Of a stretch of 64,000 bases of DNA, positions 1 to 64,000 are shown one piece after another. The stretch's first letter is position 1, and every line of letters begins with the position of its first letter. Position numbers and translations under genes: made by a program. Under the pieces are notes generated by a model. The model was not told where the DNA came from and did no database searches. It was given only the letters and a program-made list of their open reading frames with translations. Location: positions 1-64,000 of IMG/VR virus record IMGVR_UViG_3300030673_000004; one strand, given 5' to 3'.

Positions 1-60
1 ACAAGCCATTTTTATTTCCTTCATCTGTTGTTTACCCCCCCCCCCATGTTGAATTAACAG

Positions 61-291
61 TTACTTTTCAGAAAACCACTTACCCGTAAGATTTGGGCTC
101 CTGCCGTTACGAACCTCTTCCTGCATACGGCGAGAATCCAAGTCAAACAACCGAGCACAAGCACAAGAAAACGGTACGTCGTGGTCAACACCCATGTGCC
201 TACACGTGAAGCCACAGCTCTGCTTAAACGGGCACACGGTATGAGCGGGAATCCTACCTTCTACCAGATTAGTCTTCACTGTGGTTTCCAT
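61..291 (-). CDS. small Cys-rich hypothetical protein
   Basis: ORF 61..324 with start moved to ATG at 291, just downstream of the AAGGAG SD in the repeated promoter cassette. Confidence 0.55.
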   Translation of the reverse strand: METTVKTNLVEGRIPAHTVCPFKQSCGFTCRHMGVDHDVPFSCACARLFDLDSRRMQEEVRNGRSPNLTGKWFSEK

Positions 292-297
292 TAGAGT

Positions 298-352
298 AAC
301 TCCTTGTTGAGGTGACAAGAACAAATATACATTAATTTTGTATGTTTGTCAA
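298..352 (-). promoter_or_regulatory. repeated sigma70 promoter-leader-SD cassette, copy 1
   Basis: Minus strand TTGACA(352-347)-17 nt-TATATT(329-324)-short stem-AAGGAG; 55 bp identical to 8694-8748. Confidence 0.85.
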
Positions 353-364
353 CACAATAAGTAG

Positions 365-391
365 AAAAATAGGGCTGGAGGCAGCCCTATT
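365..391 (-). terminator. intrinsic terminator after glycosyltransferase
   Basis: AATAGGGCTG/CAGCCCTATT stem followed by a T run on the minus strand. Confidence 0.7.
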
Positions 392-398
392 AGAATAG

Positions 399-1529
399 TT
401 ACTTCAACCAATCATACCAAGTAGCAGCAGACTCCGCGACATACTGCCTAAGCGTAGCTCTATTTGTAGATACGTTGTTGAACGGATTCTCTAGAGCATC
501 CCCAATAGCCTCTACAATACTAAAAACAGATGTAGGGTCTGCAGTACCTTCTGTTGCAAACGGTACCTCGGTAGATGTTACAATAGGGGTCCCGGCACGA
601 AGAGCATCAGCACTAACTAGATTAAATGTCTCCGTAAAGGATACTTGAAGAGAAACATCCATCTGCGCTAGAACCGCAAGAAAATCCTCAGAACTGCACC
701 AAGGTATCTCAATAAGCTCGGCATCTGACAGAGGATCAAAGAAGGAGCGCAAATTCTTTAACGTGTTCAAACCAGACATCTCAATGCGACCAGCGTTAAT
801 ATAAAACTTTAGATATTTTCCCTGTTGATGCGCATAAGCATAAGCAGCGATAGCCTGAGTTAACTGGTTCTTCAAAGGACGAATAGCACCAAAGCACCCA
901 ATACTTAAAGTATCTTCCAAATCCAGAGTACGCTCATCTGGTAATTCCTTCAAATTAACAGGGTAGCTATTAGGCAAAAAAGCTACCAAGGAAGGATCAA
1001 AACCTTGACCTAGTGCAAAGATAGATAAATCCGCAGAGTTACGAGGACTATTACCAGCTACATAAACACCACGAGCTAAATAGCCAGATGTCCATGCCAG
1101 AGCGATTCCTTCCCCAGCTAAAAATGCAATCTCTGAGTGACAGCGCACAACCCACGTTACACCAGGATGCAACTGCTTCAAAATATCAAATTTCTCGGGC
1201 ACAACCCAATAACCCTCAATGAAAACATGGGTTGCTTGGAACTGAGATACTTCACGATCTATGTCATTATTATCAGTAACAACAATAACCTTAGTAGCGG
1301 CACCATGCGCTGTAAGCATATCAGCAACATAGCCAGCAGAGTGCCACATACCAGTAGCAACTGTCTTTTCATGAAAGTTAGAAAGATCTACACTATAGTC
1401 TTCCCTACGCTTCAGAATAAACAGAGCACGAACATTCCGCAAGGATTTCGTGTCAACAGGTTTATGCTCATGGTGACTATGTCCATAGCCAACAGCAGCA
1501 CGAATATGATTAACTAAACGACTAAGCAT
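399..1529 (-). CDS. GT-B (GT4-like) glycosyltransferase
   Basis: GCFGAIRPLKNQ and SFTETFNLVSADALRAGTPIVTS (E-x7-D nucleotide-sugar motif). Confidence 0.75.
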   Translation of the reverse strand: MLSRLVNHIRAAVGYGHSHHEHKPVDTKSLRNVRALFILKRREDYSVDLSNFHEKTVATGMWHSAGYVADMLTAHGAATKVIVVTDNNDIDREVSQFQATHVFIEGYWVVPEKFDILKQLHPGVTWVVRCHSEIAFLAGEGIALAWTSGYLARGVYVAGNSPRNSADLSIFALGQGFDPSLVAFLPNSYPVNLKELPDERTLDLEDTLSIGCFGAIRPLKNQLTQAIAAYAYAHQQGKYLKFYINAGRIEMSGLNTLKNLRSFFDPLSDAELIEIPWCSSEDFLAVLAQMDVSLQVSFTETFNLVSADALRAGTPIVTSTEVPFATEGTADPTSVFSIVEAIGDALENPFNNVSTNRATLRQYVAESAATWYDWLK

Positions 1530-1530
1530 G

Positions 1531-1572
1531 GTAAAACTCCCTTAGGAAAACAGTTCCTAAAAGAAGTTTTAC
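1531..1572 (-). promoter_or_regulatory. hairpin occluding the SD of the glycosyltransferase gene
   Basis: GTAAAACTTCTTTTAGGAA-CTGTT-TTCCTAAGGGAGTTTTAC ends 1 nt before the ATG. Confidence 0.6.
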
Positions 1573-1630
1573 TACTCATGCTAGCTTAAAACAGGTTAAC
1601 GTATTAAAAATACGTTAAGTTTTGTTAGTT

Positions 1631-2089
1631 TCAAAAGCTACCAGGAAATAGCTGATGCACACGTGGATTAAACTGACGGTATGTAACAAAAGCGTCACGA
1701 ACACCAGGCCAAAGACTCGGATCAAAGCCGGGAACACTTTTGTCCTCAAAAATAAGATTGTAGTAAAACTTTATATCAAAGCATCCGGTTTTTGTATTAG
1801 GCACTTCAGGATTTTCGTTGAAGTACTTAATATCTATATCATGTTCGCGAAACAGCTTGAAATACGCTGCATAGTCTTTAGGATGACAGCAGCTATACAG
1901 AATGATACACACCTCAGGAAGATGGGATATTACCTGCAACGGTTGAATGGCCACGGAATACAAAGAGTGAGATACATGCAGATAATCACTATCGGCAACA
2001 GTGCCATGTATATCTAAGGCTAAGTACATCCGGCCAAATGATTTCAAATTAAATTGATCATAAGCATGCCGAATAGATTCAAAACTCAC
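1631..2089 (-). CDS. HAD-superfamily hydrolase-like protein
   Basis: N-terminal LALDIHGTV (degenerate DxDGT), ILYSC, FEDK. Confidence 0.6.
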   Translation of the reverse strand: MSFESIRHAYDQFNLKSFGRMYLALDIHGTVADSDYLHVSHSLYSVAIQPLQVISHLPEVCIILYSCCHPKDYAAYFKLFREHDIDIKYFNENPEVPNTKTGCFDIKFYYNLIFEDKSVPGFDPSLWPGVRDAFVTYRQFNPRVHQLFPGSF

Positions 2090-2526
2090 GGCGTGCCACC
2101 AAGATCTGTGATATGCTTTGCTTCGGATAAAGCATTGTCCAGAGAACGCTTAGCTGCTGCTGTATGATCGCATGTAGCTTGAACGCTGGTTGCCATCTTT
2201 GCCATCTGGGCTTGCTGAGCAGCGTTAGCCGCATATTCTGACATCTTACTGCGGGCCGCTCGAATACGGGCGTCATCTAAGACAAGGGAACCACCAAAGG
2301 GAATAGAGCTAATACCACTGATACCTGGAGTCGGTGTAGAACTTGTAGCCTGAAGCAATTCATTTTGCAATGAATCAACAACAGCCTCAACAGAATCTGC
2401 CTCCAACAAAGCAATAGCAGCCTTTTGCTCATCCGTTGGACCAAAGCAGCTACGGATATTATCCAGACCATAACCACTGAGAATCAAGGCACCAAAAGCA
2501 CCGCAAACCTGTTTCTTCCAATCCAT
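2086..2526 (-). CDS. hypothetical protein
   Basis: 146-aa ORF with GGGG SD; stop overlaps the next start. Confidence 0.55.
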   Translation of the reverse strand: MDWKKQVCGAFGALILSGYGLDNIRSCFGPTDEQKAAIALLEADSVEAVVDSLQNELLQATSSTPTPGISGISSIPFGGSLVLDDARIRAARSKMSEYAANAAQQAQMAKMATSVQATCDHTAAAKRSLDNALSEAKHITDLGGTP

Positions 2527-2545
2527 TTTGAAAACCCCCTAAGGA

Positions 2546-2754
2546 TCAAAAAAGCACAATGTCTTTCAAAATAGTATCCTTACTATCTGTAAGAGACAAC
2601 TTACTACCAGGCGTTTCAGCTAATGTAGTTGATAGTACCTTATACGTAAAGATAGATCGCTTAATCATCTCTGACCAGAGATCCCGCGAGATACCGCCAA
2701 AGTACTCAGGAACTCCTCTATCTTAGGTGCAAGCTCAACTGTGTACTGGGACAT
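2546..2754 (-). pseudogene. small ribbon-helix-helix-like protein with a 1-nt frameshift near 2676
   Basis: MSQYTVELAPKIEEFLSTLAVSRGIS continues in another frame as SEMIKRSIFTYKVL...ILKDIVLF*; fills the gap between neighbours and is absent from the ORF track. Confidence 0.5.
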
Positions 2755-2756
2755 AG

Positions 2757-3773
2757 TTAGACCTCATGAGTAAAACAGGAACGGTAGTTTCTCAATTCAT
2801 CAGCAGCATGCTGGATATAAAGATCATCCAGCCAATCGGACCAAAACGTATAATCAGGCGCAGGCAGATTGTTTGGAATCTCACGAACTCGAAGAATCTC
2901 ATCAGCAATCCACGCCTCAATGAATGGCCGGGACCACTCATTAGCACGAACGCGAAGCAACTCAGCACGACGAGGAGATGGGAGAGTAATACGCCCCGTC
3001 GTCAGATACTCCTCAAGTTCCCACACAACACGAAGAGCATGGTAATAAGCTTTAAGATCCGTTCCATCAGCAGCGGCTGCAGCTTTTGCACGGTCCCCGA
3101 AAGCATTCAATTTATTCACAAGAATAGGATACACTTCAGCCAAACTACGTCCCAGGGGGAAGGCACAATCAGGACCATACAGGTACATCTCACCAGCCTG
3201 AGCACCACGACGAGGTTCTACCGAGAAATGAGTCAGCCCCTCAAAGACACCTGTGTCAACAAACGACTTGAGTTTAAGGTTCACGTGATCACCTTGCGTG
3301 AACGAACCTGTATAAGACAAACAAGCATCCTGCACATGAAGCAATTCGTTGTACTTTTCACCCTTAGCAGAATACTTAGCGGCCTGACCTCGACAGTAAC
3401 CAATGAAGGGCATTACGATATTCGTCTGCAGCTTTTCACGATGCTCTAAAATGTAGTCCCACACAAAAGACGTGAAGATCAGACACGACTTTGGAGCATG
3501 CAGCAACTCCAGAACATAAGTCTGGCCACCAAGAGCCTGTTTGATGAAATGCCGCAAATCATAACACTTATCGTCCACGTCTGACGCGGTATTCTTCGTC
3601 GCCTTATTCGTGCCGTCTTCACGAGCAGGTACATACAAGTGATTAATCAACCGGCGCGAGTCTGCCATGAAGATATTGACAAAATCCGTGTCACTCTCAG
3701 GTGTGTTAGTTCCAAACAAGCGGGATCCGAAGATTACCTTTGAGATAGTACGGCCAAGAGGTAAGTTTTCCAC
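2757..3773 (-). CDS. DNA polymerase beta-superfamily nucleotidyltransferase (T4 NrdC.11/RlaP-like)
   Basis: FGSRLFGTNTPESDTD (GS...DxD) and DLKAYYHALRV; GTG start after the cassette SD. Confidence 0.8.
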   Translation of the reverse strand: MENLPLGRTISKVIFGSRLFGTNTPESDTDFVNIFMADSRRLINHLYVPAREDGTNKATKNTASDVDDKCYDLRHFIKQALGGQTYVLELLHAPKSCLIFTSFVWDYILEHREKLQTNIVMPFIGYCRGQAAKYSAKGEKYNELLHVQDACLSYTGSFTQGDHVNLKLKSFVDTGVFEGLTHFSVEPRRGAQAGEMYLYGPDCAFPLGRSLAEVYPILVNKLNAFGDRAKAAAAADGTDLKAYYHALRVVWELEEYLTTGRITLPSPRRAELLRVRANEWSRPFIEAWIADEILRVREIPNNLPAPDYTFWSDWLDDLYIQHAADELRNYRSCFTHEV

Positions 3774-3780
3774 GAAGTGC

Positions 3781-3832
3781 TCCTTGTTGAGGTGACAAGG
3801 AACAATATACATTAATTATGCTTAGCTGTCAA
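3781..3832 (-). promoter_or_regulatory. repeated sigma70 promoter-leader cassette, diverged copy
   Basis: TTGACA(3832-3827)-17-TATATT(3809-3804) with the same CTTGTCACCTCAACAAGGAG leader. Confidence 0.8.
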
Positions 3833-4048
3833 GTCTTTGCGCTTACCATACAAAGAAATTATAGTATCAAACTGAGCAAGCATATCCTCGTCAGGAATGA
3901 ATCCCGAAGCATCACGATTATTTATCAGATAGTAATCAGGCATACGAAAAGTTAAACAGCGCTTCGTATGATATCTGACTAACAAATGCTGCTGATATTC
4001 ATAAATTGTCTGTGACTGATCAAGACTTCTGTGAGAATCTCGTGTTAC
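3812..4048 (-). pseudogene. coaE: detached 3' end of the dephospho-CoA kinase domain
   Basis: Start-less frame VTRDSHRSLDQSQTIYEYQ...PDYYLINN...*; joins RRVVT at 6219 in frame when the insertion is removed. Confidence 0.7.
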
Positions 4049-4241
4049 TTCAACAAGGCTTCGATTTCGGGTGGCACGTCTTTGTTTTCGGGATTATTTT
4101 CCGCCATCCACCCTGGCCTGTGCTCTGCCACCCACGCAGGATGTATGCAGCCAGCCACTCGGGCTTGAATTTTACCATCCACTCGGGATTGTTCTTGGCT
4201 AAGATCATGCACTGCTTCTCGGTCAAATCACTGATTTTCAT
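4045..4241 (-). pseudogene. cargo gene with 8-aa P-x-W repeats and a 1-nt frameshift near 4142
   Basis: NNPEWMVKFKPEWLAAY continues in another frame as HPAWVAEHRPGWMAENNP...EALLK*; AGGAG SD upstream. Confidence 0.55.
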
Positions 4242-4345
4242 GGTCTTATTCTCCTGTGTTACTTGTCTGTGTTCTCATGTACGTTGTGTAAACTCAGCAC
4301 ATTCTTAATATAATCAAACATTAACTTTTGTCACTACTTCTTTGC

Positions 4346-4915
4346 ATGAAGATTAAACTTAGTACTTACGCAAAGAATAACGGCATCCACTATCAGACAG
4401 CTTGGCGGTGGTTTCAGAAAGGTTTAATTCCGGGTGCTACTCAAGCACCAACAGGTACTGTCTTCATAGAAGAGCCAGCAACAGCAACAGCATTAAAGCC
4501 TGTAGTTGTTTGTTACTGTCGGGTATCTAATCAAAGTAGGCGTAAGGAGCTACAGTATCAAGTAGATAGGTGTCTCTCTTATTGCGCTGCTAAAGGCTAC
4601 GCTGTTGATAAAGTGTTCAAAGAAGTTGCTTCCGGCATGAATGACAACCGAAAAGAACTATGGGCAGCTATCAATGCAGAACCAACTATAATTGTGGTTG
4701 AGAATAAAGATCGACTTACTAGATTTGGTTTTAATTACATAGAAAAGTTACTTCTCCCTAAATGTACTATCGAAGTTATATCTCCAGCACAGACAGATGA
4801 ACAAGACCTAATCAAAGATATGATTTCTGTAGTCACATCCTTCTGTTGTCGATTATATGGCTTGCGTAGAGCAAAAAATAAAGTTAATGCTGTAAAAGAA
4901 GCTCTTGAGTTATGA
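4346..4915 (+). CDS. tnpA: IS607 serine-recombinase transposase
   Basis: N-terminal MerR-like HTH (GIHYQTAWRWF), YCRVS catalytic Ser, VVENKDRLTRFG, SFCCRLYGLR. Confidence 0.93.
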   Translation: MKIKLSTYAKNNGIHYQTAWRWFQKGLIPGATQAPTGTVFIEEPATATALKPVVVCYCRVSNQSRRKELQYQVDRCLSYCAAKGYAVDKVFKEVASGMNDNRKELWAAINAEPTIIVVENKDRLTRFGFNYIEKLLLPKCTIEVISPAQTDEQDLIKDMISVVTSFCCRLYGLRRAKNKVNAVKEALEL

Positions 4916-6189
4916 CTTCATTTATTCGCACAAGTCAGCATAGCTTAAAAGACCTTAATAAATGTAAAGCATATGAGCTAAACCTGTTTATCCGTGCTTA
5001 CAGAGAAGCTGTAAATGTTTATGTTGATTTTCTGTGGAATACTAGAATTGAATTTAATACTACTGTTCTTGATGTAAAAGAACATCAGTACAATGTACCA
5101 AAGTTTATACCTAAGCTACTAGAAAATTTTAATACGCTACTAACGTCTAGGGCGTTGAAGTGTGCCTCTACGCAGGCTTGTGGGGTAGTTGCCTCTGTTT
5201 TAGATAAAAGACAGAAAGATGAGAGTAAATTAGAGTGGTTTTATTCTCAAGGTAAAAAGCCATCAGCCGCACTAATTGAAAGATTATCGAAACCACCTGT
5301 ATGTCCTAACACACAAAATATAAACTGCGAACTGAATAGTATTATAGTCAGTGTTGGTGCAGAAATTAATAGTTTTGATTTATGGCTTAATTTTTCAGCG
5401 TTGTTCAAAAGTAAACGAGGTTTTAAGCTGGCTGTGCCCGCTAGGCATCATAGGCAATCTCGGAAATGGCAGGCAAGAGGAAAGTTACTTACATCTATTC
5501 TTTTGAATGAGCACCAATTTAATCTACGTTGGGACGTTGAAGAGCCTAAGAAGCGTACTTCTGGTACTATCGTAGGTGTAGATCAAGGGATTACGGATTT
5601 ATTAACAATATCAAATAATCAAGAGTTTCCAATAGACATTCATGGGTACACACTTACCTCTATTTTGCATAAGATAGCTAGAAAACGTAAAGGGTCTCTA
5701 GCCTTTGCTGCTGCCCAGCAGCACAGAAAGAATTATATTAATTGGTATGTCAAGAAACTTGATTTAGCTGATGTAAAAGAGGTAAAACTCGAAAAGATAA
5801 CAAATATAGGCTACAGAAGAACATCCAGTAGATTTCTTCGTGGCTTTACAAATACGTTGATTAGAGATTCACTAGAACGCCTATGTTTGGAAAGCGGTGT
5901 CCGTTTTTCGCTCATTGACAATGAATTCAATAGTCAACGTTGCAATAAATGCGGTTGGACACAGAAGAGTAATAGAAAAGGTAAGTTGTTTCTTTGTAAA
6001 AACTGTAAGCATGAAGCAGATGCTGATGTAAATGCTTCATGTAACATTTTAATCAGGGATAGCTTAATTCTACTACCTTTTGGGTTCCGTGCTAAAAAGT
6101 TAAACATTAACGGGTTCTTTTGGACTCAAGAACATGTTGCTTTGAAGTACGGGGAAGAGCTTACAGTCCTTCTTAACCGAGAAACTTAA
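4912..6189 (+). CDS. tnpB: TnpB RNA-guided RuvC nuclease
   Basis: RuvC-I VGVDQG, RuvC-II KLEK, Zn ribbon CNKCG..CKNC, RuvC-III DADVNASCNI; ATGA overlap with tnpA. Confidence 0.9.
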   Translation: MTSFIRTSQHSLKDLNKCKAYELNLFIRAYREAVNVYVDFLWNTRIEFNTTVLDVKEHQYNVPKFIPKLLENFNTLLTSRALKCASTQACGVVASVLDKRQKDESKLEWFYSQGKKPSAALIERLSKPPVCPNTQNINCELNSIIVSVGAEINSFDLWLNFSALFKSKRGFKLAVPARHHRQSRKWQARGKLLTSILLNEHQFNLRWDVEEPKKRTSGTIVGVDQGITDLLTISNNQEFPIDIHGYTLTSILHKIARKRKGSLAFAAAQQHRKNYINWYVKKLDLADVKEVKLEKITNIGYRRTSSRFLRGFTNTLIRDSLERLCLESGVRFSLIDNEFNSQRCNKCGWTQKSNRKGKLFLCKNCKHEADADVNASCNILIRDSLILLPFGFRAKKLNINGFFWTQEHVALKYGEELTVLLNRET

Positions 6190-6240
6190 AGTTTATAAAT
6201 ACTTATACTTTAAGTAACTGTTACAACACGTCGCATACAA
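6100..6240 (+). ncRNA. putative TnpB omega RNA (boundaries approximate)
   Basis: Inferred from position at the tnpB 3' end and element right end; hairpin TTAAAGT...ACTTTAA at 6186-6213. Confidence 0.4.
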
Positions 6241-7337
6241 GAGTTCATACTTTCACCGGACTCAACACAAAACCGAAGAGAACAACGATTCCACACAGAG
6301 GGCACGGAAACCATTGGTACCATCTCAAGAATCGTCGGTACATCCGAAACAACACGATCTAAAGCAGATAGCAGAAAAGGTAAGTTCATCGTATTAAACT
6401 TATTCAGCACTTTCCATGGATTGTACCAAGCACCACGAGTAAACAACAAGGAGGTCATTGCTTCAGAATTGTACGAGCCATTAGGAGCAAGAACAGAAAT
6501 ACCATACGGCTCAAAAAAGGCGCAAAGAGCGTCTTTATATGAATCCAACGGACGAACGTACTCTTTGAATACATAATCCGCGCTCACGTATACATAGCCA
6601 CAAGTACTAGCAACTAATCTGGCAAAGTAACTCTTACCGCTGCCAATAGTACCAAAAACTCCAAGGAGATTACGGCAAGTAGCGAGTGACATACCAAATA
6701 AACGAAGTTGCCTAATAGCAGAGCTTGAAATATACGAAAGTTCGGGTGAGCTCACAAAAAAAGTATAAGGCAAAGTCTTTTCTGCTAAGTCAAAAACAAA
6801 CTGCCGCTGCACAAGTTCAGACTTTAGATCCCCTACATCGCGCAAGCCGCGTATAATACTGACTTGATACGAAGGTATAGAGGAGTAATGCTGAAAAACA
6901 TCTGCAAGAGTACCTCTGAACTTAACAGTTTCATAAGACGAGGGAACACCAGGAATAGAAAAAGGGAAAACAGAGAATCCCGATGAAAAAACAGACGAAG
7001 CATTAAGTTTATCTGGATTCTGTCCAATAGCAACAATCACCTTATCAAAAGCATGAGTTGCTTGCTTCACGATATCCAAATGACCTTTATGAAAAGGATT
7101 AAATGAACCAGCGTAGATACCGACACGAAGTGTTTTCTTCTTTAAGCATGCCTCATACGCATCAATTCGTTTGCTATGCTGTCCTTGAAGCAGAGCACGA
7201 ACCAACGAAATATGTCCAGAAACAAACTCAGCATAAGGAAGAAAAGAATACTCAGCATAAATTTTATCGCTATACGATAGTAGGTCCGGAAGATCAGACT
7301 GCAAGACAGAACGATCATACTTATTAAACTTATGCAC
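6210..7337 (-). pseudogene. coaD: HD C-terminal half + phosphopantetheine adenylyltransferase + dephospho-CoA kinase N-terminal part, truncated by IS607
   Basis: YAGSFNPFHKGHLDI, IIRGLR, YISSSAIR (CoaD); GVFGTIGSGKS..SAD (CoaE P-loop). Confidence 0.8.
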
Positions 7338-7362
7338 ATAGGAAGGTGTATCCGGTGTTGCA

Positions 7363-7749
7363 TTAACAAGCTTCGAGCTCGGTCACAAGATCTTGCAAAT
7401 AAGCAGGGACATAGGCATCATTTTCCTTTGACATCTGCTGCATCAGAGCAACAGACGCCTCCTCGTTGTCATTCCGACGAGGATCATAAACTACATCATG
7501 AAACAGGGCTGCCCAGTACATGGCAGTACGAACACACTCAGTAAACATCTGAGTATCCGGTGAGTTTATCTGATCCGCAATGGAATACACGTGTTCCATT
7601 GTATGAAAATGACGATGAGGCTGCGCGTAAGCCTCCTTAAAAAAGGAGCGCCATGCTGGCAGCGCATTCACATAATCAAAAACAAAGTGCTCAGAAGCCA
7701 GGACAAACCTTTCAGCTAGACACACTAAATATACATTAATTTTGTACAC
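7363..7749 (-). pseudogene. HD phosphohydrolase N-terminal half, out of frame with 6210..7337 (start uncertain)
   Basis: YAQPHRHFHTMEH, AALFHDVVYDP, NEEAS motifs. Confidence 0.7.
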
Positions 7750-7756
7750 GTGTCAG
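7728..7756 (-). promoter_or_regulatory. sigma70-type promoter
   Basis: CTGACA-17-TATATT with the AAAATTAATG spacer shared with the cassette. Confidence 0.6.
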
Positions 7757-8047
7757 CTAAGCAGGGAAATTAGCAAAAATAATCTGATCAAATTCTGGTG
7801 TCATTCGCTTAATCTTACCAAGGGATACTGCTCTCCAAGCGTCTCTTAGAGCATACGCATAAGGACTTTGATCGTTGTCCATAAAAGCTTTTTCACAAAG
7901 AATCCGATACAACGGATGGATCCCGATGTCAGACTTAAGCATATCCTCAAACCCAAAGTGCTTAATGAGTATTAGCTCTGCAGCGCTAATTTGCGTACCG
8001 TACCGCATAGTATCACATCCCCAAGTAATCATAAGCAAGCGTGTCAT
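7757..8047 (-). CDS. hypothetical protein
   Basis: ORF packed in a minus-strand gene run. Confidence 0.5.
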   Translation of the reverse strand: MTRLLMITWGCDTMRYGTQISAAELILIKHFGFEDMLKSDIGIHPLYRILCEKAFMDNDQSPYAYALRDAWRAVSLGKIKRMTPEFDQIIFANFPA

Positions 8048-8252
8048 TAATCAGATCTTGGGCAATCCTCACCCAGTTCTCCTTCGTTACTTGTTGAGGC
8101 AGTGCATCGCAGCACACCCGAACTAAGCCATTGCGGAGAAGCTCTTTCTGGGCATAGGCAAAAGCCTTTGCCTTATAGTCTACAGGAGCACTGAGATTAA
8201 CAGACATATCAGGCTTCTTGCGAGTCAAGCGAGAAAGATCAAACAATTCCAT
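8013..8252 (-). CDS. hypothetical protein
   Basis: AAGGAG SD, 79 aa. Confidence 0.55.
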   Translation of the reverse strand: MELFDLSRLTRKKPDMSVNLSAPVDYKAKAFAYAQKELLRNGLVRVCCDALPQQVTKENWVRIAQDLINDTLAYDYLGM

Positions 8253-8264
8253 AGCAAAAACTCC

Positions 8265-8690
8265 TTAGAAAATGGTTTCAATACCCAAAGACTCTTTGGT
8301 TTGCCAATCAGGTTCTGTGATTCCTGAAAGCAAAACAAGCTTTTGACGAATATTGTTATTCCGGGAGAACGAACTCGATACAGGGATAAGATAAGTAGGA
8401 CGGCGATCTTCACTGAGATCAGCCAAATAGTCCAACACAGAATCAAATCCGCCGTCAAGATACACAAGGTCATACTTCTGCATCCCCAAAGCCTTCTGAG
8501 CTGCAAAAATGTCACAAGCGATATCTACAGTGTATGAACCATGCTTCTGTAGAAGCAACGATTCAAGCTTAGCATACTCGCCCTCGAACGAGTAACTCCC
8601 TTTAATTCGGAGATAATGAATACCACCAAAAGAACCCTCATCCTGACACATATTAGCATCGTCATCAATGATCAAAATCTTAAAAGGCAT
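8265..8690 (-). CDS. stand-alone receiver (REC-like) domain protein
   Basis: KILIIDDD ... KYDLVYLD; start moved to ATG at 8690. Confidence 0.6.
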   Translation of the reverse strand: MPFKILIIDDDANMCQDEGSFGGIHYLRIKGSYSFEGEYAKLESLLLQKHGSYTVDIACDIFAAQKALGMQKYDLVYLDGGFDSVLDYLADLSEDRRPTYLIPVSSSFSRNNNIRQKLVLLSGITEPDWQTKESLGIETIF

Positions 8691-8693
8691 TGG

Positions 8694-8748
8694 AACTCCT
8701 TGTTGAGGTGACAAGAACAAATATACATTAATTTTGTATGTTTGTCAA
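8694..8748 (-). promoter_or_regulatory. repeated sigma70 promoter-leader-SD cassette, copy 2
   Basis: Identical to 298-352. Confidence 0.85.
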
Positions 8749-8749
8749 G

Positions 8750-9907
8750 TTATCTTAATGTAGCCACAAAAGAAATTAAAGATGCCTTATCTGACAACAG
8801 AGAACGAGCATAGATTGCATCTAGCAGCTTACGCTGAACAACACCACAAGAAGCACCGGAGAATCCCAGGGAAACAAGATCACCACCAGTAAGAGCCAAT
8901 TCCTTAGGGAACAACGGAATATCTTGAGTTGATTTATTCAAGCAACGTGCCTCAAAATAGGATGGCGGACAACAAAAACAGCGCAAAGTTAGAGACACAT
9001 AATTGTATAACTCCCGAGAGCGCACAAGAGAATGCACAGCCTTGGTACTAACACCTGCAGTATAAGAGCGAAAAGCCTGCAGTGCAGATAACTGAATAGA
9101 TGTAGGTGAAACATACGATAAATCTGGCTTACCTGACGCAAATAAGGAGACAAATCCAACAGCATCACGATCAGACAAGGATAGACCTTGAAGATCAACT
9201 GGTTTTGGATCAAAATCTACACCAAACAGAGAAGTACCGATAGTTGTTCGGAGCAACCCACAAAGAACTTCAGTATTGAATGACTTAATAAACGCCTTAT
9301 GCAACTCTGCTTGAATACGCTCAGGTGAGCAACTAAGCAGCGTAGAACTCATCTCAAGTGCCGCCACAAACGTAGTGTCATCAATACTAAACCCGAGACG
9401 ACTCGCAAACTGAACTGCACGAAGAATCCGAAGAGGATCTTCAGTGAACCGATCCCGAGCATCACCCACAGCACGAATCACACCAGATTGCAAGTCAGCG
9501 GCACCGCCAAAGGGATCAATTGTTACACCGCACTCGACATCATAAGCGATAGCATTAATTGTAAAGTCCCGCCGAGCTAAATCATCAACAACAGACAAGT
9601 TACTATCCAGTAGAACTTCAAAGTCACGATGACCGGCACCTGTAGACTGCTCTGTCCGAGGAAGAGCAAAATCATAAGAGTCACCGTCAATGAGAGCAGT
9701 CACAATGCCAAAACTACGTCCTACCTCAGATGCGTGCCCGAGAGAAGATACTGCTTGCTGAACCTGTTCTAGAGATAAGCCAGTAACAAGATAATCAATA
9801 TCCTTTGGAACAAGGCCAAGCACAGCATCTCGCACACAACCACCAACGCGGTACAGGCGACCACCTTGTTGCTCAATGCTAGCTAGAATCTTATGTTCAG
9901 TCTTCAT
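8750..9907 (-). CDS. cca: class II CCA-adding tRNA nucleotidyltransferase
   Basis: VGGCVRDAVLG..KDIDY, DLARRDFTINA, FTEDPLRILRAVQF, SPERI. Confidence 0.88.
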   Translation of the reverse strand: MKTEHKILASIEQQGGRLYRVGGCVRDAVLGLVPKDIDYLVTGLSLEQVQQAVSSLGHASEVGRSFGIVTALIDGDSYDFALPRTEQSTGAGHRDFEVLLDSNLSVVDDLARRDFTINAIAYDVECGVTIDPFGGAADLQSGVIRAVGDARDRFTEDPLRILRAVQFASRLGFSIDDTTFVAALEMSSTLLSCSPERIQAELHKAFIKSFNTEVLCGLLRTTIGTSLFGVDFDPKPVDLQGLSLSDRDAVGFVSLFASGKPDLSYVSPTSIQLSALQAFRSYTAGVSTKAVHSLVRSRELYNYVSLTLRCFCCPPSYFEARCLNKSTQDIPLFPKELALTGGDLVSLGFSGASCGVVQRKLLDAIYARSLLSDKASLISFVATLR

Positions 9908-9914
9908 ACCAACA

Positions 9915-9943
9915 AATATACATTAATCTTGTATATTTGTCAA
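9915..9943 (-). promoter_or_regulatory. sigma70 promoter; predicted leaderless cca mRNA
   Basis: TTGACA-17-TATATT-7 nt-ATG(9907). Confidence 0.75.
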
Positions 9944-10210
9944 CTATAATACACCATGTGCGTGTATCACATAAAACAGCAGCGAACAAAATCCTGTGAA
10001 CAAAAAACAAAGAAACAAAACAAAAGTGATGACTAGAGAGAACGCATTATCGCCATGAACACAAGCGGTAAACAATTCAATCTCGGTAGCATCCTGTGAA
10101 GGAAACTCATTAAGATCATCCGAGGAGTGATAGCGTTGACAAATTGTGCCTATACAAAGCAACAGAAAAACAAAGCTAGCAGCACCCGAAAGAATAGTAA
10201 AAAATTGCAT
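9944..10210 (-). CDS. small two-TM membrane protein
   Basis: Two hydrophobic segments. Confidence 0.5.
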   Translation of the reverse strand: MQFFTILSGAASFVFLLLCIGTICQRYHSSDDLNEFPSQDATEIELFTACVHGDNAFSLVITFVLFLCFLFTGFCSLLFYVIHAHGVL

Positions 10211-10227
10211 AAAGGCCCTTAAAGAGA

Positions 10228-10521
10228 TTAAGGCAACCAGCCACTGGGAACTTCTGCAAGTGAAATGCCATAGGCAGTCTCCAGATCACCTTTACCATAC
10301 TGAGAGCGCGTGTAATCACGCATGGTTGTCTCAACAAAACACCGGACTGCTGTCTGTAACATAATAAGGCGCGTCTCTACCGTGGAGGGTACATGGGACG
10401 CCTCTAAGGCAGCACGCAGCATTCCTTTGCCATACTGGGCCTCTGTATAGTTTTGCATGCTCTCTAACCACACAGCAACAGCATGCTGTAAGCCTGCAAG
10501 ACGATCCGCACACTGGGACAT
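10228..10521 (-). CDS. hypothetical protein with internal duplication
   Basis: LQHAV..NYTEAQYGKGML and LQTAV..DYTRSQYGKGDL; start moved to 10521. Confidence 0.55.
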   Translation of the reverse strand: MSQCADRLAGLQHAVAVWLESMQNYTEAQYGKGMLRAALEASHVPSTVETRLIMLQTAVRCFVETTMRDYTRSQYGKGDLETAYGISLAEVPSGWLP

Positions 10522-10546
10522 TAAGAACCTTTCAAAAAGACCAAAC

Positions 10547-10575
10547 TTGACATCAAAACAAAGATACTTTATATT
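10547..10575 (+). promoter_or_regulatory. sigma70 promoter; predicted leaderless mRNA
   Basis: TTGACA-17-TATATT-7 nt-ATG(10583). Confidence 0.75.
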
Positions 10576-10582
10576 AGGTAGT

Positions 10583-11071
10583 ATGCCAAGCAAAAATGAT
10601 ACAAATAAGAAAATTGTCTACATAGACATGGATGGTGTTTTAGTAGACTTCGAGTCTGGTGTAAAATACGAAACGCTGCATGCGCCATTTATGGACATTC
10701 AACTGTATCAGGACAGATGGGAAGACTATCCTGGTATCTTTGCTCGCATGAATCCTATGCCTGGAGCCATCGACGCATTTATGCGCTTAGCGGCTAATCC
10801 CCAGCTAGATGTATACATTCTAAGCACAGCGCCATGGGATAACGAATCTGCATGGCTAGATAAAATACGATGGGTGAAACGCTATCTTGGTGATGCCGCA
10901 AAGAAAAGACTGATATTATCACATCATAAAAATCTAAACATAGGTGATTTCTTGATAGATGATAGACTGAAGCATGGTGTTCCAGACTTCCAAGGAAAAC
11001 ACATACATTTCGGGCAGGCCCCATTTGAGACATGGAATAAAGTCGTAACCTACCTAGAGCAAAATATATAA
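10583..11071 (+). CDS. 5'(3')-deoxyribonucleotidase (NT5C, HAD)
   Basis: YIDMDGVLVDF, ILSTAPW, GDFLIDDR. Confidence 0.88.
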   Translation: MPSKNDTNKKIVYIDMDGVLVDFESGVKYETLHAPFMDIQLYQDRWEDYPGIFARMNPMPGAIDAFMRLAANPQLDVYILSTAPWDNESAWLDKIRWVKRYLGDAAKKRLILSHHKNLNIGDFLIDDRLKHGVPDFQGKHIHFGQAPFETWNKVVTYLEQNI

Positions 11072-11133
11072 TACGCAAAAGGCCCGCACCGAGATATAAT
11101 CAGTGCGAGCCTAATTCATTTCTTGTCCCTGTC

Positions 11134-11742
11134 TCAGATCACGTGAGATGCTACGGCATAATCACGATCTCCACGGAGAACGAGATGGTAAGTAACCGGC
11201 TCAGAACTTCTCTCAATATGCTCAACAACCTGAGAAAAAGTAATTTTCTGATTGTTGTCATCAACAACAACCGCATCAAACTCAGGAGTTGCTTCAGCAT
11301 ACGTATGTGCCTTCTCAAACAAGAGAATAGCATTTCGCAGCCGATTGGGTGTCGCGATAGGCTCAGAAGCGGCAACAGAGGCTGCAGGAGTAGGGACATA
11401 AGACGCAAGACTTGCGCTATACTTCCGCCAGTACTCTGATACAACAGCGTTGCGAACATCTGCCATGATCGGACCAGTCAGCGAAGCGAATTCCATGAAA
11501 CGACCGTTCTCACGGGCCTTCCCTGGAAACGAGATGAAGATTCCACCATTGGTGTTCCGAATAACGTGGATACCACGAAGTGCAATAGTGCCATACGAAA
11601 CACCTGTGGGCAAAGACCCCAGAAGCAACGAGACACAAGCACGAGCCACACTCTGATGGGTGGAATTTGGATCACGAGGAGGAAGCTTATTGAGATAGAC
11701 TTCAACAGAGGAGACAGAAATGATCGGGTTGTCGGTAGGCAT
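11134..11742 (-). CDS. spoVG: SpoVG-family nucleic-acid-binding protein with C-terminal extension
   Basis: LRGIHVIRNTNGGIFISFPG...VRNAVVSEY. Confidence 0.7.
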   Translation of the reverse strand: MPTDNPIISVSSVEVYLNKLPPRDPNSTHQSVARACVSLLLGSLPTGVSYGTIALRGIHVIRNTNGGIFISFPGKARENGRFMEFASLTGPIMADVRNAVVSEYWRKYSASLASYVPTPAASVAASEPIATPNRLRNAILLFEKAHTYAEATPEFDAVVVDDNNQKITFSQVVEHIERSSEPVTYHLVLRGDRDYAVASHVI

Positions 11743-11810
11743 GATGGGTTTCCTTTATACTGGGTTAATACAGGAGCACCGGGTTAAGTTAAGCACTCTC
11801 TGCACTAACA

Positions 11811-11839
11811 AATATACTAAGGAATATATCCTATGTCAA
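11811..11839 (-). promoter_or_regulatory. sigma70 promoter for the spoVG-like gene
   Basis: TTGACA-17-TATATT. Confidence 0.7.
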
Positions 11840-12407
11840 GGTCTTTACCAGATTTAGCTAATGATACCTTTGCTCGCTCAAGCACTTGACGAGCTCCCTC
11901 TCGGGTAAGGTGATAAATATCCTTGATATCATCTAGCAGTAGATCCGACAAAAATCGTAACTTAACAATTTTCAGATCACGCGCCGACAAATTACTGTGC
12001 AACAACAGACTGGATACTTCGTCCACGTATTCAACCTGACACATGTTCGCCCCATCAGTATCATCTATCAGTATATCCGCATACAAAGATATGTCATCAT
12101 TAAGACAATCATACTTATGAGATTTGCGAAAAGTACATAAAGCACCCCGGATGTAGTAAGTCACCCAATTATTAAGGGATCCTTTCAATGGGTTATATGT
12201 TTTAATTGCTAATGGTATCTTAGATAGTGCATACGAGAACATGTCATCTTGCCATACCCACAAATTGTAACCACGACATGTCTTAAGGGCAAACCAATGA
12301 ATCAAGGGCACGTAAGATTGAATAATAAAGTTTAAGGCGCAAGCATCCCCTGCCTGTGCCTTAGAAATAGTTGTTGGATGAATCTCGGTCTTAGTAGTCC
12401 TAGCCAT
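11817..12407 (-). CDS. small sigma70-family sigma factor
   Basis: AQAGD..ALNFIIQSYVPLI, AIKTYNPLKGSLNNWVTYYIRG (region 2); LSARDLKIVKLRF..TREGARQV (region 4). Confidence 0.8.
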   Translation of the reverse strand: MARTTKTEIHPTTISKAQAGDACALNFIIQSYVPLIHWFALKTCRGYNLWVWQDDMFSYALSKIPLAIKTYNPLKGSLNNWVTYYIRGALCTFRKSHKYDCLNDDISLYADILIDDTDGANMCQVEYVDEVSSLLLHSNLSARDLKIVKLRFLSDLLLDDIKDIYHLTREGARQVLERAKVSLAKSGKDLDIGYIP

Positions 12408-12446
12408 GTACGATATATAGTAAAAATCTACTGCACAAACAAGCCG

Positions 12447-13214
12447 TTACAGCAAAGAACCTTGAAAAACACACTGACGAGTAGGTTTACTACCACGCAA
12501 GAAGGACAAGGCATAGGAGTCACTAAAGGCATAAGCAAACCTATGCTTAAACATACGGCCAAAGTTCGACAGATCAATCGGGCCGCGAAGAGCTTCATAA
12601 GCACCATGAACATCACGCATAGTAAAGGTATTGTCCTTAGGGCTCACAGCCAGCCCACGCAGGATGTCTTCATCCCACGCATGCTTTTGCAGATGAGCGA
12701 GCATCTCAGACAAAATAGTATGGTGATCAAAAGCCAGTGTACCAGCAAGAGCAGTAGAGACAGTCACCCACTGAGCAGTAGCTGCGTCATCATTTGCTTT
12801 AATTGGTAATGAATCTGCCTGATCGTGGTGCAGCAAACAGAAATAGGATACATCTGCGGTGTACCACCGAGGATCCCGATCATAGGAAGCATATGTCTTA
12901 AACTGATGAAGAGGCACAGTACCCATAGGAATACTGGTTTCTTCTTCCAACTCACGCAATGCTGCGTGGTCTACACTCTCCTTGTCCTGAATGTTAACAA
13001 AACCACCAGGAAAGGCAAAGCAACCAGCGTAGGGAGCAAACTTCCGTTCAATCAACAGCACCTGCAGCCGATCCAGGTTCCGAGTGCTCGGATCCAATCG
13101 GAAAATCACAATATCAGCGGTAAGCGTAGGACGTTCAAACACGGTTGGGTCGTAACCAGAATCCGGGTAAAGGTCCAAATACGATCCGTGCTTTCCAGAA
13201 ATACGTTCAGTCAT
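12447..13214 (-). CDS. nrtR: NrtR-type Nudix (ADP-ribose) + winged-HTH regulator
   Basis: PGGFV..ESVDHAALRELEEET, RDPR, LAFDH; C-terminal FTMRDVHGAYEAL...SNFGRMF...RGSKP. Confidence 0.8.
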   Translation of the reverse strand: MTERISGKHGSYLDLYPDSGYDPTVFERPTLTADIVIFRLDPSTRNLDRLQVLLIERKFAPYAGCFAFPGGFVNIQDKESVDHAALRELEEETSIPMGTVPLHQFKTYASYDRDPRWYTADVSYFCLLHHDQADSLPIKANDDAATAQWVTVSTALAGTLAFDHHTILSEMLAHLQKHAWDEDILRGLAVSPKDNTFTMRDVHGAYEALRGPIDLSNFGRMFKHRFAYAFSDSYALSFLRGSKPTRQCVFQGSLL

Positions 13215-13809
13215 TGTAAAGCCCCAATTTGTAACAAAGTTTAACCGTTTCCGGTGCCATTAATTTAAGTAACTCACTATCTGGTGCCTTAGCAGCAAAA
13301 GATTTACGAGCTTGTGTTGAAGATATACTCTGAAAATCAGCAGGAAGAGCAGGTAACAGCGTGTGGAAACTGGATTTAAGCCATGGCAAGGATACACTGG
13401 AACCCATGCCACGAGGGAGCACAATAATAGAGAACTCCCGAATGAGAGATTTTCCATTAATCCAATGATCCTCAATCTGTTCAGCTTGGTCTTGACCAAC
13501 AATCAAAGAAACAGCATCCACACCAGGAGACATCTTAGCATAGTTAAGGAGTTCATAGGTACTCCCAGTGCTACTACTAAGCTCAGACTCAAGCAGACTT
13601 ACATGAGTGCAAGGAATACGCTGAAAAAGACTCTCACACAAATGCATACGAATGCTGTAGTCAACCAGATCTTTGCCATAAGCATGTTTAAGAACGGGAA
13701 TGATCCAAACCCTATCCACATTTGGACAAGTGGCAAGGGTTTGACACACTACGGCGCGATGCGCTAGTGTTGGAGGATTAAACGACCCACCGTAGAGTGC
13801 CACACGCAT
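13207..13809 (-). CDS. nadD: nicotinate-nucleotide adenylyltransferase
   Basis: ALYGGSFNPPTLAH, LIVGQD..W, ISSTQAR. Confidence 0.88.
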   Translation of the reverse strand: MRVALYGGSFNPPTLAHRAVVCQTLATCPNVDRVWIIPVLKHAYGKDLVDYSIRMHLCESLFQRIPCTHVSLLESELSSSTGSTYELLNYAKMSPGVDAVSLIVGQDQAEQIEDHWINGKSLIREFSIIVLPRGMGSSVSLPWLKSSFHTLLPALPADFQSISSTQARKSFAAKAPDSELLKLMAPETVKLCYKLGLYND

Positions 13810-14627
13810 TAGCCAAACACCTTACCCTGCAGAACACTCTCTACGGTAGCAACAGTGCAGCCTTGCTTAGCCATGTTCTCAAGAAAACGAATCCCTTGCT
13901 CTTCATAGCCGGTGACATCCGACATACAATCTTCCAAGAGCACGATCTTCTTCAGATCAAAACCCAAGTTGTAGTCTTGAATGCGCTGAACCATCTGCTC
14001 AACCGAGCACCGAACACAATGCGAACGAGCCTCACCACCAACGACGATGGGCAGATTACCGAAAAGGAGATTTCCAAGCAGATTGTCATTGAAATCTGCC
14101 AAGATATTCCCATGCCCTTTATACTCCGGCTCAAAAATGCCAAAGCTCTCCAAGTCCTGATGGTATCCCTTCTTGGCCATAGTGGCAATACGGCCCGGAC
14201 CACTGTTCTCCCACGAATGCACAGCAGCAACAAGGTTGTTACTCAGTTCATAGCTCTGTGTGCCAGGAACACAATGAACAGGCCAAATCATGCTACCACG
14301 AATCGGATCAATGTAACGCTTTGCGTATTCCTGCTTTTTCGGATCGGCAGCTTGAATAGCACCACTCTCAAGAGCAAGAAGGTTAACTAGGGTAAAGGGC
14401 TCTGGAGAAACCCCTTCCGAAGTCAGCCACCAACCAGGATGACCAATGTGAGCAATAGGGTGCTGATCTACAGTAAGAAAAATATCAACAATATCCTCCT
14501 CTGCCTCCGTAATGAAATTCGAGAATCGAACGACATCCTCAAAAGCACCAGCAGGGCACAGCGGCTCGCCAGGGCAAACAAATGCCTTCTGAAAATCAAT
14601 TCCAAAAACCTTAAACGGTGTACCCAT
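13809..14627 (-). CDS. pncA: nicotinamidase (isochorismatase family)
   Basis: IDFQKAF, DQH, WPVHCV, KG, GEARSHCV; start at 14627 after AAGGAG. Confidence 0.85.
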   Translation of the reverse strand: MGTPFKVFGIDFQKAFVCPGEPLCPAGAFEDVVRFSNFITEAEEDIVDIFLTVDQHPIAHIGHPGWWLTSEGVSPEPFTLVNLLALESGAIQAADPKKQEYAKRYIDPIRGSMIWPVHCVPGTQSYELSNNLVAAVHSWENSGPGRIATMAKKGYHQDLESFGIFEPEYKGHGNILADFNDNLLGNLLFGNLPIVVGGEARSHCVRCSVEQMVQRIQDYNLGFDLKKIVLLEDCMSDVTGYEEQGIRFLENMAKQGCTVATVESVLQGKVFG

Positions 14628-14654
14628 CAGAAATCTCCTTCTCAGTGAATGCAC

Positions 14655-16715
14655 TTAACCAACAGTCAATAACTTAGCCTTGAGCTCCTTGTATGCCTTA
14701 GTGTAGTAAACACCACCAATAGCTTCTCGAAAATCGAACCCATAAGCTCTACGGCTCACGACAAGTACAGGCGGAGCCTGAACACGCTTCACAATGCCCA
14801 TGCCCTTAAACAAGCCCCACCAACGTTCAAGATCTGCAACGAAATCTTCCGCTGTTGGGAAAAGATACTTAAACTCTGTATATTTGTCAACATCAATCTC
14901 AAGATGTTCCAAAAGATCACCCATAATATAATGATTAAGGGTATCCTCAACATTATCGCGATTCCATGGCTCAACCCACGAAGCAAATAGCTTGTCGTGG
15001 TACCAGTAGGTGATAGGATCACCCTTACCTGCATCAACATTCTGATCAGCACTCAACTCCGCCGAGGGCTTAAGTGTGTACAAGGAGTCAGGAATGATCT
15101 TATGATCAAAAGTGTTCTCCACAGCACGAAGAGTTTCATAAACTTCATGCTTCCAGAGATCCGCTAGAGGAGCAAAATACCCCATGTGATCACCGCCCAT
15201 AGTGCAGTAACCAACAGTAAGCTCAGCTTTGTTTCCATTGTTGGGAAACACCGCATGAAACCCAGCAGCCAACATAGCCTGAACACCAGCACCACGCATA
15301 CGAGCCTGGATATTCTCCGTATCATCCCAGAACTCCGTGGCCTTAACGTCCGACTCCCACAGCCCAACATGAACACTGGTCATGAAGTCCGTAACAGACT
15401 TCCCAATAGGAATCTCCAAGTAGCGAATACCCAAATTATCTGCAATTGTTTTTGCAATACCCTTGGTTGTTTCGCTATTAAATTCAGTAGGCATATTAAC
15501 AGCGATCACGTTTTCAGCACCAAGAGCCTTTACATGAAGCAACGTGGACAGTGCCGAGTCCACACCACCACTCAACCCAATCACAGCACGCTTGATGCCA
15601 CCCTGCTCACAAAACTTCTGGATGCCGTAAGCCAAAACGTCATGAAGTTCTGGGTCTTGCTGCTCAGTCTGCCAAGGCGACTCAGCAGCCACTTGGACAC
15701 TCGTAGGAGTAACAGTAACCAAACCCATGCATTCCCTGAGAGGGGGTAGCGCACAGATAACAGCACCGTCCATATAAACAGTAGAGCTCCCGTCAAAAAC
15801 AAAAACATCCTTACCGTTGTTCTGAATACCAACACTGTTGACATAGATCAGAGCATTAAACTCTTGCGAATGCTGAGCAAAACGACGATTGCGAGCACCA
15901 TTCTTGCCTTGAGTAAATGGTGAGCAACTCAAGTTTACATGCACATGCATCTTCCCTGGAGCCGACACGCTGCGACCCCGGCAGTTATGAATAGGCTTAG
16001 TAGCATAATCATCATCCCAACCATCTTCACAGATCGACGGTGTGATATACAAATTGTCTTCACTGTAGATAGACATTATGGGTGTATGAGCAGTGCCGCT
16101 ACGAAAATAACGCTTATCTTCAAACTCACGATAGTTTGGCAGATTCGTTTTATGGTACTCCATAGCGTACCTGCCTAGGATTACAGCGCTATTAAAACGC
16201 TCCCTGCGACCATCTTCGTAATTCGTATCACCCAAGGTCACAGAACCTAAAATAGCAGTAATACCAAGTTCCAGAGCAACAAAGGAAATATCCTGTTTTA
16301 GGTACCCCAGACAATCCTTAAGGAAAGCTGCATCCTCCCAGTCATCACCTACCATGTAGCCAGGAAGAGCCATTTCAGGAAAAACAGCAACCTGAGCACC
16401 AGCATCCTTGGCAAGGTGCAGGTACTTAATGATCTTAGCGGCATTCAAATCAGGGCGCTTTGCAACAACCTCAATCTGACAGATAGCGATAGTCTTTGCA
16501 GTAGTAAGCATTTCGTCGTCCTCTAATTCGTCGTTAATTCCACAAAGCTTAACCTGGTCCCATAGCAGATAATCTTCCTCAGCATCATCTGCCACATGGA
16601 GAAACCCACAGGTACCATTTGCGTGCTTTGGCTTTTGTGCATCTAATCCCCAGTAAGGACATTTGCCTCTGCCATCATAGCAATAGATACCTGTAGGAAT
16701 TTCCAGATGGCACAT
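14655..16715 (-). CDS. nadE: glutamine-dependent NAD+ synthetase with a 68-aa Cys-rich N-terminal extension (alternative start 16511)
   Basis: Nitrilase domain FPEM, KTNLPNYREFEDKRYF, ICED; synthetase GLSGGVDS, ENIQARMR, NKAELTVGYCT, PSAEL. Confidence 0.92.
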   Translation of the reverse strand: MCHLEIPTGIYCYDGRGKCPYWGLDAQKPKHANGTCGFLHVADDAEEDYLLWDQVKLCGINDELEDDEMLTTAKTIAICQIEVVAKRPDLNAAKIIKYLHLAKDAGAQVAVFPEMALPGYMVGDDWEDAAFLKDCLGYLKQDISFVALELGITAILGSVTLGDTNYEDGRRERFNSAVILGRYAMEYHKTNLPNYREFEDKRYFRSGTAHTPIMSIYSEDNLYITPSICEDGWDDDYATKPIHNCRGRSVSAPGKMHVHVNLSCSPFTQGKNGARNRRFAQHSQEFNALIYVNSVGIQNNGKDVFVFDGSSTVYMDGAVICALPPLRECMGLVTVTPTSVQVAAESPWQTEQQDPELHDVLAYGIQKFCEQGGIKRAVIGLSGGVDSALSTLLHVKALGAENVIAVNMPTEFNSETTKGIAKTIADNLGIRYLEIPIGKSVTDFMTSVHVGLWESDVKATEFWDDTENIQARMRGAGVQAMLAAGFHAVFPNNGNKAELTVGYCTMGGDHMGYFAPLADLWKHEVYETLRAVENTFDHKIIPDSLYTLKPSAELSADQNVDAGKGDPITYWYHDKLFASWVEPWNRDNVEDTLNHYIMGDLLEHLEIDVDKYTEFKYLFPTAEDFVADLERWWGLFKGMGIVKRVQAPPVLVVSRRAYGFDFREAIGGVYYTKAYKELKAKLLTVG

Positions 16716-16716
16716 A

Positions 16717-18009
16717 TCAGGCAGCCAACCCGTAAGTGCGCTGCAGGATGTCTTCGTGACGGCTCTCGTTGAAGTAGTCACCTACCATGTAGGTACGCTT
16801 CAGAGCATCTTCATGCACAGCGTCCTCACACATAGCCTTACCAGCAGTGTCGCTAACCTTTGCCACTGGACGATCATTGACTTCAACAGCCTTCATCACG
16901 AGTTGAAGTGCCTTTACACCCAAGTCATTAGTGAAGTCCGTACCAATGCCAAACGATACCTTAGCACGACCAGCAAACACCTTGAGCAGATTCTCACAAG
17001 TATCTGGATTAAGGCCATCCGAGAACATCAGCACCTTCGTCTTAGGATCAATGTGGAGTTTCTCGTAGTGCCGAATAATCTTCTCACCCCAAATGAACGG
17101 ATCGCCCGAGTCATGACGAGCACCAATGTAACTCTGTGCCAAGAGCATGTCAAAGTCACGAAGGAAAGCATCAACACCAACGATATCCGAAAGAGCAATG
17201 CCCGTCTTGGCACGGTAAAAATGCTGCCACAGATCAAGCATATACTTATTCGAGCTGCCAAGCGTCACATTATCCAGAGCCTGACCGACCTCCAAGAACT
17301 CGTGGGCCATTGTGCCACTGAACGGCGTCTTAAACTCGACAGCCATCTGAACATTCGACGTGCCCAAAAAGACACCAGGAATATCAGCAAACTCCTTGAC
17401 AAGATTTTCAACCACGTAGTGCTGCCAAGCAAACGATGCACGACGACGAGTACCAAACTCGCTGAACGTAAATGCATACTGCTTAGCCAGATCCTTATAA
17501 CGCTTGATCTTGTCCTCAAGTCGCTGCATGCCCTCGTACAGATCCAAATCCTTGTACACATCCCGGAAATATGCTTCCTGCGTCATGGTCATGGCATGGA
17601 TCTCAAAATTGGTATTGTACCGAGCTGGACCATGCGTCCGGATGTCCAAAAGATCACCATTGGGCTCAATCGTGATGAAGTCACGGTTGAGCTGAGCCAA
17701 GCGCAGAAATTCAAGGTAAGGACGAGTCATATAAGGAACAGCGTGCAAACGAGCAAGTGTCCCTGGACTCATGCGACGAGTACAAGCCAAGTCCATCTGG
17801 TTGCTCACCTCAGCAGCGTACTTTGCCAGGTTGACACCAGTAGTACGATTGTGAAACTTCTTCGACATCGTAACATGAGGAAGAAGCGCATCATAAACCT
17901 GACCCATAGTCAGGAAGTAGAAGTCGATGTCATCGAAGGCATGGTTCCGCCCCGCAAGCTTCGACTGATGCTTCTGTGCGAATTCTTCCAAAGTAATATG
18001 TTCTGCCAT
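16717..18009 (-). CDS. pncB: nicotinate phosphoribosyltransferase
   Basis: DFYFLTM, EFGTRRR, GTSNV, GTMAHE, RHDSGDP, FSDGL, FGIGT, KVSD. Confidence 0.9.
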   Translation of the reverse strand: MAEHITLEEFAQKHQSKLAGRNHAFDDIDFYFLTMGQVYDALLPHVTMSKKFHNRTTGVNLAKYAAEVSNQMDLACTRRMSPGTLARLHAVPYMTRPYLEFLRLAQLNRDFITIEPNGDLLDIRTHGPARYNTNFEIHAMTMTQEAYFRDVYKDLDLYEGMQRLEDKIKRYKDLAKQYAFTFSEFGTRRRASFAWQHYVVENLVKEFADIPGVFLGTSNVQMAVEFKTPFSGTMAHEFLEVGQALDNVTLGSSNKYMLDLWQHFYRAKTGIALSDIVGVDAFLRDFDMLLAQSYIGARHDSGDPFIWGEKIIRHYEKLHIDPKTKVLMFSDGLNPDTCENLLKVFAGRAKVSFGIGTDFTNDLGVKALQLVMKAVEVNDRPVAKVSDTAGKAMCEDAVHEDALKRTYMVGDYFNESRHEDILQRTYGLAA

Positions 18010-18029
18010 GATTGAATCTCCTACTTGGG

Positions 18030-18050
18030 TTAGAGTAACTTTTACTCTTT
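18030..18050. promoter_or_regulatory. candidate NrtR operator
   Basis: AGAGTAA-CTT-TTACTCT inverted repeat with a GT-N7-AC core, between the GTAAAT element (18058-18063) and the pncB SD. Confidence 0.65.
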
Positions 18051-18057
18051 AAGTAGA

Positions 18058-18110
18058 ATTTACTACAAAATTCTAAAAAAACAAGAGGTCATGTACAAAA
18101 AACCGTAAAT
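18058..18110. promoter_or_regulatory. divergent pair of GTAAAT promoter elements
   Basis: ATTTAC 18058-18063 facing pncB; GTAAAT 18105-18110, 7 nt before the helicase ATG at 18118. Confidence 0.55.
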
Positions 18111-18117
18111 CGTGAGC

Positions 18118-19764
18118 ATGGAGCAAGAAAAACCTATCGCATATCTGGACTACCGACTGTTTGTACCAACAAAAGCGGTTAACCAAGATATGATGGATGC
18201 CTTTGAAGACATCATCCCTGACTTCTTTTCACCTGTTGATGAAAACGGAGATCTTCGAGATAACCGAGACCTAAGACTTATCCACTACAAAAAGCATGAT
18301 GAGGGTTGGGTATCTTTTTCGCGAGGTGATCTTGCAAAGATCAAAGACATCATTTTCCCCTACGTCAGCATCTCGGACTGTCGCGCCGTTCGCCCGCTAG
18401 CACTGCAGCCAAAATGGCTTGGAGTTAAAAAAGATAATGGTGAACTTGTTCCTCTGTATGATAATCAGATAGAAACAATCGCAAGAACTCTCCACACGGG
18501 GTATGGACAACTACAAGCACCACCTAGATATGGTAAGACTGTATGTATGTCTAACATGATAACGCAATTGCAACAGAAAACACTGGTTCTTGCACATCAA
18601 GTAGAATTGTTGATACAATTTGAAGAACGCTTCCGTGCTTGTACAAATATAGAAGAGCTTGAACGCAAAGCAGGTCACAGACTTGTTGGCATATGTGACA
18701 AGATGGAAGAATTTGATCAATATCTTGTTTGTGCTGCTACCTGGCAAGGATTCTTAGCCGGAAATGCGAATCATAGTTTACTGCCAAAGTTGAAAGACTC
18801 CTTTGGTTGTGTTATGGTTGATGAAGCACACAGAGCAGCATCTGAATGTTTCTCAAAAGTTGTAGCACAATTCAACCCACGCTTCAGGTTTGGCTTTACA
18901 GCAACGCCTGAAAGAAAAGATGGTCTAGAGGCAGTTGTCAATAACATCATCGGGCCTGTAGTTGCATCCGGCGACGTACCCCAACTACCAATGAGAATCC
19001 GCCCAGTTTATACCGGATTCAAACCTGTATTTGAGCGCTGGTATGCATATGAACGACAAATACGAGATGCGAGCCCACGAAACAAACTTATTCTAAAACT
19101 CGTAGTAGATGATGTAAACAAGGGGCACTCTGTTCTTATTGTATGCACACGTAAAGAACATATAAAGAACCTAGTTGATACATTAAATCGCAAGTTCAAC
19201 GTGCCCGCTGAGGGTTGGTACTCTGATGTCAAAGATAGGTCCGGTGTTTTAGGCCGAGCTAAAGCAGGAGCTACAAAAGTCATTGTCGCAATGAGATCCA
19301 TGCTCCTCGGTCTAAATGTACCACGTTGGAGCAGTATTCATATTGTTGTTCCCAGTAACAACCCCTTCAATTTCTATCAAGAATTCGCACGTGTACGTAC
19401 ACCAAACGAAGGAAAAAAGTATTGTGTTATCCGGGATTATATTGATAACCACAAAGCTGCCATAACCTGCTTTAAGACACGCTTTGGTGTATATACTAAT
19501 CCAATGTATGCACCAGCATATTTTGAAGATGAGCATGGAAATCTAGTAAACCCACCAACAATGAGGATGATACAAGAACTTGCAAAAAGAGATCCAGATG
19601 AAATAAATCTAGAATCCATACCTAATGAAGCACGACGTGCCAGAAACATTTTTCAAAGCAAACCAACCTATGATGATACACCTAAGGAAGACATCGCACC
19701 TCTGGGATTAAGTAAGTTTGAAAAAATCAAAGCACACAAAACAGCTCTCGGAAATGACCTCTGA
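18118..19764 (+). CDS. SF2 DExH helicase (UvsW/Rad25-like)
   Basis: APPRYGKT, VDEAH, GFTATP, QEFARV. Confidence 0.85.
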   Translation: MEQEKPIAYLDYRLFVPTKAVNQDMMDAFEDIIPDFFSPVDENGDLRDNRDLRLIHYKKHDEGWVSFSRGDLAKIKDIIFPYVSISDCRAVRPLALQPKWLGVKKDNGELVPLYDNQIETIARTLHTGYGQLQAPPRYGKTVCMSNMITQLQQKTLVLAHQVELLIQFEERFRACTNIEELERKAGHRLVGICDKMEEFDQYLVCAATWQGFLAGNANHSLLPKLKDSFGCVMVDEAHRAASECFSKVVAQFNPRFRFGFTATPERKDGLEAVVNNIIGPVVASGDVPQLPMRIRPVYTGFKPVFERWYAYERQIRDASPRNKLILKLVVDDVNKGHSVLIVCTRKEHIKNLVDTLNRKFNVPAEGWYSDVKDRSGVLGRAKAGATKVIVAMRSMLLGLNVPRWSSIHIVVPSNNPFNFYQEFARVRTPNEGKKYCVIRDYIDNHKAAITCFKTRFGVYTNPMYAPAYFEDEHGNLVNPPTMRMIQELAKRDPDEINLESIPNEARRARNIFQSKPTYDDTPKEDIAPLGLSKFEKIKAHKTALGNDL

Positions 19765-20447
19765 TGCCTAGACAGCAATCTATATCACCAATAGACTTAC
19801 CAACAGCACCAAAGATGGTGAGTCAACCATCCCCAGATGAACGAAGGACTAACCTAGAGCCACCAATCCAATTTGGACAAATGCTCGGTAAAGTAGCCGC
19901 TCAATCACTGGATGAAACAATTTGTTCAGATCCTATCATCCAAAATGCAAACCACACAGCAGATACTATACCACTATCCAGCGAACTAGAACAACGCATT
20001 CTATATTATGCAATAAGAACATTAGAACTATCAAAAGGTCAGTTTGACTTCAAAGTGAACTTTAGATTTGAAAACCCAAGACAAGATCTAGCTAATGCCG
20101 CAGAGGGTGTTCTTTATGTGCAAGGATATCGAGATAGATTATGTGAGATAGAAATCCAACTACGCCAAGCTAGAAAACAGCTTGACTCAGCTTATGATAC
20201 AGGCGTAGCATACCTATTTGAACACTATCCTCAAAAAATGGATACATTTAATAGAGATAGCCTCTTACGAAATATATTTATAAGTAAGGTATTCAAACCA
20301 CTAGATGAAAAACGAAAAGATATCAAATCTCTACTAGAACAAGTAGCTAGTGCTTTAGATAACTTAGATAAAGCACATTTTGCTTACAAGACAGTTGTTG
20401 ATGTAGGTAAAACAATACTAGATAGAGTAGAAGGACGCGCAGGATGA
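19764..20447 (+). CDS. helical hypothetical protein
   Basis: TGATG coupling to the helicase; coiled-coil-like. Confidence 0.65.
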   Translation: MPRQQSISPIDLPTAPKMVSQPSPDERRTNLEPPIQFGQMLGKVAAQSLDETICSDPIIQNANHTADTIPLSSELEQRILYYAIRTLELSKGQFDFKVNFRFENPRQDLANAAEGVLYVQGYRDRLCEIEIQLRQARKQLDSAYDTGVAYLFEHYPQKMDTFNRDSLLRNIFISKVFKPLDEKRKDIKSLLEQVASALDNLDKAHFAYKTVVDVGKTILDRVEGRAG

Positions 20448-21184
20448 CTGATAACCCAAACCAAGCACCAAAAGATCTTCCAAAAAAGACAGAGGCCGAA
20501 GAAGTCAATGATGTACAGTCCATTCTGGATAGAATGGCCCGCTTACCTGCGGGTGGTCTGCACAAAGATACTATCCCCAATGACCTACCAGAAGATTCAG
20601 CATTCTCTAAAATGGTGCAGCACTGGAAATTCATTCAACGGGATTGGGCCAGAAAACATCATGGGGATGTTGAAGAATCTGCCGTGGTACAACCAGAGCC
20701 GGATGTTGAACTCTTCCATAAACTCAGTATCTCGCTACTAAACCACATTGAACGCCAAGCCGCTATTCGATATGCCGCCCTGGATGCAGGATTCAACATC
20801 ATACGACGAGGCGTCCAAGCCGACCTCGATATCAGACACTTAAATAAGTATCTAGATGAGTTAGAAGGTCTACGTCTATCAGGAGAGCTAATATCACTAT
20901 TTGATCTCCATGAATATAAAAATGAAATAATGCTTCGAGAGATTGATCGTGTATTCGGAACAGCAACATCTCTTGAATCAGAGCATCGCAAAAAAGAATC
21001 TGATGATAATCAGTATAGACAAGATATGCTGGACTTAGCGGTACAGACAGCGCAGGGTGTAAAAGATATGGGTGCTACACTGAGAAATTCTACTGGACCG
21101 TCTCCGCGAAGAGGACAAACCTCTTTAAGAAAGCGGAGGCACGATGGCCAGCAGTCAGAACCCGACGGGGACGCCAACAGTTAA
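20444..21184 (+). CDS. hypothetical protein
   Basis: ATGA overlap, 246 aa. Confidence 0.65.
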   Translation: MTDNPNQAPKDLPKKTEAEEVNDVQSILDRMARLPAGGLHKDTIPNDLPEDSAFSKMVQHWKFIQRDWARKHHGDVEESAVVQPEPDVELFHKLSISLLNHIERQAAIRYAALDAGFNIIRRGVQADLDIRHLNKYLDELEGLRLSGELISLFDLHEYKNEIMLREIDRVFGTATSLESEHRKKESDDNQYRQDMLDLAVQTAQGVKDMGATLRNSTGPSPRRGQTSLRKRRHDGQQSEPDGDANS

Positions 21185-24100
21185 CGAATTAAGAGGTCTT
21201 GGTAAAGACTACCAGGGCGCGGCTATACGTTGGAGAGACTTTCCCAGTACCGACACTACTACAGGTGCTGCGTACCAAGATATAATAATGGCTTGTGGTT
21301 TTCGGCTATTCATAATGGGTGTTGAAGTAACGCCGCATGTAATGGGATCTATATCCTGGGATCGACATGGACGCGATGGATCCAATTCCCTGAACTTTAC
21401 TCTAGATAATAACAATAGTAAATTTGTTTATACTAATACAGATTTAGGTGGAAGTTCTAAATTTGATACTGCCTATATCGGTGATACATTAACGTCTACA
21501 TCAGATATACCATTAAACAATATGGTACCTAAGTTAGATGCAAAAATATCTAGCAAGTCTAACGAATCAGATATACCAGATGCTGACAACTTAACATGGT
21601 ACATCCCAGCAGCAGATGTAAAAGACAAGTTTGTTTTTGACGAAGTGCCTAAAAAATACTTTTATAAGTACAAGTCAAAGCTAGGCATAAAAACACCAGC
21701 AACAGGAAATGACTATAAAGCACGTTATGATTTAACCCCAGGGGCTTGTGCTATCAATTTAATGGACCATGTTCGCTTATTCATCATGGATCCAAATGAA
21801 GATACCGTTCTTTTGTCCGACACGAAGTGGAAACCCGAGTTTACAGGTTTTGTTACATCGGCCAATGTAACAAATAACCCACTAACCGGTGAATCAACCT
21901 TATCAATAACATGTAATGATATCAGGCATCTAATGCGAAAGATGCGATATATCACTAATTTGAATGATATAAGCATCTTAAGCTCTCTTATATCCTTTAC
22001 TGACTCAGATGAAGTACAAGATGGGGCAGGTGTATTCAACGATCTTCTGATTGCAAGTTCCGATCCTAAGTGGTCTAATACACTAGCAGAGTCGTCTGCA
22101 GACTCCGTTATTCGGGCGATAACAGTAGGTGACGACCTAGCCGCCTTAGCAGCAACCACAGGTCAGCCCAATCGCGTAGCCGATCAAGAAAAAACACAGG
22201 ATGCACTGTATCCGAAGTTCACAGACGCGGTGGACCAAGATACGTTAGAAACACAGTATACCCGTAAAATAGATGCAGTACAAGCTATAAAAAGTAGTTC
22301 TACAGGACAACGCTTTTCTCCAATTGGTACATACACGCTAGGTCTATATAAAGGATATGACCCACCAGCAGACGGGGCGGACAACTCAAGCCAAATTTCA
22401 AAACTTGAAGAATGGATGGATATTCTCAATTTCGGAATAGCGCGTCAGTGGTTGGACTATGATACGGTCACACTAATTGGACAAAACACAAAACCATCGC
22501 TTGGAGTAGACAGAGGGGCTACGGATGACCAATCTGCCTTTTCCGCTCTCAATGGATTTGTCCATATATTATGCCCAGCAGGAGGATTATCTGTATCTAA
22601 TGTCTGGGATCGCGTATTTGTAACGTTTGATGGGTCACCCACAATGAGTAATAGGATGGAAGTCCTAGAGCAGATGTGTAACACAATAGACTACCAAATA
22701 CAAGTTAACGCAATGGGTGATTTATGTTTTGAATTTCCTATGTATGACTTCTATCCAGAAGAATTTGGTAAGTACAAATACACTATGGCCCTTTCAGATT
22801 CAATAAAACATTATGATTTTAATGATGAAGGTGATGGAAATCCCATAACAGGCTTACGTGTTTTTGGACAATATAAAGCAGAAGACCAATATAACGAAGA
22901 TGATTCTTGGTTACAACATAACCTATATTCTATATACATAAAATCAGATTACATGGCATCTAAATACGGAGTACTTGTAGAAGAGCTTGGAATACCTTGG
23001 GCTATGAACGCATGGGGAAATACAGACGCAGAAAACAAAGAAAAACTTGGAGCTCTAGCATCTTTCGGAATTATTGAATTTATGAAAAGAATGTCAAAGA
23101 TGTCAAGCATGTCTTTGAATAGTACATATAATCCATTTCTCTGGCCAAACAAACCCATAATCAACAGAGATGCCAGACGAATGGGCCTGATGAATAGTGT
23201 CAATAATTCAATGCAAATTAATGGTCTTTGCACAACAGGTATTGGATGTGAGTATATACGTAAAGCTGATACAGATGGAACGTTCTTGAATCTATGTGGC
23301 GCACAAAATACACCATTCAGCTATGCAAATCGAGGCGGCTTATCACTGTTTCCAAATAAAACAGCAGTAGCTGGAGATAAAGAATTACCCTTTCTCCAGA
23401 ATAACAGCCTGATATACACATTCAATAATGGTTTTGGTATTGAGATAATACAACCTGACGAAACAATGATTTATTCCTTATTCGCTAAATATGGTATAAA
23501 TGGAACTCCAGTATCACATCAAGGAGCTATGGGTAAAAAAACCTACTCGGATCCCCAAAAATGCTATAATGCTTTCAGGAGACTACCCCAAAACCAGCAA
23601 GATGCCCTAGAAGCTGTAGCAAATAAACTATGCCACGGTAGAGGTACACTCAGAGGATGGCAAATTTACCAGTATATGCAATCTGAATCTGGATATCAAC
23701 TAACAAAAACAAACAGCAATGGTGGGGCTGTAGGCTTAATCCAGTACATACCGTCAACACTGGTACATTTATACGGCAAAGGAGCATTAGAGGGGGCTCC
23801 GTCAGGAATGACATCAGCACAATTACAGCAATGGTTCAGAAACAGCCAATACTGTACAGGACCTAATGCATATGTTAATCAAATAGCTCTTGCAGGTACA
23901 TATCTAGCACTTAATAGCGGCGGAACTGTTGCTAATATGGATCAGCTAAATAGAACAATATATATGCCCGGAGCTGTAAAAGATACATCTGTACCCTTCG
24001 CGAGTTCAGCACAGCCTGCAAGCGTAAGAGCTCGGGCATCTAAAACAGACGGAAACTCCGTATCTTTAGATGATCTTTTATACAGAGTAAAAGGTATTGA

Positions 24101-24584
24101 TAGTAATGAAACAACGGATAATGAAACACTTGAAAAAGCATACCTAGCAGGAAAAGGATCTTCAGCAAAAACAGCAACGGCAGCAACGACGCAGGTAATA
24201 AAAAGCGGTACTAATGCAGCATACACGCAAGGCACTACCATCGCAGACAAGGCAGCAAAAGCTGTATCATCTACAGCATCGGGAGTTGTTAATTCGGTAG
24301 CTTCATGGATGCTAGGTAACTCCGTAAGTAAAGTAGGCACAGCCGTATCCAGCAGTGCAAACGCTACCACAGGTAAGCTTAATAATACAGCAGCAACTGC
24401 GGCGACACAAGCAAGCCAGGTAGTAGACGTAAAAGGAACAGTAAATGATGTTACAAACAGTACCCTAAATCAAGTAGGAACAAATGTCAGTAACACCAGT
24501 GTACTTGGATACAAACCTCTAAAGGGTGGTGGCTTTGCAACAACACCGGGGTTAACAGCAGGAACTTCAGGATCTAATAACTAA
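21144..24584 (+). CDS. putative baseplate hub with lytic transglycosylase domain
   Basis: Hub-like FTGFVT..ITCND and GDLCFE segments; SLT motif QSESG...AVGLIQY; upstream of a spike gene. Confidence 0.65.
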   Translation: MASSQNPTGTPTVNELRGLGKDYQGAAIRWRDFPSTDTTTGAAYQDIIMACGFRLFIMGVEVTPHVMGSISWDRHGRDGSNSLNFTLDNNNSKFVYTNTDLGGSSKFDTAYIGDTLTSTSDIPLNNMVPKLDAKISSKSNESDIPDADNLTWYIPAADVKDKFVFDEVPKKYFYKYKSKLGIKTPATGNDYKARYDLTPGACAINLMDHVRLFIMDPNEDTVLLSDTKWKPEFTGFVTSANVTNNPLTGESTLSITCNDIRHLMRKMRYITNLNDISILSSLISFTDSDEVQDGAGVFNDLLIASSDPKWSNTLAESSADSVIRAITVGDDLAALAATTGQPNRVADQEKTQDALYPKFTDAVDQDTLETQYTRKIDAVQAIKSSSTGQRFSPIGTYTLGLYKGYDPPADGADNSSQISKLEEWMDILNFGIARQWLDYDTVTLIGQNTKPSLGVDRGATDDQSAFSALNGFVHILCPAGGLSVSNVWDRVFVTFDGSPTMSNRMEVLEQMCNTIDYQIQVNAMGDLCFEFPMYDFYPEEFGKYKYTMALSDSIKHYDFNDEGDGNPITGLRVFGQYKAEDQYNEDDSWLQHNLYSIYIKSDYMASKYGVLVEELGIPWAMNAWGNTDAENKEKLGALASFGIIEFMKRMSKMSSMSLNSTYNPFLWPNKPIINRDARRMGLMNSVNNSMQINGLCTTGIGCEYIRKADTDGTFLNLCGAQNTPFSYANRGGLSLFPNKTAVAGDKELPFLQNNSLIYTFNNGFGIEIIQPDETMIYSLFAKYGINGTPVSHQGAMGKKTYSDPQKCYNAFRRLPQNQQDALEAVANKLCHGRGTLRGWQIYQYMQSESGYQLTKTNSNGGAVGLIQYIPSTLVHLYGKGALEGAPSGMTSAQLQQWFRNSQYCTGPNAYVNQIALAGTYLALNSGGTVANMDQLNRTIYMPGAVKDTSVPFASSAQPASVRARASKTDGNSVSLDDLLYRVKGIDSNETTDNETLEKAYLAGKGSSAKTATAATTQVIKSGTNAAYTQGTTIADKAAKAVSSTASGVVNSVASWMLGNSVSKVGTAVSSSANATTGKLNNTAATAATQASQVVDVKGTVNDVTNSTLNQVGTNVSNTSVLGYKPLKGGGFATTPGLTAGTSGSNN

Positions 24585-25864
24585 TGTCAACGACACAATC
24601 AGCAAATAGGATAAAAGAAGCCTCAAAAAATAATGATGATTATGTTACGTCAGTCATTACAGCAGTTGCGTTAGATACAGAAACAGCAACGGTTGCTCAT
24701 TATGGTACTATCCCTATCCCCCAACCACTAGTGTTTGGATCGTCATGGATACGAAGTTTCCCTACGTCCGGCCAGGGCATCAAATTGATGCGCAACCCCA
24801 AAAAGCAAACATATGAAGCTGTCGGTTATGAACAACCCTCAGACACACAGACAAAGCTAACTAATTACAGTAACAAAGAAGGACTGTACCGACCGCTGAG
24901 AGAAGGCGAGCATGAAATACTGTCTAGCAGCGGCGCTGTTTCTTTCTGGGGCTCTCAACCATTCTTGGAACACAGAGTTGGACCTATTAGACACACCTTA
25001 GACGCCATAAAAATGGAAGCCAGGTACAAGGCACCAACACATGTTATTAAGTTGCACGCATCCAGAACAGACGAAATAGGAGATGAAATCCGTTTTGGCG
25101 TTGTTAAGCGGCCTACATCAGCGAACACAGAAGCCTATGCCCTAAAAACACCATTCTCTAATCCACTATTAGAAACATATCAGTACGGTAAAGAATTCCT
25201 GCTGAATATAAAAGATGATGTTAGTGGAAGTGCCTTAATAGATGTGCGCTGTGGTGATGTTTTTGATGATCAGCTACTACCAGGATACCCATTTTCATTA
25301 CAGAAATTTGGAGATAACAGTCTACCTCTGCGCTACTGGGCACGTTTTTACGATTCAATCGAACCAGGAACGCTATCTGTACCAGATCAAATGACAGAAG
25401 TTCAAGTCGATAGCCTAGGCAATGTAGTAGTTAACTTAAGTAAACTAAGCGTGCTCGGCTTTTCTATGAATGTACCACTAGGTAAAATAGCCATGTCTTG
25501 CGGATTAGACATGGCACTTGATGCTAAATTAGGCGTTACAATAACAGCACTAAAAGATGTTACAATAAAAGGAACAGCCGGTGTTACAATATCATCCCCG
25601 GCAAGCATCAGCATTGAAGGAACATCAGGTGTTGATATCAAATCATCTGCATCTATAACAATTAATGGTGCATCTGGTGTTGAGGTAAAATCAGCAGCTA
25701 CTGTTAAAATAACAGGCACATCTGAAATAGATCTCAAGTCATCAGCATCAATAAAAGTATCAGCCCCTATGATAGAATTACAAGGATCAGTTAATAGCTT
25801 ATCAAAACATATAGACTATACAACAGGTGTACCCTTATTCCCTGATGGGAAGATATTACTATAA
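24584..25864 (+). CDS. baseplate spike (gpV/gp5-like)
   Basis: C-terminal 8-residue beta-helix repeats (VTIKGTAG VTISSPAS ISIEGTSG VDIKSSAS). Confidence 0.7.
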   Translation: MSTTQSANRIKEASKNNDDYVTSVITAVALDTETATVAHYGTIPIPQPLVFGSSWIRSFPTSGQGIKLMRNPKKQTYEAVGYEQPSDTQTKLTNYSNKEGLYRPLREGEHEILSSSGAVSFWGSQPFLEHRVGPIRHTLDAIKMEARYKAPTHVIKLHASRTDEIGDEIRFGVVKRPTSANTEAYALKTPFSNPLLETYQYGKEFLLNIKDDVSGSALIDVRCGDVFDDQLLPGYPFSLQKFGDNSLPLRYWARFYDSIEPGTLSVPDQMTEVQVDSLGNVVVNLSKLSVLGFSMNVPLGKIAMSCGLDMALDAKLGVTITALKDVTIKGTAGVTISSPASISIEGTSGVDIKSSASITINGASGVEVKSAATVKITGTSEIDLKSSASIKVSAPMIELQGSVNSLSKHIDYTTGVPLFPDGKILL

Positions 25865-26679
25865 TGAGTACACTGCTTTCATTAAAAAGTTCATTCCTAT
25901 CAACATGGAAAGCTGGGTTACCTAGCAAAGAATTACCTGTTACACAAGTTCTATCAGATAGATTAGAAAGTATAGCTACAGCTATATTAACTGCCGGTGA
26001 TATAACAATAAAATCAACTGTAATCAACGGTGGACTAATTACCGGCGGTGCCTCAGCATCTGGGGGTCCTGTTGCTGGTGCTATCTTGAACATAGCCACA
26101 GGCGGTGTTGTAAGCTCAACTAAGTGGGCAGGGAAATCTGTCTATGTACCACCAACCACAAAAATAGGCGATAGTACCGTTCAATACACAGCTTGGCTAA
26201 AAACACTACAAGAAACCATAAGTGATGCTATCTCAGATTTCTGGGATTCATGGTACCCAACATGGATGTGTACTGGAGCGGTAGCACTTGGCGGTGTCTC
26301 TGCGTGGGTTGCAACATCTGTACCCCCGGTACCTGGACCATGGACTCTAGGAACAATCACGCCATTCAGCCTTGTCGGAGCTCAGGGGATAAATCCATCA
26401 CCAGCACTAACACTACTCAAAACCAAATTAGTCACTACAGCTAAAGCTACCGCAATCGCAACATGGAACAATCAAATATCAACTTTAATACCAGCACAAA
26501 ATGGTGATATAATACAAGGAACTATTGAATCATTCTGTGATGCATTTTCAAGCACATTTCAAACATGGACAGCTACAGCCATGGTAACAGATCCAACGGG
26601 CGCAGGTGCCACAGGTATCGCAGCACCACCAACAGGGTTAATTACAACGGGCACGATAAACGGTTTAACTATAATCTGA
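25864..26679 (+). CDS. putative virion/baseplate protein
   Basis: G/T/A-rich, coupled to the spike gene. Confidence 0.5.
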   Translation: MSTLLSLKSSFLSTWKAGLPSKELPVTQVLSDRLESIATAILTAGDITIKSTVINGGLITGGASASGGPVAGAILNIATGGVVSSTKWAGKSVYVPPTTKIGDSTVQYTAWLKTLQETISDAISDFWDSWYPTWMCTGAVALGGVSAWVATSVPPVPGPWTLGTITPFSLVGAQGINPSPALTLLKTKLVTTAKATAIATWNNQISTLIPAQNGDIIQGTIESFCDAFSSTFQTWTATAMVTDPTGAGATGIAAPPTGLITTGTINGLTII

Positions 26680-26688
26680 GGCTACATC

Positions 26689-26955
26689 ATGACAAATGAA
26701 ATTCCAGAACTTGGATCTACCGAACCAAATCACTCTTGGCAAGAAAAACAAGATTTCATAGTTAGATTTATTGATGAACTTGGAACATTTATTGAACATA
26801 AGTGCGCAGAATTTGAACTACCACCTGTAGTTATAATTGGAGCACTAGATGTATTAAAAAACGAATGGTTAAATCCCGTCTTCACACAAGAAACAAATGA
26901 AGACGAGGACGACGTAGATGGAGATATAGATAATGATTCAGAACAAAACATATAA
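26689..26955 (+). CDS. acidic hypothetical protein
   Basis: GAGG SD, 88 aa. Confidence 0.55.
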   Translation: MTNEIPELGSTEPNHSWQEKQDFIVRFIDELGTFIEHKCAEFELPPVVIIGALDVLKNEWLNPVFTQETNEDEDDVDGDIDNDSEQNI

Positions 26956-27081
26956 AATAGGATACCGCTTTAGTATAGTACACTAAATATAATAAATCGT
27001 ATAAAATGTACAGCTAACGGATTGGCACTGTATTTGATATACTAATGTATATCCAAACCACAACCACCGAAAGGATACGTA

Positions 27082-27402
27082 ATGTCATACGCTAAAAACA
27101 TACGCGCAACACAAAAGATAGAAAATAACAACTATATTGTTGAAGCAGAAATTCCTGGGTACAAGAAGGCATCATTAGAGCTAAGTATACAAGGAACATT
27201 ATCAGGATACACAGTAATCACAGGAAAAGCCAGCAAAACATTAGATGCTGTACAAGACAAAGATGTGCTAACATTAGTTCTAGATATCAATCCCCAAAAG
27301 CTAGACTTAAATTCAGCCGTAGCAACATTAGAAGACGGGCTCTTGCTTATCAAGATACCCGTAAAATCAACATGGACAAAAAAGACAATTAAGCTACTCT
27401 AA
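27082..27402 (+). CDS. small heat-shock protein (Hsp20/alpha-crystallin)
   Basis: YIVEAEIPGYKK ... ATLEDGLLLIKIP. Confidence 0.8.
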   Translation: MSYAKNIRATQKIENNNYIVEAEIPGYKKASLELSIQGTLSGYTVITGKASKTLDAVQDKDVLTLVLDINPQKLDLNSAVATLEDGLLLIKIPVKSTWTKKTIKLL

Positions 27403-27430
27403 TAACCAAATTATGCTAGTGACACAAACA

Positions 27431-27461
27431 AAGGAGCTACTGAAGTAGCTCCTTTTCTTTT
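27431..27461 (+). terminator. intrinsic terminator
   Basis: AAGGAGCTAC-TGAA-GTAGCTCCTT followed by TTCTTTT. Confidence 0.8.
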
Positions 27462-27519
27462 AACCAAAACTAAGAACAACTTATGAACAAAATATAAACA
27501 TAACTGTAAATCAAGAAAC

Positions 27520-28164
27520 ATGCGATTACTAACACTAGATACAGGTAAAAGTCACATCGCATATGCCACAACATGTATAACAGACGAAATTCACCTTGAG
27601 TCACTAGGCACCATCCCAGCCGTAGATGATCTAACGCAAGATGGAATACAACAAAACATAGCGGTGTATGATGAGGCACTCAGTTCTATATGCAACACCA
27701 TTGATGTCATAGTGTTTGAACGAGTGATACAACGACCGGGACGAGTATCCGGTTCATCTGTTGAATACATCGGTGTAAGCGTTGGAGTTCTCCTAGCAAG
27801 AAGTCACGACAAGCACATCAGGGTGATCCCAACTATGGCATCTACTTGGAAGACAAAACTCAGAAAAATCAAACCATGGACAACGTCATCGGAACTCTTT
27901 GATTTCCCACCTATAGTAAAAACAAGAAAATCTAACATTATAGCAGATCATGAATTTGATGCAACTAGTATTGCCTTATGGTTTATCCAGAAGAATAATC
28001 TACAAGATACAGAAAAAGCCTTAAAAGCTTTTACTGAGCAATTACACGAAATAGACCAAGCAAGGAGAGACAGCAATGTCCAGCAAGTTCATCCGAGACA
28101 TGATATCGCTACCAGCAGAACAAAAAAACAAACTAAAAGTGGACCTCAACAGCATACCTGTTGA
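27520..28164 (+). CDS. RuvC-like Holliday junction resolvase
   Basis: LTLDTG, IVFE, STWK, HEFDATSIA. Confidence 0.7.
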   Translation: MRLLTLDTGKSHIAYATTCITDEIHLESLGTIPAVDDLTQDGIQQNIAVYDEALSSICNTIDVIVFERVIQRPGRVSGSSVEYIGVSVGVLLARSHDKHIRVIPTMASTWKTKLRKIKPWTTSSELFDFPPIVKTRKSNIIADHEFDATSIALWFIQKNNLQDTEKALKAFTEQLHEIDQARRDSNVQQVHPRHDIATSRTKKQTKSGPQQHTC

Positions 28165-28897
28165 CGGCAGCGAGAGCTATATTGTATGTGATATATTAGA
28201 TTGTAGATTACTAGACGCATGCTCTCTAAAAAAGTGCCCATATCACATAAAAGATGCAAAGAATCACAACTGCATTAAACAGCTAAAAGCTAGTGACACA
28301 AGAAAATTAACACAGGCCGTCGCTGCAGAAGCACTTAATGTATCTGTAGATATACTGAGAGACACGGTAGCATCCGCTCTAACAAAGATAAGAAAAGAAT
28401 CGTTAAGAGAACGACTGCATGAAGAAGAGAAAATAAACTCTTTTTCCTATGTTACTAATGCTCATGTTTGTGCAGCCTGTGCAGCACAAGTTGAAAACGA
28501 TAACCATAAGCACGAAGTAGCCCCTGGTGAGTACATATACTACTGCTCACGATCTTGTGAAGCACGCCGCCCTGTCTCTCAAATTAGAATTGAAATGGAT
28601 TATGGTACAGACGTTGGAGAGGTCCTCCTGATTGCAAAAAAGACATTTCACAAGCTGGATATTATTCAACCAACACTAGGAGTAAAAAAGACAAGCCTTC
28701 TGCAGTGGTATAGTAACCTGCTAGGCATACACCCGCACGAATTTGGCTTTGATGCTGCCTCCTCTGTAGATGTTCTACGCAAGAGCACAAATATAGCCCC
28801 GGAAGACAGCTTTGTATCTATACTAGCGGTAGAAAAGACCAACAGATGGTGGGCTGAGTATGATGCTAGAATACAAAACTCCCTAATGAGCATTTGA
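28076..28897 (+). CDS. Cys-rich protein with a sigma region 4-like HTH and a TRASH-like Zn finger
   Basis: LTQAVAAEALNVS..ASALTKIR; CAAC...YCSRSC. Confidence 0.5.
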   Translation: MSSKFIRDMISLPAEQKNKLKVDLNSIPVDGSESYIVCDILDCRLLDACSLKKCPYHIKDAKNHNCIKQLKASDTRKLTQAVAAEALNVSVDILRDTVASALTKIRKESLRERLHEEEKINSFSYVTNAHVCAACAAQVENDNHKHEVAPGEYIYYCSRSCEARRPVSQIRIEMDYGTDVGEVLLIAKKTFHKLDIIQPTLGVKKTSLLQWYSNLLGIHPHEFGFDAASSVDVLRKSTNIAPEDSFVSILAVEKTNRWWAEYDARIQNSLMSI

Positions 28898-28922
28898 CAA
28901 ACAGACACACTTAGTGTATTAT
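28894..28922 (+). promoter_or_regulatory. sigma70 promoter
   Basis: TTGACA-17-TATTAT. Confidence 0.7.
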
Positions 28923-28955
28923 TTAGATTGAGACACCTCCTTCAAAGGACCTACT

Positions 28956-29495
28956 ATGCCTGTAACTATTCTAGTAACATCGGACCCTTGGTCCAACAAT
29001 GGTAAAATTCCAGAAATCTGTGAAGCAGCTCGGGAACATATCAAAACACTAGCTCTAGAGCTAGTGGGAGCCGAAAACTCCACACCGGAGACAGTAGAGG
29101 CCGGATTACGCAAAGCTGTGAGAGCTTGGTCCACAAAACAAGTGGTTGAATCAATGGTCGTAAAGGATCTGACCGTCTCCTCCTTTAGCAACAACCCAGA
29201 AGAAGCCATCTGGGGAACACAGGATCAAAACAAGAATATCTATACAAAAAAGGGTATTCTCTATGTATCAGAACCATCATACGGTTCCAGTTACAACTAT
29301 GGTCGCAGCTACTATGGACGAATGTTGCACGAAGAGGATTTTGATGATGACTATCCCCTAATTACATCATACGGCAACAAACAGCACAATAGTACAGCAG
29401 CAGTACAGGGCAGACACGCTAACTATGATGACATGACTGAAGAAGAAATTTTTGAACTCTTCTATACGCATGGTGATGTATCTACACTCATGTAG
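28956..29495 (+). CDS. hypothetical protein
   Basis: AAGGA SD after a sigma70 promoter. Confidence 0.6.
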   Translation: MPVTILVTSDPWSNNGKIPEICEAAREHIKTLALELVGAENSTPETVEAGLRKAVRAWSTKQVVESMVVKDLTVSSFSNNPEEAIWGTQDQNKNIYTKKGILYVSEPSYGSSYNYGRSYYGRMLHEEDFDDDYPLITSYGNKQHNSTAAVQGRHANYDDMTEEEIFELFYTHGDVSTLM

Positions 29496-29541
29496 GCTAA
29501 AGACCTAGAAGTTCTACCCAGCTCTCGTGTAAATGAGAAGG

Positions 29542-30159
29542 GTGGACATCCAAGTAAACAGAAACAGTCTCTGGCACGGCCTCTCTGAACACCAACAATT
29601 TTGTGTAAAGAGGGGCCTTCCTATTAAATACCTGGGCATGTCTCTTCGAGATGAGTCCCTTAAATTCGTAGACTATGAAATACCTCAAGGTTTTGCTCCC
29701 CTAACCGTATCAGGTATCACGCAACTTCGTTGGCTCCAAGCTCTTAAAAGTAACCTAAGTCCTGCAAAATATCCTGTAGGAATCATAGGTATACATAGCG
29801 CACCTACAGACTACAGCGCTTTCAAAGTAGGTGCTACTGTATTTGAGCTTGCTGTACATCGTGGATTAGTCTGCTATGCTTTGAGCATCACGCAGATCAA
29901 AGAGCACCGACTCTATGAATTACCACAAGCAGATGTTTACCTTATCCATGGACTCACAGATGAAGTGGTTTCTTCATATACATGGCCTCTGCGAGACTTC
30001 CTGCGGAGTAAATCAACAGCACTGAGACTTCTCCTGATGACATCACCAACGGTCGGTGGTGGCTTACAAATGCAAAGGGATACGTTACGGATGCGTGATA
30101 TAGATGTTACAGTTTGCTTAGAAGATTCCGAAGATCAACCAGGCTTAAGGTATACCTAA
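29542..30159 (+). CDS. hypothetical protein, possibly a degenerate helicase loader
   Basis: GLPIKY segment and alpha/beta pattern, no intact Walker A; coupled to dnaB; GTG start 7 nt after GTAAAT. Confidence 0.45.
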   Translation: MDIQVNRNSLWHGLSEHQQFCVKRGLPIKYLGMSLRDESLKFVDYEIPQGFAPLTVSGITQLRWLQALKSNLSPAKYPVGIIGIHSAPTDYSAFKVGATVFELAVHRGLVCYALSITQIKEHRLYELPQADVYLIHGLTDEVVSSYTWPLRDFLRSKSTALRLLLMTSPTVGGGLQMQRDTLRMRDIDVTVCLEDSEDQPGLRYT

Positions 30160-31595
30160 TGCCTTTCACGCAGCAACCTGTACAAGTTATCCGTGCCCCA
30201 AAAAATCTAGATAAATCACGCGAAGAGCTTCGAGCACTTTACAGTATCTGCAGCATGGAAGATCCGGCTGAGAAGATCAAGCGCCTTGATTCTCTCCACG
30301 AAGATTGGTTCTCCTCAGAGACTACCAAAGCACTATATAGACGAGTACGGGCATCTAGATCGCAAACAGGAGAAGTACCGACATTTGCGTCACTAGCTGA
30401 CGACACCAGCCTGCCTCCCGAGAGTCAAGAAATAGCTAGAGTCATACAACGCTCAGGTGCTCATTACAGTATGAATGGTGCCGACTGGGCAAGCTTCACA
30501 GAAATGCTGCGCAACAACTTCAAATTGCTGCAATACTGGCAAATGCATCTGGAAGTAACTGAACGCCTGCAACTACTAGATCCCAGCCTTCTCGGTTCCA
30601 TTGAAGCTACAATTTCATCGTATCAAGCAACTATAGCAAAGCATGTATCTCAACGTAAAAATCCAATACGTATGGGATCTGGTGCAACAGACAACCAAGC
30701 ACTACTCGCAGGTATATTAAACCCGCACCGAGCCGAAAACAGAATCAAAATGGGTTTCAGGGAGTTTGATACCAGAACAGGTGGATTACTTCGTGGAAAC
30801 GTAATGCTCATCATGAGCAAATATGGTGGTGGTAAATCCGCGCTTGCTCTTACAGCAGGCGTCAATATGGCCAAAAATGGTTACCATGGCGCTTACATAT
30901 CCTTTGAACTGGGCGATGAAGAACTATTTGAACGGTTTATCACTAATGTATCTGGAGTAGACGGCAACAACATCCGATTAGGCGGTGAACATCTGTCCGA
31001 TAGCGATAAAGCTCGCATCCAAGCGCAATATGCAAGCTTTAATGAGGGTGAAGGTTCATTGACACTCATCTGTCCAAATACTATATCATCTGGTGGTTGG
31101 GATATAAATGATACCCTCCACATAATTGAAGGATGTGGCTATGATTTTGTCATCTTTGACTATCTAGGTCTAATACAGTATCACAAAATTGAAGGTATTT
31201 CCTCGTCGAGAGAAGATCAAATCCTCTCAGATATGGCACGCAAGATAAAGATCCACGCAGAATCTCATCAGTATGCAGCACTTGTACTGCATCAGATGAC
31301 GGATGAAGGTAAAATAGCCAATGCACGAGCTATTGGAGCACATGTTGACTTCATCTGGAAGTGGGAAGTAAAAGAAGAAGATAGAGATCGGGGATGGGTA
31401 ACTATCTCACAGGACAAAGCACGAGGAGCACCCGTCTACGATATGATCTTTACATTAGCCTTCAACTTCATGCAAATGCAAAATGTACGTGAGCCACCAA
31501 CTGTTGATTTTGGACAAGCACAAGGGCCACACTCGCATCAAGCCGGACCAACACGTCCATCACCCTTAGCCATGGATATAACACAGTTTCACTAA
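30159..31595 (+). CDS. dnaB: DnaB-like replicative helicase
   Basis: GGLLRGNVMLIMSKYGGGKS, ISFEL, IFDYLGLI, LHQ, KARG. Confidence 0.85.
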   Translation: MPFTQQPVQVIRAPKNLDKSREELRALYSICSMEDPAEKIKRLDSLHEDWFSSETTKALYRRVRASRSQTGEVPTFASLADDTSLPPESQEIARVIQRSGAHYSMNGADWASFTEMLRNNFKLLQYWQMHLEVTERLQLLDPSLLGSIEATISSYQATIAKHVSQRKNPIRMGSGATDNQALLAGILNPHRAENRIKMGFREFDTRTGGLLRGNVMLIMSKYGGGKSALALTAGVNMAKNGYHGAYISFELGDEELFERFITNVSGVDGNNIRLGGEHLSDSDKARIQAQYASFNEGEGSLTLICPNTISSGGWDINDTLHIIEGCGYDFVIFDYLGLIQYHKIEGISSSREDQILSDMARKIKIHAESHQYAALVLHQMTDEGKIANARAIGAHVDFIWKWEVKEEDRDRGWVTISQDKARGAPVYDMIFTLAFNFMQMQNVREPPTVDFGQAQGPHSHQAGPTRPSPLAMDITQFH

Positions 31596-31596
31596 T

Positions 31597-32811
31597 ATGC
31601 CTACACAAAGACGCACAAAAGCCGCAGTAGCCACCCAGCCAGTTGAAGTACCAACTATTCCAAACACGGTATGCTTTGCTCTAGAGCAGGCTAAGAGCCA
31701 GCTAGAGACACTAAAAAAGCTCACAGAGATAGTACCTAAAGGAACGGGTGAAACAGACGCGCCCGCCTGGATTCAAACAACAGAAACAGGTATTCGTGTC
31801 ACTTATGGTCATTTCGGTTACGGAGGCTACGTTGACATACCCGCAACAGTATCTGATATACAACTCAATCACAGTTTACCCTTACAGGTATTAACAAATC
31901 TGCAAAATGCGGATATTGTTAAACTTAGTCTAATCCAAGACGGGACAGCCCTAGCAGTCATGTCGGAAAGAACTCGATTAAACACACTACTAGATGATGC
32001 TGAAATTGTTCAACGACAAATTCCAGATTTCCTAGAAGACTGCTATGAATCATTCCGTCTAACAGATGCGCAATTTTCAGGTCTACTACGGCAAATTGTA
32101 TTCAAATCAACAGACTTATCAGTACGAGGCACAGGCTTACCTGTACAAATACGCTCGGATAGAACTAATAACTGCTACCATGTGATAGCACGTGACTCAG
32201 CTTTTGGTATTATAAAAACATTTAGTGCGGAGATTACCAATGATGTTGATGTAACTCTGACGCACCAGTTTCTTAAAGTCGTATCAGACACGCTCAAGAG
32301 CACAGATACAGTAGTATTCAGCTTCAGTGAAGATATGACATCCTGCAAAGCTAGTATTGGTGATCATACAGTTGTTTGGGTACCTGTACCTATTTATGAA
32401 GAATACGATTTGCTCACTTGGCACCAACAAACATTAGCAGAAGGTGCAGTGCTAGCAGAATTCAATGTATCATTCAATGCTTGGTTAGATGCCTTAGCTG
32501 ATATGATACCACATTTTAAGATTGATAGTCAAACAAACAATATCACCATCTCCTTTGATACAACTGTAACGCCACCAGAGATGCGCATGGTCTTTTCTAG
32601 CACACGAATAGCGGTAGCTGGTAGAGTACCTTATCAAACTGTGGTAGAATGCCATGAAGAAGACATTGTTACAGATGGTTTACGTATGTACTCTTTCCTA
32701 AAATGTGGAAAACAAACACGAGACCAATTAGCTAATACTAAACTAATTGGTAATCATATGTTTGTAAATATACCTGAAGCAAACTTGGATTTCATTCTAC
32801 CATTAAGGTAA
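31597..32811 (+). CDS. putative beta sliding clamp-like protein
   Basis: About 400 aa with a repeated alpha/beta pattern, next to dnaB, with a DnaX gene in the window; highly divergent. Confidence 0.5.
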   Translation: MPTQRRTKAAVATQPVEVPTIPNTVCFALEQAKSQLETLKKLTEIVPKGTGETDAPAWIQTTETGIRVTYGHFGYGGYVDIPATVSDIQLNHSLPLQVLTNLQNADIVKLSLIQDGTALAVMSERTRLNTLLDDAEIVQRQIPDFLEDCYESFRLTDAQFSGLLRQIVFKSTDLSVRGTGLPVQIRSDRTNNCYHVIARDSAFGIIKTFSAEITNDVDVTLTHQFLKVVSDTLKSTDTVVFSFSEDMTSCKASIGDHTVVWVPVPIYEEYDLLTWHQQTLAEGAVLAEFNVSFNAWLDALADMIPHFKIDSQTNNITISFDTTVTPPEMRMVFSSTRIAVAGRVPYQTVVECHEEDIVTDGLRMYSFLKCGKQTRDQLANTKLIGNHMFVNIPEANLDFILPLR

Positions 32812-32814
32812 TAG

Positions 32815-33183
32815 ATGCCTGATATTCAAACAACAAAAACTGTGGAATTTTCTTTGGACTCCAATATCCAAGGAACTTTCCAGGGACCTAAGTTCCGAAT
32901 GCTCCGTGAACCTGGGCATGTAGTTGTCTATTATGATTCATCTATATACACCCCTAGATGCATAGGTGATTCAGGTATTATCCTCTATGACAAGAATGCT
33001 CAGTACAAAACAAACTTTGATGTTGTTTCTAAAAGTGACTCTCAGATTCTATATCACAGAGATAATGTTATGATATGTGCTACAGAACAACGCACAGAAG
33101 ATCTACAAGCAGTATATTATGTAATTATGGCAGACAAATTTACACCTATAAATAATCTATATGTAAATACGGAGTCTCGCTAA
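32815..33183 (+). CDS. hypothetical protein
   Basis: ORF within the operon. Confidence 0.55.
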   Translation: MPDIQTTKTVEFSLDSNIQGTFQGPKFRMLREPGHVVVYYDSSIYTPRCIGDSGIILYDKNAQYKTNFDVVSKSDSQILYHRDNVMICATEQRTEDLQAVYYVIMADKFTPINNLYVNTESR

Positions 33184-33184
33184 T

Positions 33185-33766
33185 ATGAGATCAATTGCAT
33201 TTATGGGGCCATCCCGTGGAGGTAAGTCCTCTATCGCTAAAGAAATTGCCAGACAACTAGATCCCAATGTTTACGGAAACATTGGGATGCTATCCTTTGC
33301 GGACACATTAAGAGAAATAGCAAGTACACGCTTTGGGTGGACAGGTGAAAAGACCCCAAAGCAACGAGACATAATCCAAAAAGCCTCAGAATCCTGGAAA
33401 CGACAACACGGTGAAGATATCTTTGCAATAGACTTACTGGTCCGTGCAAAATGTAAACCAGCTTGCTACGATACTATTATAATTGATGATCTGAGACATG
33501 GCTGCGAACTAGGAGCCCTACGCAATAACACACAGGCAACAATACTGTGTATAGATGAAGAGCAAGCGGAACACGTCTGGGCTCAGGCATTCAGCGCACA
33601 TAAAACAGTAGATGATGAATTCTCATGGGCGGTACATAGGTCAGAGCTAGAATGGCGAGGCTTTCGACATTTGTACCAACATATAAATAATGATAAAACT
33701 TCGCCATATGGTTTTGACATATCTGTAAATAAAATCATGCAGATCTTACATCAGGGAGATAACTAA
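33185..33766 (+). CDS. deoxynucleoside monophosphate kinase-like P-loop kinase
   Basis: GPSRGGKS, SFADTLR, IIDDLRH, HRSE. Confidence 0.75.
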   Translation: MRSIAFMGPSRGGKSSIAKEIARQLDPNVYGNIGMLSFADTLREIASTRFGWTGEKTPKQRDIIQKASESWKRQHGEDIFAIDLLVRAKCKPACYDTIIIDDLRHGCELGALRNNTQATILCIDEEQAEHVWAQAFSAHKTVDDEFSWAVHRSELEWRGFRHLYQHINNDKTSPYGFDISVNKIMQILHQGDN

Positions 33767-34881
33767 TGCCGGAAGACATGCTAAACATTGGAGACTTTGA
33801 CGACATCCTAGCAGATGCTCCGGTCCAAGAAGCTCCTATTGAGGACACCGCACCACATGCCCTAAAAATAGGCTTCATCGGTGCAGGACAAGCTGGATGC
33901 AATCTAGCTAATACGTTCTGGGATACCTGTGGATATCGTCGTGTTATTCTGTTTAATACTACAGGAAACGATGTCCGTGGTTCTGCTGTCCCAGAAGATC
34001 TTCAAGTGATTGCAGAAGGATTTGATGGGGCTGGTAAAAATCGAGATGTTGGACAGAGAGCAGCCGAACAAAGTGCAACAAAGCTGCTTGCAACCATGTC
34101 TAAGCGGTTTGGTTCGGACACAGACTACATCATCGTCCTGGCATCTGGTGGCGGTGGAACAGGGTCTGGGGCGGCTGTAAAACTAGCCGAATACGGGCGT
34201 CAATATCTATGCTCCAAAGGACTTTCGCCGGAAGAAGCAGTTAAAAGAGTTGGTTTTATCATCATGCTGCCTACAGATTCAGAAGGATCCGTATCCAAAA
34301 GTAATGCCCTCTCGCTAGTAAATGATGTAACCACATTTGGTGGTTCACCCGTAATGTACATTGATAATGGACGAGTTTCATCACTTGTCAAGAGTACACT
34401 GGGCGGGTGGTACTCACAAGCAAACACCATGATTGCACGCCTATTTGATATGTTCAACTTCCTAGCAAGCAAGGATTCCAGTCGGCAAGCTTTTGACCCC
34501 CAAGATTATCGAACGGTTCTATCGTCGGGTTTGGTAAGTGTTGGGCTCACACGCCTAAACAGATACACTAACGACATGGATCTAGCTAATGCCCTACAGC
34601 AGAATCTTAAAACAAGTTTGCTTGTTGATGATGTTGGCTTGTCTTCCGGGACTCATGCAGCTATTATAGTCCTAGGTGATGATGCTACACTTAATGAGAT
34701 TCCTATGACAGCACTAGATAATGTACGAACGGTCATCTCATCTCTTCTAGGATCTGGTCCAAGTAAACCTGTTACCATTCATACCGGTATCTATGCAAAC
34801 AAGTCACCTGTTATTCAAGTATTCTCTATGCTGGGTGGCCTAAGTTTTCCAGCATCCAAACGAAGGAAATTAGGGGGTTGA
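33766..34881 (+). CDS. tubulin/FtsZ-family GTPase (PhuZ/TubZ-like)
   Basis: GFIGAGQAGCN, FNT, DGAGKN, GGGTGSG signature, IDN. Confidence 0.88.
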   Translation: MPEDMLNIGDFDDILADAPVQEAPIEDTAPHALKIGFIGAGQAGCNLANTFWDTCGYRRVILFNTTGNDVRGSAVPEDLQVIAEGFDGAGKNRDVGQRAAEQSATKLLATMSKRFGSDTDYIIVLASGGGGTGSGAAVKLAEYGRQYLCSKGLSPEEAVKRVGFIIMLPTDSEGSVSKSNALSLVNDVTTFGGSPVMYIDNGRVSSLVKSTLGGWYSQANTMIARLFDMFNFLASKDSSRQAFDPQDYRTVLSSGLVSVGLTRLNRYTNDMDLANALQQNLKTSLLVDDVGLSSGTHAAIIVLGDDATLNEIPMTALDNVRTVISSLLGSGPSKPVTIHTGIYANKSPVIQVFSMLGGLSFPASKRRKLGG

Positions 34882-34895
34882 CACTCTCTTAACCT

Positions 34896-34927
34896 AAGGG
34901 GTGGCAAATGCCACCCCTTCTCTTTTA
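34896..34927 (+). terminator. intrinsic terminator
   Basis: AAGGGGTGGC-AAAT-GCCACCCCTT followed by CTCTTTT. Confidence 0.75.
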
Positions 34928-34947
34928 TTAAACAAAGGAACAACAAA

Positions 34948-35181
34948 GTGTCAGAGTTTGAAACAATGGCCTCACGTCTAAAAGCGCAAGGTATCAAAGC
35001 AACCATTGTAGAAGCGACGGATACGGCACGTGAGCCAATCTTCATTACCGTAGACTATCAAGGAAAACAGGCCAAACTCAAATTTATACCAACGCAGTAT
35101 AGCCCGACACAAACAGGTCAAGACCTAGTAAATACACTGCAACAAACATTAAAAGGCTCATTACAAGCAGTGAGTTCCTAA
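34948..35181 (+). CDS. hypothetical protein
   Basis: AAGGA SD, 77 aa. Confidence 0.55.
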   Translation: MSEFETMASRLKAQGIKATIVEATDTAREPIFITVDYQGKQAKLKFIPTQYSPTQTGQDLVNTLQQTLKGSLQAVSS

Positions 35182-35184
35182 GAC

Positions 35185-35222
35185 AAAAAAAACGAGACTT
35201 ACTTTGGTCTCGTTTCTTATTT
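35185..35222. terminator. bidirectional terminator between convergent blocks
   Basis: A8-CGAGAC...GTCTCG-TTTCTT. Confidence 0.6.
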
Positions 35223-35594
35223 CAGATCTAATAGAGATGGCGGAGAAAATGGATGATTCTGCAAGTTCAGCATGTTCACTAGCAGAGCTTGCTGTCTCTT
35301 TGTGATACCAATCTTTGTACGTAAAGAAACAATCTCAGCATTTCTCCTATTAGCCTCTCTACCAGCAATTGGATCAGAGTTAAGCATACCGCTTTCTTGC
35401 AGATAGAAAAATACACGCACCCGATTAACTAAGGCTAATGCGTCTGAGCGCAGTGATGAATCTAGCCACTCAGGCCAGGTCAACATGTTTCTGCTCCATC
35501 GCAGCAACCAACAAATCATACTCAGTACAAAACAGAGCACCAAGCTGCTCTGACGACAAACTGGCGTGACGAGCCGCATTAACCTTGGCCACAA
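35217..35594 (-). CDS. hypothetical protein (true start probably downstream)
   Basis: ORF fills the gap; 5' part overlaps the upstream gene. Confidence 0.4.
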   Translation of the reverse strand: MWPRLMRLVTPVCRQSSLVLCFVLSMICWLLRWSRNMLTWPEWLDSSLRSDALALVNRVRVFFYLQESGMLNSDPIAGREANRRNAEIVSLRTKIGITKRQQALLVNMLNLQNHPFSPPSLLDLK

Positions 35595-35796
35595 GAGCAG
35601 TCATGTCAATATGCATGTTGACACGAGACAAAATATGCCCAACAGCAAACTGGAGCACATCAGAGTAGGCACGACCGGCAACAGAACGCCACAGATTAGC
35701 ATCCTCCGAATCTTTTGCCACCTCCTCTAGATGATCAGCAAGATCAGACAAAAAGGACTTTTCATCCTCGCAGTACACAACTTTAGACATAGTCAC
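35470..35796 (-). CDS. hypothetical protein
   Basis: GGAG SD. Confidence 0.55.
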   Translation of the reverse strand: MTMSKVVYCEDEKSFLSDLADHLEEVAKDSEDANLWRSVAGRAYSDVLQFAVGHILSRVNMHIDMTALVAKVNAARHASLSSEQLGALFCTEYDLLVAAMEQKHVDLA

Positions 35797-35820
35797 ATCT
35801 CCAACCTAAGTTAAAAGTAG

Positions 35821-36018
35821 TCAAAGCTCATCAGAACTTTTGACGCGAGTACCTTCACAAGTCATGCGAACTATGCAAGTACCACGATGACTGCATTTTC
35901 TGTTATCCAGCCTAGCCTGACATTCTATGACGGTTATAGTTTTGTATTCTCCTGTACTTCCACCGGAGTCTAACCGTAATCTCAAATCAGGACAAGCATT
36001 TCCATAGGAATCACTCAA
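35821..36018 (-). CDS. small Cys-containing hypothetical protein
   Basis: GGAGG SD, TTG start. Confidence 0.45.
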   Translation of the reverse strand: MSDSYGNACPDLRLRLDSGGSTGEYKTITVIECQARLDNRKCSHRGTCIVRMTCEGTRVKSSDEL

Positions 36019-36041
36019 AGTAACCTCCCTGTTATTTGTAG

Positions 36042-36470
36042 TTAAACAATAGAATACATAAGCAACAGACTGTTAAATGGAAGAGTGTACCACCAAATAC
36101 GAGCCCAAAACTCACGAAGATCTCGCCCGTACTCCAAGATATGCTGCTGACGAATTGAAATAGTACTATCATCAGTACCACGAATAACCGTAGCACCAAG
36201 CAAACCAAAAAAGTTAATAGCTACATAATTCCACATATACTTGTACGTCCAGTCAGCAGGACGTACAAGAATCCAGAAAAAAGCAACAACCAGAGGCAAC
36301 AACAAATACGAAAGGGTCACAACAAAAAGGAGAGGCTTCAACACCGAAATTTGAGAGTGAAACGACAACATATCTGCCGTAGAAAATACTCCGTTATGCT
36401 GAGACAAATAATCAGTAACCAAGGTATCAAAAGGGACCTGTGCAACGCGAGACGATGAGTAGAAGTCCAT
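36042..36470 (-). CDS. membrane protein
   Basis: Hydrophobic segments; GGAGG SD; promoter TTGACT-17-TATATT at 36521-36549. Confidence 0.55.
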   Translation of the reverse strand: MDFYSSSRVAQVPFDTLVTDYLSQHNGVFSTADMLSFHSQISVLKPLLFVVTLSYLLLPLVVAFFWILVRPADWTYKYMWNYVAINFFGLLGATVIRGTDDSTISIRQQHILEYGRDLREFWARIWWYTLPFNSLLLMYSIV

Positions 36471-36545
36471 GCTCAAACCCCTCCAAGTAAAAGAAAAGCA
36501 GGCCACCCTGACCTGCTCTAAATATACATTTACTTTGTATAAAAG

Positions 36546-38264
36546 TCAAGTATCTATGCTAGAAAGTTTCTTCTGGATACAATTTTCTGCTAAGGCCCGA
36601 GTAGCATTACTAGAATGATCTACATAGGGAAACAACCAAGGGAGGTATTTACTGACCAAAGCCGCCACCTCACAGGTAATAGTTCGATATGAAATATGAC
36701 CAGAGGGCTGAGATCTAAGTTCTGTTAAATAGACTAGCTGCCGAAGTGAACATGTATATGTCCAAAGCACAGGATGACCAAGCAATCTTAAATAAGCAGA
36801 AGAATTCGATTGACGAGGAACGTCACTTTTTAAGCAAGCAGAATATTCTGCATTTTTAAGACCTGTAAGGGCACTAACAGCATTACGACACAGTACTTGT
36901 AATGACATAGGCATCTCATCAAACCCAGGAAATTCAATCACACCAACAGAGTCTAAGAAGCTTACTATATCCTGTTTGCCTGCCCGATGACGCTGCAAAT
37001 CACGATAAGCACCGTAATCCATGAGCACATCAAGTGTCACATGAATATGATCTAAGTACCGGGGAACATCCTTATGATAATCAGTGCGAACATTTTTGTA
37101 ATGCTCTTCTGCAACAGCTAAAATATTATCAAGCTCCGGCTCATCAGCACTAGAATGCAACTGAACGAGATTAGTACTTAAACTATCTGTAATGCCACAA
37201 ATAGGTCTAAAATAGCCAGGAACAGATCGCTTAGCATAGAAAGCAATAAATGAAGCAGCAGTACGTTGGCGCAAATCCTTTGGAAGCGTAACTTGCACAG
37301 TAGCTCCAACAGAAGAACACTTGGAAGTCAACACAAGGGCATGTTCTAAGTCTTCAACTTGGCCTAAAGAGGTACGCCTAGGTTCTGGCCAGAAACACCC
37401 AGACGTTTCAATAGGATCAAATCCATCAAACGAAGTATCAGGTCCGACATGCGTAAACAAACCAGGATTAATCTTAAATACTTCGAATAGCAGATCCTCG
37501 GCCAAAGAACGAACTTCGCTAAGAGGATGTGCAAGTAGTCTAGAGATTAATCTAGATGTCTCACGTGTTGGGATAGTAGCACCAAAGGAAGTCTTAACAC
37601 ACACAGGGAGATAATAGCGAGCCTTATCAAACGCCTGAGCTTTTGTTGTTCTACGACGAGCCGCGTCATTAACAAACTGTGCTGGATCTGACTCCTGAAA
37701 ATGTCGATCAGACCAATAAGCAAGCAGTTGCTCATAAGCAGTAAACACTTGAGTAAACACATCACGATATTTAGGCAGTAAACAACCTGCCGAGTCAAAA
37801 CAGTTGAGAGGCAGAGCCAAGTCATCAACAGATGCTACACTAAAGGGCAGATATCGTGTGGATTTCTCCTGATAGGCACCAAGCTCCGAATCTTCAAATG
37901 CTTTAGCTGCCAAAATAGAACAGCCCTCAATAGCAAAACGATCTATAGAAGAGTCTTTTAATGAGTTATGCCCATACTCAACTGCCCACTTACGCAAAAA
38001 AGATTCCGCCTTACCCAGAGCATGACCCAGGTAAGCAGAATTAGAATCACGTATTGCAGTAGCAAATTCAGACACAGTTAAACCGGAGTCTCTAAATAAA
38101 GACACCAACAACCGCTGCCTTATTGGCTCATGAGAACGAGAATAGGAACCAACAAGGTATGCCCACAGAGATGATGGCATATTATCAGTAGCACAAGCAA
38201 CACGACTATCAGTAGTTGTGAAAAAGTAAAGAACAACAGTCTGCTCATCTTCTGTAAAGATCAT
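36546..38264 (-). CDS. thyX: flavin-dependent thymidylate synthase, long two-domain form
   Basis: YGHNS, YQEKSTRY, ARYYLP, YRDLQRHR, ELRSQPSGHISYR. Confidence 0.85.
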   Translation of the reverse strand: MIFTEDEQTVVLYFFTTTDSRVACATDNMPSSLWAYLVGSYSRSHEPIRQRLLVSLFRDSGLTVSEFATAIRDSNSAYLGHALGKAESFLRKWAVEYGHNSLKDSSIDRFAIEGCSILAAKAFEDSELGAYQEKSTRYLPFSVASVDDLALPLNCFDSAGCLLPKYRDVFTQVFTAYEQLLAYWSDRHFQESDPAQFVNDAARRRTTKAQAFDKARYYLPVCVKTSFGATIPTRETSRLISRLLAHPLSEVRSLAEDLLFEVFKINPGLFTHVGPDTSFDGFDPIETSGCFWPEPRRTSLGQVEDLEHALVLTSKCSSVGATVQVTLPKDLRQRTAASFIAFYAKRSVPGYFRPICGITDSLSTNLVQLHSSADEPELDNILAVAEEHYKNVRTDYHKDVPRYLDHIHVTLDVLMDYGAYRDLQRHRAGKQDIVSFLDSVGVIEFPGFDEMPMSLQVLCRNAVSALTGLKNAEYSACLKSDVPRQSNSSAYLRLLGHPVLWTYTCSLRQLVYLTELRSQPSGHISYRTITCEVAALVSKYLPWLFPYVDHSSNATRALAENCIQKKLSSIDT

Positions 38265-38280
38265 TCGTTTCTCCCAAAAC

Positions 38281-38305
38281 AAAAAGGCAAGAGTTTCCTC
38301 TTGCC
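38281..38305 (-). terminator. intrinsic terminator
   Basis: GGCAAGAG-GAAA-CTCTTGCC-TTTTT on the minus strand. Confidence 0.7.
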
Positions 38306-38331
38306 CTATTTACAAGTTTGAGAGTTATGTA

Positions 38332-38952
38332 TCAGAACTGATCAACAATACGCTCAATGTTCGGATCTTCCGGTTCACTCTCTGCTACCGCAGGAACGAC
38401 TACAGGAGCATCCTCACCAATGGGACTCAGAAGACCATTGTCAGGAACCTGAACTTCAACAGAAGGCTCATCAGCAACAAGAGCAGACAGAGCAACAGTC
38501 GTCAAAGCAACAGCCTCAGCACGGTACTTGACGAGATCTTCCTCCGTCCAAGTAATAGGCCGAGAGCGCACACCAGCATCAATGTCAGCGACAATCTGCG
38601 CACGATGTGCAGCCCAGCGAGCAGAGCGACCATCCTTATGCGGTTCCTTAGCAGAAGCAGCAGCAGCAGCAGCAACTCCTGCGTGAGAGCGACGAGTACG
38701 CTTGACAGTAGGGGTCGCCAAAGGGGCAGGTGTCTCATCGGGCGGAACGCTCGCGTACACGGTAGGCGGAGTAGGCAAAACAGGATGTTCAACAAAGAAT
38801 TCCGTCACGGGAACCATGTTCTGTGGGACTTCTTCGCCCGCCTCACGAACACGCAGCAGTTCTGCCTGGATCATATTGCTGATCGACAGCACCGTAGCGA
38901 CGGCAGTATTGAGCTTGATGCTCAGCTTTTCAAGTTCGTTCGTAGCAACCAT
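38332..38952 (-). CDS. hypothetical early protein, Pro/Ala-rich
   Basis: AGGAGG SD; promoter TTGACA-17-TATTAT at 39007-39035. Confidence 0.65.
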   Translation of the reverse strand: MVATNELEKLSIKLNTAVATVLSISNMIQAELLRVREAGEEVPQNMVPVTEFFVEHPVLPTPPTVYASVPPDETPAPLATPTVKRTRRSHAGVAAAAAASAKEPHKDGRSARWAAHRAQIVADIDAGVRSRPITWTEEDLVKYRAEAVALTTVALSALVADEPSVEVQVPDNGLLSPIGEDAPVVVPAVAESEPEDPNIERIVDQF

Positions 38953-39045
38953 GATATATCCTCCTAAGTGATGTGATTTTAGTAGTGAAGTTAACCGGAC
39001 AAACAAATAATACACTTAAATTGTGTGGATGTCAAGTACATATAC

Positions 39046-42000
39046 TTAAAAGCCTTCAGCTACCTCGTCAAACGAAGGATCAGATTCATCTAAACCAACA
39101 CAGGACGACCACCCATGAGACAAGTGCTTTTCCTTGAACTCGGCGCAACCGCAGGGTACTTCCTCTGTCGTACCATCTGCATTTGTAGTCTTCTTCTTTT
39201 TAGTGCAAATCGTTGGATGCTCCGACCATTGATAGGCAGTACCACAGTGCTTACAGACCCACTGCTTTCCTTGACTTACATCCATATCAATGTCTAAGGG
39301 CACGGACATCTTATGCCCGAACAATTCTTCAATAACCTGAGGCGTCTTAGTAACAAAAATATAGCGAGTTAGTCTAGCAATATACCTAAGATCCTCTGCC
39401 GTATTTGGGCACTCTATAAGGACAGAGTCATGCACAGCATTCACTAACTTGTACACCTCATGTACACCCTGATTATACAGCTCTTCAAACAGAAGAGATG
39501 TAGCAAGAGAAGCATAATCACCCGTGGCGGACTGAATAGGTGTATTAACCGCCCTACGAAAATCACGCTGCATCAATGAACGATTATTAGAGTACACATT
39601 ACGAAGCCAGCGTCGTCGTCCAAAAAATGTCTCAACATAGCCATGAGCTTTAGCAAATTCCACACGATCATCAAGCCAAGCCTTACCAACAGAAAACTTA
39701 GAATAGAAACTTTGGCACAACTCCTCAGTCTCCTCTACCGTCTTACCAATTTGTGCCGCAATGCTAGGTGTACCTCTAACATACATCAAACCAAACGTAA
39801 TTGATTTTGTTGCTGTTCGGAGTGTCTTCTCAACCTTCTGACCTTCAGGTACCCCAAACATCAAACGAGCATTCTGCACATGAATGTCCGACATAGCATC
39901 AGACTTAGCTTTTATCTCAGGCTGCGGATCCTTAAGAAAAGCACATTTCATTGCATAAGCGTCAATAAAATTCTGCACAAGACCAGGATCTCGTGACATT
40001 TCGGCCCACATACGAACTTCAGCGGCACAGAAGTCTGCCTGAAAAATGACTTTTCCTGGAGGTGCTATAAAGATATTCTTAATAGCCTTTTTTTCAATAC
40101 CATCACCACGGGGAACCTGCTGCATATTTGGATCTACACAATTATGGACGCACAACTCACCGGCAAAAAAGTTATGGTGATCCTCTACAGTGATGTCATA
40201 AACAGGTACAGAAACATTTAAGCGTTCAACACGAATAATCTTATGATTATTAGGTACAGTATTTTTTAGTATAGCAGTATGGTAACTGATATGCTCATGG
40301 GCTGTGAGCATAGAAAGGTTACTAGGATTGTTATTATAGTGATCCCAATCCTTATGGTGGATATGATAACCCTTAGGAATTTTTACCTTATTAGCATGCT
40401 CAAACACAAAACGATGATCGGCGTACTCCTCATGAACTCCAGTAAACAGTAAAGAACCTTTACGAATACGCTGAAGAGCATAAACACTAGTACCCACAGC
40501 TAAAGCACTTGCAGGCACCCACCCCTGATCTACGGTCTTTACTAAATGATCATCAGTAAGATCTAAATAACCATAATTTACACTTTTACCGGTGTGTCCA
40601 GATTTCCAGTGCAGTCGAATGATCTCACGAACACCTGTTTGCCAGGCTTTTGTAACACGTGAAAGTGTAGGTTTATTGTCAGATGTCAAGCAGTAAGCAA
40701 TATCACCAACTTGCACCTGTTCAATAGGTATACCCTTAGGATTTAAGTTGAGATTTCGGACAATCTCAACCAAAGTACCTTTAGCAATACAACTCAAACG
40801 ACCAGTCTGGGTACCGTGTAAAAGAAACTTTCCATGAATACGCCCATCTACATAATCTGTCTTACCTGGATTTGTAAAACTAGCATTAAATTTGCGGATG
40901 TACGACGAATCCAGCTTTTGCAGACCTTGATACTCAGAAAACAAAGCTACAACAGGATTTCCGATGTTCTCTTCCTGAAAATCAGAATCGGCAGAATAAT
41001 TACCCTCATCATTAGCGGGATACTTAAAACCATTATCACTTGTGAAAAACAGAGCCGTCTTGTGAGTGTGAGAATTTAGATCAAGCACCCAGGGCATAGT
41101 AAACGTTGTCTGCACACCAACACTATTAGTCAATAGCTCCCTATTAACCGCCTGACATACAGGATCCTTCTTAAGCTCAGTAGAGATATCACGCACTCTC
41201 TTCAGAATAGGAGAAGCAGGTGATCCCAACTGGATAAGATGTCGCAAATCAGCCATCATACCAAAATGAGTCATAGCACTATAGCATTTGGTTTTACGAC
41301 TATCAGATACAAGCAACATAGTCATGAACTCGTTTTCAATGCCTAGATTACGTGCTTGTGCAATTAAAGCATGCAATCCGCGCAATGTAGCATACGGATC
41401 CATACCGGAGTAAGAGACAAATTTCGGTAAAGGTAACCCTAGAAGAGTGCCATCTTTACGGGCATCCAACATCTCCTGATCATAGTGGTGAAACCCAAGA
41501 AACTCTACTACAAGCTGTTTTAGACCATTCGGTGCCTGACCACGCATGGTATAAACACGGTCTTTTCTAGCCGAATCCAAAAAATGCATACCAAGCATTG
41601 TATCAACAACAGGACGACGAGGCATAACATGATACTTACAATAGAACTGAGCATTATCAAACTGTGCATTATGTAGAGTCCAATAGGAAATCTTAGAAGA
41701 ACCATCATCTAATAAATCATGCACCATCTGATCAATCTGGGCATTCTCATCTATTGAGAAAGGATTATCATCATGCTGTCTTAATAAGACATAGCCATGA
41801 TTCGGATCATGCGCAAACTGGATAGAAGCTAATTGTGTATTATGGGCATAGTTCAAATTACCTGTTTCAGTATCAAGACCAACAGGACCAGCGTGCTCAT
41901 ATCTAAGAAAATCTAAGTACTCTTTAACAAGCTTAAATGTATCTAAATTTATCTCCTCACCCTTAAGATGATAAGGATTGTTTATAAGAAACCTTACCTT

Positions 42001-42447
42001 AGTAAGATTTTCACCAAGAAACAAAAAATCCTCCACACGTGCATAGATAGCACGATATGTAGGAAAGCAATGAACAGGAACGGAACCCATACCATAGTCA
42101 AATGTATGTATTGACCACTGGATTTCATAGTTCTCCCATTTACCTATCGAGGGTACCAAGAATTTTGACATCCATGGACCTAAAGCAACAAGAGATCGTG
42201 GTTTATACTTACGAAAAGCCTCTAATAAGGCAGCACCGTTTGCACGAGCAACAGCCATAAGGTCGTCAACTTCACCAACCTGATCAGCAAGTGTAATAAT
42301 TACAAAGCTATCCAAGTAATGAGATAGATCATTTATGAACTTGATACCAACAGGATCGTTAAGATTCGCGACTTTTTCTTGGGGCTGTATTAAGATAGCC
42401 TGTACTCTGCCGTCCAATGCTTGTCCAAGTTTTTCGTACACTAACAT
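39046..42447 (-). CDS. polA: family A DNA polymerase with 3'-5' exonuclease and intein
   Basis: LDTET, HNAQFD, YSGMD (exo); TGRLS, ADFCAAEVR, RTATKSITFGLMY, NTPIQS, VHDS. Confidence 0.93.
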   Translation of the reverse strand: MLVYEKLGQALDGRVQAILIQPQEKVANLNDPVGIKFINDLSHYLDSFVIITLADQVGEVDDLMAVARANGAALLEAFRKYKPRSLVALGPWMSKFLVPSIGKWENYEIQWSIHTFDYGMGSVPVHCFPTYRAIYARVEDFLFLGENLTKVRFLINNPYHLKGEEINLDTFKLVKEYLDFLRYEHAGPVGLDTETGNLNYAHNTQLASIQFAHDPNHGYVLLRQHDDNPFSIDENAQIDQMVHDLLDDGSSKISYWTLHNAQFDNAQFYCKYHVMPRRPVVDTMLGMHFLDSARKDRVYTMRGQAPNGLKQLVVEFLGFHHYDQEMLDARKDGTLLGLPLPKFVSYSGMDPYATLRGLHALIAQARNLGIENEFMTMLLVSDSRKTKCYSAMTHFGMMADLRHLIQLGSPASPILKRVRDISTELKKDPVCQAVNRELLTNSVGVQTTFTMPWVLDLNSHTHKTALFFTSDNGFKYPANDEGNYSADSDFQEENIGNPVVALFSEYQGLQKLDSSYIRKFNASFTNPGKTDYVDGRIHGKFLLHGTQTGRLSCIAKGTLVEIVRNLNLNPKGIPIEQVQVGDIAYCLTSDNKPTLSRVTKAWQTGVREIIRLHWKSGHTGKSVNYGYLDLTDDHLVKTVDQGWVPASALAVGTSVYALQRIRKGSLLFTGVHEEYADHRFVFEHANKVKIPKGYHIHHKDWDHYNNNPSNLSMLTAHEHISYHTAILKNTVPNNHKIIRVERLNVSVPVYDITVEDHHNFFAGELCVHNCVDPNMQQVPRGDGIEKKAIKNIFIAPPGKVIFQADFCAAEVRMWAEMSRDPGLVQNFIDAYAMKCAFLKDPQPEIKAKSDAMSDIHVQNARLMFGVPEGQKVEKTLRTATKSITFGLMYVRGTPSIAAQIGKTVEETEELCQSFYSKFSVGKAWLDDRVEFAKAHGYVETFFGRRRWLRNVYSNNRSLMQRDFRRAVNTPIQSATGDYASLATSLLFEELYNQGVHEVYKLVNAVHDSVLIECPNTAEDLRYIARLTRYIFVTKTPQVIEELFGHKMSVPLDIDMDVSQGKQWVCKHCGTAYQWSEHPTICTKKKKTTNADGTTEEVPCGCAEFKEKHLSHGWSSCVGLDESDPSFDEVAEGF
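40141..40791 (-). mobile_element. 217-aa intein with HNH endonuclease in PolA
   Basis: GRLS|CIAKGT ... VYDITVEDHHNFFAGELCVHN|C; HIHHKDWDHYNNNPSNL. Confidence 0.9.
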
Positions 42448-43192
42448 TTGAAGAAACCTCAGGTTGTTCTACCGCAGGCGAAAATTCAGGAGGCTTATTT
42501 ACAGCAGCCTCCTGAATTTGAACCAACTGGGTAGTCATTAATTTTGCATGCGGCACCATATCTGCCTTATGGACCGTAGATGGAGACTGAATAAGAGGCG
42601 CTCCAATTACGTCTCCCATCAATTTTACATAGTCGCGTAGAACACTTGTTAGTGTTCCAGCCATATCCTTGGCCATAACAAACACTTGAGATATTGGCAA
42701 CTTATAGGAATGCAAGCGCAAGGCAGGACGCAAAATCTCAAGGGAAGGAAAGCCTGAAAATGTATCAAAAACAGCGTCGGAGGGGACTAAAACACCAGCA
42801 TATTCAGGCCCAGAAGCCAACACAACAGGAGCTAACCAACGAGGAACTAGATACCAAAGTTCTTGTGGAGCTGTTGTCATCTTACCCATAATCCTAAGCA
42901 ACAATGTCTTACGATGTGGCTTTTCTGCATCATGCAAAAAATCAGACTTTGATACCTTGATCTCAATCTCAATCAAACGACGGCTAGAATCCAAGCCTAA
43001 AACATCTGGAAGCTCTTTCGTATTCCAAGGAGATCGTTCAAAACAGACTAACGTGCAATTTCGTGTGTATCTTAACCAGGAAGCGGCTAAGGCACGATAT
43101 GCACGAGCATCCTCAGGAACAAGAGAGTGACCCTTACCACGACGTGGCGCTGATGATCTACGAGCCCCTGACGAAACCGATCTACTAGACAT
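42359..43192 (-). CDS. PD-(D/E)xK nuclease, MmcB-like
   Basis: PDVLGL...IEIEIKVSKSDFLHD, WYLVP, YAGVL. Confidence 0.7.
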   Translation of the reverse strand: MSSRSVSSGARRSSAPRRGKGHSLVPEDARAYRALAASWLRYTRNCTLVCFERSPWNTKELPDVLGLDSSRRLIEIEIKVSKSDFLHDAEKPHRKTLLLRIMGKMTTAPQELWYLVPRWLAPVVLASGPEYAGVLVPSDAVFDTFSGFPSLEILRPALRLHSYKLPISQVFVMAKDMAGTLTSVLRDYVKLMGDVIGAPLIQSPSTVHKADMVPHAKLMTTQLVQIQEAAVNKPPEFSPAVEQPEVSSNVSVRKTWTSIGRQSTGYLNTAPRKSRES

Positions 43193-44262
43193 CAGGTTAA
43201 TCCTAATTTATCAATAATAGCAACAACCATATCGACACCTTCACGCTGCTCCTCTTCTGAATGGCCTAGTTCAGCTAGATAGGAGGGTAATTGTGTAACT
43301 GCTTCAGCCTTACACTCAGATGAGACAATATCGGTTACAGCAGAAGACACATCTATTGCCTTATAGTTAGGATCAACTATAATGTTTGTAGGCAACATAG
43401 CAGCATTTTCAAGCTTCTCAGAACCAACGTAAACAACAATATCCGGAGAATGTGTTTCTGCTGCTGATACAACATCGTTAGCATCAGATGTAACCTTAAA
43501 TTTAGGAGCCTTATCTAAGGCTATCACCTTAGGCGACGAGCCAGACCACAAGAGAATACCCGTGTCTAAAGGCTCATCCCGCTTTACCTGAACAGTAGAG
43601 CCACAGTACCATGTCTTTGATCCAAAAGACTGTCGCACATGGATATCACCCAGCAGGTAACCATCAATGTCAGGATCCTCCTCAATAACCAAAGCCTTTG
43701 ATATACGTACAGCAGCACCACGCGGATCATGCGCAGATGAAATAGCTTCATGAATAACGACATAGCGCAAACCCTGCTTAGGACCAGCTTTCTCACGAAG
43801 TAAGGCAACGGTACGAATCACATCGGCAGTATCCCTCTTTTGTGTGCAGGGCAAGCAAAAGAACTGCACAGTACCAGATGCCCTAGTTTCTATTGAAACA
43901 ACATCCGGATCACCAGCAACAACAAAATAACGAGGTATAACAGAAGCCCAGTGAGCTTGAGAATGAATCATGGTCAAACCTGTCTCATCAACAAACTCAT
44001 GATTTCCCAAGCTCTGAACAACAAAAACACCGGCAGCTAAGATAGTTGATAAAAACCACGTACCTAACAAGCGCTCTTGCTCAGTTATATCAACCCTATC
44101 CCAAAAGTCCCCACCGATGACAAGTATTTTGTCATCGGCAGGGTTAGTTGTAACAGCCTCCAAGATATCTTCCAGCATCAACCGAGTACGCTGCAAATAA
44201 TTAGGAACCCAACGATAAGCACCGATATGGTAGTCAGCCGAGTGGAAAATACCTAAAGACAT
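43192..44262 (-). CDS. sbcD: SbcD/Mre11 (gp47-like) nuclease
   Basis: ADYH, GGDFWD, GNHE, LGDIH, YCGS. Confidence 0.85.
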   Translation of the reverse strand: MSLGIFHSADYHIGAYRWVPNYLQRTRLMLEDILEAVTTNPADDKILVIGGDFWDRVDITEQERLLGTWFLSTILAAGVFVVQSLGNHEFVDETGLTMIHSQAHWASVIPRYFVVAGDPDVVSIETRASGTVQFFCLPCTQKRDTADVIRTVALLREKAGPKQGLRYVVIHEAISSAHDPRGAAVRISKALVIEEDPDIDGYLLGDIHVRQSFGSKTWYCGSTVQVKRDEPLDTGILLWSGSSPKVIALDKAPKFKVTSDANDVVSAAETHSPDIVVYVGSEKLENAAMLPTNIIVDPNYKAIDVSSAVTDIVSSECKAEAVTQLPSYLAELGHSEEEQREGVDMVVAIIDKLGLT

Positions 44263-44265
44263 AGA

Positions 44266-46887
44266 TTACCCGGCCTCAACAATGTTAGAGTCATCAAGCA
44301 CAGGCTCAGGAAGTCGTCCCTCCGCACGATCAATCATCTCCTGCTCAATCTCAAAAGCAAACCCGGAACGTATCTGGCGAAGACAATGCTTCCAAAGCCC
44401 CTGCTTATTTTCCGGCGCTTCAATGATGTTCTTCAACGTCATATAAGGCATTGCGGAATCAACAAAATTAGTACCAAAAATAGAAGGCTTTGGGGCATCG
44501 GGAGCGACACCACGAACTTCCAACTTGTACTTTCCGTTGGATGCCTTAAGCAACTGACCTGTGGCATCCAAGTACTGAAGCACATCATATGTCTGATCAA
44601 TACCATCGCCAGGATGTCCTTCATGCTCCATACGGATACGAATAGCCCCCTCACGATAGGGTGTATACATCTTATTCTTAGTATTTTTCAACTTTGAATA
44701 TGTGTACTTATCTGTACCACCGTTAATAGAAGGCTCTTCATTGTAAGTAGCACCACCTTCAGTACGCTTAGCACCAGCAGTACTCGGAGATACCCTACGA
44801 ACCTGAAAACGAGCATCTGTGTAAAACTTAAGAGCCTCACCTCCGGGCTCAACTTCCGGACTGTTATGCACAATAAAACCATTACATGGATTACCTGCCA
44901 TGTAATTGTGATTATCTTCCACAGTAATGTCGTACTTGGTCCGCAACCTAAACATCCGAGCAGACCCACGAGTAATAGAAAGAACAGGAACATCTACATG
45001 AGTATATTCCGGTGTAGACGATAATACGTAATCATGAAATCTTCCTTGATATGCGGCTGGTAGTTTATACCACATACACGCAGGAACATAGGAAACAATC
45101 AAATCAAAAAATTTATACACAGCAGCAGCGGTAATAACAAAAGAACCCCCATGGCGAACAACGTGCTCAATCCCGTAACGAGCAAAAACAGAAGAGAGAG
45201 CAGCCAACTCATCGGGACAATTACGAAAACGCTTAGCCGAAATTGTTATTCTGTACGACCCGGACGAACGAAGAGCCAAATTACCGTCATCCATGTACCA
45301 AACAGCTAAACTAAGTGCGGTCATACGAGAAGCAACATGAAGAGCACTACGAGTGTGCCCAGATTGTTTTGATGCTTTTACCCAGCACCCAAGCTCGTAA
45401 GTAGAGTTTGATACGTAACTAACACGACCACAACTATCAATACGCCTGAAAGAGAAATAAGGTGACAGCAAAGACATTTTCCACTGCAGATACTTATCAT
45501 TCTCAGAATCAGCCAAGCGAAAGAAGCCGTTACTGGACCGAGCATCCTGCTGCAAAGCAATATCACCAACGGACATACCAGCAAACAACTCTAACAAAGT
45601 ACCATTAAACTGAGACAGATACTGTGTCCTAACAAGATCACCAACCTTGATATCTTCGGCAGGCACCCACGTACCATTCGCAAATATCTCATGATTTGGT
45701 GTAACGGTAACACCAGCAACGCCGTTTGGTGTATCAATTGCGGCTGTCTTAATACTCACCCAATCGTCTGGAGAATTAACAACACCATTATTGTGCCAAC
45801 TTACAATGCTTTTAGGCTCTAAAGTACCAGTAGTTTCGTTTAGAGACCACACCTGACCGGTAATACGCTGTTCTACAATCTCACGCATGGTAAAAGATCG
45901 GCCATCTACAAAGGGAATCTTAACATCAGAATGAAGACAACCCATCGCCATAGGCTTCATGCGGATCTGATTATTACCCAAAAGAGTACACCGGCGACTA
46001 GTAAGTGCCGCTTTAACCTTCTTCAGGTTATCCGAGAACATTCGTGCTTGAATACCAATAGCACCACTCTTATCACCCTTTTCCTGCAAACTTTCTTGTA
46101 CAAGTTCAGGTAGCATTGCAGGAAAAGAATCAATCAAGAACAGATACTGAGGAGCACCAGCCGCAGCCGATTCTGCCCACTGGCCTTCAGGAACACGCTC
46201 CCACCACTGCCCATTAGGGTCCTGCTTGATCTCAGGCAGAGCTAGCAGAATACCAGCTATTGCATTGAATATATCTTCCCCAATATGGTGATTAGTGTAT
46301 CTAACCATAGGAAGAATGTCCCAATGCTTGCCATCTTTGGAACGTCGTCCTTGGATATCAAGTAGAGACATATCAAAACGATTGAAAATACGCTCTGCAT
46401 AAGTTGGATCTCGGGCAGACTCCGGGTCAAACCAATAAACAGGGATGTTTGAATTAACAAACCAAGGAACAAGGGTGTTAAACAGTGTGGATTTTCCAGA
46501 CTGCTCAGGTCCAGCATTACTAATGAATTTACCAATAGGTAGACCACCACCCATAGCAAAGTCATAACTCAAGCACCCCGTAGGAACACTATCTTCAATG
46601 TATCCACCAATATTATGCTGCTGCGCAAAAAAGTCCAACCGCTTCTCAATAGCGTCAACATTATCCTGCAGTTCGTGAAACTGCTTAGTCATCATAATTG
46701 ATGGCAATAAAATACGACCAGATTTAACAGAAGCAGGAATACCAGGAGCTTCAATTTCACCCTCAGTAGCTACGGGGATTTCGGTAATATCAATAGATGG
46801 ATCAGCATCTAGCCAAGCAAGAGCTGGACGAACTAACTGTTCACTAGGAACAATAGTATCTTGTTTTGGTGTAGCTTTACGCGGCAT
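44266..46887 (-). CDS. recA: RecA/UvsX recombinase with intein
   Basis: GPEQSGKST, LIDS, QARMFS, NQIR, GGEALKFY, KNK. Confidence 0.9.
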   Translation of the reverse strand: MPRKATPKQDTIVPSEQLVRPALAWLDADPSIDITEIPVATEGEIEAPGIPASVKSGRILLPSIMMTKQFHELQDNVDAIEKRLDFFAQQHNIGGYIEDSVPTGCLSYDFAMGGGLPIGKFISNAGPEQSGKSTLFNTLVPWFVNSNIPVYWFDPESARDPTYAERIFNRFDMSLLDIQGRRSKDGKHWDILPMVRYTNHHIGEDIFNAIAGILLALPEIKQDPNGQWWERVPEGQWAESAAAGAPQYLFLIDSFPAMLPELVQESLQEKGDKSGAIGIQARMFSDNLKKVKAALTSRRCTLLGNNQIRMKPMAMGCLHSDVKIPFVDGRSFTMREIVEQRITGQVWSLNETTGTLEPKSIVSWHNNGVVNSPDDWVSIKTAAIDTPNGVAGVTVTPNHEIFANGTWVPAEDIKVGDLVRTQYLSQFNGTLLELFAGMSVGDIALQQDARSSNGFFRLADSENDKYLQWKMSLLSPYFSFRRIDSCGRVSYVSNSTYELGCWVKASKQSGHTRSALHVASRMTALSLAVWYMDDGNLALRSSGSYRITISAKRFRNCPDELAALSSVFARYGIEHVVRHGGSFVITAAAVYKFFDLIVSYVPACMWYKLPAAYQGRFHDYVLSSTPEYTHVDVPVLSITRGSARMFRLRTKYDITVEDNHNYMAGNPCNGFIVHNSPEVEPGGEALKFYTDARFQVRRVSPSTAGAKRTEGGATYNEEPSINGGTDKYTYSKLKNTKNKMYTPYREGAIRIRMEHEGHPGDGIDQTYDVLQYLDATGQLLKASNGKYKLEVRGVAPDAPKPSIFGTNFVDSAMPYMTLKNIIEAPENKQGLWKHCLRQIRSGFAFEIEQEMIDRAEGRLPEPVLDDSNIVEAG
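44863..45939 (-). mobile_element. 359-aa intein with LAGLIDADG-type endonuclease in RecA
   Basis: MAMG|CLHSD ... TPNH ... GMSVGD, LAVWYMDDG ... IVHN|SPE. Confidence 0.9.
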
Positions 46888-48643
46888 TATTTTCCTCCAA
46901 GGAAAGGATTGGGAGCAAAGAAATAGGTTGCATGAAGGAGCACTTCACACATTTACACACTGTCGAAAAGTTTGCAGACAGCACAGTTAAAGCTTTTGTA
47001 TGTCCGCAAGAAGGACATAAAAAATCTACAAGAGCACCAGTTTTAATAGGCACAACTTGCCCAGAGTACAAGGCCACTCCAAATGTATCTGACTCTGAAT
47101 GAAGACACATAGTTGTCGTATCTATGTCAATTCCGGAGGAGCTACTGGGAAGAAGAGAAGCCAACTCAACGGGAAGAACATCATGAAATATCGCGGATAC
47201 TTGTGCCAACAAAGCACTAACATCCACGCAAGAATCTACCATAGTATGCAAAGACAGTAGGTCGAGCGACTTATCAAAGCACAAAGATGATTGAGATATA
47301 AGAGAGTAATAGAGATAGCCAAAAACAGATAATGATATTTGATTGTCTACATAAACAGCACCACACTTATCCAAATAGTAAAGAGCCGTAAGTATCTCAC
47401 GTGATGGCATACCATAATCAAAGAGAGCATTAAAAATAGAAGCAAAAGACACAGTAAAATGAGGACAGTATTTCACAGTTACAGGAAGAGTTGTCCATGT
47501 AGGGAGAATTCGCAAATTAACAGCCTCTTCGGCATCAGACAAAGCCCACCAATCACCAGGAGTACCATCAACGGTGGATATAGCTAACGGTATCTGCTGA
47601 TCCTGTATTGATAGAACAAGATTATTACAAATCAACTTTTCTTGTATTGATCCACAATATGCTTGCAACGTTCTACGCACAAGATAATCATAAATCTGAG
47701 TAACATATGCAGTACAGCCAGAAGGAAGTTCTTTACCTGTTACATAAACACAAGGACACACAGGACCCAAGGTTATATTACTGGGATCTACACTATACTC
47801 AGATACTAACGTTGAAACCGCCCATGTATGGACATCGCTAGGTACAATAGAATCTGTTTCGTAACATGAAAGACAGCCACACGAATATAGTATGTCTAAA
47901 GATTTGCCAACAACTAGAATAGGCAGATCAAGATCTTTAAGTATATCTGACACAACAGTCCGAGACTGTAACACAGGAGCAGGGTATACAACAGTATCAA
48001 TACAGGATGTTTGTTTAGATTCTATTAAAGCACTATCTACATAAGAAAACGAAGCTAAATCCAGGAGTTTTAAGATTCCAGGAGTATTTTTCAAATACAC
48101 GCTAAAATGTGCGGTACTATCAGTAGATACTTGCTCATACATCCGAGCAAGAACACCAAGAACGCAAAGCACAGATCTACGATACATAGGTTTAGGACAC
48201 ATGAAGTAGTAAGTACTTAGCAAAGCCTGTAGATCATGCTCTATTAAATGATCACAAGCATATAAAATAGAATTATTAGAACTTGGAGGTTCTAATAGAG
48301 GCTCAACATCTAAACCATAAACAAGGTCAGAAGGAAAAAAGAAAAAAATCTGTAAAGGAATACCAATAAGAGCTTTTTTAACACCCCAAGCAACGTCATA
48401 CCAAAAGGACACAGGTGGAAATACAACAAAAACTGTGTCATAACGAGTTGCAAGTTTACGTAACTCAGCAACATGCTTCGCCACAGCAGACAGCTTCGGA
48501 TAACCAGATGCGTTCAAAGCTATGTCGGTACGTGTTAACGTGTACAAAGGAAGAGGAACATCACGCACAGTGATGTCCTCCCCAAAAGCACACCTAAGCA
48601 CAGCACCATTACGAGGGTTGTCCGTAAGGACAAGAACACCCAT
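46877..48643 (-). CDS. degenerate type IA topoisomerase-like protein
   Basis: TOPRIM-like VAELRKLATRYDTVFV; LYSCGCLSCYETDS versus typical LYE.GLITYMRTDS; IYDYLVRRTL; C-terminal Zn ribbon. Confidence 0.55.
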   Translation of the reverse strand: MGVLVLTDNPRNGAVLRCAFGEDITVRDVPLPLYTLTRTDIALNASGYPKLSAVAKHVAELRKLATRYDTVFVVFPPVSFWYDVAWGVKKALIGIPLQIFFFFPSDLVYGLDVEPLLEPPSSNNSILYACDHLIEHDLQALLSTYYFMCPKPMYRRSVLCVLGVLARMYEQVSTDSTAHFSVYLKNTPGILKLLDLASFSYVDSALIESKQTSCIDTVVYPAPVLQSRTVVSDILKDLDLPILVVGKSLDILYSCGCLSCYETDSIVPSDVHTWAVSTLVSEYSVDPSNITLGPVCPCVYVTGKELPSGCTAYVTQIYDYLVRRTLQAYCGSIQEKLICNNLVLSIQDQQIPLAISTVDGTPGDWWALSDAEEAVNLRILPTWTTLPVTVKYCPHFTVSFASIFNALFDYGMPSREILTALYYLDKCGAVYVDNQISLSVFGYLYYSLISQSSLCFDKSLDLLSLHTMVDSCVDVSALLAQVSAIFHDVLPVELASLLPSSSSGIDIDTTTMCLHSESDTFGVALYSGQVVPIKTGALVDFLCPSCGHTKALTVLSANFSTVCKCVKCSFMQPISLLPILSLEENNAA

Positions 48644-48661
48644 AACGTACTCCTAGTTGTA

Positions 48662-48937
48662 TTAAAACTGATGCTCGATCAAAGATAGAATTGAGTCAGT
48701 ACCTACAGCAGCAGCCGTCTCTACACCATCTACATTATATAGAAGAAGAGCTGGAACACGTATACGCTGAAAGCATTCACATGTCGCTGTATTAGCAGGA
48801 ACTTCCATATAGGAAACTTCCGTATTGATCCTGATCCGATCCAATGCCTGACGAAGAGCATCCGAGGGTTTTTGACTGTACAAAAAGACTACGGAAGGGA
48901 ACATCTTCTCAGATGCCCCCTTAGCATGCACTTCCAT
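48662..48937 (-). CDS. small thioredoxin-like fold protein without CxxC
   Basis: IRVPALLLYNVDG resembles the thioredoxin cis-Pro loop. Confidence 0.35.
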   Translation of the reverse strand: MEVHAKGASEKMFPSVVFLYSQKPSDALRQALDRIRINTEVSYMEVPANTATCECFQRIRVPALLLYNVDGVETAAAVGTDSILSLIEHQF

Positions 48938-48940
48938 TAA

Positions 48941-50098
48941 TCAAAAACCAGATGTCTCAGGACGACGACCCTGCGGCGGCTGCGGCACAGGGAAATCACT
49001 ATCAGACATAAAAGAGGGCAAAGACGCGCCACCAAAAGCAGATGCACCCGAATCACCACCGAAAGTAGGCACAGAAGACTGTGCGTCACCAAAAGTAGGT
49101 ACGGATGCATTCTCATGACCAAAAGCTGGAACAGAATCATCTGCACCAAATGTCGCAATTGAAGCTGCCGGGGTGCGCTGTGAGGGTACAGACGACGGAG
49201 GTGCATCAAAACCAGCCGTTGGGATAGATGAAGGAAGAGAACCAGCAGAAGCCCCACTAAAACTACCACCAAAACCACCATCAGATGGATTCTGATGCTG
49301 AATGCCTATATTAGTGTCTCGGAGCAACTCCGGATACTTCCAGAAAGCCAAAGAGCGCGAAATGTCAGCAGGATCCTGAAGACTTTCGCGATAAATCTCC
49401 TCCAGTGGCTTAATGCTGCTAGAAACAAAGTTACGCATATCTTGGGGCAAGGGAAAAGCATTACCACGCTGAACCGTATACATCTTAGCCGGAATAGCAC
49501 TAGGGTTATACTTTACAATGATGGTACCGCCATTATCGTAATCCGCAATGTCTACCATCTTATTCCCAGTAGCATCTGTCATAATGTCAAGCGCTTCTTG
49601 CAAACCCTCAGCAACAGTTTTAGGAAACCGAAAAACCTTCAGTTCCGGCACCCACTGTTGGGTCTTAGGATTTTTATACAAGCACCAAGCAAAATACTGC
49701 AGACGATCCTTTACATAGTCATAGTAAGTACCACAGCAATCACAAGAATGCACACCTGTCTCAGGGTTTGGATACGACTTCTCGTCAATAAAATCAAAAT
49801 CGGGACAGACAACATCAAAAGCTTTTGCATTCTGTGGAATAGCTGCGGGTGCCTTATCAACTTGACGATCACGATTATGCCAACGCTTAAGCTCACGAGC
49901 ATGATCAAGAGCCAAGTATACAGTATGCAGCTTATGACAAAACGGTGAACCTACAGGACGAATTTCTACAGGCAAACCCGGAAAATCATGAAGAGCAAGA
50001 ATAGGCAACTGGGCATCCCAGCGAGGCTTAGCTGTCTGCTTGGGAGCCATGCCAGAAAATGTCTTTACACGGGGGGATGAGTTGGATGAAGAGTACAT
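48941..50098 (-). CDS. putative gp32-like single-stranded DNA-binding protein
   Basis: His/Cys metal ligands (HTVY, CPD, CDCC), DIADYDNG..IIV, long acidic G/S/F tail; recombination gene neighbourhood. Confidence 0.6.
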   Translation of the reverse strand: MYSSSNSSPRVKTFSGMAPKQTAKPRWDAQLPILALHDFPGLPVEIRPVGSPFCHKLHTVYLALDHARELKRWHNRDRQVDKAPAAIPQNAKAFDVVCPDFDFIDEKSYPNPETGVHSCDCCGTYYDYVKDRLQYFAWCLYKNPKTQQWVPELKVFRFPKTVAEGLQEALDIMTDATGNKMVDIADYDNGGTIIVKYNPSAIPAKMYTVQRGNAFPLPQDMRNFVSSSIKPLEEIYRESLQDPADISRSLAFWKYPELLRDTNIGIQHQNPSDGGFGGSFSGASAGSLPSSIPTAGFDAPPSSVPSQRTPAASIATFGADDSVPAFGHENASVPTFGDAQSSVPTFGGDSGASAFGGASLPSFMSDSDFPVPQPPQGRRPETSGF

Positions 50099-50108
50099 GA
50101 GAACCTCG

Positions 50109-50147
50109 ATGAGTTAGAATGGGTTAGAATGAGTTAGAATGAAGTAG
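50109..50147. repeat. 10-bp tandem repeats upstream of the SSB gene
   Basis: GAGTTAGAAT GGGTTAGAAT GAGTTAGAAT GAAGTAG. Confidence 0.8.
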
Positions 50148-50240
50148 AGATACGTTTTGTTGTACTCCCGAGGGAGTACACAAAGAAGTTCTTCCACTGA
50201 CTCAAGATTTACAGCACACAACCCAAATTCTCAAAATTCT

Positions 50241-51413
50241 TCAGCCAAGGACGAAAGAAAGCTGCCGAAATGTCTCATACTCAAGATCCTCGGGATCTAT
50301 ACACAACTTATCAACAGGAATAGACTCATAATCATAAAACAGGAACAAAACCAACCGCTCCATAGCTGTAAGTTCTGCAGTATAATGAGCTAACTGCTGC
50401 GACATATCAACAGTTTCTCTATCCTGCTCCAGAGCCACATCAGTGTAAGCCTCAGGCTCATCACCTTCTTCATCCAGATCATCAATCAAAGATGCAACAT
50501 TCTGCATGTCATGTAGAGCAACAGCATTCTCCACTAGACGTATGTCTACACCCTCAAGCATACTTATCTCGTCTAATGTCGCGTTAGGGTTCTTCTTACG
50601 ACGCCGATCAACAGCAACACGCAGCTTATACATACGATCAGGTATACGGATGAATGAATTACTCTGCTTAATAGAGTAAATCATCCTGTTATTGACCCAC
50701 ATGTTAACCTGACTAGCAAAAGAACCGTACTCTGAGTCATACTTGCTTAAAGCTATAGCTACACCTTCATACCCATGCTGGTAGTGATCCATGAATACTT
50801 CAGGCTCTCTAGAGAAAGATCTAGCTAACGTACCAACACGACGCAAAAAAGGTACAGACACACGGCGCTCAATATCTTTTATACGAGGCCAGTTAGCTTT
50901 AAGGCTATTCAGTATTCCCCATATACGATGATATGCTACCGAGGAGGAAACCCCAAAGAGTAATAACTTAACAGGAACACGATCATCTAAAGGAATATCA
51001 GACTGAGCTGAAACTTGAAATTCCAACTGAGGTATCTGATCGTACAAATCCGATAAAACACTCAACCAGTACGCACGATAAACGCGAGTATACCGCCTAA
51101 CAGCGTACAGCCAGTCAGGCTCACCGATAGCATGAACAAAACTACATAAGTAAACGTCGTTTACTGTAGAAAATGTCTTTTTTGTACCTTTACGGTATGC
51201 ATGATACACCAAATTAAGATAAAAAGACCGCACTAAAGAACACTCAGCATCAATCACAGCTAAGCTATCATAAATAAGGTCATCCATCAAGTTAACTAAG
51301 TAAGCAGCATCAGCATTATCTAAAAGACAAAACTTAAAACTCTCATTAAGAGTATCCGTAGCCTGAGCAAAAGACCTGTCATTGACATTATTAGAAGTCA
51401 AATAATCAGACAT
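50241..51413 (-). CDS. RpoD-like sigma70-family sigma factor
   Basis: LRRVGTLARSF, DHYQHGYEGVAIALSKYD, FASQVNMWV, FIRIP. Confidence 0.8.
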   Translation of the reverse strand: MSDYLTSNNVNDRSFAQATDTLNESFKFCLLDNADAAYLVNLMDDLIYDSLAVIDAECSLVRSFYLNLVYHAYRKGTKKTFSTVNDVYLCSFVHAIGEPDWLYAVRRYTRVYRAYWLSVLSDLYDQIPQLEFQVSAQSDIPLDDRVPVKLLLFGVSSSVAYHRIWGILNSLKANWPRIKDIERRVSVPFLRRVGTLARSFSREPEVFMDHYQHGYEGVAIALSKYDSEYGSFASQVNMWVNNRMIYSIKQSNSFIRIPDRMYKLRVAVDRRRKKNPNATLDEISMLEGVDIRLVENAVALHDMQNVASLIDDLDEEGDEPEAYTDVALEQDRETVDMSQQLAHYTAELTAMERLVLFLFYDYESIPVDKLCIDPEDLEYETFRQLSFVLG

Positions 51414-51452
51414 AAAGACACCTCTTAGTAGTTAGATGGTCGCTATAGCCTA

Positions 51453-51476
51453 ATTTACACAATAAAAACAGTAAAT
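51453..51476. promoter_or_regulatory. divergent pair of GTAAAT elements
   Basis: ATTTAC 51453-51458 and GTAAAT 51471-51476 between divergent genes. Confidence 0.55.
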
Positions 51477-51525
51477 AAACATATAAGTAACATTTTATGA
51501 ACAATCTATCAACAAGAGCTGACAC

Positions 51526-52380
51526 GTGGTAAACCTAAAAGTCATTGTGCAGAAAACACCTGTTAAAATTCACAGGAACTCGCTCCCATGTAGAGCAAGG
51601 ATATCTTCTGCTACAATGAATGCAGATGGTTTTGGTGTTTACCACCTATTTAAGGGTAGGGTAATAGACCCAACAACAACGCGAACACCCTACCCCCAGA
51701 TTGTTAAAATCTATACGGACAGACGGGGTGTACTACCAGATAACCCAAAAATCTTCTGCTGGTGTGGCTGTGCCTGGTTCAAATACAACTGTGAGGTTGC
51801 TTTAGCTATTAGAGGGTCCTCGGCAATCATCTCAACCAATGGAGCCTTACCAAAAATAACAAACCCAACCAGCAGACCGCAAGTATGCAAACACATGCTA
51901 ACATTCTTAAAATCATGCTGGAAAGCAAAAGAACGTATTGATACAAACAGAACACAAGCAAATGATCAAGGCTTAAACCGGCTTGAAAGCGTTGTTAATA
52001 GAAAAGCACGACGGGCCAATACACAGACTAAAAAACAATTAGATGAATTGCAAAACCCACCAGCTCCGCAGACAAGAGCACCACAACAACACCAACAGCA
52101 AACAAGGCAAACACAGCAAAACAGACAACAAGTACAGCAGCCACGAGGTCCTGTCTCGGGAGTAACCAACAGCAGAACAGGACAAAATACAAGTAATCGC
52201 ACTCAACAAAACCAGCCGCAGCAGACACAAGTACCCACAAGACCAGCACAGAACAACGCAGGGCAAGCAGGTAGTGCGGGACAGGCTGGTCGGGCAGGTG
52301 GATCCCTAGGACCAGCAAACAGACAACCACCCACAGGAAATCCCACAGGTGGTAATCAGCAGCAAAATGTACAGCTATAA
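51526..52380 (+). CDS. SWIM-like Zn-finger protein with a Gln/Asn/Gly-rich tail
   Basis: CWCGCAWF ... VCKH; low-complexity C-terminus. Confidence 0.6.
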   Translation: MVNLKVIVQKTPVKIHRNSLPCRARISSATMNADGFGVYHLFKGRVIDPTTTRTPYPQIVKIYTDRRGVLPDNPKIFCWCGCAWFKYNCEVALAIRGSSAIISTNGALPKITNPTSRPQVCKHMLTFLKSCWKAKERIDTNRTQANDQGLNRLESVVNRKARRANTQTKKQLDELQNPPAPQTRAPQQHQQQTRQTQQNRQQVQQPRGPVSGVTNSRTGQNTSNRTQQNQPQQTQVPTRPAQNNAGQAGSAGQAGRAGGSLGPANRQPPTGNPTGGNQQQNVQL

Positions 52381-52381
52381 C

Positions 52382-53014
52382 CTAGTTGCTATAGCGAGGA
52401 AACAAACTATCCTCGTCAGAAGGCATGCCAAATTGATCCAAAGCTGCATCTAACTCCGTCGCACAACTTGGATCTGGATCTACAGTAACAACTTCAGAGA
52501 TAGCCGAAAAATGTGTAATAAATTCCTGATGTGTCAGAATATTGGTAATCTTCTTAGAACCACGAGGACCAACAAAAGTAATACACACTTTCCACATAGG
52601 ATCAGGTAGGTCTTCTGGATCAAAAGTAAGTTCCTCATCACTAAAGGGCTGATCTGGATCAGTGTCTTCCGGTGAATAGGAGACATTAAAGGCATGACAC
52701 GAAGCAGAGAACTCAGCAGTAACAGCTAAATCACGAAGAAAAGCATTTCGCTGCATCGTTATGTCGGAACGAAGACCATGAACCTGATCTTCCAAGTCAA
52801 TACGCTCAGATACCAAATGAGAGCCAACAGACTCAAGCATAGTGTAGATTATATCTGTATTTGCAACTAAGTGCCGTGGTGTCATCAACTCCTTAGGAAG
52901 ATTTTTCCAATAGGGCACCCAAATAGTAGAAACTGCGTTCTTCAAAGCAGCATCCATGTCATTGATCCCCAACAGAAGCCCAAAATCTTCTTTCCGTGTG
53001 TCAAGATCAGACAT
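52382..53014 (-). CDS. hypothetical acidic protein
   Basis: GGAGG SD; promoter TTGACA-17-TATATT at 53032-53060. Confidence 0.65.
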   Translation of the reverse strand: MSDLDTRKEDFGLLLGINDMDAALKNAVSTIWVPYWKNLPKELMTPRHLVANTDIIYTMLESVGSHLVSERIDLEDQVHGLRSDITMQRNAFLRDLAVTAEFSASCHAFNVSYSPEDTDPDQPFSDEELTFDPEDLPDPMWKVCITFVGPRGSKKITNILTHQEFITHFSAISEVVTVDPDPSCATELDAALDQFGMPSDEDSLFPRYSN

Positions 53015-53056
53015 AACGCACCTCCAACTTAAATATACATTACATTTGTATACATG

Positions 53057-53533
53057 TCAAGTAGATTCGGCAATCATATCAGATAAGCCATCATCAAACT
53101 CACTGTCGGCATCCAAGGAGGACCAAGTACTCTCCAAGTCACTGTCAACCTGTGTTGATATTGGTGGAGTAGCTTTAGGCATCTCTGTAGTAAAGGAACT
53201 ACGAAAATTATCAATATCAACAAGAACCTGATCCAGGAGGTAAACCAGTTTTGTATAAGCAATTAAACAATCGGGTCCATCAGACGAGAGACGTATCATA
53301 TAGGAGTTCAACTGCATCAACTGCGGCTCTAAGTGCTCTGATATGATGTAATTGCTGATAAATAAATTTAAGGCACGAGAACCAACAATAAGAGCAGCAC
53401 GAGCATCCGATGAGGCCACAAAAGATTTAGCATTCTGACCATCACGAATAACAGCGGACTTTAGATCCTGAAAGATAGCCTCTAATGCTGAAATACGATC
53501 AAGAACACAAACTGCAGATTTAGGTAGCATCAT
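53057..53533 (-). CDS. hypothetical protein
   Basis: ORF within the operon. Confidence 0.55.
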   Translation of the reverse strand: MMLPKSAVCVLDRISALEAIFQDLKSAVIRDGQNAKSFVASSDARAALIVGSRALNLFISNYIISEHLEPQLMQLNSYMIRLSSDGPDCLIAYTKLVYLLDQVLVDIDNFRSSFTTEMPKATPPISTQVDSDLESTWSSLDADSEFDDGLSDMIAEST

Positions 53534-54509
53534 TTGAAATACCTCTAAAGACTATATCTAAGTCAAGTTTTTTATTAGAACCAAAACACAAATTATTATG
53601 AGGGCAATGCGGCCTAGAGTCCGCATTAGGACAAATACCGATTAACCTATCCCACATGCGATGCTGTATCAAGTAATCAGTAACAGCATGAGCTTCAACC
53701 TCACGCTCAAAAACAGAAGGATTAAAAGGAACAACAATAGGCTCATTATTACTTATATCAGCCCGATCAAAATACCAAATGACCATGTAGTCATGAAATT
53801 GATCTGAAGGTATACTAAGATACTTAGGAATAGTATACCTGTAAGAATTAACTTGATGATAATGTTCCAATATAGGTAAGTTCTTAGATCGTATATCCCT
53901 AAGAGCAGATGTTGTCTTTGTCTTGATCTCCAAAACAAGATACTTATTATCTATCTTCAGGATACCGTCACAGTGACCTGAGAAATTCACATCTACCTGC
54001 TCATCAGCCACTTTAACACGAAATTTACAGGTAGGCTCAATCTCTACATATTTCATGGGATAACCACAATGAAACTGGGGTCCAAGCAAAACTTGAGTAG
54101 CATCTGTAGGGGATGGAAGCACAACAGAACAACCAGCGTCCCCGGTGTGCTCTTCTCGGGCACAACACCACCGACCAAGTAGTATACCAGAAATACCTAG
54201 CCACTTCTGCAGGTGTTCATGTATAGCAGGACCCTGTGCAGCAAAGGAATCCATAATAAAGGAAGTTTCTTCTGTACGAGGACTCTGTTTCAAAGAACAA
54301 GCGGCATCAATTCCAGCCATTAATGGGCAGTGTGGTATGCTAGAACCACGAAACAAAATAGGTTTTGATGGCAGGGTAACAGAAATTGGAGATCTAGGAC
54401 GAGTTAACGATCTCAAATGAGAAGTCAGCTCAGTTTTTAGCTGAGTCGCCTGTGTACCACCCCGAGCATCTGTAACAAGCGAGGGAGGTACATAAACAGA
54501 TGAAGACAT
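53520..54509 (-). CDS. Cas4-like PD-(D/E)xK exonuclease
   Basis: HCP, GPAIHE, GHCDG, LEIKT, QVNSY, C-terminal Cys cluster. Confidence 0.75.
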   Translation of the reverse strand: MSSSVYVPPSLVTDARGGTQATQLKTELTSHLRSLTRPRSPISVTLPSKPILFRGSSIPHCPLMAGIDAACSLKQSPRTEETSFIMDSFAAQGPAIHEHLQKWLGISGILLGRWCCAREEHTGDAGCSVVLPSPTDATQVLLGPQFHCGYPMKYVEIEPTCKFRVKVADEQVDVNFSGHCDGILKIDNKYLVLEIKTKTTSALRDIRSKNLPILEHYHQVNSYRYTIPKYLSIPSDQFHDYMVIWYFDRADISNNEPIVVPFNPSVFEREVEAHAVTDYLIQHRMWDRLIGICPNADSRPHCPHNNLCFGSNKKLDLDIVFRGISNDAT

Positions 54510-55459
54510 TAGACAACCAGCTTCTGATAAAAATGAGACATACTTAATACATTATTACGCAAATACTCCATGTTACGACAGAGCAGACTCAAGCTACTCG
54601 GATCACAATTAGACTCATATAAAGCACGACCTTCCGGAATGCCAGATAAAACCTTATAGTAGCCATAAATAGCATAAGGCGCATATTTTGAATGCAACCA
54701 CTCAGACAAGAGAGTTAAAGCACTATTTGTGTGCTCCTCAAAAGAAAACCCCTCTACTAAGATAGGGCGACCTTTAGTCAACTCAGAAATATCAGCGTGC
54801 GCCCGCTGTAAGCAAAGAGATTCAGCAGAAGACCAAGCATTAGACGCAAAAGCATCTTGAAAAGACTGCAAAGTAAAATCATGAAGATATGAGAAATAGC
54901 CACTATCTAAGAAAAGAAAATAGGACAATATCTTACGATACGTCCTAATCTCATTGTTATGGCCACACATATCTAGTATCTCTTTGATACCCTGACGTAA
55001 AGAACTACCAGCCAGGAAAACAGGACTAGTATCTTTCTTTTTCTTCCCTTGAGTCTTCTTAACCTCGCGAGAAAATAAAGTCTCAGGATCATTAGGTCTA
55101 TTATGCAAATACGAAACTATAGCAGTGTCTAAAACGGTATCCCGGCTCCGTAACAGATTTACTAAATCTAAAATTATGTTCACAGATGAAGCCGCCCGAC
55201 AACTATCAAGTATAGTAATATTAGCTGCATTTAATGATGCTATATCTGAAAAGAAGATATGAATAAATGAATCAACTTGACTATAGTCTGTAGCACTGAA
55301 AGCAGACAAATTTTCCCAAAGAAGAACTTGAATATCAGATCTACGAGCAGCCTCTAAAGAATCCATAGGTGTTCTTATAATAAAACACTTAAACCCAGAT
55401 AACTCAAGCCCGTATCTGACAGCAACTGGTGCATAAAAACTAAAACCATAAGCTGACAT
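54509..55459 (-). CDS. hypothetical protein
   Basis: 316-aa ORF with stop/start coupling. Confidence 0.6.
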   Translation of the reverse strand: MSAYGFSFYAPVAVRYGLELSGFKCFIIRTPMDSLEAARRSDIQVLLWENLSAFSATDYSQVDSFIHIFFSDIASLNAANITILDSCRAASSVNIILDLVNLLRSRDTVLDTAIVSYLHNRPNDPETLFSREVKKTQGKKKKDTSPVFLAGSSLRQGIKEILDMCGHNNEIRTYRKILSYFLFLDSGYFSYLHDFTLQSFQDAFASNAWSSAESLCLQRAHADISELTKGRPILVEGFSFEEHTNSALTLLSEWLHSKYAPYAIYGYYKVLSGIPEGRALYESNCDPSSLSLLCRNMEYLRNNVLSMSHFYQKLVV

Positions 55460-55468
55460 GTGAAATCC

Positions 55469-58003
55469 TCAAGCAGTTCGTAAGTTTTTTAACTGAAGTG
55501 TTGAACAAGCACGCTGCTTAGTAATAGCAAGCTCTTTATCAAAATCGGAACTTAATGGAATCTGATGAGACACAAAGAATATAGTACTCCTACGTGCAGC
55601 CAAATTACGAATAAGGTGATTAGACATAAGAGTTAACGCATTCTTATCCATGTGACGATCAACTTCATCAAGTATAGCTATATTACATTTACGTTCTTCT
55701 GCCACAATATCAATCAATGTTAGCATAATGCATATAGCCAGCTTACTTTCCTCACCACCAGACAACTCAGCAACATCGTAGACTTTCTCTACTAGAGTAC
55801 CATCACCAGTAGGATCAGATATCTGATGTGCGACCAAATTAAGTTGATCATCATCATCACCAGCAACATCAACAAAGAAATTACGCTCGGTAAACAAAAT
55901 AGAAGTCCAAACAGGAAGCTTCTCCCGAATTAATTCAAGCAATTGTCGCAACTTAGCCTTTTTGAAACCCTTTTTATCATAAGCGCTACGAACATCACGA
56001 ACCAAATTGAACTGTCTGACAGAATCAGCGTAAGCAGCATTCAATGTAGCTAACCTATCTAATTCTGTCTTAGCTAGTTCTATCTGATGAACTTTATGCT
56101 CGTTCAGATTGATACCTGAAATCAAACAAGTCTTCTCCGAGCTTATATGCTGCATCTTATCCCTTAAAGATACCACAGTAATCTCATGCTGCTTAACGTC
56201 TTGTGCTGTCTGTGTCAGATCTTTATCTGTATAGGATAAAATGGTATAAGCATGCTGTTGGTCTGCTGTCGCCTTACTTACAATAGCGTGTAATTCTTGT
56301 AAACGTAATTCTGCAGTAGAAGCGTTAAAGGCTATAACATCAACAGGTATCATACGATACTTATCAGATACCTCTTTTGCTCGTTGTATCGCTTGATATA
56401 AAGACTCCCGCTGCGCTAAATCTGCGGAGCATGTAACAAGTTGATTTTTTAGTGTATCCCTATCGGAAGCAAGGGATGCGGGAAGATTATCTAAAGCACA
56501 CATACCCGTAACGTAATTACTTAATGCCTGCTCATACTGAGAACTGAGAATCTTCTGCTGCTGAGCAGCCACAAGCAAAGGACGCAAACGAGATAATTCA
56601 GAACTAACATGAGCAGAATCTAGGGGATTACCACAAGTAGGGCACGCACCACCAAGAGAAGCTAATCGTTGAAATTCAACTACTTTACTTTCCAATACAG
56701 CAAGCGCACCCACAATATCAGCATGGTTAGATCTAACAAGCAATAGAGCACTAGATGCGGCTGTGCTTGATACAAGATCTGATTGTTGACTACCTAAATT
56801 CATTAAAACAGGATATAAAGAACGCAAATTCTTTACTAAGGTATCCCGCTGCAGAACATCTTTGTCTGCCTTAGAAATCTTACCCTGCAACTCAGACCGG
56901 AGTACACGCAGATTAGAAATCTCAGATGTGAGTCGATTTAATAAATCTGAATCATCCAGAGCCAGTTTTATATCTAAAGGCAAAGCCTCATATAGCATAA
57001 TAACAGAGTGCATCTGAGCATAGGATCTCTTTAGTTGCTCCAACGTCGATTTCTCAGATAAAGCGTCTGAAAGAAGTTTTTGACTTTGTTCAATTGTGAT
57101 TTTTGCTTGCGTGAAACCGGTCTCCAAGGACACACCGAGAGCCAAAAATTGCTCACGTGTTCGACACGACTCTTGCGCCCGAACTAATAAGTCATCCTCC
57201 ACATGCATCTGATCAGTAGTATCACGTTCTTGCTGCTGTAAAGTTACTAACGAAGATCTTGCGACTTTAAGCGATTCCTGCAAAACAGCCGCGTCACCCA
57301 GGGTAGCAAAAGTCTGCTTTGCTTGTGTATAAGCACCAACAAAAGGTAAGTAGTCCTGCTGCTTAGCTTTCAACGCTTCATAAGAAGAATCTAACTCAGC
57401 ATGAATCATATCATACTTAGTTAAGCCAAATAAACTGCTTAACCAAGCAATTCTCTCAGAAGGTGTACCTTGGATTAAAACATGTCCGTGCCCCTGCTTC
57501 CAAACAACGGTACCTAAAAACTCATCTAAGGGCCTGTTTGTAGACGCAGAGATTTCAGCCTGCAAGGCACCTTTCTTATTTTTAGCACCAATAGGCTCCC
57601 ACGAAGACTCATCTAAAGATGAGTTCTTAAAAAAGGATAATGTAGATGCGGATCTACGACCAGCCTCTTCCCTAACTTTGTAATAAACACCGTCTGACCA
57701 GTAGAGCAACTCGTAAAAACCACCACTACCATCTGCAGGCCATATAGCACTAACAGCTTCGCTCTTGCCCAAGGATTCACGACCATAAAGAGCACGAGGT
57801 ATCAGAGAGAATAGACGAGACTTACCCGCACCGCTAGATGATGGCTCTTGGGTGTCTAAATTATGACCTGTTACATAAACAAGACCTTGTTGATCTAAAG
57901 GTAGTTCAAAGTAATCACGATATGTATAAACAGCTTGACCACGAAGCAACAGTAACTTTAAGCCACGTTGTTCCTCTATTGCTATATCAGGCATGTAATG
58001 CAC
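55469..58003 (-). CDS. sbcC: SbcC/Rad50 (gp46-like) SMC ATPase
   Basis: GAGKS, CPTCG zinc hook, LSGGE, ILDEVD, VSH. Confidence 0.9.
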   Translation of the reverse strand: MHYMPDIAIEEQRGLKLLLLRGQAVYTYRDYFELPLDQQGLVYVTGHNLDTQEPSSSGAGKSRLFSLIPRALYGRESLGKSEAVSAIWPADGSGGFYELLYWSDGVYYKVREEAGRRSASTLSFFKNSSLDESSWEPIGAKNKKGALQAEISASTNRPLDEFLGTVVWKQGHGHVLIQGTPSERIAWLSSLFGLTKYDMIHAELDSSYEALKAKQQDYLPFVGAYTQAKQTFATLGDAAVLQESLKVARSSLVTLQQQERDTTDQMHVEDDLLVRAQESCRTREQFLALGVSLETGFTQAKITIEQSQKLLSDALSEKSTLEQLKRSYAQMHSVIMLYEALPLDIKLALDDSDLLNRLTSEISNLRVLRSELQGKISKADKDVLQRDTLVKNLRSLYPVLMNLGSQQSDLVSSTAASSALLLVRSNHADIVGALAVLESKVVEFQRLASLGGACPTCGNPLDSAHVSSELSRLRPLLVAAQQQKILSSQYEQALSNYVTGMCALDNLPASLASDRDTLKNQLVTCSADLAQRESLYQAIQRAKEVSDKYRMIPVDVIAFNASTAELRLQELHAIVSKATADQQHAYTILSYTDKDLTQTAQDVKQHEITVVSLRDKMQHISSEKTCLISGINLNEHKVHQIELAKTELDRLATLNAAYADSVRQFNLVRDVRSAYDKKGFKKAKLRQLLELIREKLPVWTSILFTERNFFVDVAGDDDDQLNLVAHQISDPTGDGTLVEKVYDVAELSGGEESKLAICIMLTLIDIVAEERKCNIAILDEVDRHMDKNALTLMSNHLIRNLAARRSTIFFVSHQIPLSSDFDKELAITKQRACSTLQLKNLRTA

Positions 58004-58007
58004 ATCC

Positions 58008-58868
58008 TTAAAATGTTGCAGGTGTATGAGTTTTTGTTGCTATTAATAAACCATTTACAGTATCAACATACGTATAGCCGGAACGTGATAAAACACTATG
58101 ATACGTTTGGCTTGCTCTGATGTACGGACCATACTGAACTTTATCGTCAACTGTAACTTCTCTACTATTTTTAGGCAGATCTAAAATTACAGGAGAACCA
58201 ACTTTCAGAATTAACCAAATATCAGTGAGTAGTCGCTCTATATCAGAACTCATAATGTAACCTAGGCAGGAAACAAAAATAACGTCAAAAAACTCACGAG
58301 AAAATGCATATAAGGAACATAAAGCATCACCCCAAATAATCTTAGACTGTAAAACATCAGGCACATGAGCTATAAAACAAGGATCAATCTCAATACCGTA
58401 AGAATCAAAACCATAGTGTATATAACGCAAAAGAGATCCCCCACAGCAGCAACCCAAATCAAGAAGCTTTAAGCCCTCAAAATCTGTGTATATACGCTGT
58501 AGTAACCCTATTTTAGATGCCATAGGAGCACATATTGTATCCCAAGATTCACGATACGTACCATGTAGAGCATAGTTATTCCACTGATTAGAATCCCATA
58601 AAGGGATACTCCTAATCCTAAGCCGCTCACTCAAAGCATTGGGTGTCACACGTGTACTAGTAATACCCCAAGGAGTCCACAACAGATCTTGATATAGTTC
58701 AAAGTCCGAGGCTGGACGGTAAGACCAAGAATCTCTAGGACAAGCAACAGCTAATCTCTTAATCGCGTGCTGAATAGCATACGAAGTTACTCCAGTTGCT
58801 GCATGATGCACACCAAAACCAGATTGATCATAATGAAATGTTATCCCAGATATGTCAAGCTGCTGCAT
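58008..58868 (-). CDS. class I SAM-dependent methyltransferase
   Basis: LLDLGCCCG, YGIEID, GDA, FDVIF, LKVG. Confidence 0.75.
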   Translation of the reverse strand: MQQLDISGITFHYDQSGFGVHHAATGVTSYAIQHAIKRLAVACPRDSWSYRPASDFELYQDLLWTPWGITSTRVTPNALSERLRIRSIPLWDSNQWNNYALHGTYRESWDTICAPMASKIGLLQRIYTDFEGLKLLDLGCCCGGSLLRYIHYGFDSYGIEIDPCFIAHVPDVLQSKIIWGDALCSLYAFSREFFDVIFVSCLGYIMSSDIERLLTDIWLILKVGSPVILDLPKNSREVTVDDKVQYGPYIRASQTYHSVLSRSGYTYVDTVNGLLIATKTHTPATF

Positions 58869-59973
58869 GAGGAGCGACTTCTTTAAGCGCTATACTAAAA
58901 GCTACGGACCACTCAAGGACAAAGTTGTTAAGCAGTATGCTATCATCCACAGCAAACGTCTGCATACGCTCACAAAGCTTCTCAAGAGCTGGCAAGAACT
59001 GCAAAAACATCCTAGTCCAAACAGGCCGAGGCACGCCTGCAACAAGACTACAATAATCAGCAATCTCATAACTACGCAAACCAACACCAGAAACGAAATA
59101 CACCGCTAGTTTACTAGAAAACAACAAAAGTGTCTTTATGATCACACGATAATCATCAGATTTAGATATCTCCGTAAGAGCATCACGAGGATTCCCGCAA
59201 ACAATAGCCCGCAACGTATTAGCAGCAATAGTAGTTGGAGACTGAGATACAAAAGATGCAACAGATGCTGGATCAGTTAACCCACCCGACGATATACCAC
59301 AATGCAACATGTGAAGAGCATCACGATAGTGATACCCGGAAGCACGAGCAATTTCGGTAAGAACTTCAGCCGAAACAGTAAGACCTTCAGCCGAAATAAC
59401 ACGAGTAAGCAACGTAAGAATGTCTGCAAGAGAAGGAAGCTCGGTCTTAACTTGAACACACCTAGAAATAAGCTCAGGTGCCAATCCAGAAATATGATTT
59501 GAGGAAAAGACCCAAATTATATGGGGCGCTGGTGGTGTCTCAACAGGTATCAACAACTGAGATTGTGCTGCTGGTGTTAAAGTATGAGCTTCATCTAGAA
59601 CAGTAACACGATGTGCCGAAATACGTGGTCGAAATTTAACCGATTCAATAAGATCACGAGCTTCGGCTACTCCGATACTGCGACTATTCTTATACTGATA
59701 ATCGCTATTAGCTGTAAGCTGACAAGTACACGCAGGACATACCCCACAAGGAGTACCATCCGGCTGAGGTGTTTTGCACAATAAATGCCTAGCTAAAATA
59801 GCAGCAACAGTTGTTTTTCCGCAACCATATGGGCCGGATATCATAACTGCCTGAGGCGTTTCACCATTAGCAATCATACGTGAAAGAGCTTTAATAGAAG
59901 GACTAGGATTAACTAAATCCCCAAAAGTAGTAGGTCTATAGAGTGTTCCCAAATTATGAGCTTCTATAGGCAT
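58855..59973 (-). CDS. dnaX: clamp loader gamma/tau-like subunit
   Basis: YRPTTFGDLV, GPYGCGKTT, PCGVCPAC, LDEAH, SRC. Confidence 0.88.
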   Translation of the reverse strand: MPIEAHNLGTLYRPTTFGDLVNPSPSIKALSRMIANGETPQAVMISGPYGCGKTTVAAILARHLLCKTPQPDGTPCGVCPACTCQLTANSDYQYKNSRSIGVAEARDLIESVKFRPRISAHRVTVLDEAHTLTPAAQSQLLIPVETPPAPHIIWVFSSNHISGLAPELISRCVQVKTELPSLADILTLLTRVISAEGLTVSAEVLTEIARASGYHYRDALHMLHCGISSGGLTDPASVASFVSQSPTTIAANTLRAIVCGNPRDALTEISKSDDYRVIIKTLLLFSSKLAVYFVSGVGLRSYEIADYCSLVAGVPRPVWTRMFLQFLPALEKLCERMQTFAVDDSILLNNFVLEWSVAFSIALKEVAPHAAA

Positions 59974-59975
59974 CG

Positions 59976-60164
59976 TTATTTAACCACCTTATAGTCAGGA
60001 GACCACTTATGCACAAAAACTATACCTTTAGTAGTTAGCTTCAAGGCCCCATCCGCATCAGGACAAAGTAAACCCTTACGCTGAGCATCTACAGCATAGT
60101 CCGTATCACCTGTGGTTAAAAAACGCACAAGATCAGAAGCAAGATCGCAATTTACGTGTGCCAA
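59976..60164 (-). CDS. small hypothetical protein
   Basis: ORF fills a gap in the operon. Confidence 0.45.
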   Translation of the reverse strand: MAHVNCDLASDLVRFLTTGDTDYAVDAQRKGLLCPDADGALKLTTKGIVFVHKWSPDYKVVK

Positions 60165-60167
60165 GTC

Positions 60168-61211
60168 TTATTCTTTCGAGTACTTAGAAAGTATAGTATT
60201 GATAGTATCCAAACTATTTTGCTTCTGCTGTTCCAAAGAAGCAAGATGAGCCAACTCATCGTCAAGATGAGTTCTATCTAAAGGATTTACCGTAACAGGT
60301 AAGAAAATGCGTAAAGCCTCAGAAAGAATAGTAGCAGGAGACGCCGCCTTATACGTTTTTGTACTAAGCACAACAGCAGGTACCGGATCCGTCCTGAGTA
60401 AGGAAGACTGAGAGCAAAACCAGTAAATATTGTTGTTTCGAGACTTGAACAACACCTGTAGAGGAGCATCAAAACAAGGATGATACATAGTAACATCAGA
60501 AAGTTTAACACAGTACAAACCAGAAAACGGCTTGTTAGCAACTAAACACAAAAAACAAGGCTCAGAAGGAGCACCAGAAACGAGACCAAAAGCATTAAGA
60601 GCAGCAACCACATAGGCGGTGGGAAACGTTAGGCAATCCACAGAAGCAGACAAAACGCCCTCCCCTAAACCCAGACTGGAAGCGGACACGCTGGTAGTGG
60701 AACAAACACAACCGCCGCCCTTCTTTCCGCTTACAGGATAAAACTCAGCTTCAGAGCTAAAGCAATATATACCAGAGGGCACATGATTAATACCAGGATT
60801 AATCTCATTCTTGTATGGAACATAAGTCTCTGTTGAATACAACGATTCAATACTAGCTTCCGATAAATCATCACAAGCACCAAAGGTACCATCAGGTGCC
60901 ATAAAAGCAGGAGCAGAAGGCACGTCTAAACCAGTATCAGACCCAGATAAAGAACCAAGATCTGCGATAGAAAATCCAGAAAATAAACTACTCTGAATTC
61001 GCTCCAATGCAGCAGCCTCTTCCTCAGAGGGCGGTGGCAATCTAAACGCCTCAGGTGTCTCTGCCAGAGGAAGATCTAAAATATGAGCCAAAGGAACACC
61101 CCCAGCAAATGGAGGTGGTGCATCTGTAGCTACGTCAGAAGATGTATCTAAGGTAGTACTCACAGCAGATAGTAAACTGTCAAGGCGCTGAGCCAACTTG
61201 TCTTGGGACAT
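60168..61211 (-). CDS. hypothetical protein
   Basis: 347 aa; ATG 7 nt after GTAAAT. Confidence 0.6.
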   Translation of the reverse strand: MSQDKLAQRLDSLLSAVSTTLDTSSDVATDAPPPFAGGVPLAHILDLPLAETPEAFRLPPPSEEEAAALERIQSSLFSGFSIADLGSLSGSDTGLDVPSAPAFMAPDGTFGACDDLSEASIESLYSTETYVPYKNEINPGINHVPSGIYCFSSEAEFYPVSGKKGGGCVCSTTSVSASSLGLGEGVLSASVDCLTFPTAYVVAALNAFGLVSGAPSEPCFLCLVANKPFSGLYCVKLSDVTMYHPCFDAPLQVLFKSRNNNIYWFCSQSSLLRTDPVPAVVLSTKTYKAASPATILSEALRIFLPVTVNPLDRTHLDDELAHLASLEQQKQNSLDTINTILSKYSKE

Positions 61212-61257
61212 AGCTGAAATTTACAGCAAACAGGGCAAACTGTCAGTAGAAATAAAC

Positions 61258-61290
61258 AAAAAGCGAAGACCCCATAAAGGTCTTCGCTTT
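61258..61290 (-). terminator. intrinsic terminator
   Basis: AAAGCGAAGACC...GGTCTTCGCTTT with a T run on the minus strand. Confidence 0.7.
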
Positions 61291-61314
61291 GAATTGAAAT
61301 GTCCAGAGGTTACA

Positions 61315-62127
61315 TTACCAGGCGCTATCCGAGGTAGCAGCGGCACGTTCCAGTGCATTGGAGTGTTCCTGCTCAGGAGACACATCTTCCGCCTCAGGCT
61401 CACACGATTCACACGTACAGTCAGAAGCGGAAACAGGAGTGGCAGCACAGCCCCCATCGAAGTCCGGACTGTCAACCAGATGATCTAAAGGAGCAGATAC
61501 AGGCTCCGCAACAGAAAGAAGATACAACTTAGTCGTATTGCTAGTCCGACCCTGAGAAGCAACGGAATGTCCTTCCCTGATATCGCGAGCAACAAAACCC
61601 GTGTTGCTCAGAGCTTCAACGTAGGATTCACGCTCGGTACCCGTGGCCGTAGCATATACCGTGTGATCGGACTCCAAAAGAGCCAGAGCTGTAGTGATGA
61701 TCAGTTCATAGAACTCGCGCAACTTGAATTCGTCAACAGCGCGAACCCAGTTCAGAGCGTAAGCAGCATCAACGTTGACAGAGAATGCGTCATTCACACG
61801 ATGACGATAGCCGCGAGCATCGCGACGGATAGATGCACAACCAACAAGGTTCCCGGATTCGTCAAAAGCCAAGAAGATACCCTTAGCAGCGCGCACACGA
61901 TCCCAAAGTCCTTCCGGGCGAATGGAATGACCGCGCTGAATCAAACCCAGAAGAGCTTCGGGCAGATCCGGCTCAGTTGCCTGCGGATAAGTGTCACGAA
62001 TACTGCTCAACTCGTTGCCCGACACACAGACAAGAGCAGCCAGATTGGGAACCGCATCAAACACAATCTCCATCGCGTCGATGGTATTGTTGCGAGAACA
62101 GTTCCGGCTGCGAATGATCTTGACCAT
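61315..62127 (-). CDS. GNAT-fold-like protein
   Basis: FLAFDESGNLVGCASI ... LNWVRAV ... ALSNTGF; AGGAG SD; promoter TTGACA-17-TATCTT at 62181-62209. Confidence 0.5.
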   Translation of the reverse strand: MVKIIRSRNCSRNNTIDAMEIVFDAVPNLAALVCVSGNELSSIRDTYPQATEPDLPEALLGLIQRGHSIRPEGLWDRVRAAKGIFLAFDESGNLVGCASIRRDARGYRHRVNDAFSVNVDAAYALNWVRAVDEFKLREFYELIITTALALLESDHTVYATATGTERESYVEALSNTGFVARDIREGHSVASQGRTSNTTKLYLLSVAEPVSAPLDHLVDSPDFDGGCAATPVSASDCTCESCEPEAEDVSPEQEHSNALERAAATSDSAW

Positions 62128-62226
62128 TAGATATCTCCTAAATGCTTAAGGTTGAACAAAGTAGACTAACCAACAACCAAAAGATAACCAATATTTGTAT
62201 AGATGTCAAGGTCCTGCTTGCTAATT

Positions 62227-64000
62227 CTACAGTTTTGGTGCATCTAAAGACCATACCTGAGAAATTCCACCAGCAGCCAGAGCCTCTAAAACAGAGGATC
62301 CCTTAAGGAAAGCACGCCGACCGGACTCGTAAGCCACGAGGTTTCTGCTGCCAACAGACAAAAGATCTGCAGAACTAAAAGAACTAAGAGATGCTTTTGA
62401 AACAAAAGCACCAGAACGAGACATCAACTTATCCCCGTCATGATACATATAGACAGAAGACGGAATAAACTTAAACAGACGGGTACCGCGACCATTTCTA
62501 CGATTCTCGGGGATATCTTTAACAAGCACACGGTGTGCTTGCCCAGCAGTATCCCACGCAACAAGAGTAGAACTATCTTGAGCGCTGAAGGCATAGCGTA
62601 AGCCTGTTTTTGCTAAAGGGTAGTCAGAGCCACGAGCAGACAAAGCAACCTTCACCACAAAACCATCCTCAGTCACAGCCACAATATACGAAAAAGCATG
62701 GGACGCAATCCCTACAATGTTCCTAAATGTTTTGCTTTGAACGCCAGAAGCATCACTAGACACATTTAGAGCAAGACCCGAAGCATCAACCAGAGTTATC
62801 CCAGAATACGATCCAACAACATACATATCCGAAGTTGTTGTTGTACGAATTGGTTGGATATCACTAAAAACACGACCGTCACGTGTGACGCCAAATGCAA
62901 GGGTGTCCCCTTGAGAGACTAAAGCTGCGACAGGTGCAGCATCCGGGCGAATCTGTGTTCGACGGGCATCTTGATATTTCCGAAGCGCCTGTAACTCCCT
63001 AATAACAACCGCAGCTAAATTAGCTTTATCTGCAGTTACAGAAGCAAGAGATGCCTCCAGCTTAACAATACGACCCCTCTGTACTGTTAGGTCAGCACGA
63101 CGTAAATCACGCAAACGCAGATCTAAAATAAAACGAGCGGCCTCCTTCGTACATTTAAGAACACTACATAATTCATCTATTGATGATGATACATCACCAT
63201 CGGTAGCAAGAATCTTAACAAGGACAGAAATATTCAACATAGCAAGTAATCGAGCATTCTCAATCATCAAATCATGTTCAATCTTATCACCCTGTAGACC
63301 AAGCAGCTTGGCTTCCTCACCCTCCCGCCAAGAGATCCAAGACTTAAGCAACGTGAGAAGATTTGTCGGACGAAAAGCTATATCATCGACACTGTTACGT
63401 ACTGTAATGTTCAAGTTATAAGAACTACGCGAATGCAGAGATTTGATAACAGCATCTAAAGCAGGTTTATTATCAACACCCACATGTATCTCTTTAATCG
63501 TACCATTATTCTCATCATAAATCAAATCAAACGAACGGATCATCCGAGCTTCAGTTAAAGCTGGAATTGTCTTTTCGGCAAATTTAGTAACTCGCCAGCT
63601 ATCAGGCCAACCTACAATTTTTATAGACGTAATCTTGGGGTCAAAATCATCAGGACCCACGGTATAGTCACAAGCGTATTCTAATCGACCAGACCCGCGT
63701 TCGTAAAGAGAATAAACATCATCAGGGGATGATAAAAGAATACCACCAGAAATACAGTCAGGTCCCTGTATATGCTTAAGAACAGTACGAAGTGTTGCAG
63801 ACTCACCAGATCTAGCTACATAAATCAAAGCATCAATCACTTCTTTCAGATTATGTGATGGTAGTGTGTTTTTTAGACCAACAGCAATACCGTCAGAACC
63901 ATTAAGTAGGATCAGTGGTAGGCGTGAGCTGAAAATCAAAGGTTCTTTCAATTCATCTGAGTAGTTAGGAACCATAGGCGCAACAGACAAACAAGAAAAT
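62227..64000 (-). CDS. gyrA: type IIA topoisomerase subunit A (GyrA/ParC), 5' end outside the window
   Basis: PNY..KEP..LPLILLNGSDGIAVG..PSHNLKEV, GPD, ILDLRLRDL, degenerate pinwheel CTD. Confidence 0.88.
   Translation of the reverse strand, partial: FSCLSVAPMVPNYSDELKEPLIFSSRLPLILLNGSDGIAVGLKNTLPSHNLKEVIDALIYVARSGESATLRTVLKHIQGPDCISGGILLSSPDDVYSLYERGSGRLEYACDYTVGPDDFDPKITSIKIVGWPDSWRVTKFAEKTIPALTEARMIRSFDLIYDENNGTIKEIHVGVDNKPALDAVIKSLHSRSSYNLNITVRNSVDDIAFRPTNLLTLLKSWISWREGEEAKLLGLQGDKIEHDLMIENARLLAMLNISVLVKILATDGDVSSSIDELCSVLKCTKEAARFILDLRLRDLRRADLTVQRGRIVKLEASLASVTADKANLAAVVIRELQALRKYQDARRTQIRPDAAPVAALVSQGDTLAFGVTRDGRVFSDIQPIRTTTTSDMYVVGSYSGITLVDASGLALNVSSDASGVQSKTFRNIVGIASHAFSYIVAVTEDGFVVKVALSARGSDYPLAKTGLRYAFSAQDSSTLVAWDTAGQAHRVLVKDIPENRRNGRGTRLFKFIPSSVYMYHDGDKLMSRSGAFVSKASLSSFSSADLLSVGSRNLVAYESGRRAFLKGSSVLEALAAGGISQVWSLDAPKL

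What the first reader, a model, noticed from the sequence alone, without database searches (positions are those of the whole stretch)
18058..61224. Second promoter class: a GTAAAT -10-only element, probably read by a phage sigma factor
Seen: GTAAAT lies on the coding strand shortly upstream of many genes: 18058(-), 18105(+), 27506(+), 29529(+), 32764(+), 33163(+), 33725(+), 38308(-), 50207(-), 51453(-), 51471(+), 61219(-). Back-to-back pairs occur at two divergent junctions (18058/18105 and 51453/51471). In four cases a start codon follows 7-8 nt later. I see no shared -35. Inference: a middle/late promoter analogous to T4 TATAAATA, read by one of the two phage sigma factors. The hexamer also occurs by chance, so enrichment needs a formal test.
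Basis: partly seen in the sequence, partly recalled or inferred. Interest (0 to 1): 0.62.

Follow-up and report, generated by a model that had tools for sequence, protein, structure and literature searches.

The report
Jumbo-phage GTAAAT promoter class
GTAAAT is a real, conserved, strand-specific signal in front of the replication-type genes of an uncultured 375-kb phage; it is most likely the only recognition element of a phage-specific promoter, and it sits so close to some start codons that those messages would have no leader.

Summary
All 12 listed GTAAAT sites exist. The hexamer is not enriched in bulk: the window has 42 copies against 40.7 expected. It is strongly enriched by position.

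- **Position.** In sense-oriented upstream regions the window has 9 copies against 1.2 expected, rank 1 of all hexamers. The rest of the 375.5-kb genome has 36 against 7.5.
- **Stringency.** No single-base variant is specifically enriched, and there is no -35 element.
- **Spacing.** An ATG lies exactly 7 nt downstream 15 times against about 4 expected. About 17 long ORFs start 7-9 nt after the hexamer with no room for a ribosome-binding site.
- **Conservation.** Ten of the 12 sites keep the hexamer in related metagenomic phages while the flanks diverge. Sites 33163 and 51471 do not.

The genes served are a helicase, resolvase, primase, exonuclease, ThyX, a tubulin, NAD salvage genes and the 390-aa sigma factor. 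This is a middle (replication) class, not a late class.

No phage RNA polymerase was detected. Three sigma-like genes exist.

Best reading: a -10-only promoter read by host core polymerase with a phage sigma factor. Which sigma reads it is not settled. No RNA data exist. It resembles the T4 late and phiEco32 gp36 promoters in function but is not homologous to either system.

The parts
18058..18063 (-). GTAAAT, 48 nt upstream of the NAPRTase gene (16717-18009). This is the first gene of the NAD-salvage operon that runs down to the 196-aa sigma gene.
   Evidence: Intergenic and sense-oriented. Retained in relative L041. A Shine-Dalgarno sequence lies before the ATG. NAPRTase by Pfam.
18105..18110 (+). 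GTAAAT exactly 7 nt before the ATG (18118) of a DEAD/ResIII helicase. Predicted leaderless.
   Evidence: The longest possible ORF begins at 18112, so there is no room for a Shine-Dalgarno sequence. L041 keeps GTAAAT-N7-ATG, and its independent gene call starts at that ATG.
27506..27511 (+). GTAAAT 8 nt before the ATG (27520) of a Holliday-junction-resolvase-like protein.
   Evidence: The hexamer is kept in L043 (N11) and L044 (N7, where the gene call starts there).
29529..29534 (+). GTAAAT followed 7 nt later by a GTG (29542) that is conserved in three genomes. The ATG overlapping the motif is not conserved.
   Evidence: In-frame amino-acid conservation begins right after the N7 GTG.
32764..32769 (+). 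GTAAAT inside the last 50 nt of gene 31597-32811, 45 nt upstream of the next gene (32815).
   Evidence: The codons GTA AAT are kept in L043 and L044 while neighbouring synonymous positions change. Weaker evidence than for the intergenic sites.
33725..33730 (+). GTAAAT 35 nt upstream of the tubulin/PhuZ-like gene (33766-34881), inside the end of the preceding gene.
   Evidence: Kept 31 and 41 nt upstream of the tubulin gene in L043 and L044. Tubulin by Pfam.
38308..38313 (-). GTAAAT 43 nt upstream of the ThyX-domain gene (36546-38264). It is followed 2 nt later by a hairpin plus T-run (38281-38305).
   Evidence: In a three-genome alignment the hexamer is the only conserved block upstream. The hairpin arms differ but stay complementary. 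ThyX by Pfam.
50207..50212 (-). GTAAAT about 108 nt upstream of gene 48941-50098. ACTTCT (50184-50189), a hairpin and three CATTCTAAC repeats follow.
   Evidence: In the four-genome alignment A2, GTAAATC and ACTTCT are invariant islands.
51453..51458 (-). GTAAAT 39 nt upstream of the 390-aa sigma factor gene.
   Evidence: Present 40-45 nt upstream of the sigma gene in L013, L015 and L017, whose sigma proteins are 78, 68 and 60 % identical.
61219..61224 (-). GTAAAT 7 nt before the ATG (61211) of a 347-aa protein next to the clamp-loader gene. Predicted leaderless, and preceded by a terminator-like hairpin with a T-run.
   Evidence: L013 has N7 and L015 has N8, and their gene calls start at that ATG.
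33163..33168 (+). Probably a chance Val-Asn codon pair.
   Evidence: Relatives read GTGAAC and GTGAAT at the aligned position.
51471..51476 (+). Doubtful.
   Evidence: Absent from the orthologous intergenic region of L013, L015 and L017.
50241..51413 (-). 390-aa sigma-70-family protein. It is a candidate reader of GTAAAT and is itself a product of a GTAAAT promoter.
   Evidence: Sigma70_r2 hit. Residues 183-357 align to RpoS 93-276. Group-3-like hits (FliA/WhiG, SigB/F/G) over 190-363. phrog_351.
11817..12407 (-). 196-aa two-domain (region 2 plus region 4) sigma factor. It is a candidate reader of GTAAAT.
   Evidence: TIGR02937 at 50 bits, over cut-off. Sigma70_r4 hit. Upstream lies a conserved TTGnTT-N17-TATATA element, then 5-8 nt and the ATG, with no Shine-Dalgarno sequence.

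Best explanation
GTAAAT (extended form tGTAAATa) is the sole sequence-specific element of a phage-specific promoter class. This peat/freshwater jumbo phage has about 45 functional copies.

**Geometry (inferred).** The hexamer acts as a -10-type element occupying about -13 to -8, which puts its T and first A at the canonical -12 and -11 positions. Transcription would start 7-8 nt after the hexamer. Where the start codon sits at that point (about 17 genes) the mRNA is leaderless. Elsewhere a 15-130-nt leader carrying a Shine-Dalgarno sequence follows.

**Genes served (shown).** The class serves replication, recombination and nucleotide-metabolism genes, genes interspersed among the tRNAs, and the 390-aa sigma gene. 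It is therefore a middle class.

**Reader (inferred).** My split for the identity of that sigma is:
- the 196-aa two-domain sigma, made early: about 0.4;
- the 390-aa sigma, which would then be self-activating: about 0.25;
- the weak 216-aa sigma-like protein or a modified host holoenzyme: the rest.

**What is shown and what is inferred.** Shown: enrichment, orientation, fixed spacing, stringency, conservation and gene content. Inferred: the transcription start, the sigma dependence and the cascade.
For: **Positional enrichment.** Window 9 against 1.17 expected (rank 1 of all hexamers). Rest of genome 36 against 7.5. Within 60 nt of gene starts 35 against 6.8, the top hexamer.

**Orientation bias**.

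**Stringency.** No single-mismatch variant is enriched except GTATAT, which belongs to the other promoter class.

**Spacing.** ATG at offset 7 occurs 15 times against a mean of 4.0 at other offsets (p = 2e-5). Those ORFs are long and have no upstream room for a Shine-Dalgarno sequence. Distal sites are followed by a Shine-Dalgarno sequence in 25 of 27 cases.

**Conservation.** Ten of 12 listed sites are kept in relatives whose proteins are 53-82 % identical, as islands in diverged intergenic DNA. Site 33163 serves as an internal control, because there the same codon pair drifts.

**Divergent junction.** The 108-bp junction at 18010-18117 must hold two promoters. The helicase side has no sigma-70-like match but has GTAAAT-N7-ATG.

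**Context.** Several sites lie directly after terminator-like hairpins.

**Functions of the genes served**.

**No phage polymerase.** No RNA polymerase domains were found and no DxDGD motif occurs in any ORF. Sigma genes are present.

**Cascade logic.** The 196-aa sigma has a conserved sigma-70-type promoter, whereas the 390-aa sigma has a conserved GTAAAT.

**Precedent.** phiEco32 gp36 promoters have one conserved element, with starts 6-8 bp downstream (PMC8948821).
Against: - No transcript 5' ends exist: no RNA run holds this phage.
- A 6-bp word occurs about 185 more times in the genome outside upstream regions, so the hexamer alone cannot be sufficient. No second determinant was found.
- The base after the hexamer, which would be -7, is not conserved. 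This is unlike sigma-70-type -10 elements.
- Both well-supported sigma proteins seem to have region 4 or part of it, yet no -35 element exists.
- Gene starts come from my own simple gene caller, which favours Shine-Dalgarno starts.
- Antisense depletion inside genes (56 against 111) is shared by TTTTAC, so it is not specific evidence.
- A weak sigma-70-like match (TGTACA-16-TAGAAT) lies just upstream of site 18058.
Confidence: 0.72

Rival explanations
1. GTAAAT is a weak -10-type element used by the host housekeeping sigma holoenzyme, perhaps modified or helped by a phage factor. No phage sigma factor would be involved.
For: With the start codon as +1, the hexamer places T and A at -12 and -11. 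The phage clearly uses host sigma-70-type promoters elsewhere. A T often precedes the G.
Against: There is no -35, no conserved -7 T, and the TG is not at the extended -10 position. All six bases are near-invariant, and ATAAAT is barely enriched. This is unlike degenerate housekeeping -10 elements. The strong early promoters of the same phage use TATATT with a full TTGACA.
Confidence: 0.1
2. GTAAAT is an RNA-level signal: a cleavage or processing site for a phage or host endoribonuclease. Cleavage would create leaderless or short-leader mRNAs and separate tRNAs from downstream messages.
For: The spacing to start codons is fixed. Five copies begin 5-8 nt after the 3' end of a tRNA.
Against: The sites sit after terminator-like hairpins and in a divergent junction where no upstream transcript is expected. 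Distances to Shine-Dalgarno-led genes vary from 15 to 130 nt. No conserved RNA structure surrounds the hexamer.
Confidence: 0.07
3. GTAAAT is the binding site of a phage DNA-binding regulator, either an activator or sigma appropriator of the T4 MotA type or a repressor. It would not be the element contacted by sigma.
For: It is a very stringent short word without a -35, as with the MotA box that replaces the -35 in T4 middle promoters (own knowledge). The genes served are of the middle class.
Against: A box at about -30 needs a -10 element some 12 nt downstream. Here the start codon is only 7 nt downstream in about 17 cases, and nothing is conserved downstream of the hexamer. The word is not palindromic or repeated.
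Confidence: 0.07
4. Chance or compositional artefact, since intergenic DNA is AT-rich.
For: The bulk count equals the shuffle expectation. Two listed sites are not conserved.
Against: It ranks 1-2 of 4096 hexamers in upstream regions, in both the window and the independent remainder of the genome. Same-composition permutations have a median of 16 against 44 for GTAAAT. Orientation bias, the N7 peak and cross-genome conservation also argue against chance.
Confidence: 0.02

Closest known systems
T4 late promoters (TATAAATA at -10, read by gp55 with gp33 and the gp45 clamp). Own knowledge.
   Same: A single, very stringent A/T-rich element at -10 with no -35. The extended form tGTAAATa matches at 7 of 8 positions. 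Host core polymerase is redirected by a phage sigma-like protein.
   Different: The G is obligatory: ATAAAT is barely enriched (20 against 11.8). No gp55 homologue is detectable. The class serves replication genes, not virion genes. Many transcripts are predicted to be leaderless.
phiEco32 gp36-dependent middle/late promoters (single element tAATGTAtA, starts 6-8 bp downstream; PMC8948821)
   Same: One conserved element, no -35, and a start a fixed 6-8 bp downstream. A phage sigma factor works on host core polymerase, and the sigma gene itself is a middle gene.
   Different: The word is different. Neither sigma gives any tblastn match to GenBank phages. gp36 lacks region 4, whereas the 196-aa sigma here has it. 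The phiEco32 9-mer is embedded in this phage's sigma-70-type early promoters.
Sigma cascades of large phages such as SPO1 (gp28, then gp33/34). Own knowledge; PMC13401047 appeared only as a title and abstract in a search list.
   Same: Early genes are read by the host sigma. An early-made phage sigma turns on middle genes, and these include the next sigma factor.
   Different: SPO1 promoters are bipartite. Here both phage-specific motifs are single elements, and the cascade is inferred only from which promoter precedes which sigma gene.
ECF sigma promoters, e.g. E. coli sigma-E (-35 GGAACTT, -10 GTC; PMC6648896)
   Same: The 196-aa sigma is a two-domain, ECF-like protein. GTAAAT begins with GT, like the ECF -10 element. 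The third motif aACTTCTt resembles the sigma-E -35 element.
   Different: No AAC-type -35 lies 16-17 nt upstream of GTAAAT. ACTTCT lies only 4 nt from validated start codons, so it cannot be a -35.
Leaderless-gene promoters of Actinobacteria and Deinococcus (-10 at a fixed distance from the start codon). Own knowledge; PMC4633059 appeared only as a title in a search list.
   Same: A -10-type element about 7 nt from the start codon, and no Shine-Dalgarno sequence.
   Different: Here this applies to a minority of genes in a phage that otherwise uses strong Shine-Dalgarno sites. One conserved case starts with GTG.

Membership tests
Sigma-70-family -10 promoter element | Enriched upstream of genes and strand-specific | tested here: met
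   45 against 8.7 in sense upstream regions. Orientation 28:12 on the + side and 7:0 on the - side.
Sigma-70-family -10 promoter element | Transcription starts 6-9 nt downstream of the element | not testable with these tools
   No RNA run holds the phage. There is indirect support only: an N7-N8 spacing to the start codons of ORFs that lack a Shine-Dalgarno sequence.
Sigma-70-family -10 promoter element | Conserved T at -12, A at -11 and T at -7 | tested here: inconclusive
   If the ATG is +1, T and A fall at -12 and -11. The -7 position shows no preference: A14 C6 G8 T12.
T4-type late transcription | TATAAATA element | tested here: not met
   The element is GTAAAT. ATAAAT is not significantly enriched.
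T4-type late transcription | gp55 homologue encoded | tested here: not met
   T4 gp55 finds nothing in the genome at E <= 1. hhalign against the 196-aa sigma gives probability 0.05 %. PHROG hits are to generic sigma families. Very remote homology cannot be excluded.
T4-type late transcription | Drives virion (late) genes | tested here: not met
   The downstream genes are a helicase, resolvase, exonuclease, primase, ThyX, a tubulin, NAD salvage genes and a sigma factor.
phiEco32 gp36-type single-element promoters | One conserved element, no -35 | tested here: met
   Logo.
phiEco32 gp36-type single-element promoters | Sigma factor homologous to gp36 and lacking region 4 | tested here: not met
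   No tblastn match to any GenBank phage. The 196-aa sigma has a region 4 hit. The 390-aa sigma aligns into region 4.1.
ECF-type promoter | AAC-containing -35 element 16-17 nt upstream of the -10 | tested here: not met
   No information content upstream of the hexamer beyond a weak T at -1.
Leaderless-mRNA promoter arrangement | Start codon 6-9 nt after the -10 element and no Shine-Dalgarno sequence | tested here: met
   15 copies of N7-ATG against 4.0 expected. 18 ORFs of 80 aa or more lie at N7-N9, one of them inside another gene. Independent gene calls in relatives start at the same ATG.

The most novel reading that the evidence does not exclude
A 375-kb phage without its own RNA polymerase runs a three-step programme on host core enzyme.
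- Near-consensus sigma-70 promoters come first.
- Two different six-base, -10-only promoter classes (GTAAAT and aACTTCTt) follow, each read by a phage sigma factor that still has a region 4.
- Both phage-specific classes are placed so that dozens of genes, including one with a conserved GTG start, are expressed as leaderless mRNAs in a host that otherwise relies on Shine-Dalgarno sites.

That would be a new mode of single-element recognition by two-domain sigma factors. It would also be a deliberate use of leaderless translation by a phage.
Probability: 0.25. Interest if true: 0.65.

Novelty: new variant of a known kind. Interest (0 to 1): 0.45.

Why it matters
Promoters of uncultured jumbo phages are almost unknown.

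This work gives a compact, testable regulatory code for a whole clade found in peat and freshwater metagenomes. It has three promoter words, two or three sigma genes and a predicted cascade.

The code allows temporal classes to be assigned to hundreds of unannotated genes from sequence alone. It corrects gene starts that standard callers miss, because the genes have no ribosome-binding site. It also offers a very short orthogonal promoter and sigma pair for testing.

The predicted leaderless genes are a concrete case for asking how and why a phage uses leaderless translation.

Tried and rejected
- **RNA evidence.** The one run search found only DNA metagenomes from peat and freshwater, with no RNA. 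I therefore did not use read laying.
- **Relatives in GenBank phages.** None by megablast. Neither sigma gives a tblastn match. PolA is only 25-31 % identical to that of the Lu11 and Yoloswag group.
- **Relatives in IMG/VR.** None were found with the sigma protein or with its alignment. A scan with the 18-nt core of the early promoter returned ten unrelated AT-rich contigs with no shared proteins.
- **Structure models.** The AlphaFold models of both sigma factors were too poor to use (mean pLDDT 58 and 47). Foldseek gave only weak sigma-factor matches, best E = 3e-3. I draw no domain conclusions from them.
- **Motif avoidance inside genes.** Antisense copies occur at half the synonymous-shuffle expectation. 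TTTTAC is equally depleted, so I do not count this as evidence.
- **CTAAC leader motif.** It is not general across the genome.
- **Literature.** A search for GTAAAT as a phage promoter found nothing relevant.
- **T7-like polymerase.** The PF00940 search is uninformative because its controls did not ring. The 878-aa candidate turned out to be a GyrA/ParC-like protein carrying an intein.

Full report
**Setting.** The window is the first 64 kb of a 375,537-bp IMG/VR virus record with short terminal repeats. It uses the standard genetic code. It has no close relative among GenBank phages and comes from peat and freshwater metagenomes.

The window is a replication and nucleotide-metabolism module. 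It holds:
- PolA, a RecA-like protein and a GyrA/ParC-like protein, each carrying an intein;
- SbcC/Rad50-like and Mre11/SbcD-like proteins, a clamp loader and a DnaB-like helicase;
- a DEAD/ResIII helicase, a ThyX-domain protein and a tubulin-like protein;
- an NAD-salvage operon;
- two sigma-70-family genes.

**The observation.** In bulk the word is not enriched: the window has 42 copies against 40.7 +/- 5.8 in shuffles.

I built a simple gene map of the whole genome. It used codon-usage scoring, greedy selection and Shine-Dalgarno-aware start choice, plus 34 tRNAs from ARAGORN. I then asked where the word lies.

- Within 60 nt upstream of gene starts it is the most enriched of all hexamers: 35 genes against 6.8 expected, ahead of the Shine-Dalgarno words.
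- In sense-oriented intergenic stretches the window alone gives 9 against 1.17 (p = 4e-6, rank 1).
- Among the 60 words of the same base composition it is the top scorer: 44 against a median of 16.
- In co-directional intergenic regions the orientation is 28 sense to 12 antisense on the + side and 7 to 0 on the - side.

**Anatomy.** A logo of 40 intergenic copies shows no information outside the six bases, except a weak T before the G. The most enriched 8-mer containing the hexamer is TGTAAATA (13 against 1.1 expected). There is no -35-like signal at any spacing. None of the 18 single-base variants is enriched except GTATAT, which belongs to another motif. The word is therefore unusually stringent.

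The distance to the next ATG has one sharp peak: offset 7 occurs 15 times against a mean of 4.0 at other offsets (p = 2e-5). Eighteen ORFs of 80 aa or more begin 7-9 nt after the hexamer, and one of them lies inside another gene. For those I checked, the ORF cannot be extended upstream, so no ribosome-binding site fits.

The remaining copies lie 15-130 nt upstream of starts, and 25 of 27 of those starts have a Shine-Dalgarno-like word. My start choice favours such words, so that count is soft.

**Conservation.** The word search found relatives of three proteins: the 390-aa sigma (60-90 % identity), the 196-aa sigma (about 60 %) and a 404-aa protein (53-82 %). Their contigs are syntenic with the window.

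The hexamer is kept at the orthologous place for ten of the twelve listed sites:
- **18058 and 18105.** Both are kept, and 18105 retains N7-ATG. That junction is about 85 % identical overall, so this says little.
- **27506.** Kept at N8, N11 and N7 in the three genomes.
- **29529.** GTAAAT-N7-GTG is present in all three genomes. Amino-acid conservation starts right after the GTG, while the overlapping ATG is not conserved.
- **32764 and 33725.** Both lie inside the 3' end of the preceding gene. The GTA AAT codons are kept while neighbouring synonymous sites change.
- **38308, 50207, 51453 and 61219.** Here the hexamer is an invariant island in otherwise diverged intergenic DNA.

Site 33163 is a useful control. 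It is the same Val-Asn codon pair, yet relatives read GTGAAC and GTGAAT. Site 51471 is absent from all three relatives.

Independent gene calls in the relatives start at the N7 or N8 ATG. In one relative the genes behind two such sites were not called at all, as expected for genes without a ribosome-binding site.

**What it is.** The word is strand-specific and lies upstream of genes. It stands alone in a 108-bp divergent junction that must hold two promoters, where the helicase side has no sigma-70-like match. It often follows terminator-like hairpins. It also sits at a fixed 7 nt from the start codons of genes that have no leader.

These are the properties of a -10-type promoter element. With the A of the ATG as +1, the hexamer spans -13 to -8, which puts its T and first A at the canonical -12 and -11 positions (inference).

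At 38308 the hexamer is followed 2 nt later by a hairpin and T-run whose arms differ between genomes but stay complementary. A start 7 nt downstream would fall inside the 5' arm. Read-through transcripts would then terminate while transcripts initiated here would not (inference).

**Who reads it.** Pfam models for the two large RNA polymerase subunits find nothing. No ORF has a DxDGD catalytic motif. The T7-type search was uninformative because its controls did not ring. Host core polymerase is therefore the likely enzyme.

Three sigma-like genes exist:
- **196 aa (11817-12407, - strand).** A two-domain, ECF-like protein: TIGR02937 at 50 bits, plus a region 4 hit.
- **390 aa (50241-51413, - strand).** Residues 183-363 align with group 2/3 sigma factors from region 2 into region 4.1. 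It also has a 185-aa N-terminal extension of unknown function.
- **216 aa (genome 106576-107226).** A weak region-4-only match.

The genome has three upstream word families.
- **Early, sigma-70 type.** About 35 near-consensus copies of TTGACA-N17-TATATT, with an almost invariant spacer and a conserved leader.
- **GTAAAT.**
- **aACTTCTt.** A purine lies 4 nt after it, and it stands 4-8 nt before several start codons.

The 196-aa sigma gene and the 216-aa gene are each preceded by sigma-70-type hexamers. For the 196-aa gene the arrangement TTGnTT-N17-TATATA is conserved in a relative and lies 5-8 nt from the ATG. The 390-aa sigma gene is preceded by a conserved GTAAAT.

The simplest order is this: host sigma makes the small sigma factor, the small sigma reads GTAAAT, GTAAAT makes the 390-aa sigma, and that sigma reads the third class. 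This is inference from gene order only, and self-activation of the 390-aa sigma is not excluded.

GTAAAT begins with GT, as ECF -10 elements do; for sigma-E the -10 is GTC (PMC6648896). That is a lead, not a test.

**Temporal class.** The genes directly served are:
- a helicase, a resolvase-like protein, an SbcD-like exonuclease, an HNH endonuclease and a primase;
- a family-2 glycosyltransferase, ThyX, the tubulin-like protein, NAPRTase and the rest of the NAD operon, and the sigma gene.

Twenty-four of about 45 copies lie between 15 and 120 kb, in the replication module and the tRNA region. This is a middle class, not a late class.

The ACTTCT class precedes large proteins of unknown function, one with a head-tail-connector match, and also an IS607-like transposase. 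Its timing is open.

**Comparison.**
- **T4 late promoter.** In function GTAAAT is closest to TATAAATA (own knowledge). No gp55 homologue is detectable, the G is obligatory, and the genes served are not late.
- **phiEco32 gp36 promoters.** These have one conserved element with starts 6-8 bp downstream (PMC8948821). Neither sigma here matches any GenBank phage.

I file it as a new variant of a known kind.

**Weak points.**
- There are no transcript data.
- The hexamer occurs about 185 times elsewhere in the genome, so something else must help discrimination. I found nothing that does.
- Position -7 is not conserved.
- Both main sigma factors seem to keep at least part of region 4 without a matching -35.
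- The structure models were unusable.
- Depletion of the antisense word inside genes is shared by TTTTAC and is not specific.

**Verdict.** The promoter reading is well supported by statistics and comparative genomics. The sigma assignment and the transcription start remain predictions.

Noticed in passing
Window - strand at about 333, 3813, 7737, 8729, 9924, 36530 and 53041; about 35 copies genome-wide: Early promoter family: TTGACA, a 17-nt spacer that is almost invariant, and TATATT. A conserved leader that ends in AAGGAG often follows. The spacer plus -10 contains TAATGTATA, which is the single-element consensus of phiEco32 gp36 promoters (PMC8948821). Such spacer conservation is more than sigma-70 needs.
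   Followed up: partly
Window 4336(+), 1562(-) and 50184(-); genome 136296, 150218, 221407, 226704, 263338, 313950, 325792 and others: Third upstream word, aACTTCTt: 32 copies against 9.3 expected in upstream regions. It has no -35, and a purine lies 4 nt after it. It stands 4-8 nt before start codons, including that of the IS607-like transposase, whose start is confirmed by homology. It is invariant in four genomes 17 nt downstream of the GTAAAT at 50207. It may be a second phage-specific promoter class.
   Followed up: partly
Whole genome G000:C1: Extreme avoidance of six-base palindromes. There are zero copies of TTTAAA (206 expected), ATCGAT (115), CAGCTG, GTGCAC, GTCGAC, CTCGAG, ACGCGT, CGTACG, GACGTC and GGGCCC. 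There are one or two copies of five more. AATATT occurs 49 times against 206 expected. This looks like restriction-site avoidance.
   Followed up: partly
Window 12408-12450 (- strand) and L041:9960-10000: The 196-aa sigma gene has no Shine-Dalgarno sequence. A conserved TTGnTT-N17-TATATA ends 5-8 nt before its ATG, so this gene too may be leaderless, but from a sigma-70-type promoter.
   Followed up: partly
G000:C1:106576-107226 (L012:1231-1881): A third, weak sigma-like gene of 216 aa. It has a region-4-only match, a hit to the 'positive control sigma-like factor' family at E = 0.002, and a hit to phrog_1190. TTGACA-N17-TATTTT lies upstream.
   Followed up: partly
Window 50099-50206 (- strand); alignment A2: The leader of gene 48941-50098 holds a hairpin with compensatory changes between genomes. 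Three tandem CATTCTAAC-like repeats lie just before the Shine-Dalgarno sequence and are conserved in relatives.
   Followed up: no
Window 51459-51520 (- strand); alignment A1: TGTT / ATGTTA repeats at about 10-11 bp phasing lie upstream of the GTAAAT of the 390-aa sigma gene and are kept in four genomes. They may be a regulator binding site or bent DNA.
   Followed up: no
Window 39046-42447, 44266-46887 and 62227-64863 (all - strand): Inteins interrupt the PolA, RecA-like and GyrA/ParC-like genes, with HNH or LAGLIDADG endonuclease domains in the first two. Relatives carry the RecA-like and PolA genes with or without the intein, judging by protein length.
   Followed up: no
Window 33766-34881 (+): A tubulin/FtsZ-family (PhuZ/TubZ-like) gene in a phage that shows no phiKZ-type RNA polymerase.
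   Followed up: no
G000:C1:91533-117819: There are 34 tRNA genes, all on the + strand. GTAAAT begins 5-8 nt after the 3' end of a tRNA at five places (93465, 100408, 103035, 109408, 110882). It lies 10-18 nt before two tRNAs (104685, 108185). A tRNA-like 3' end before 96517 was not called by ARAGORN.
   Followed up: partly
Window 4346-6189 (+): An IS607-like pair sits among the early genes: a serine-recombinase transposase (phrog_6620, E = 4e-46) followed by a 425-aa ORF that I did not scan.
   Followed up: no
Whole window: AT skew is positive in all 32 of the 2-kb bins and GC skew is negative in 29 of them, whichever strand the genes are on.
   Followed up: no
It lies inside a gene, exactly 145 nt upstream of the DnaB-like helicase gene in all three genomes. 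Its flanks are also conserved, so a coding constraint cannot be separated from a signal.
   Followed up: no
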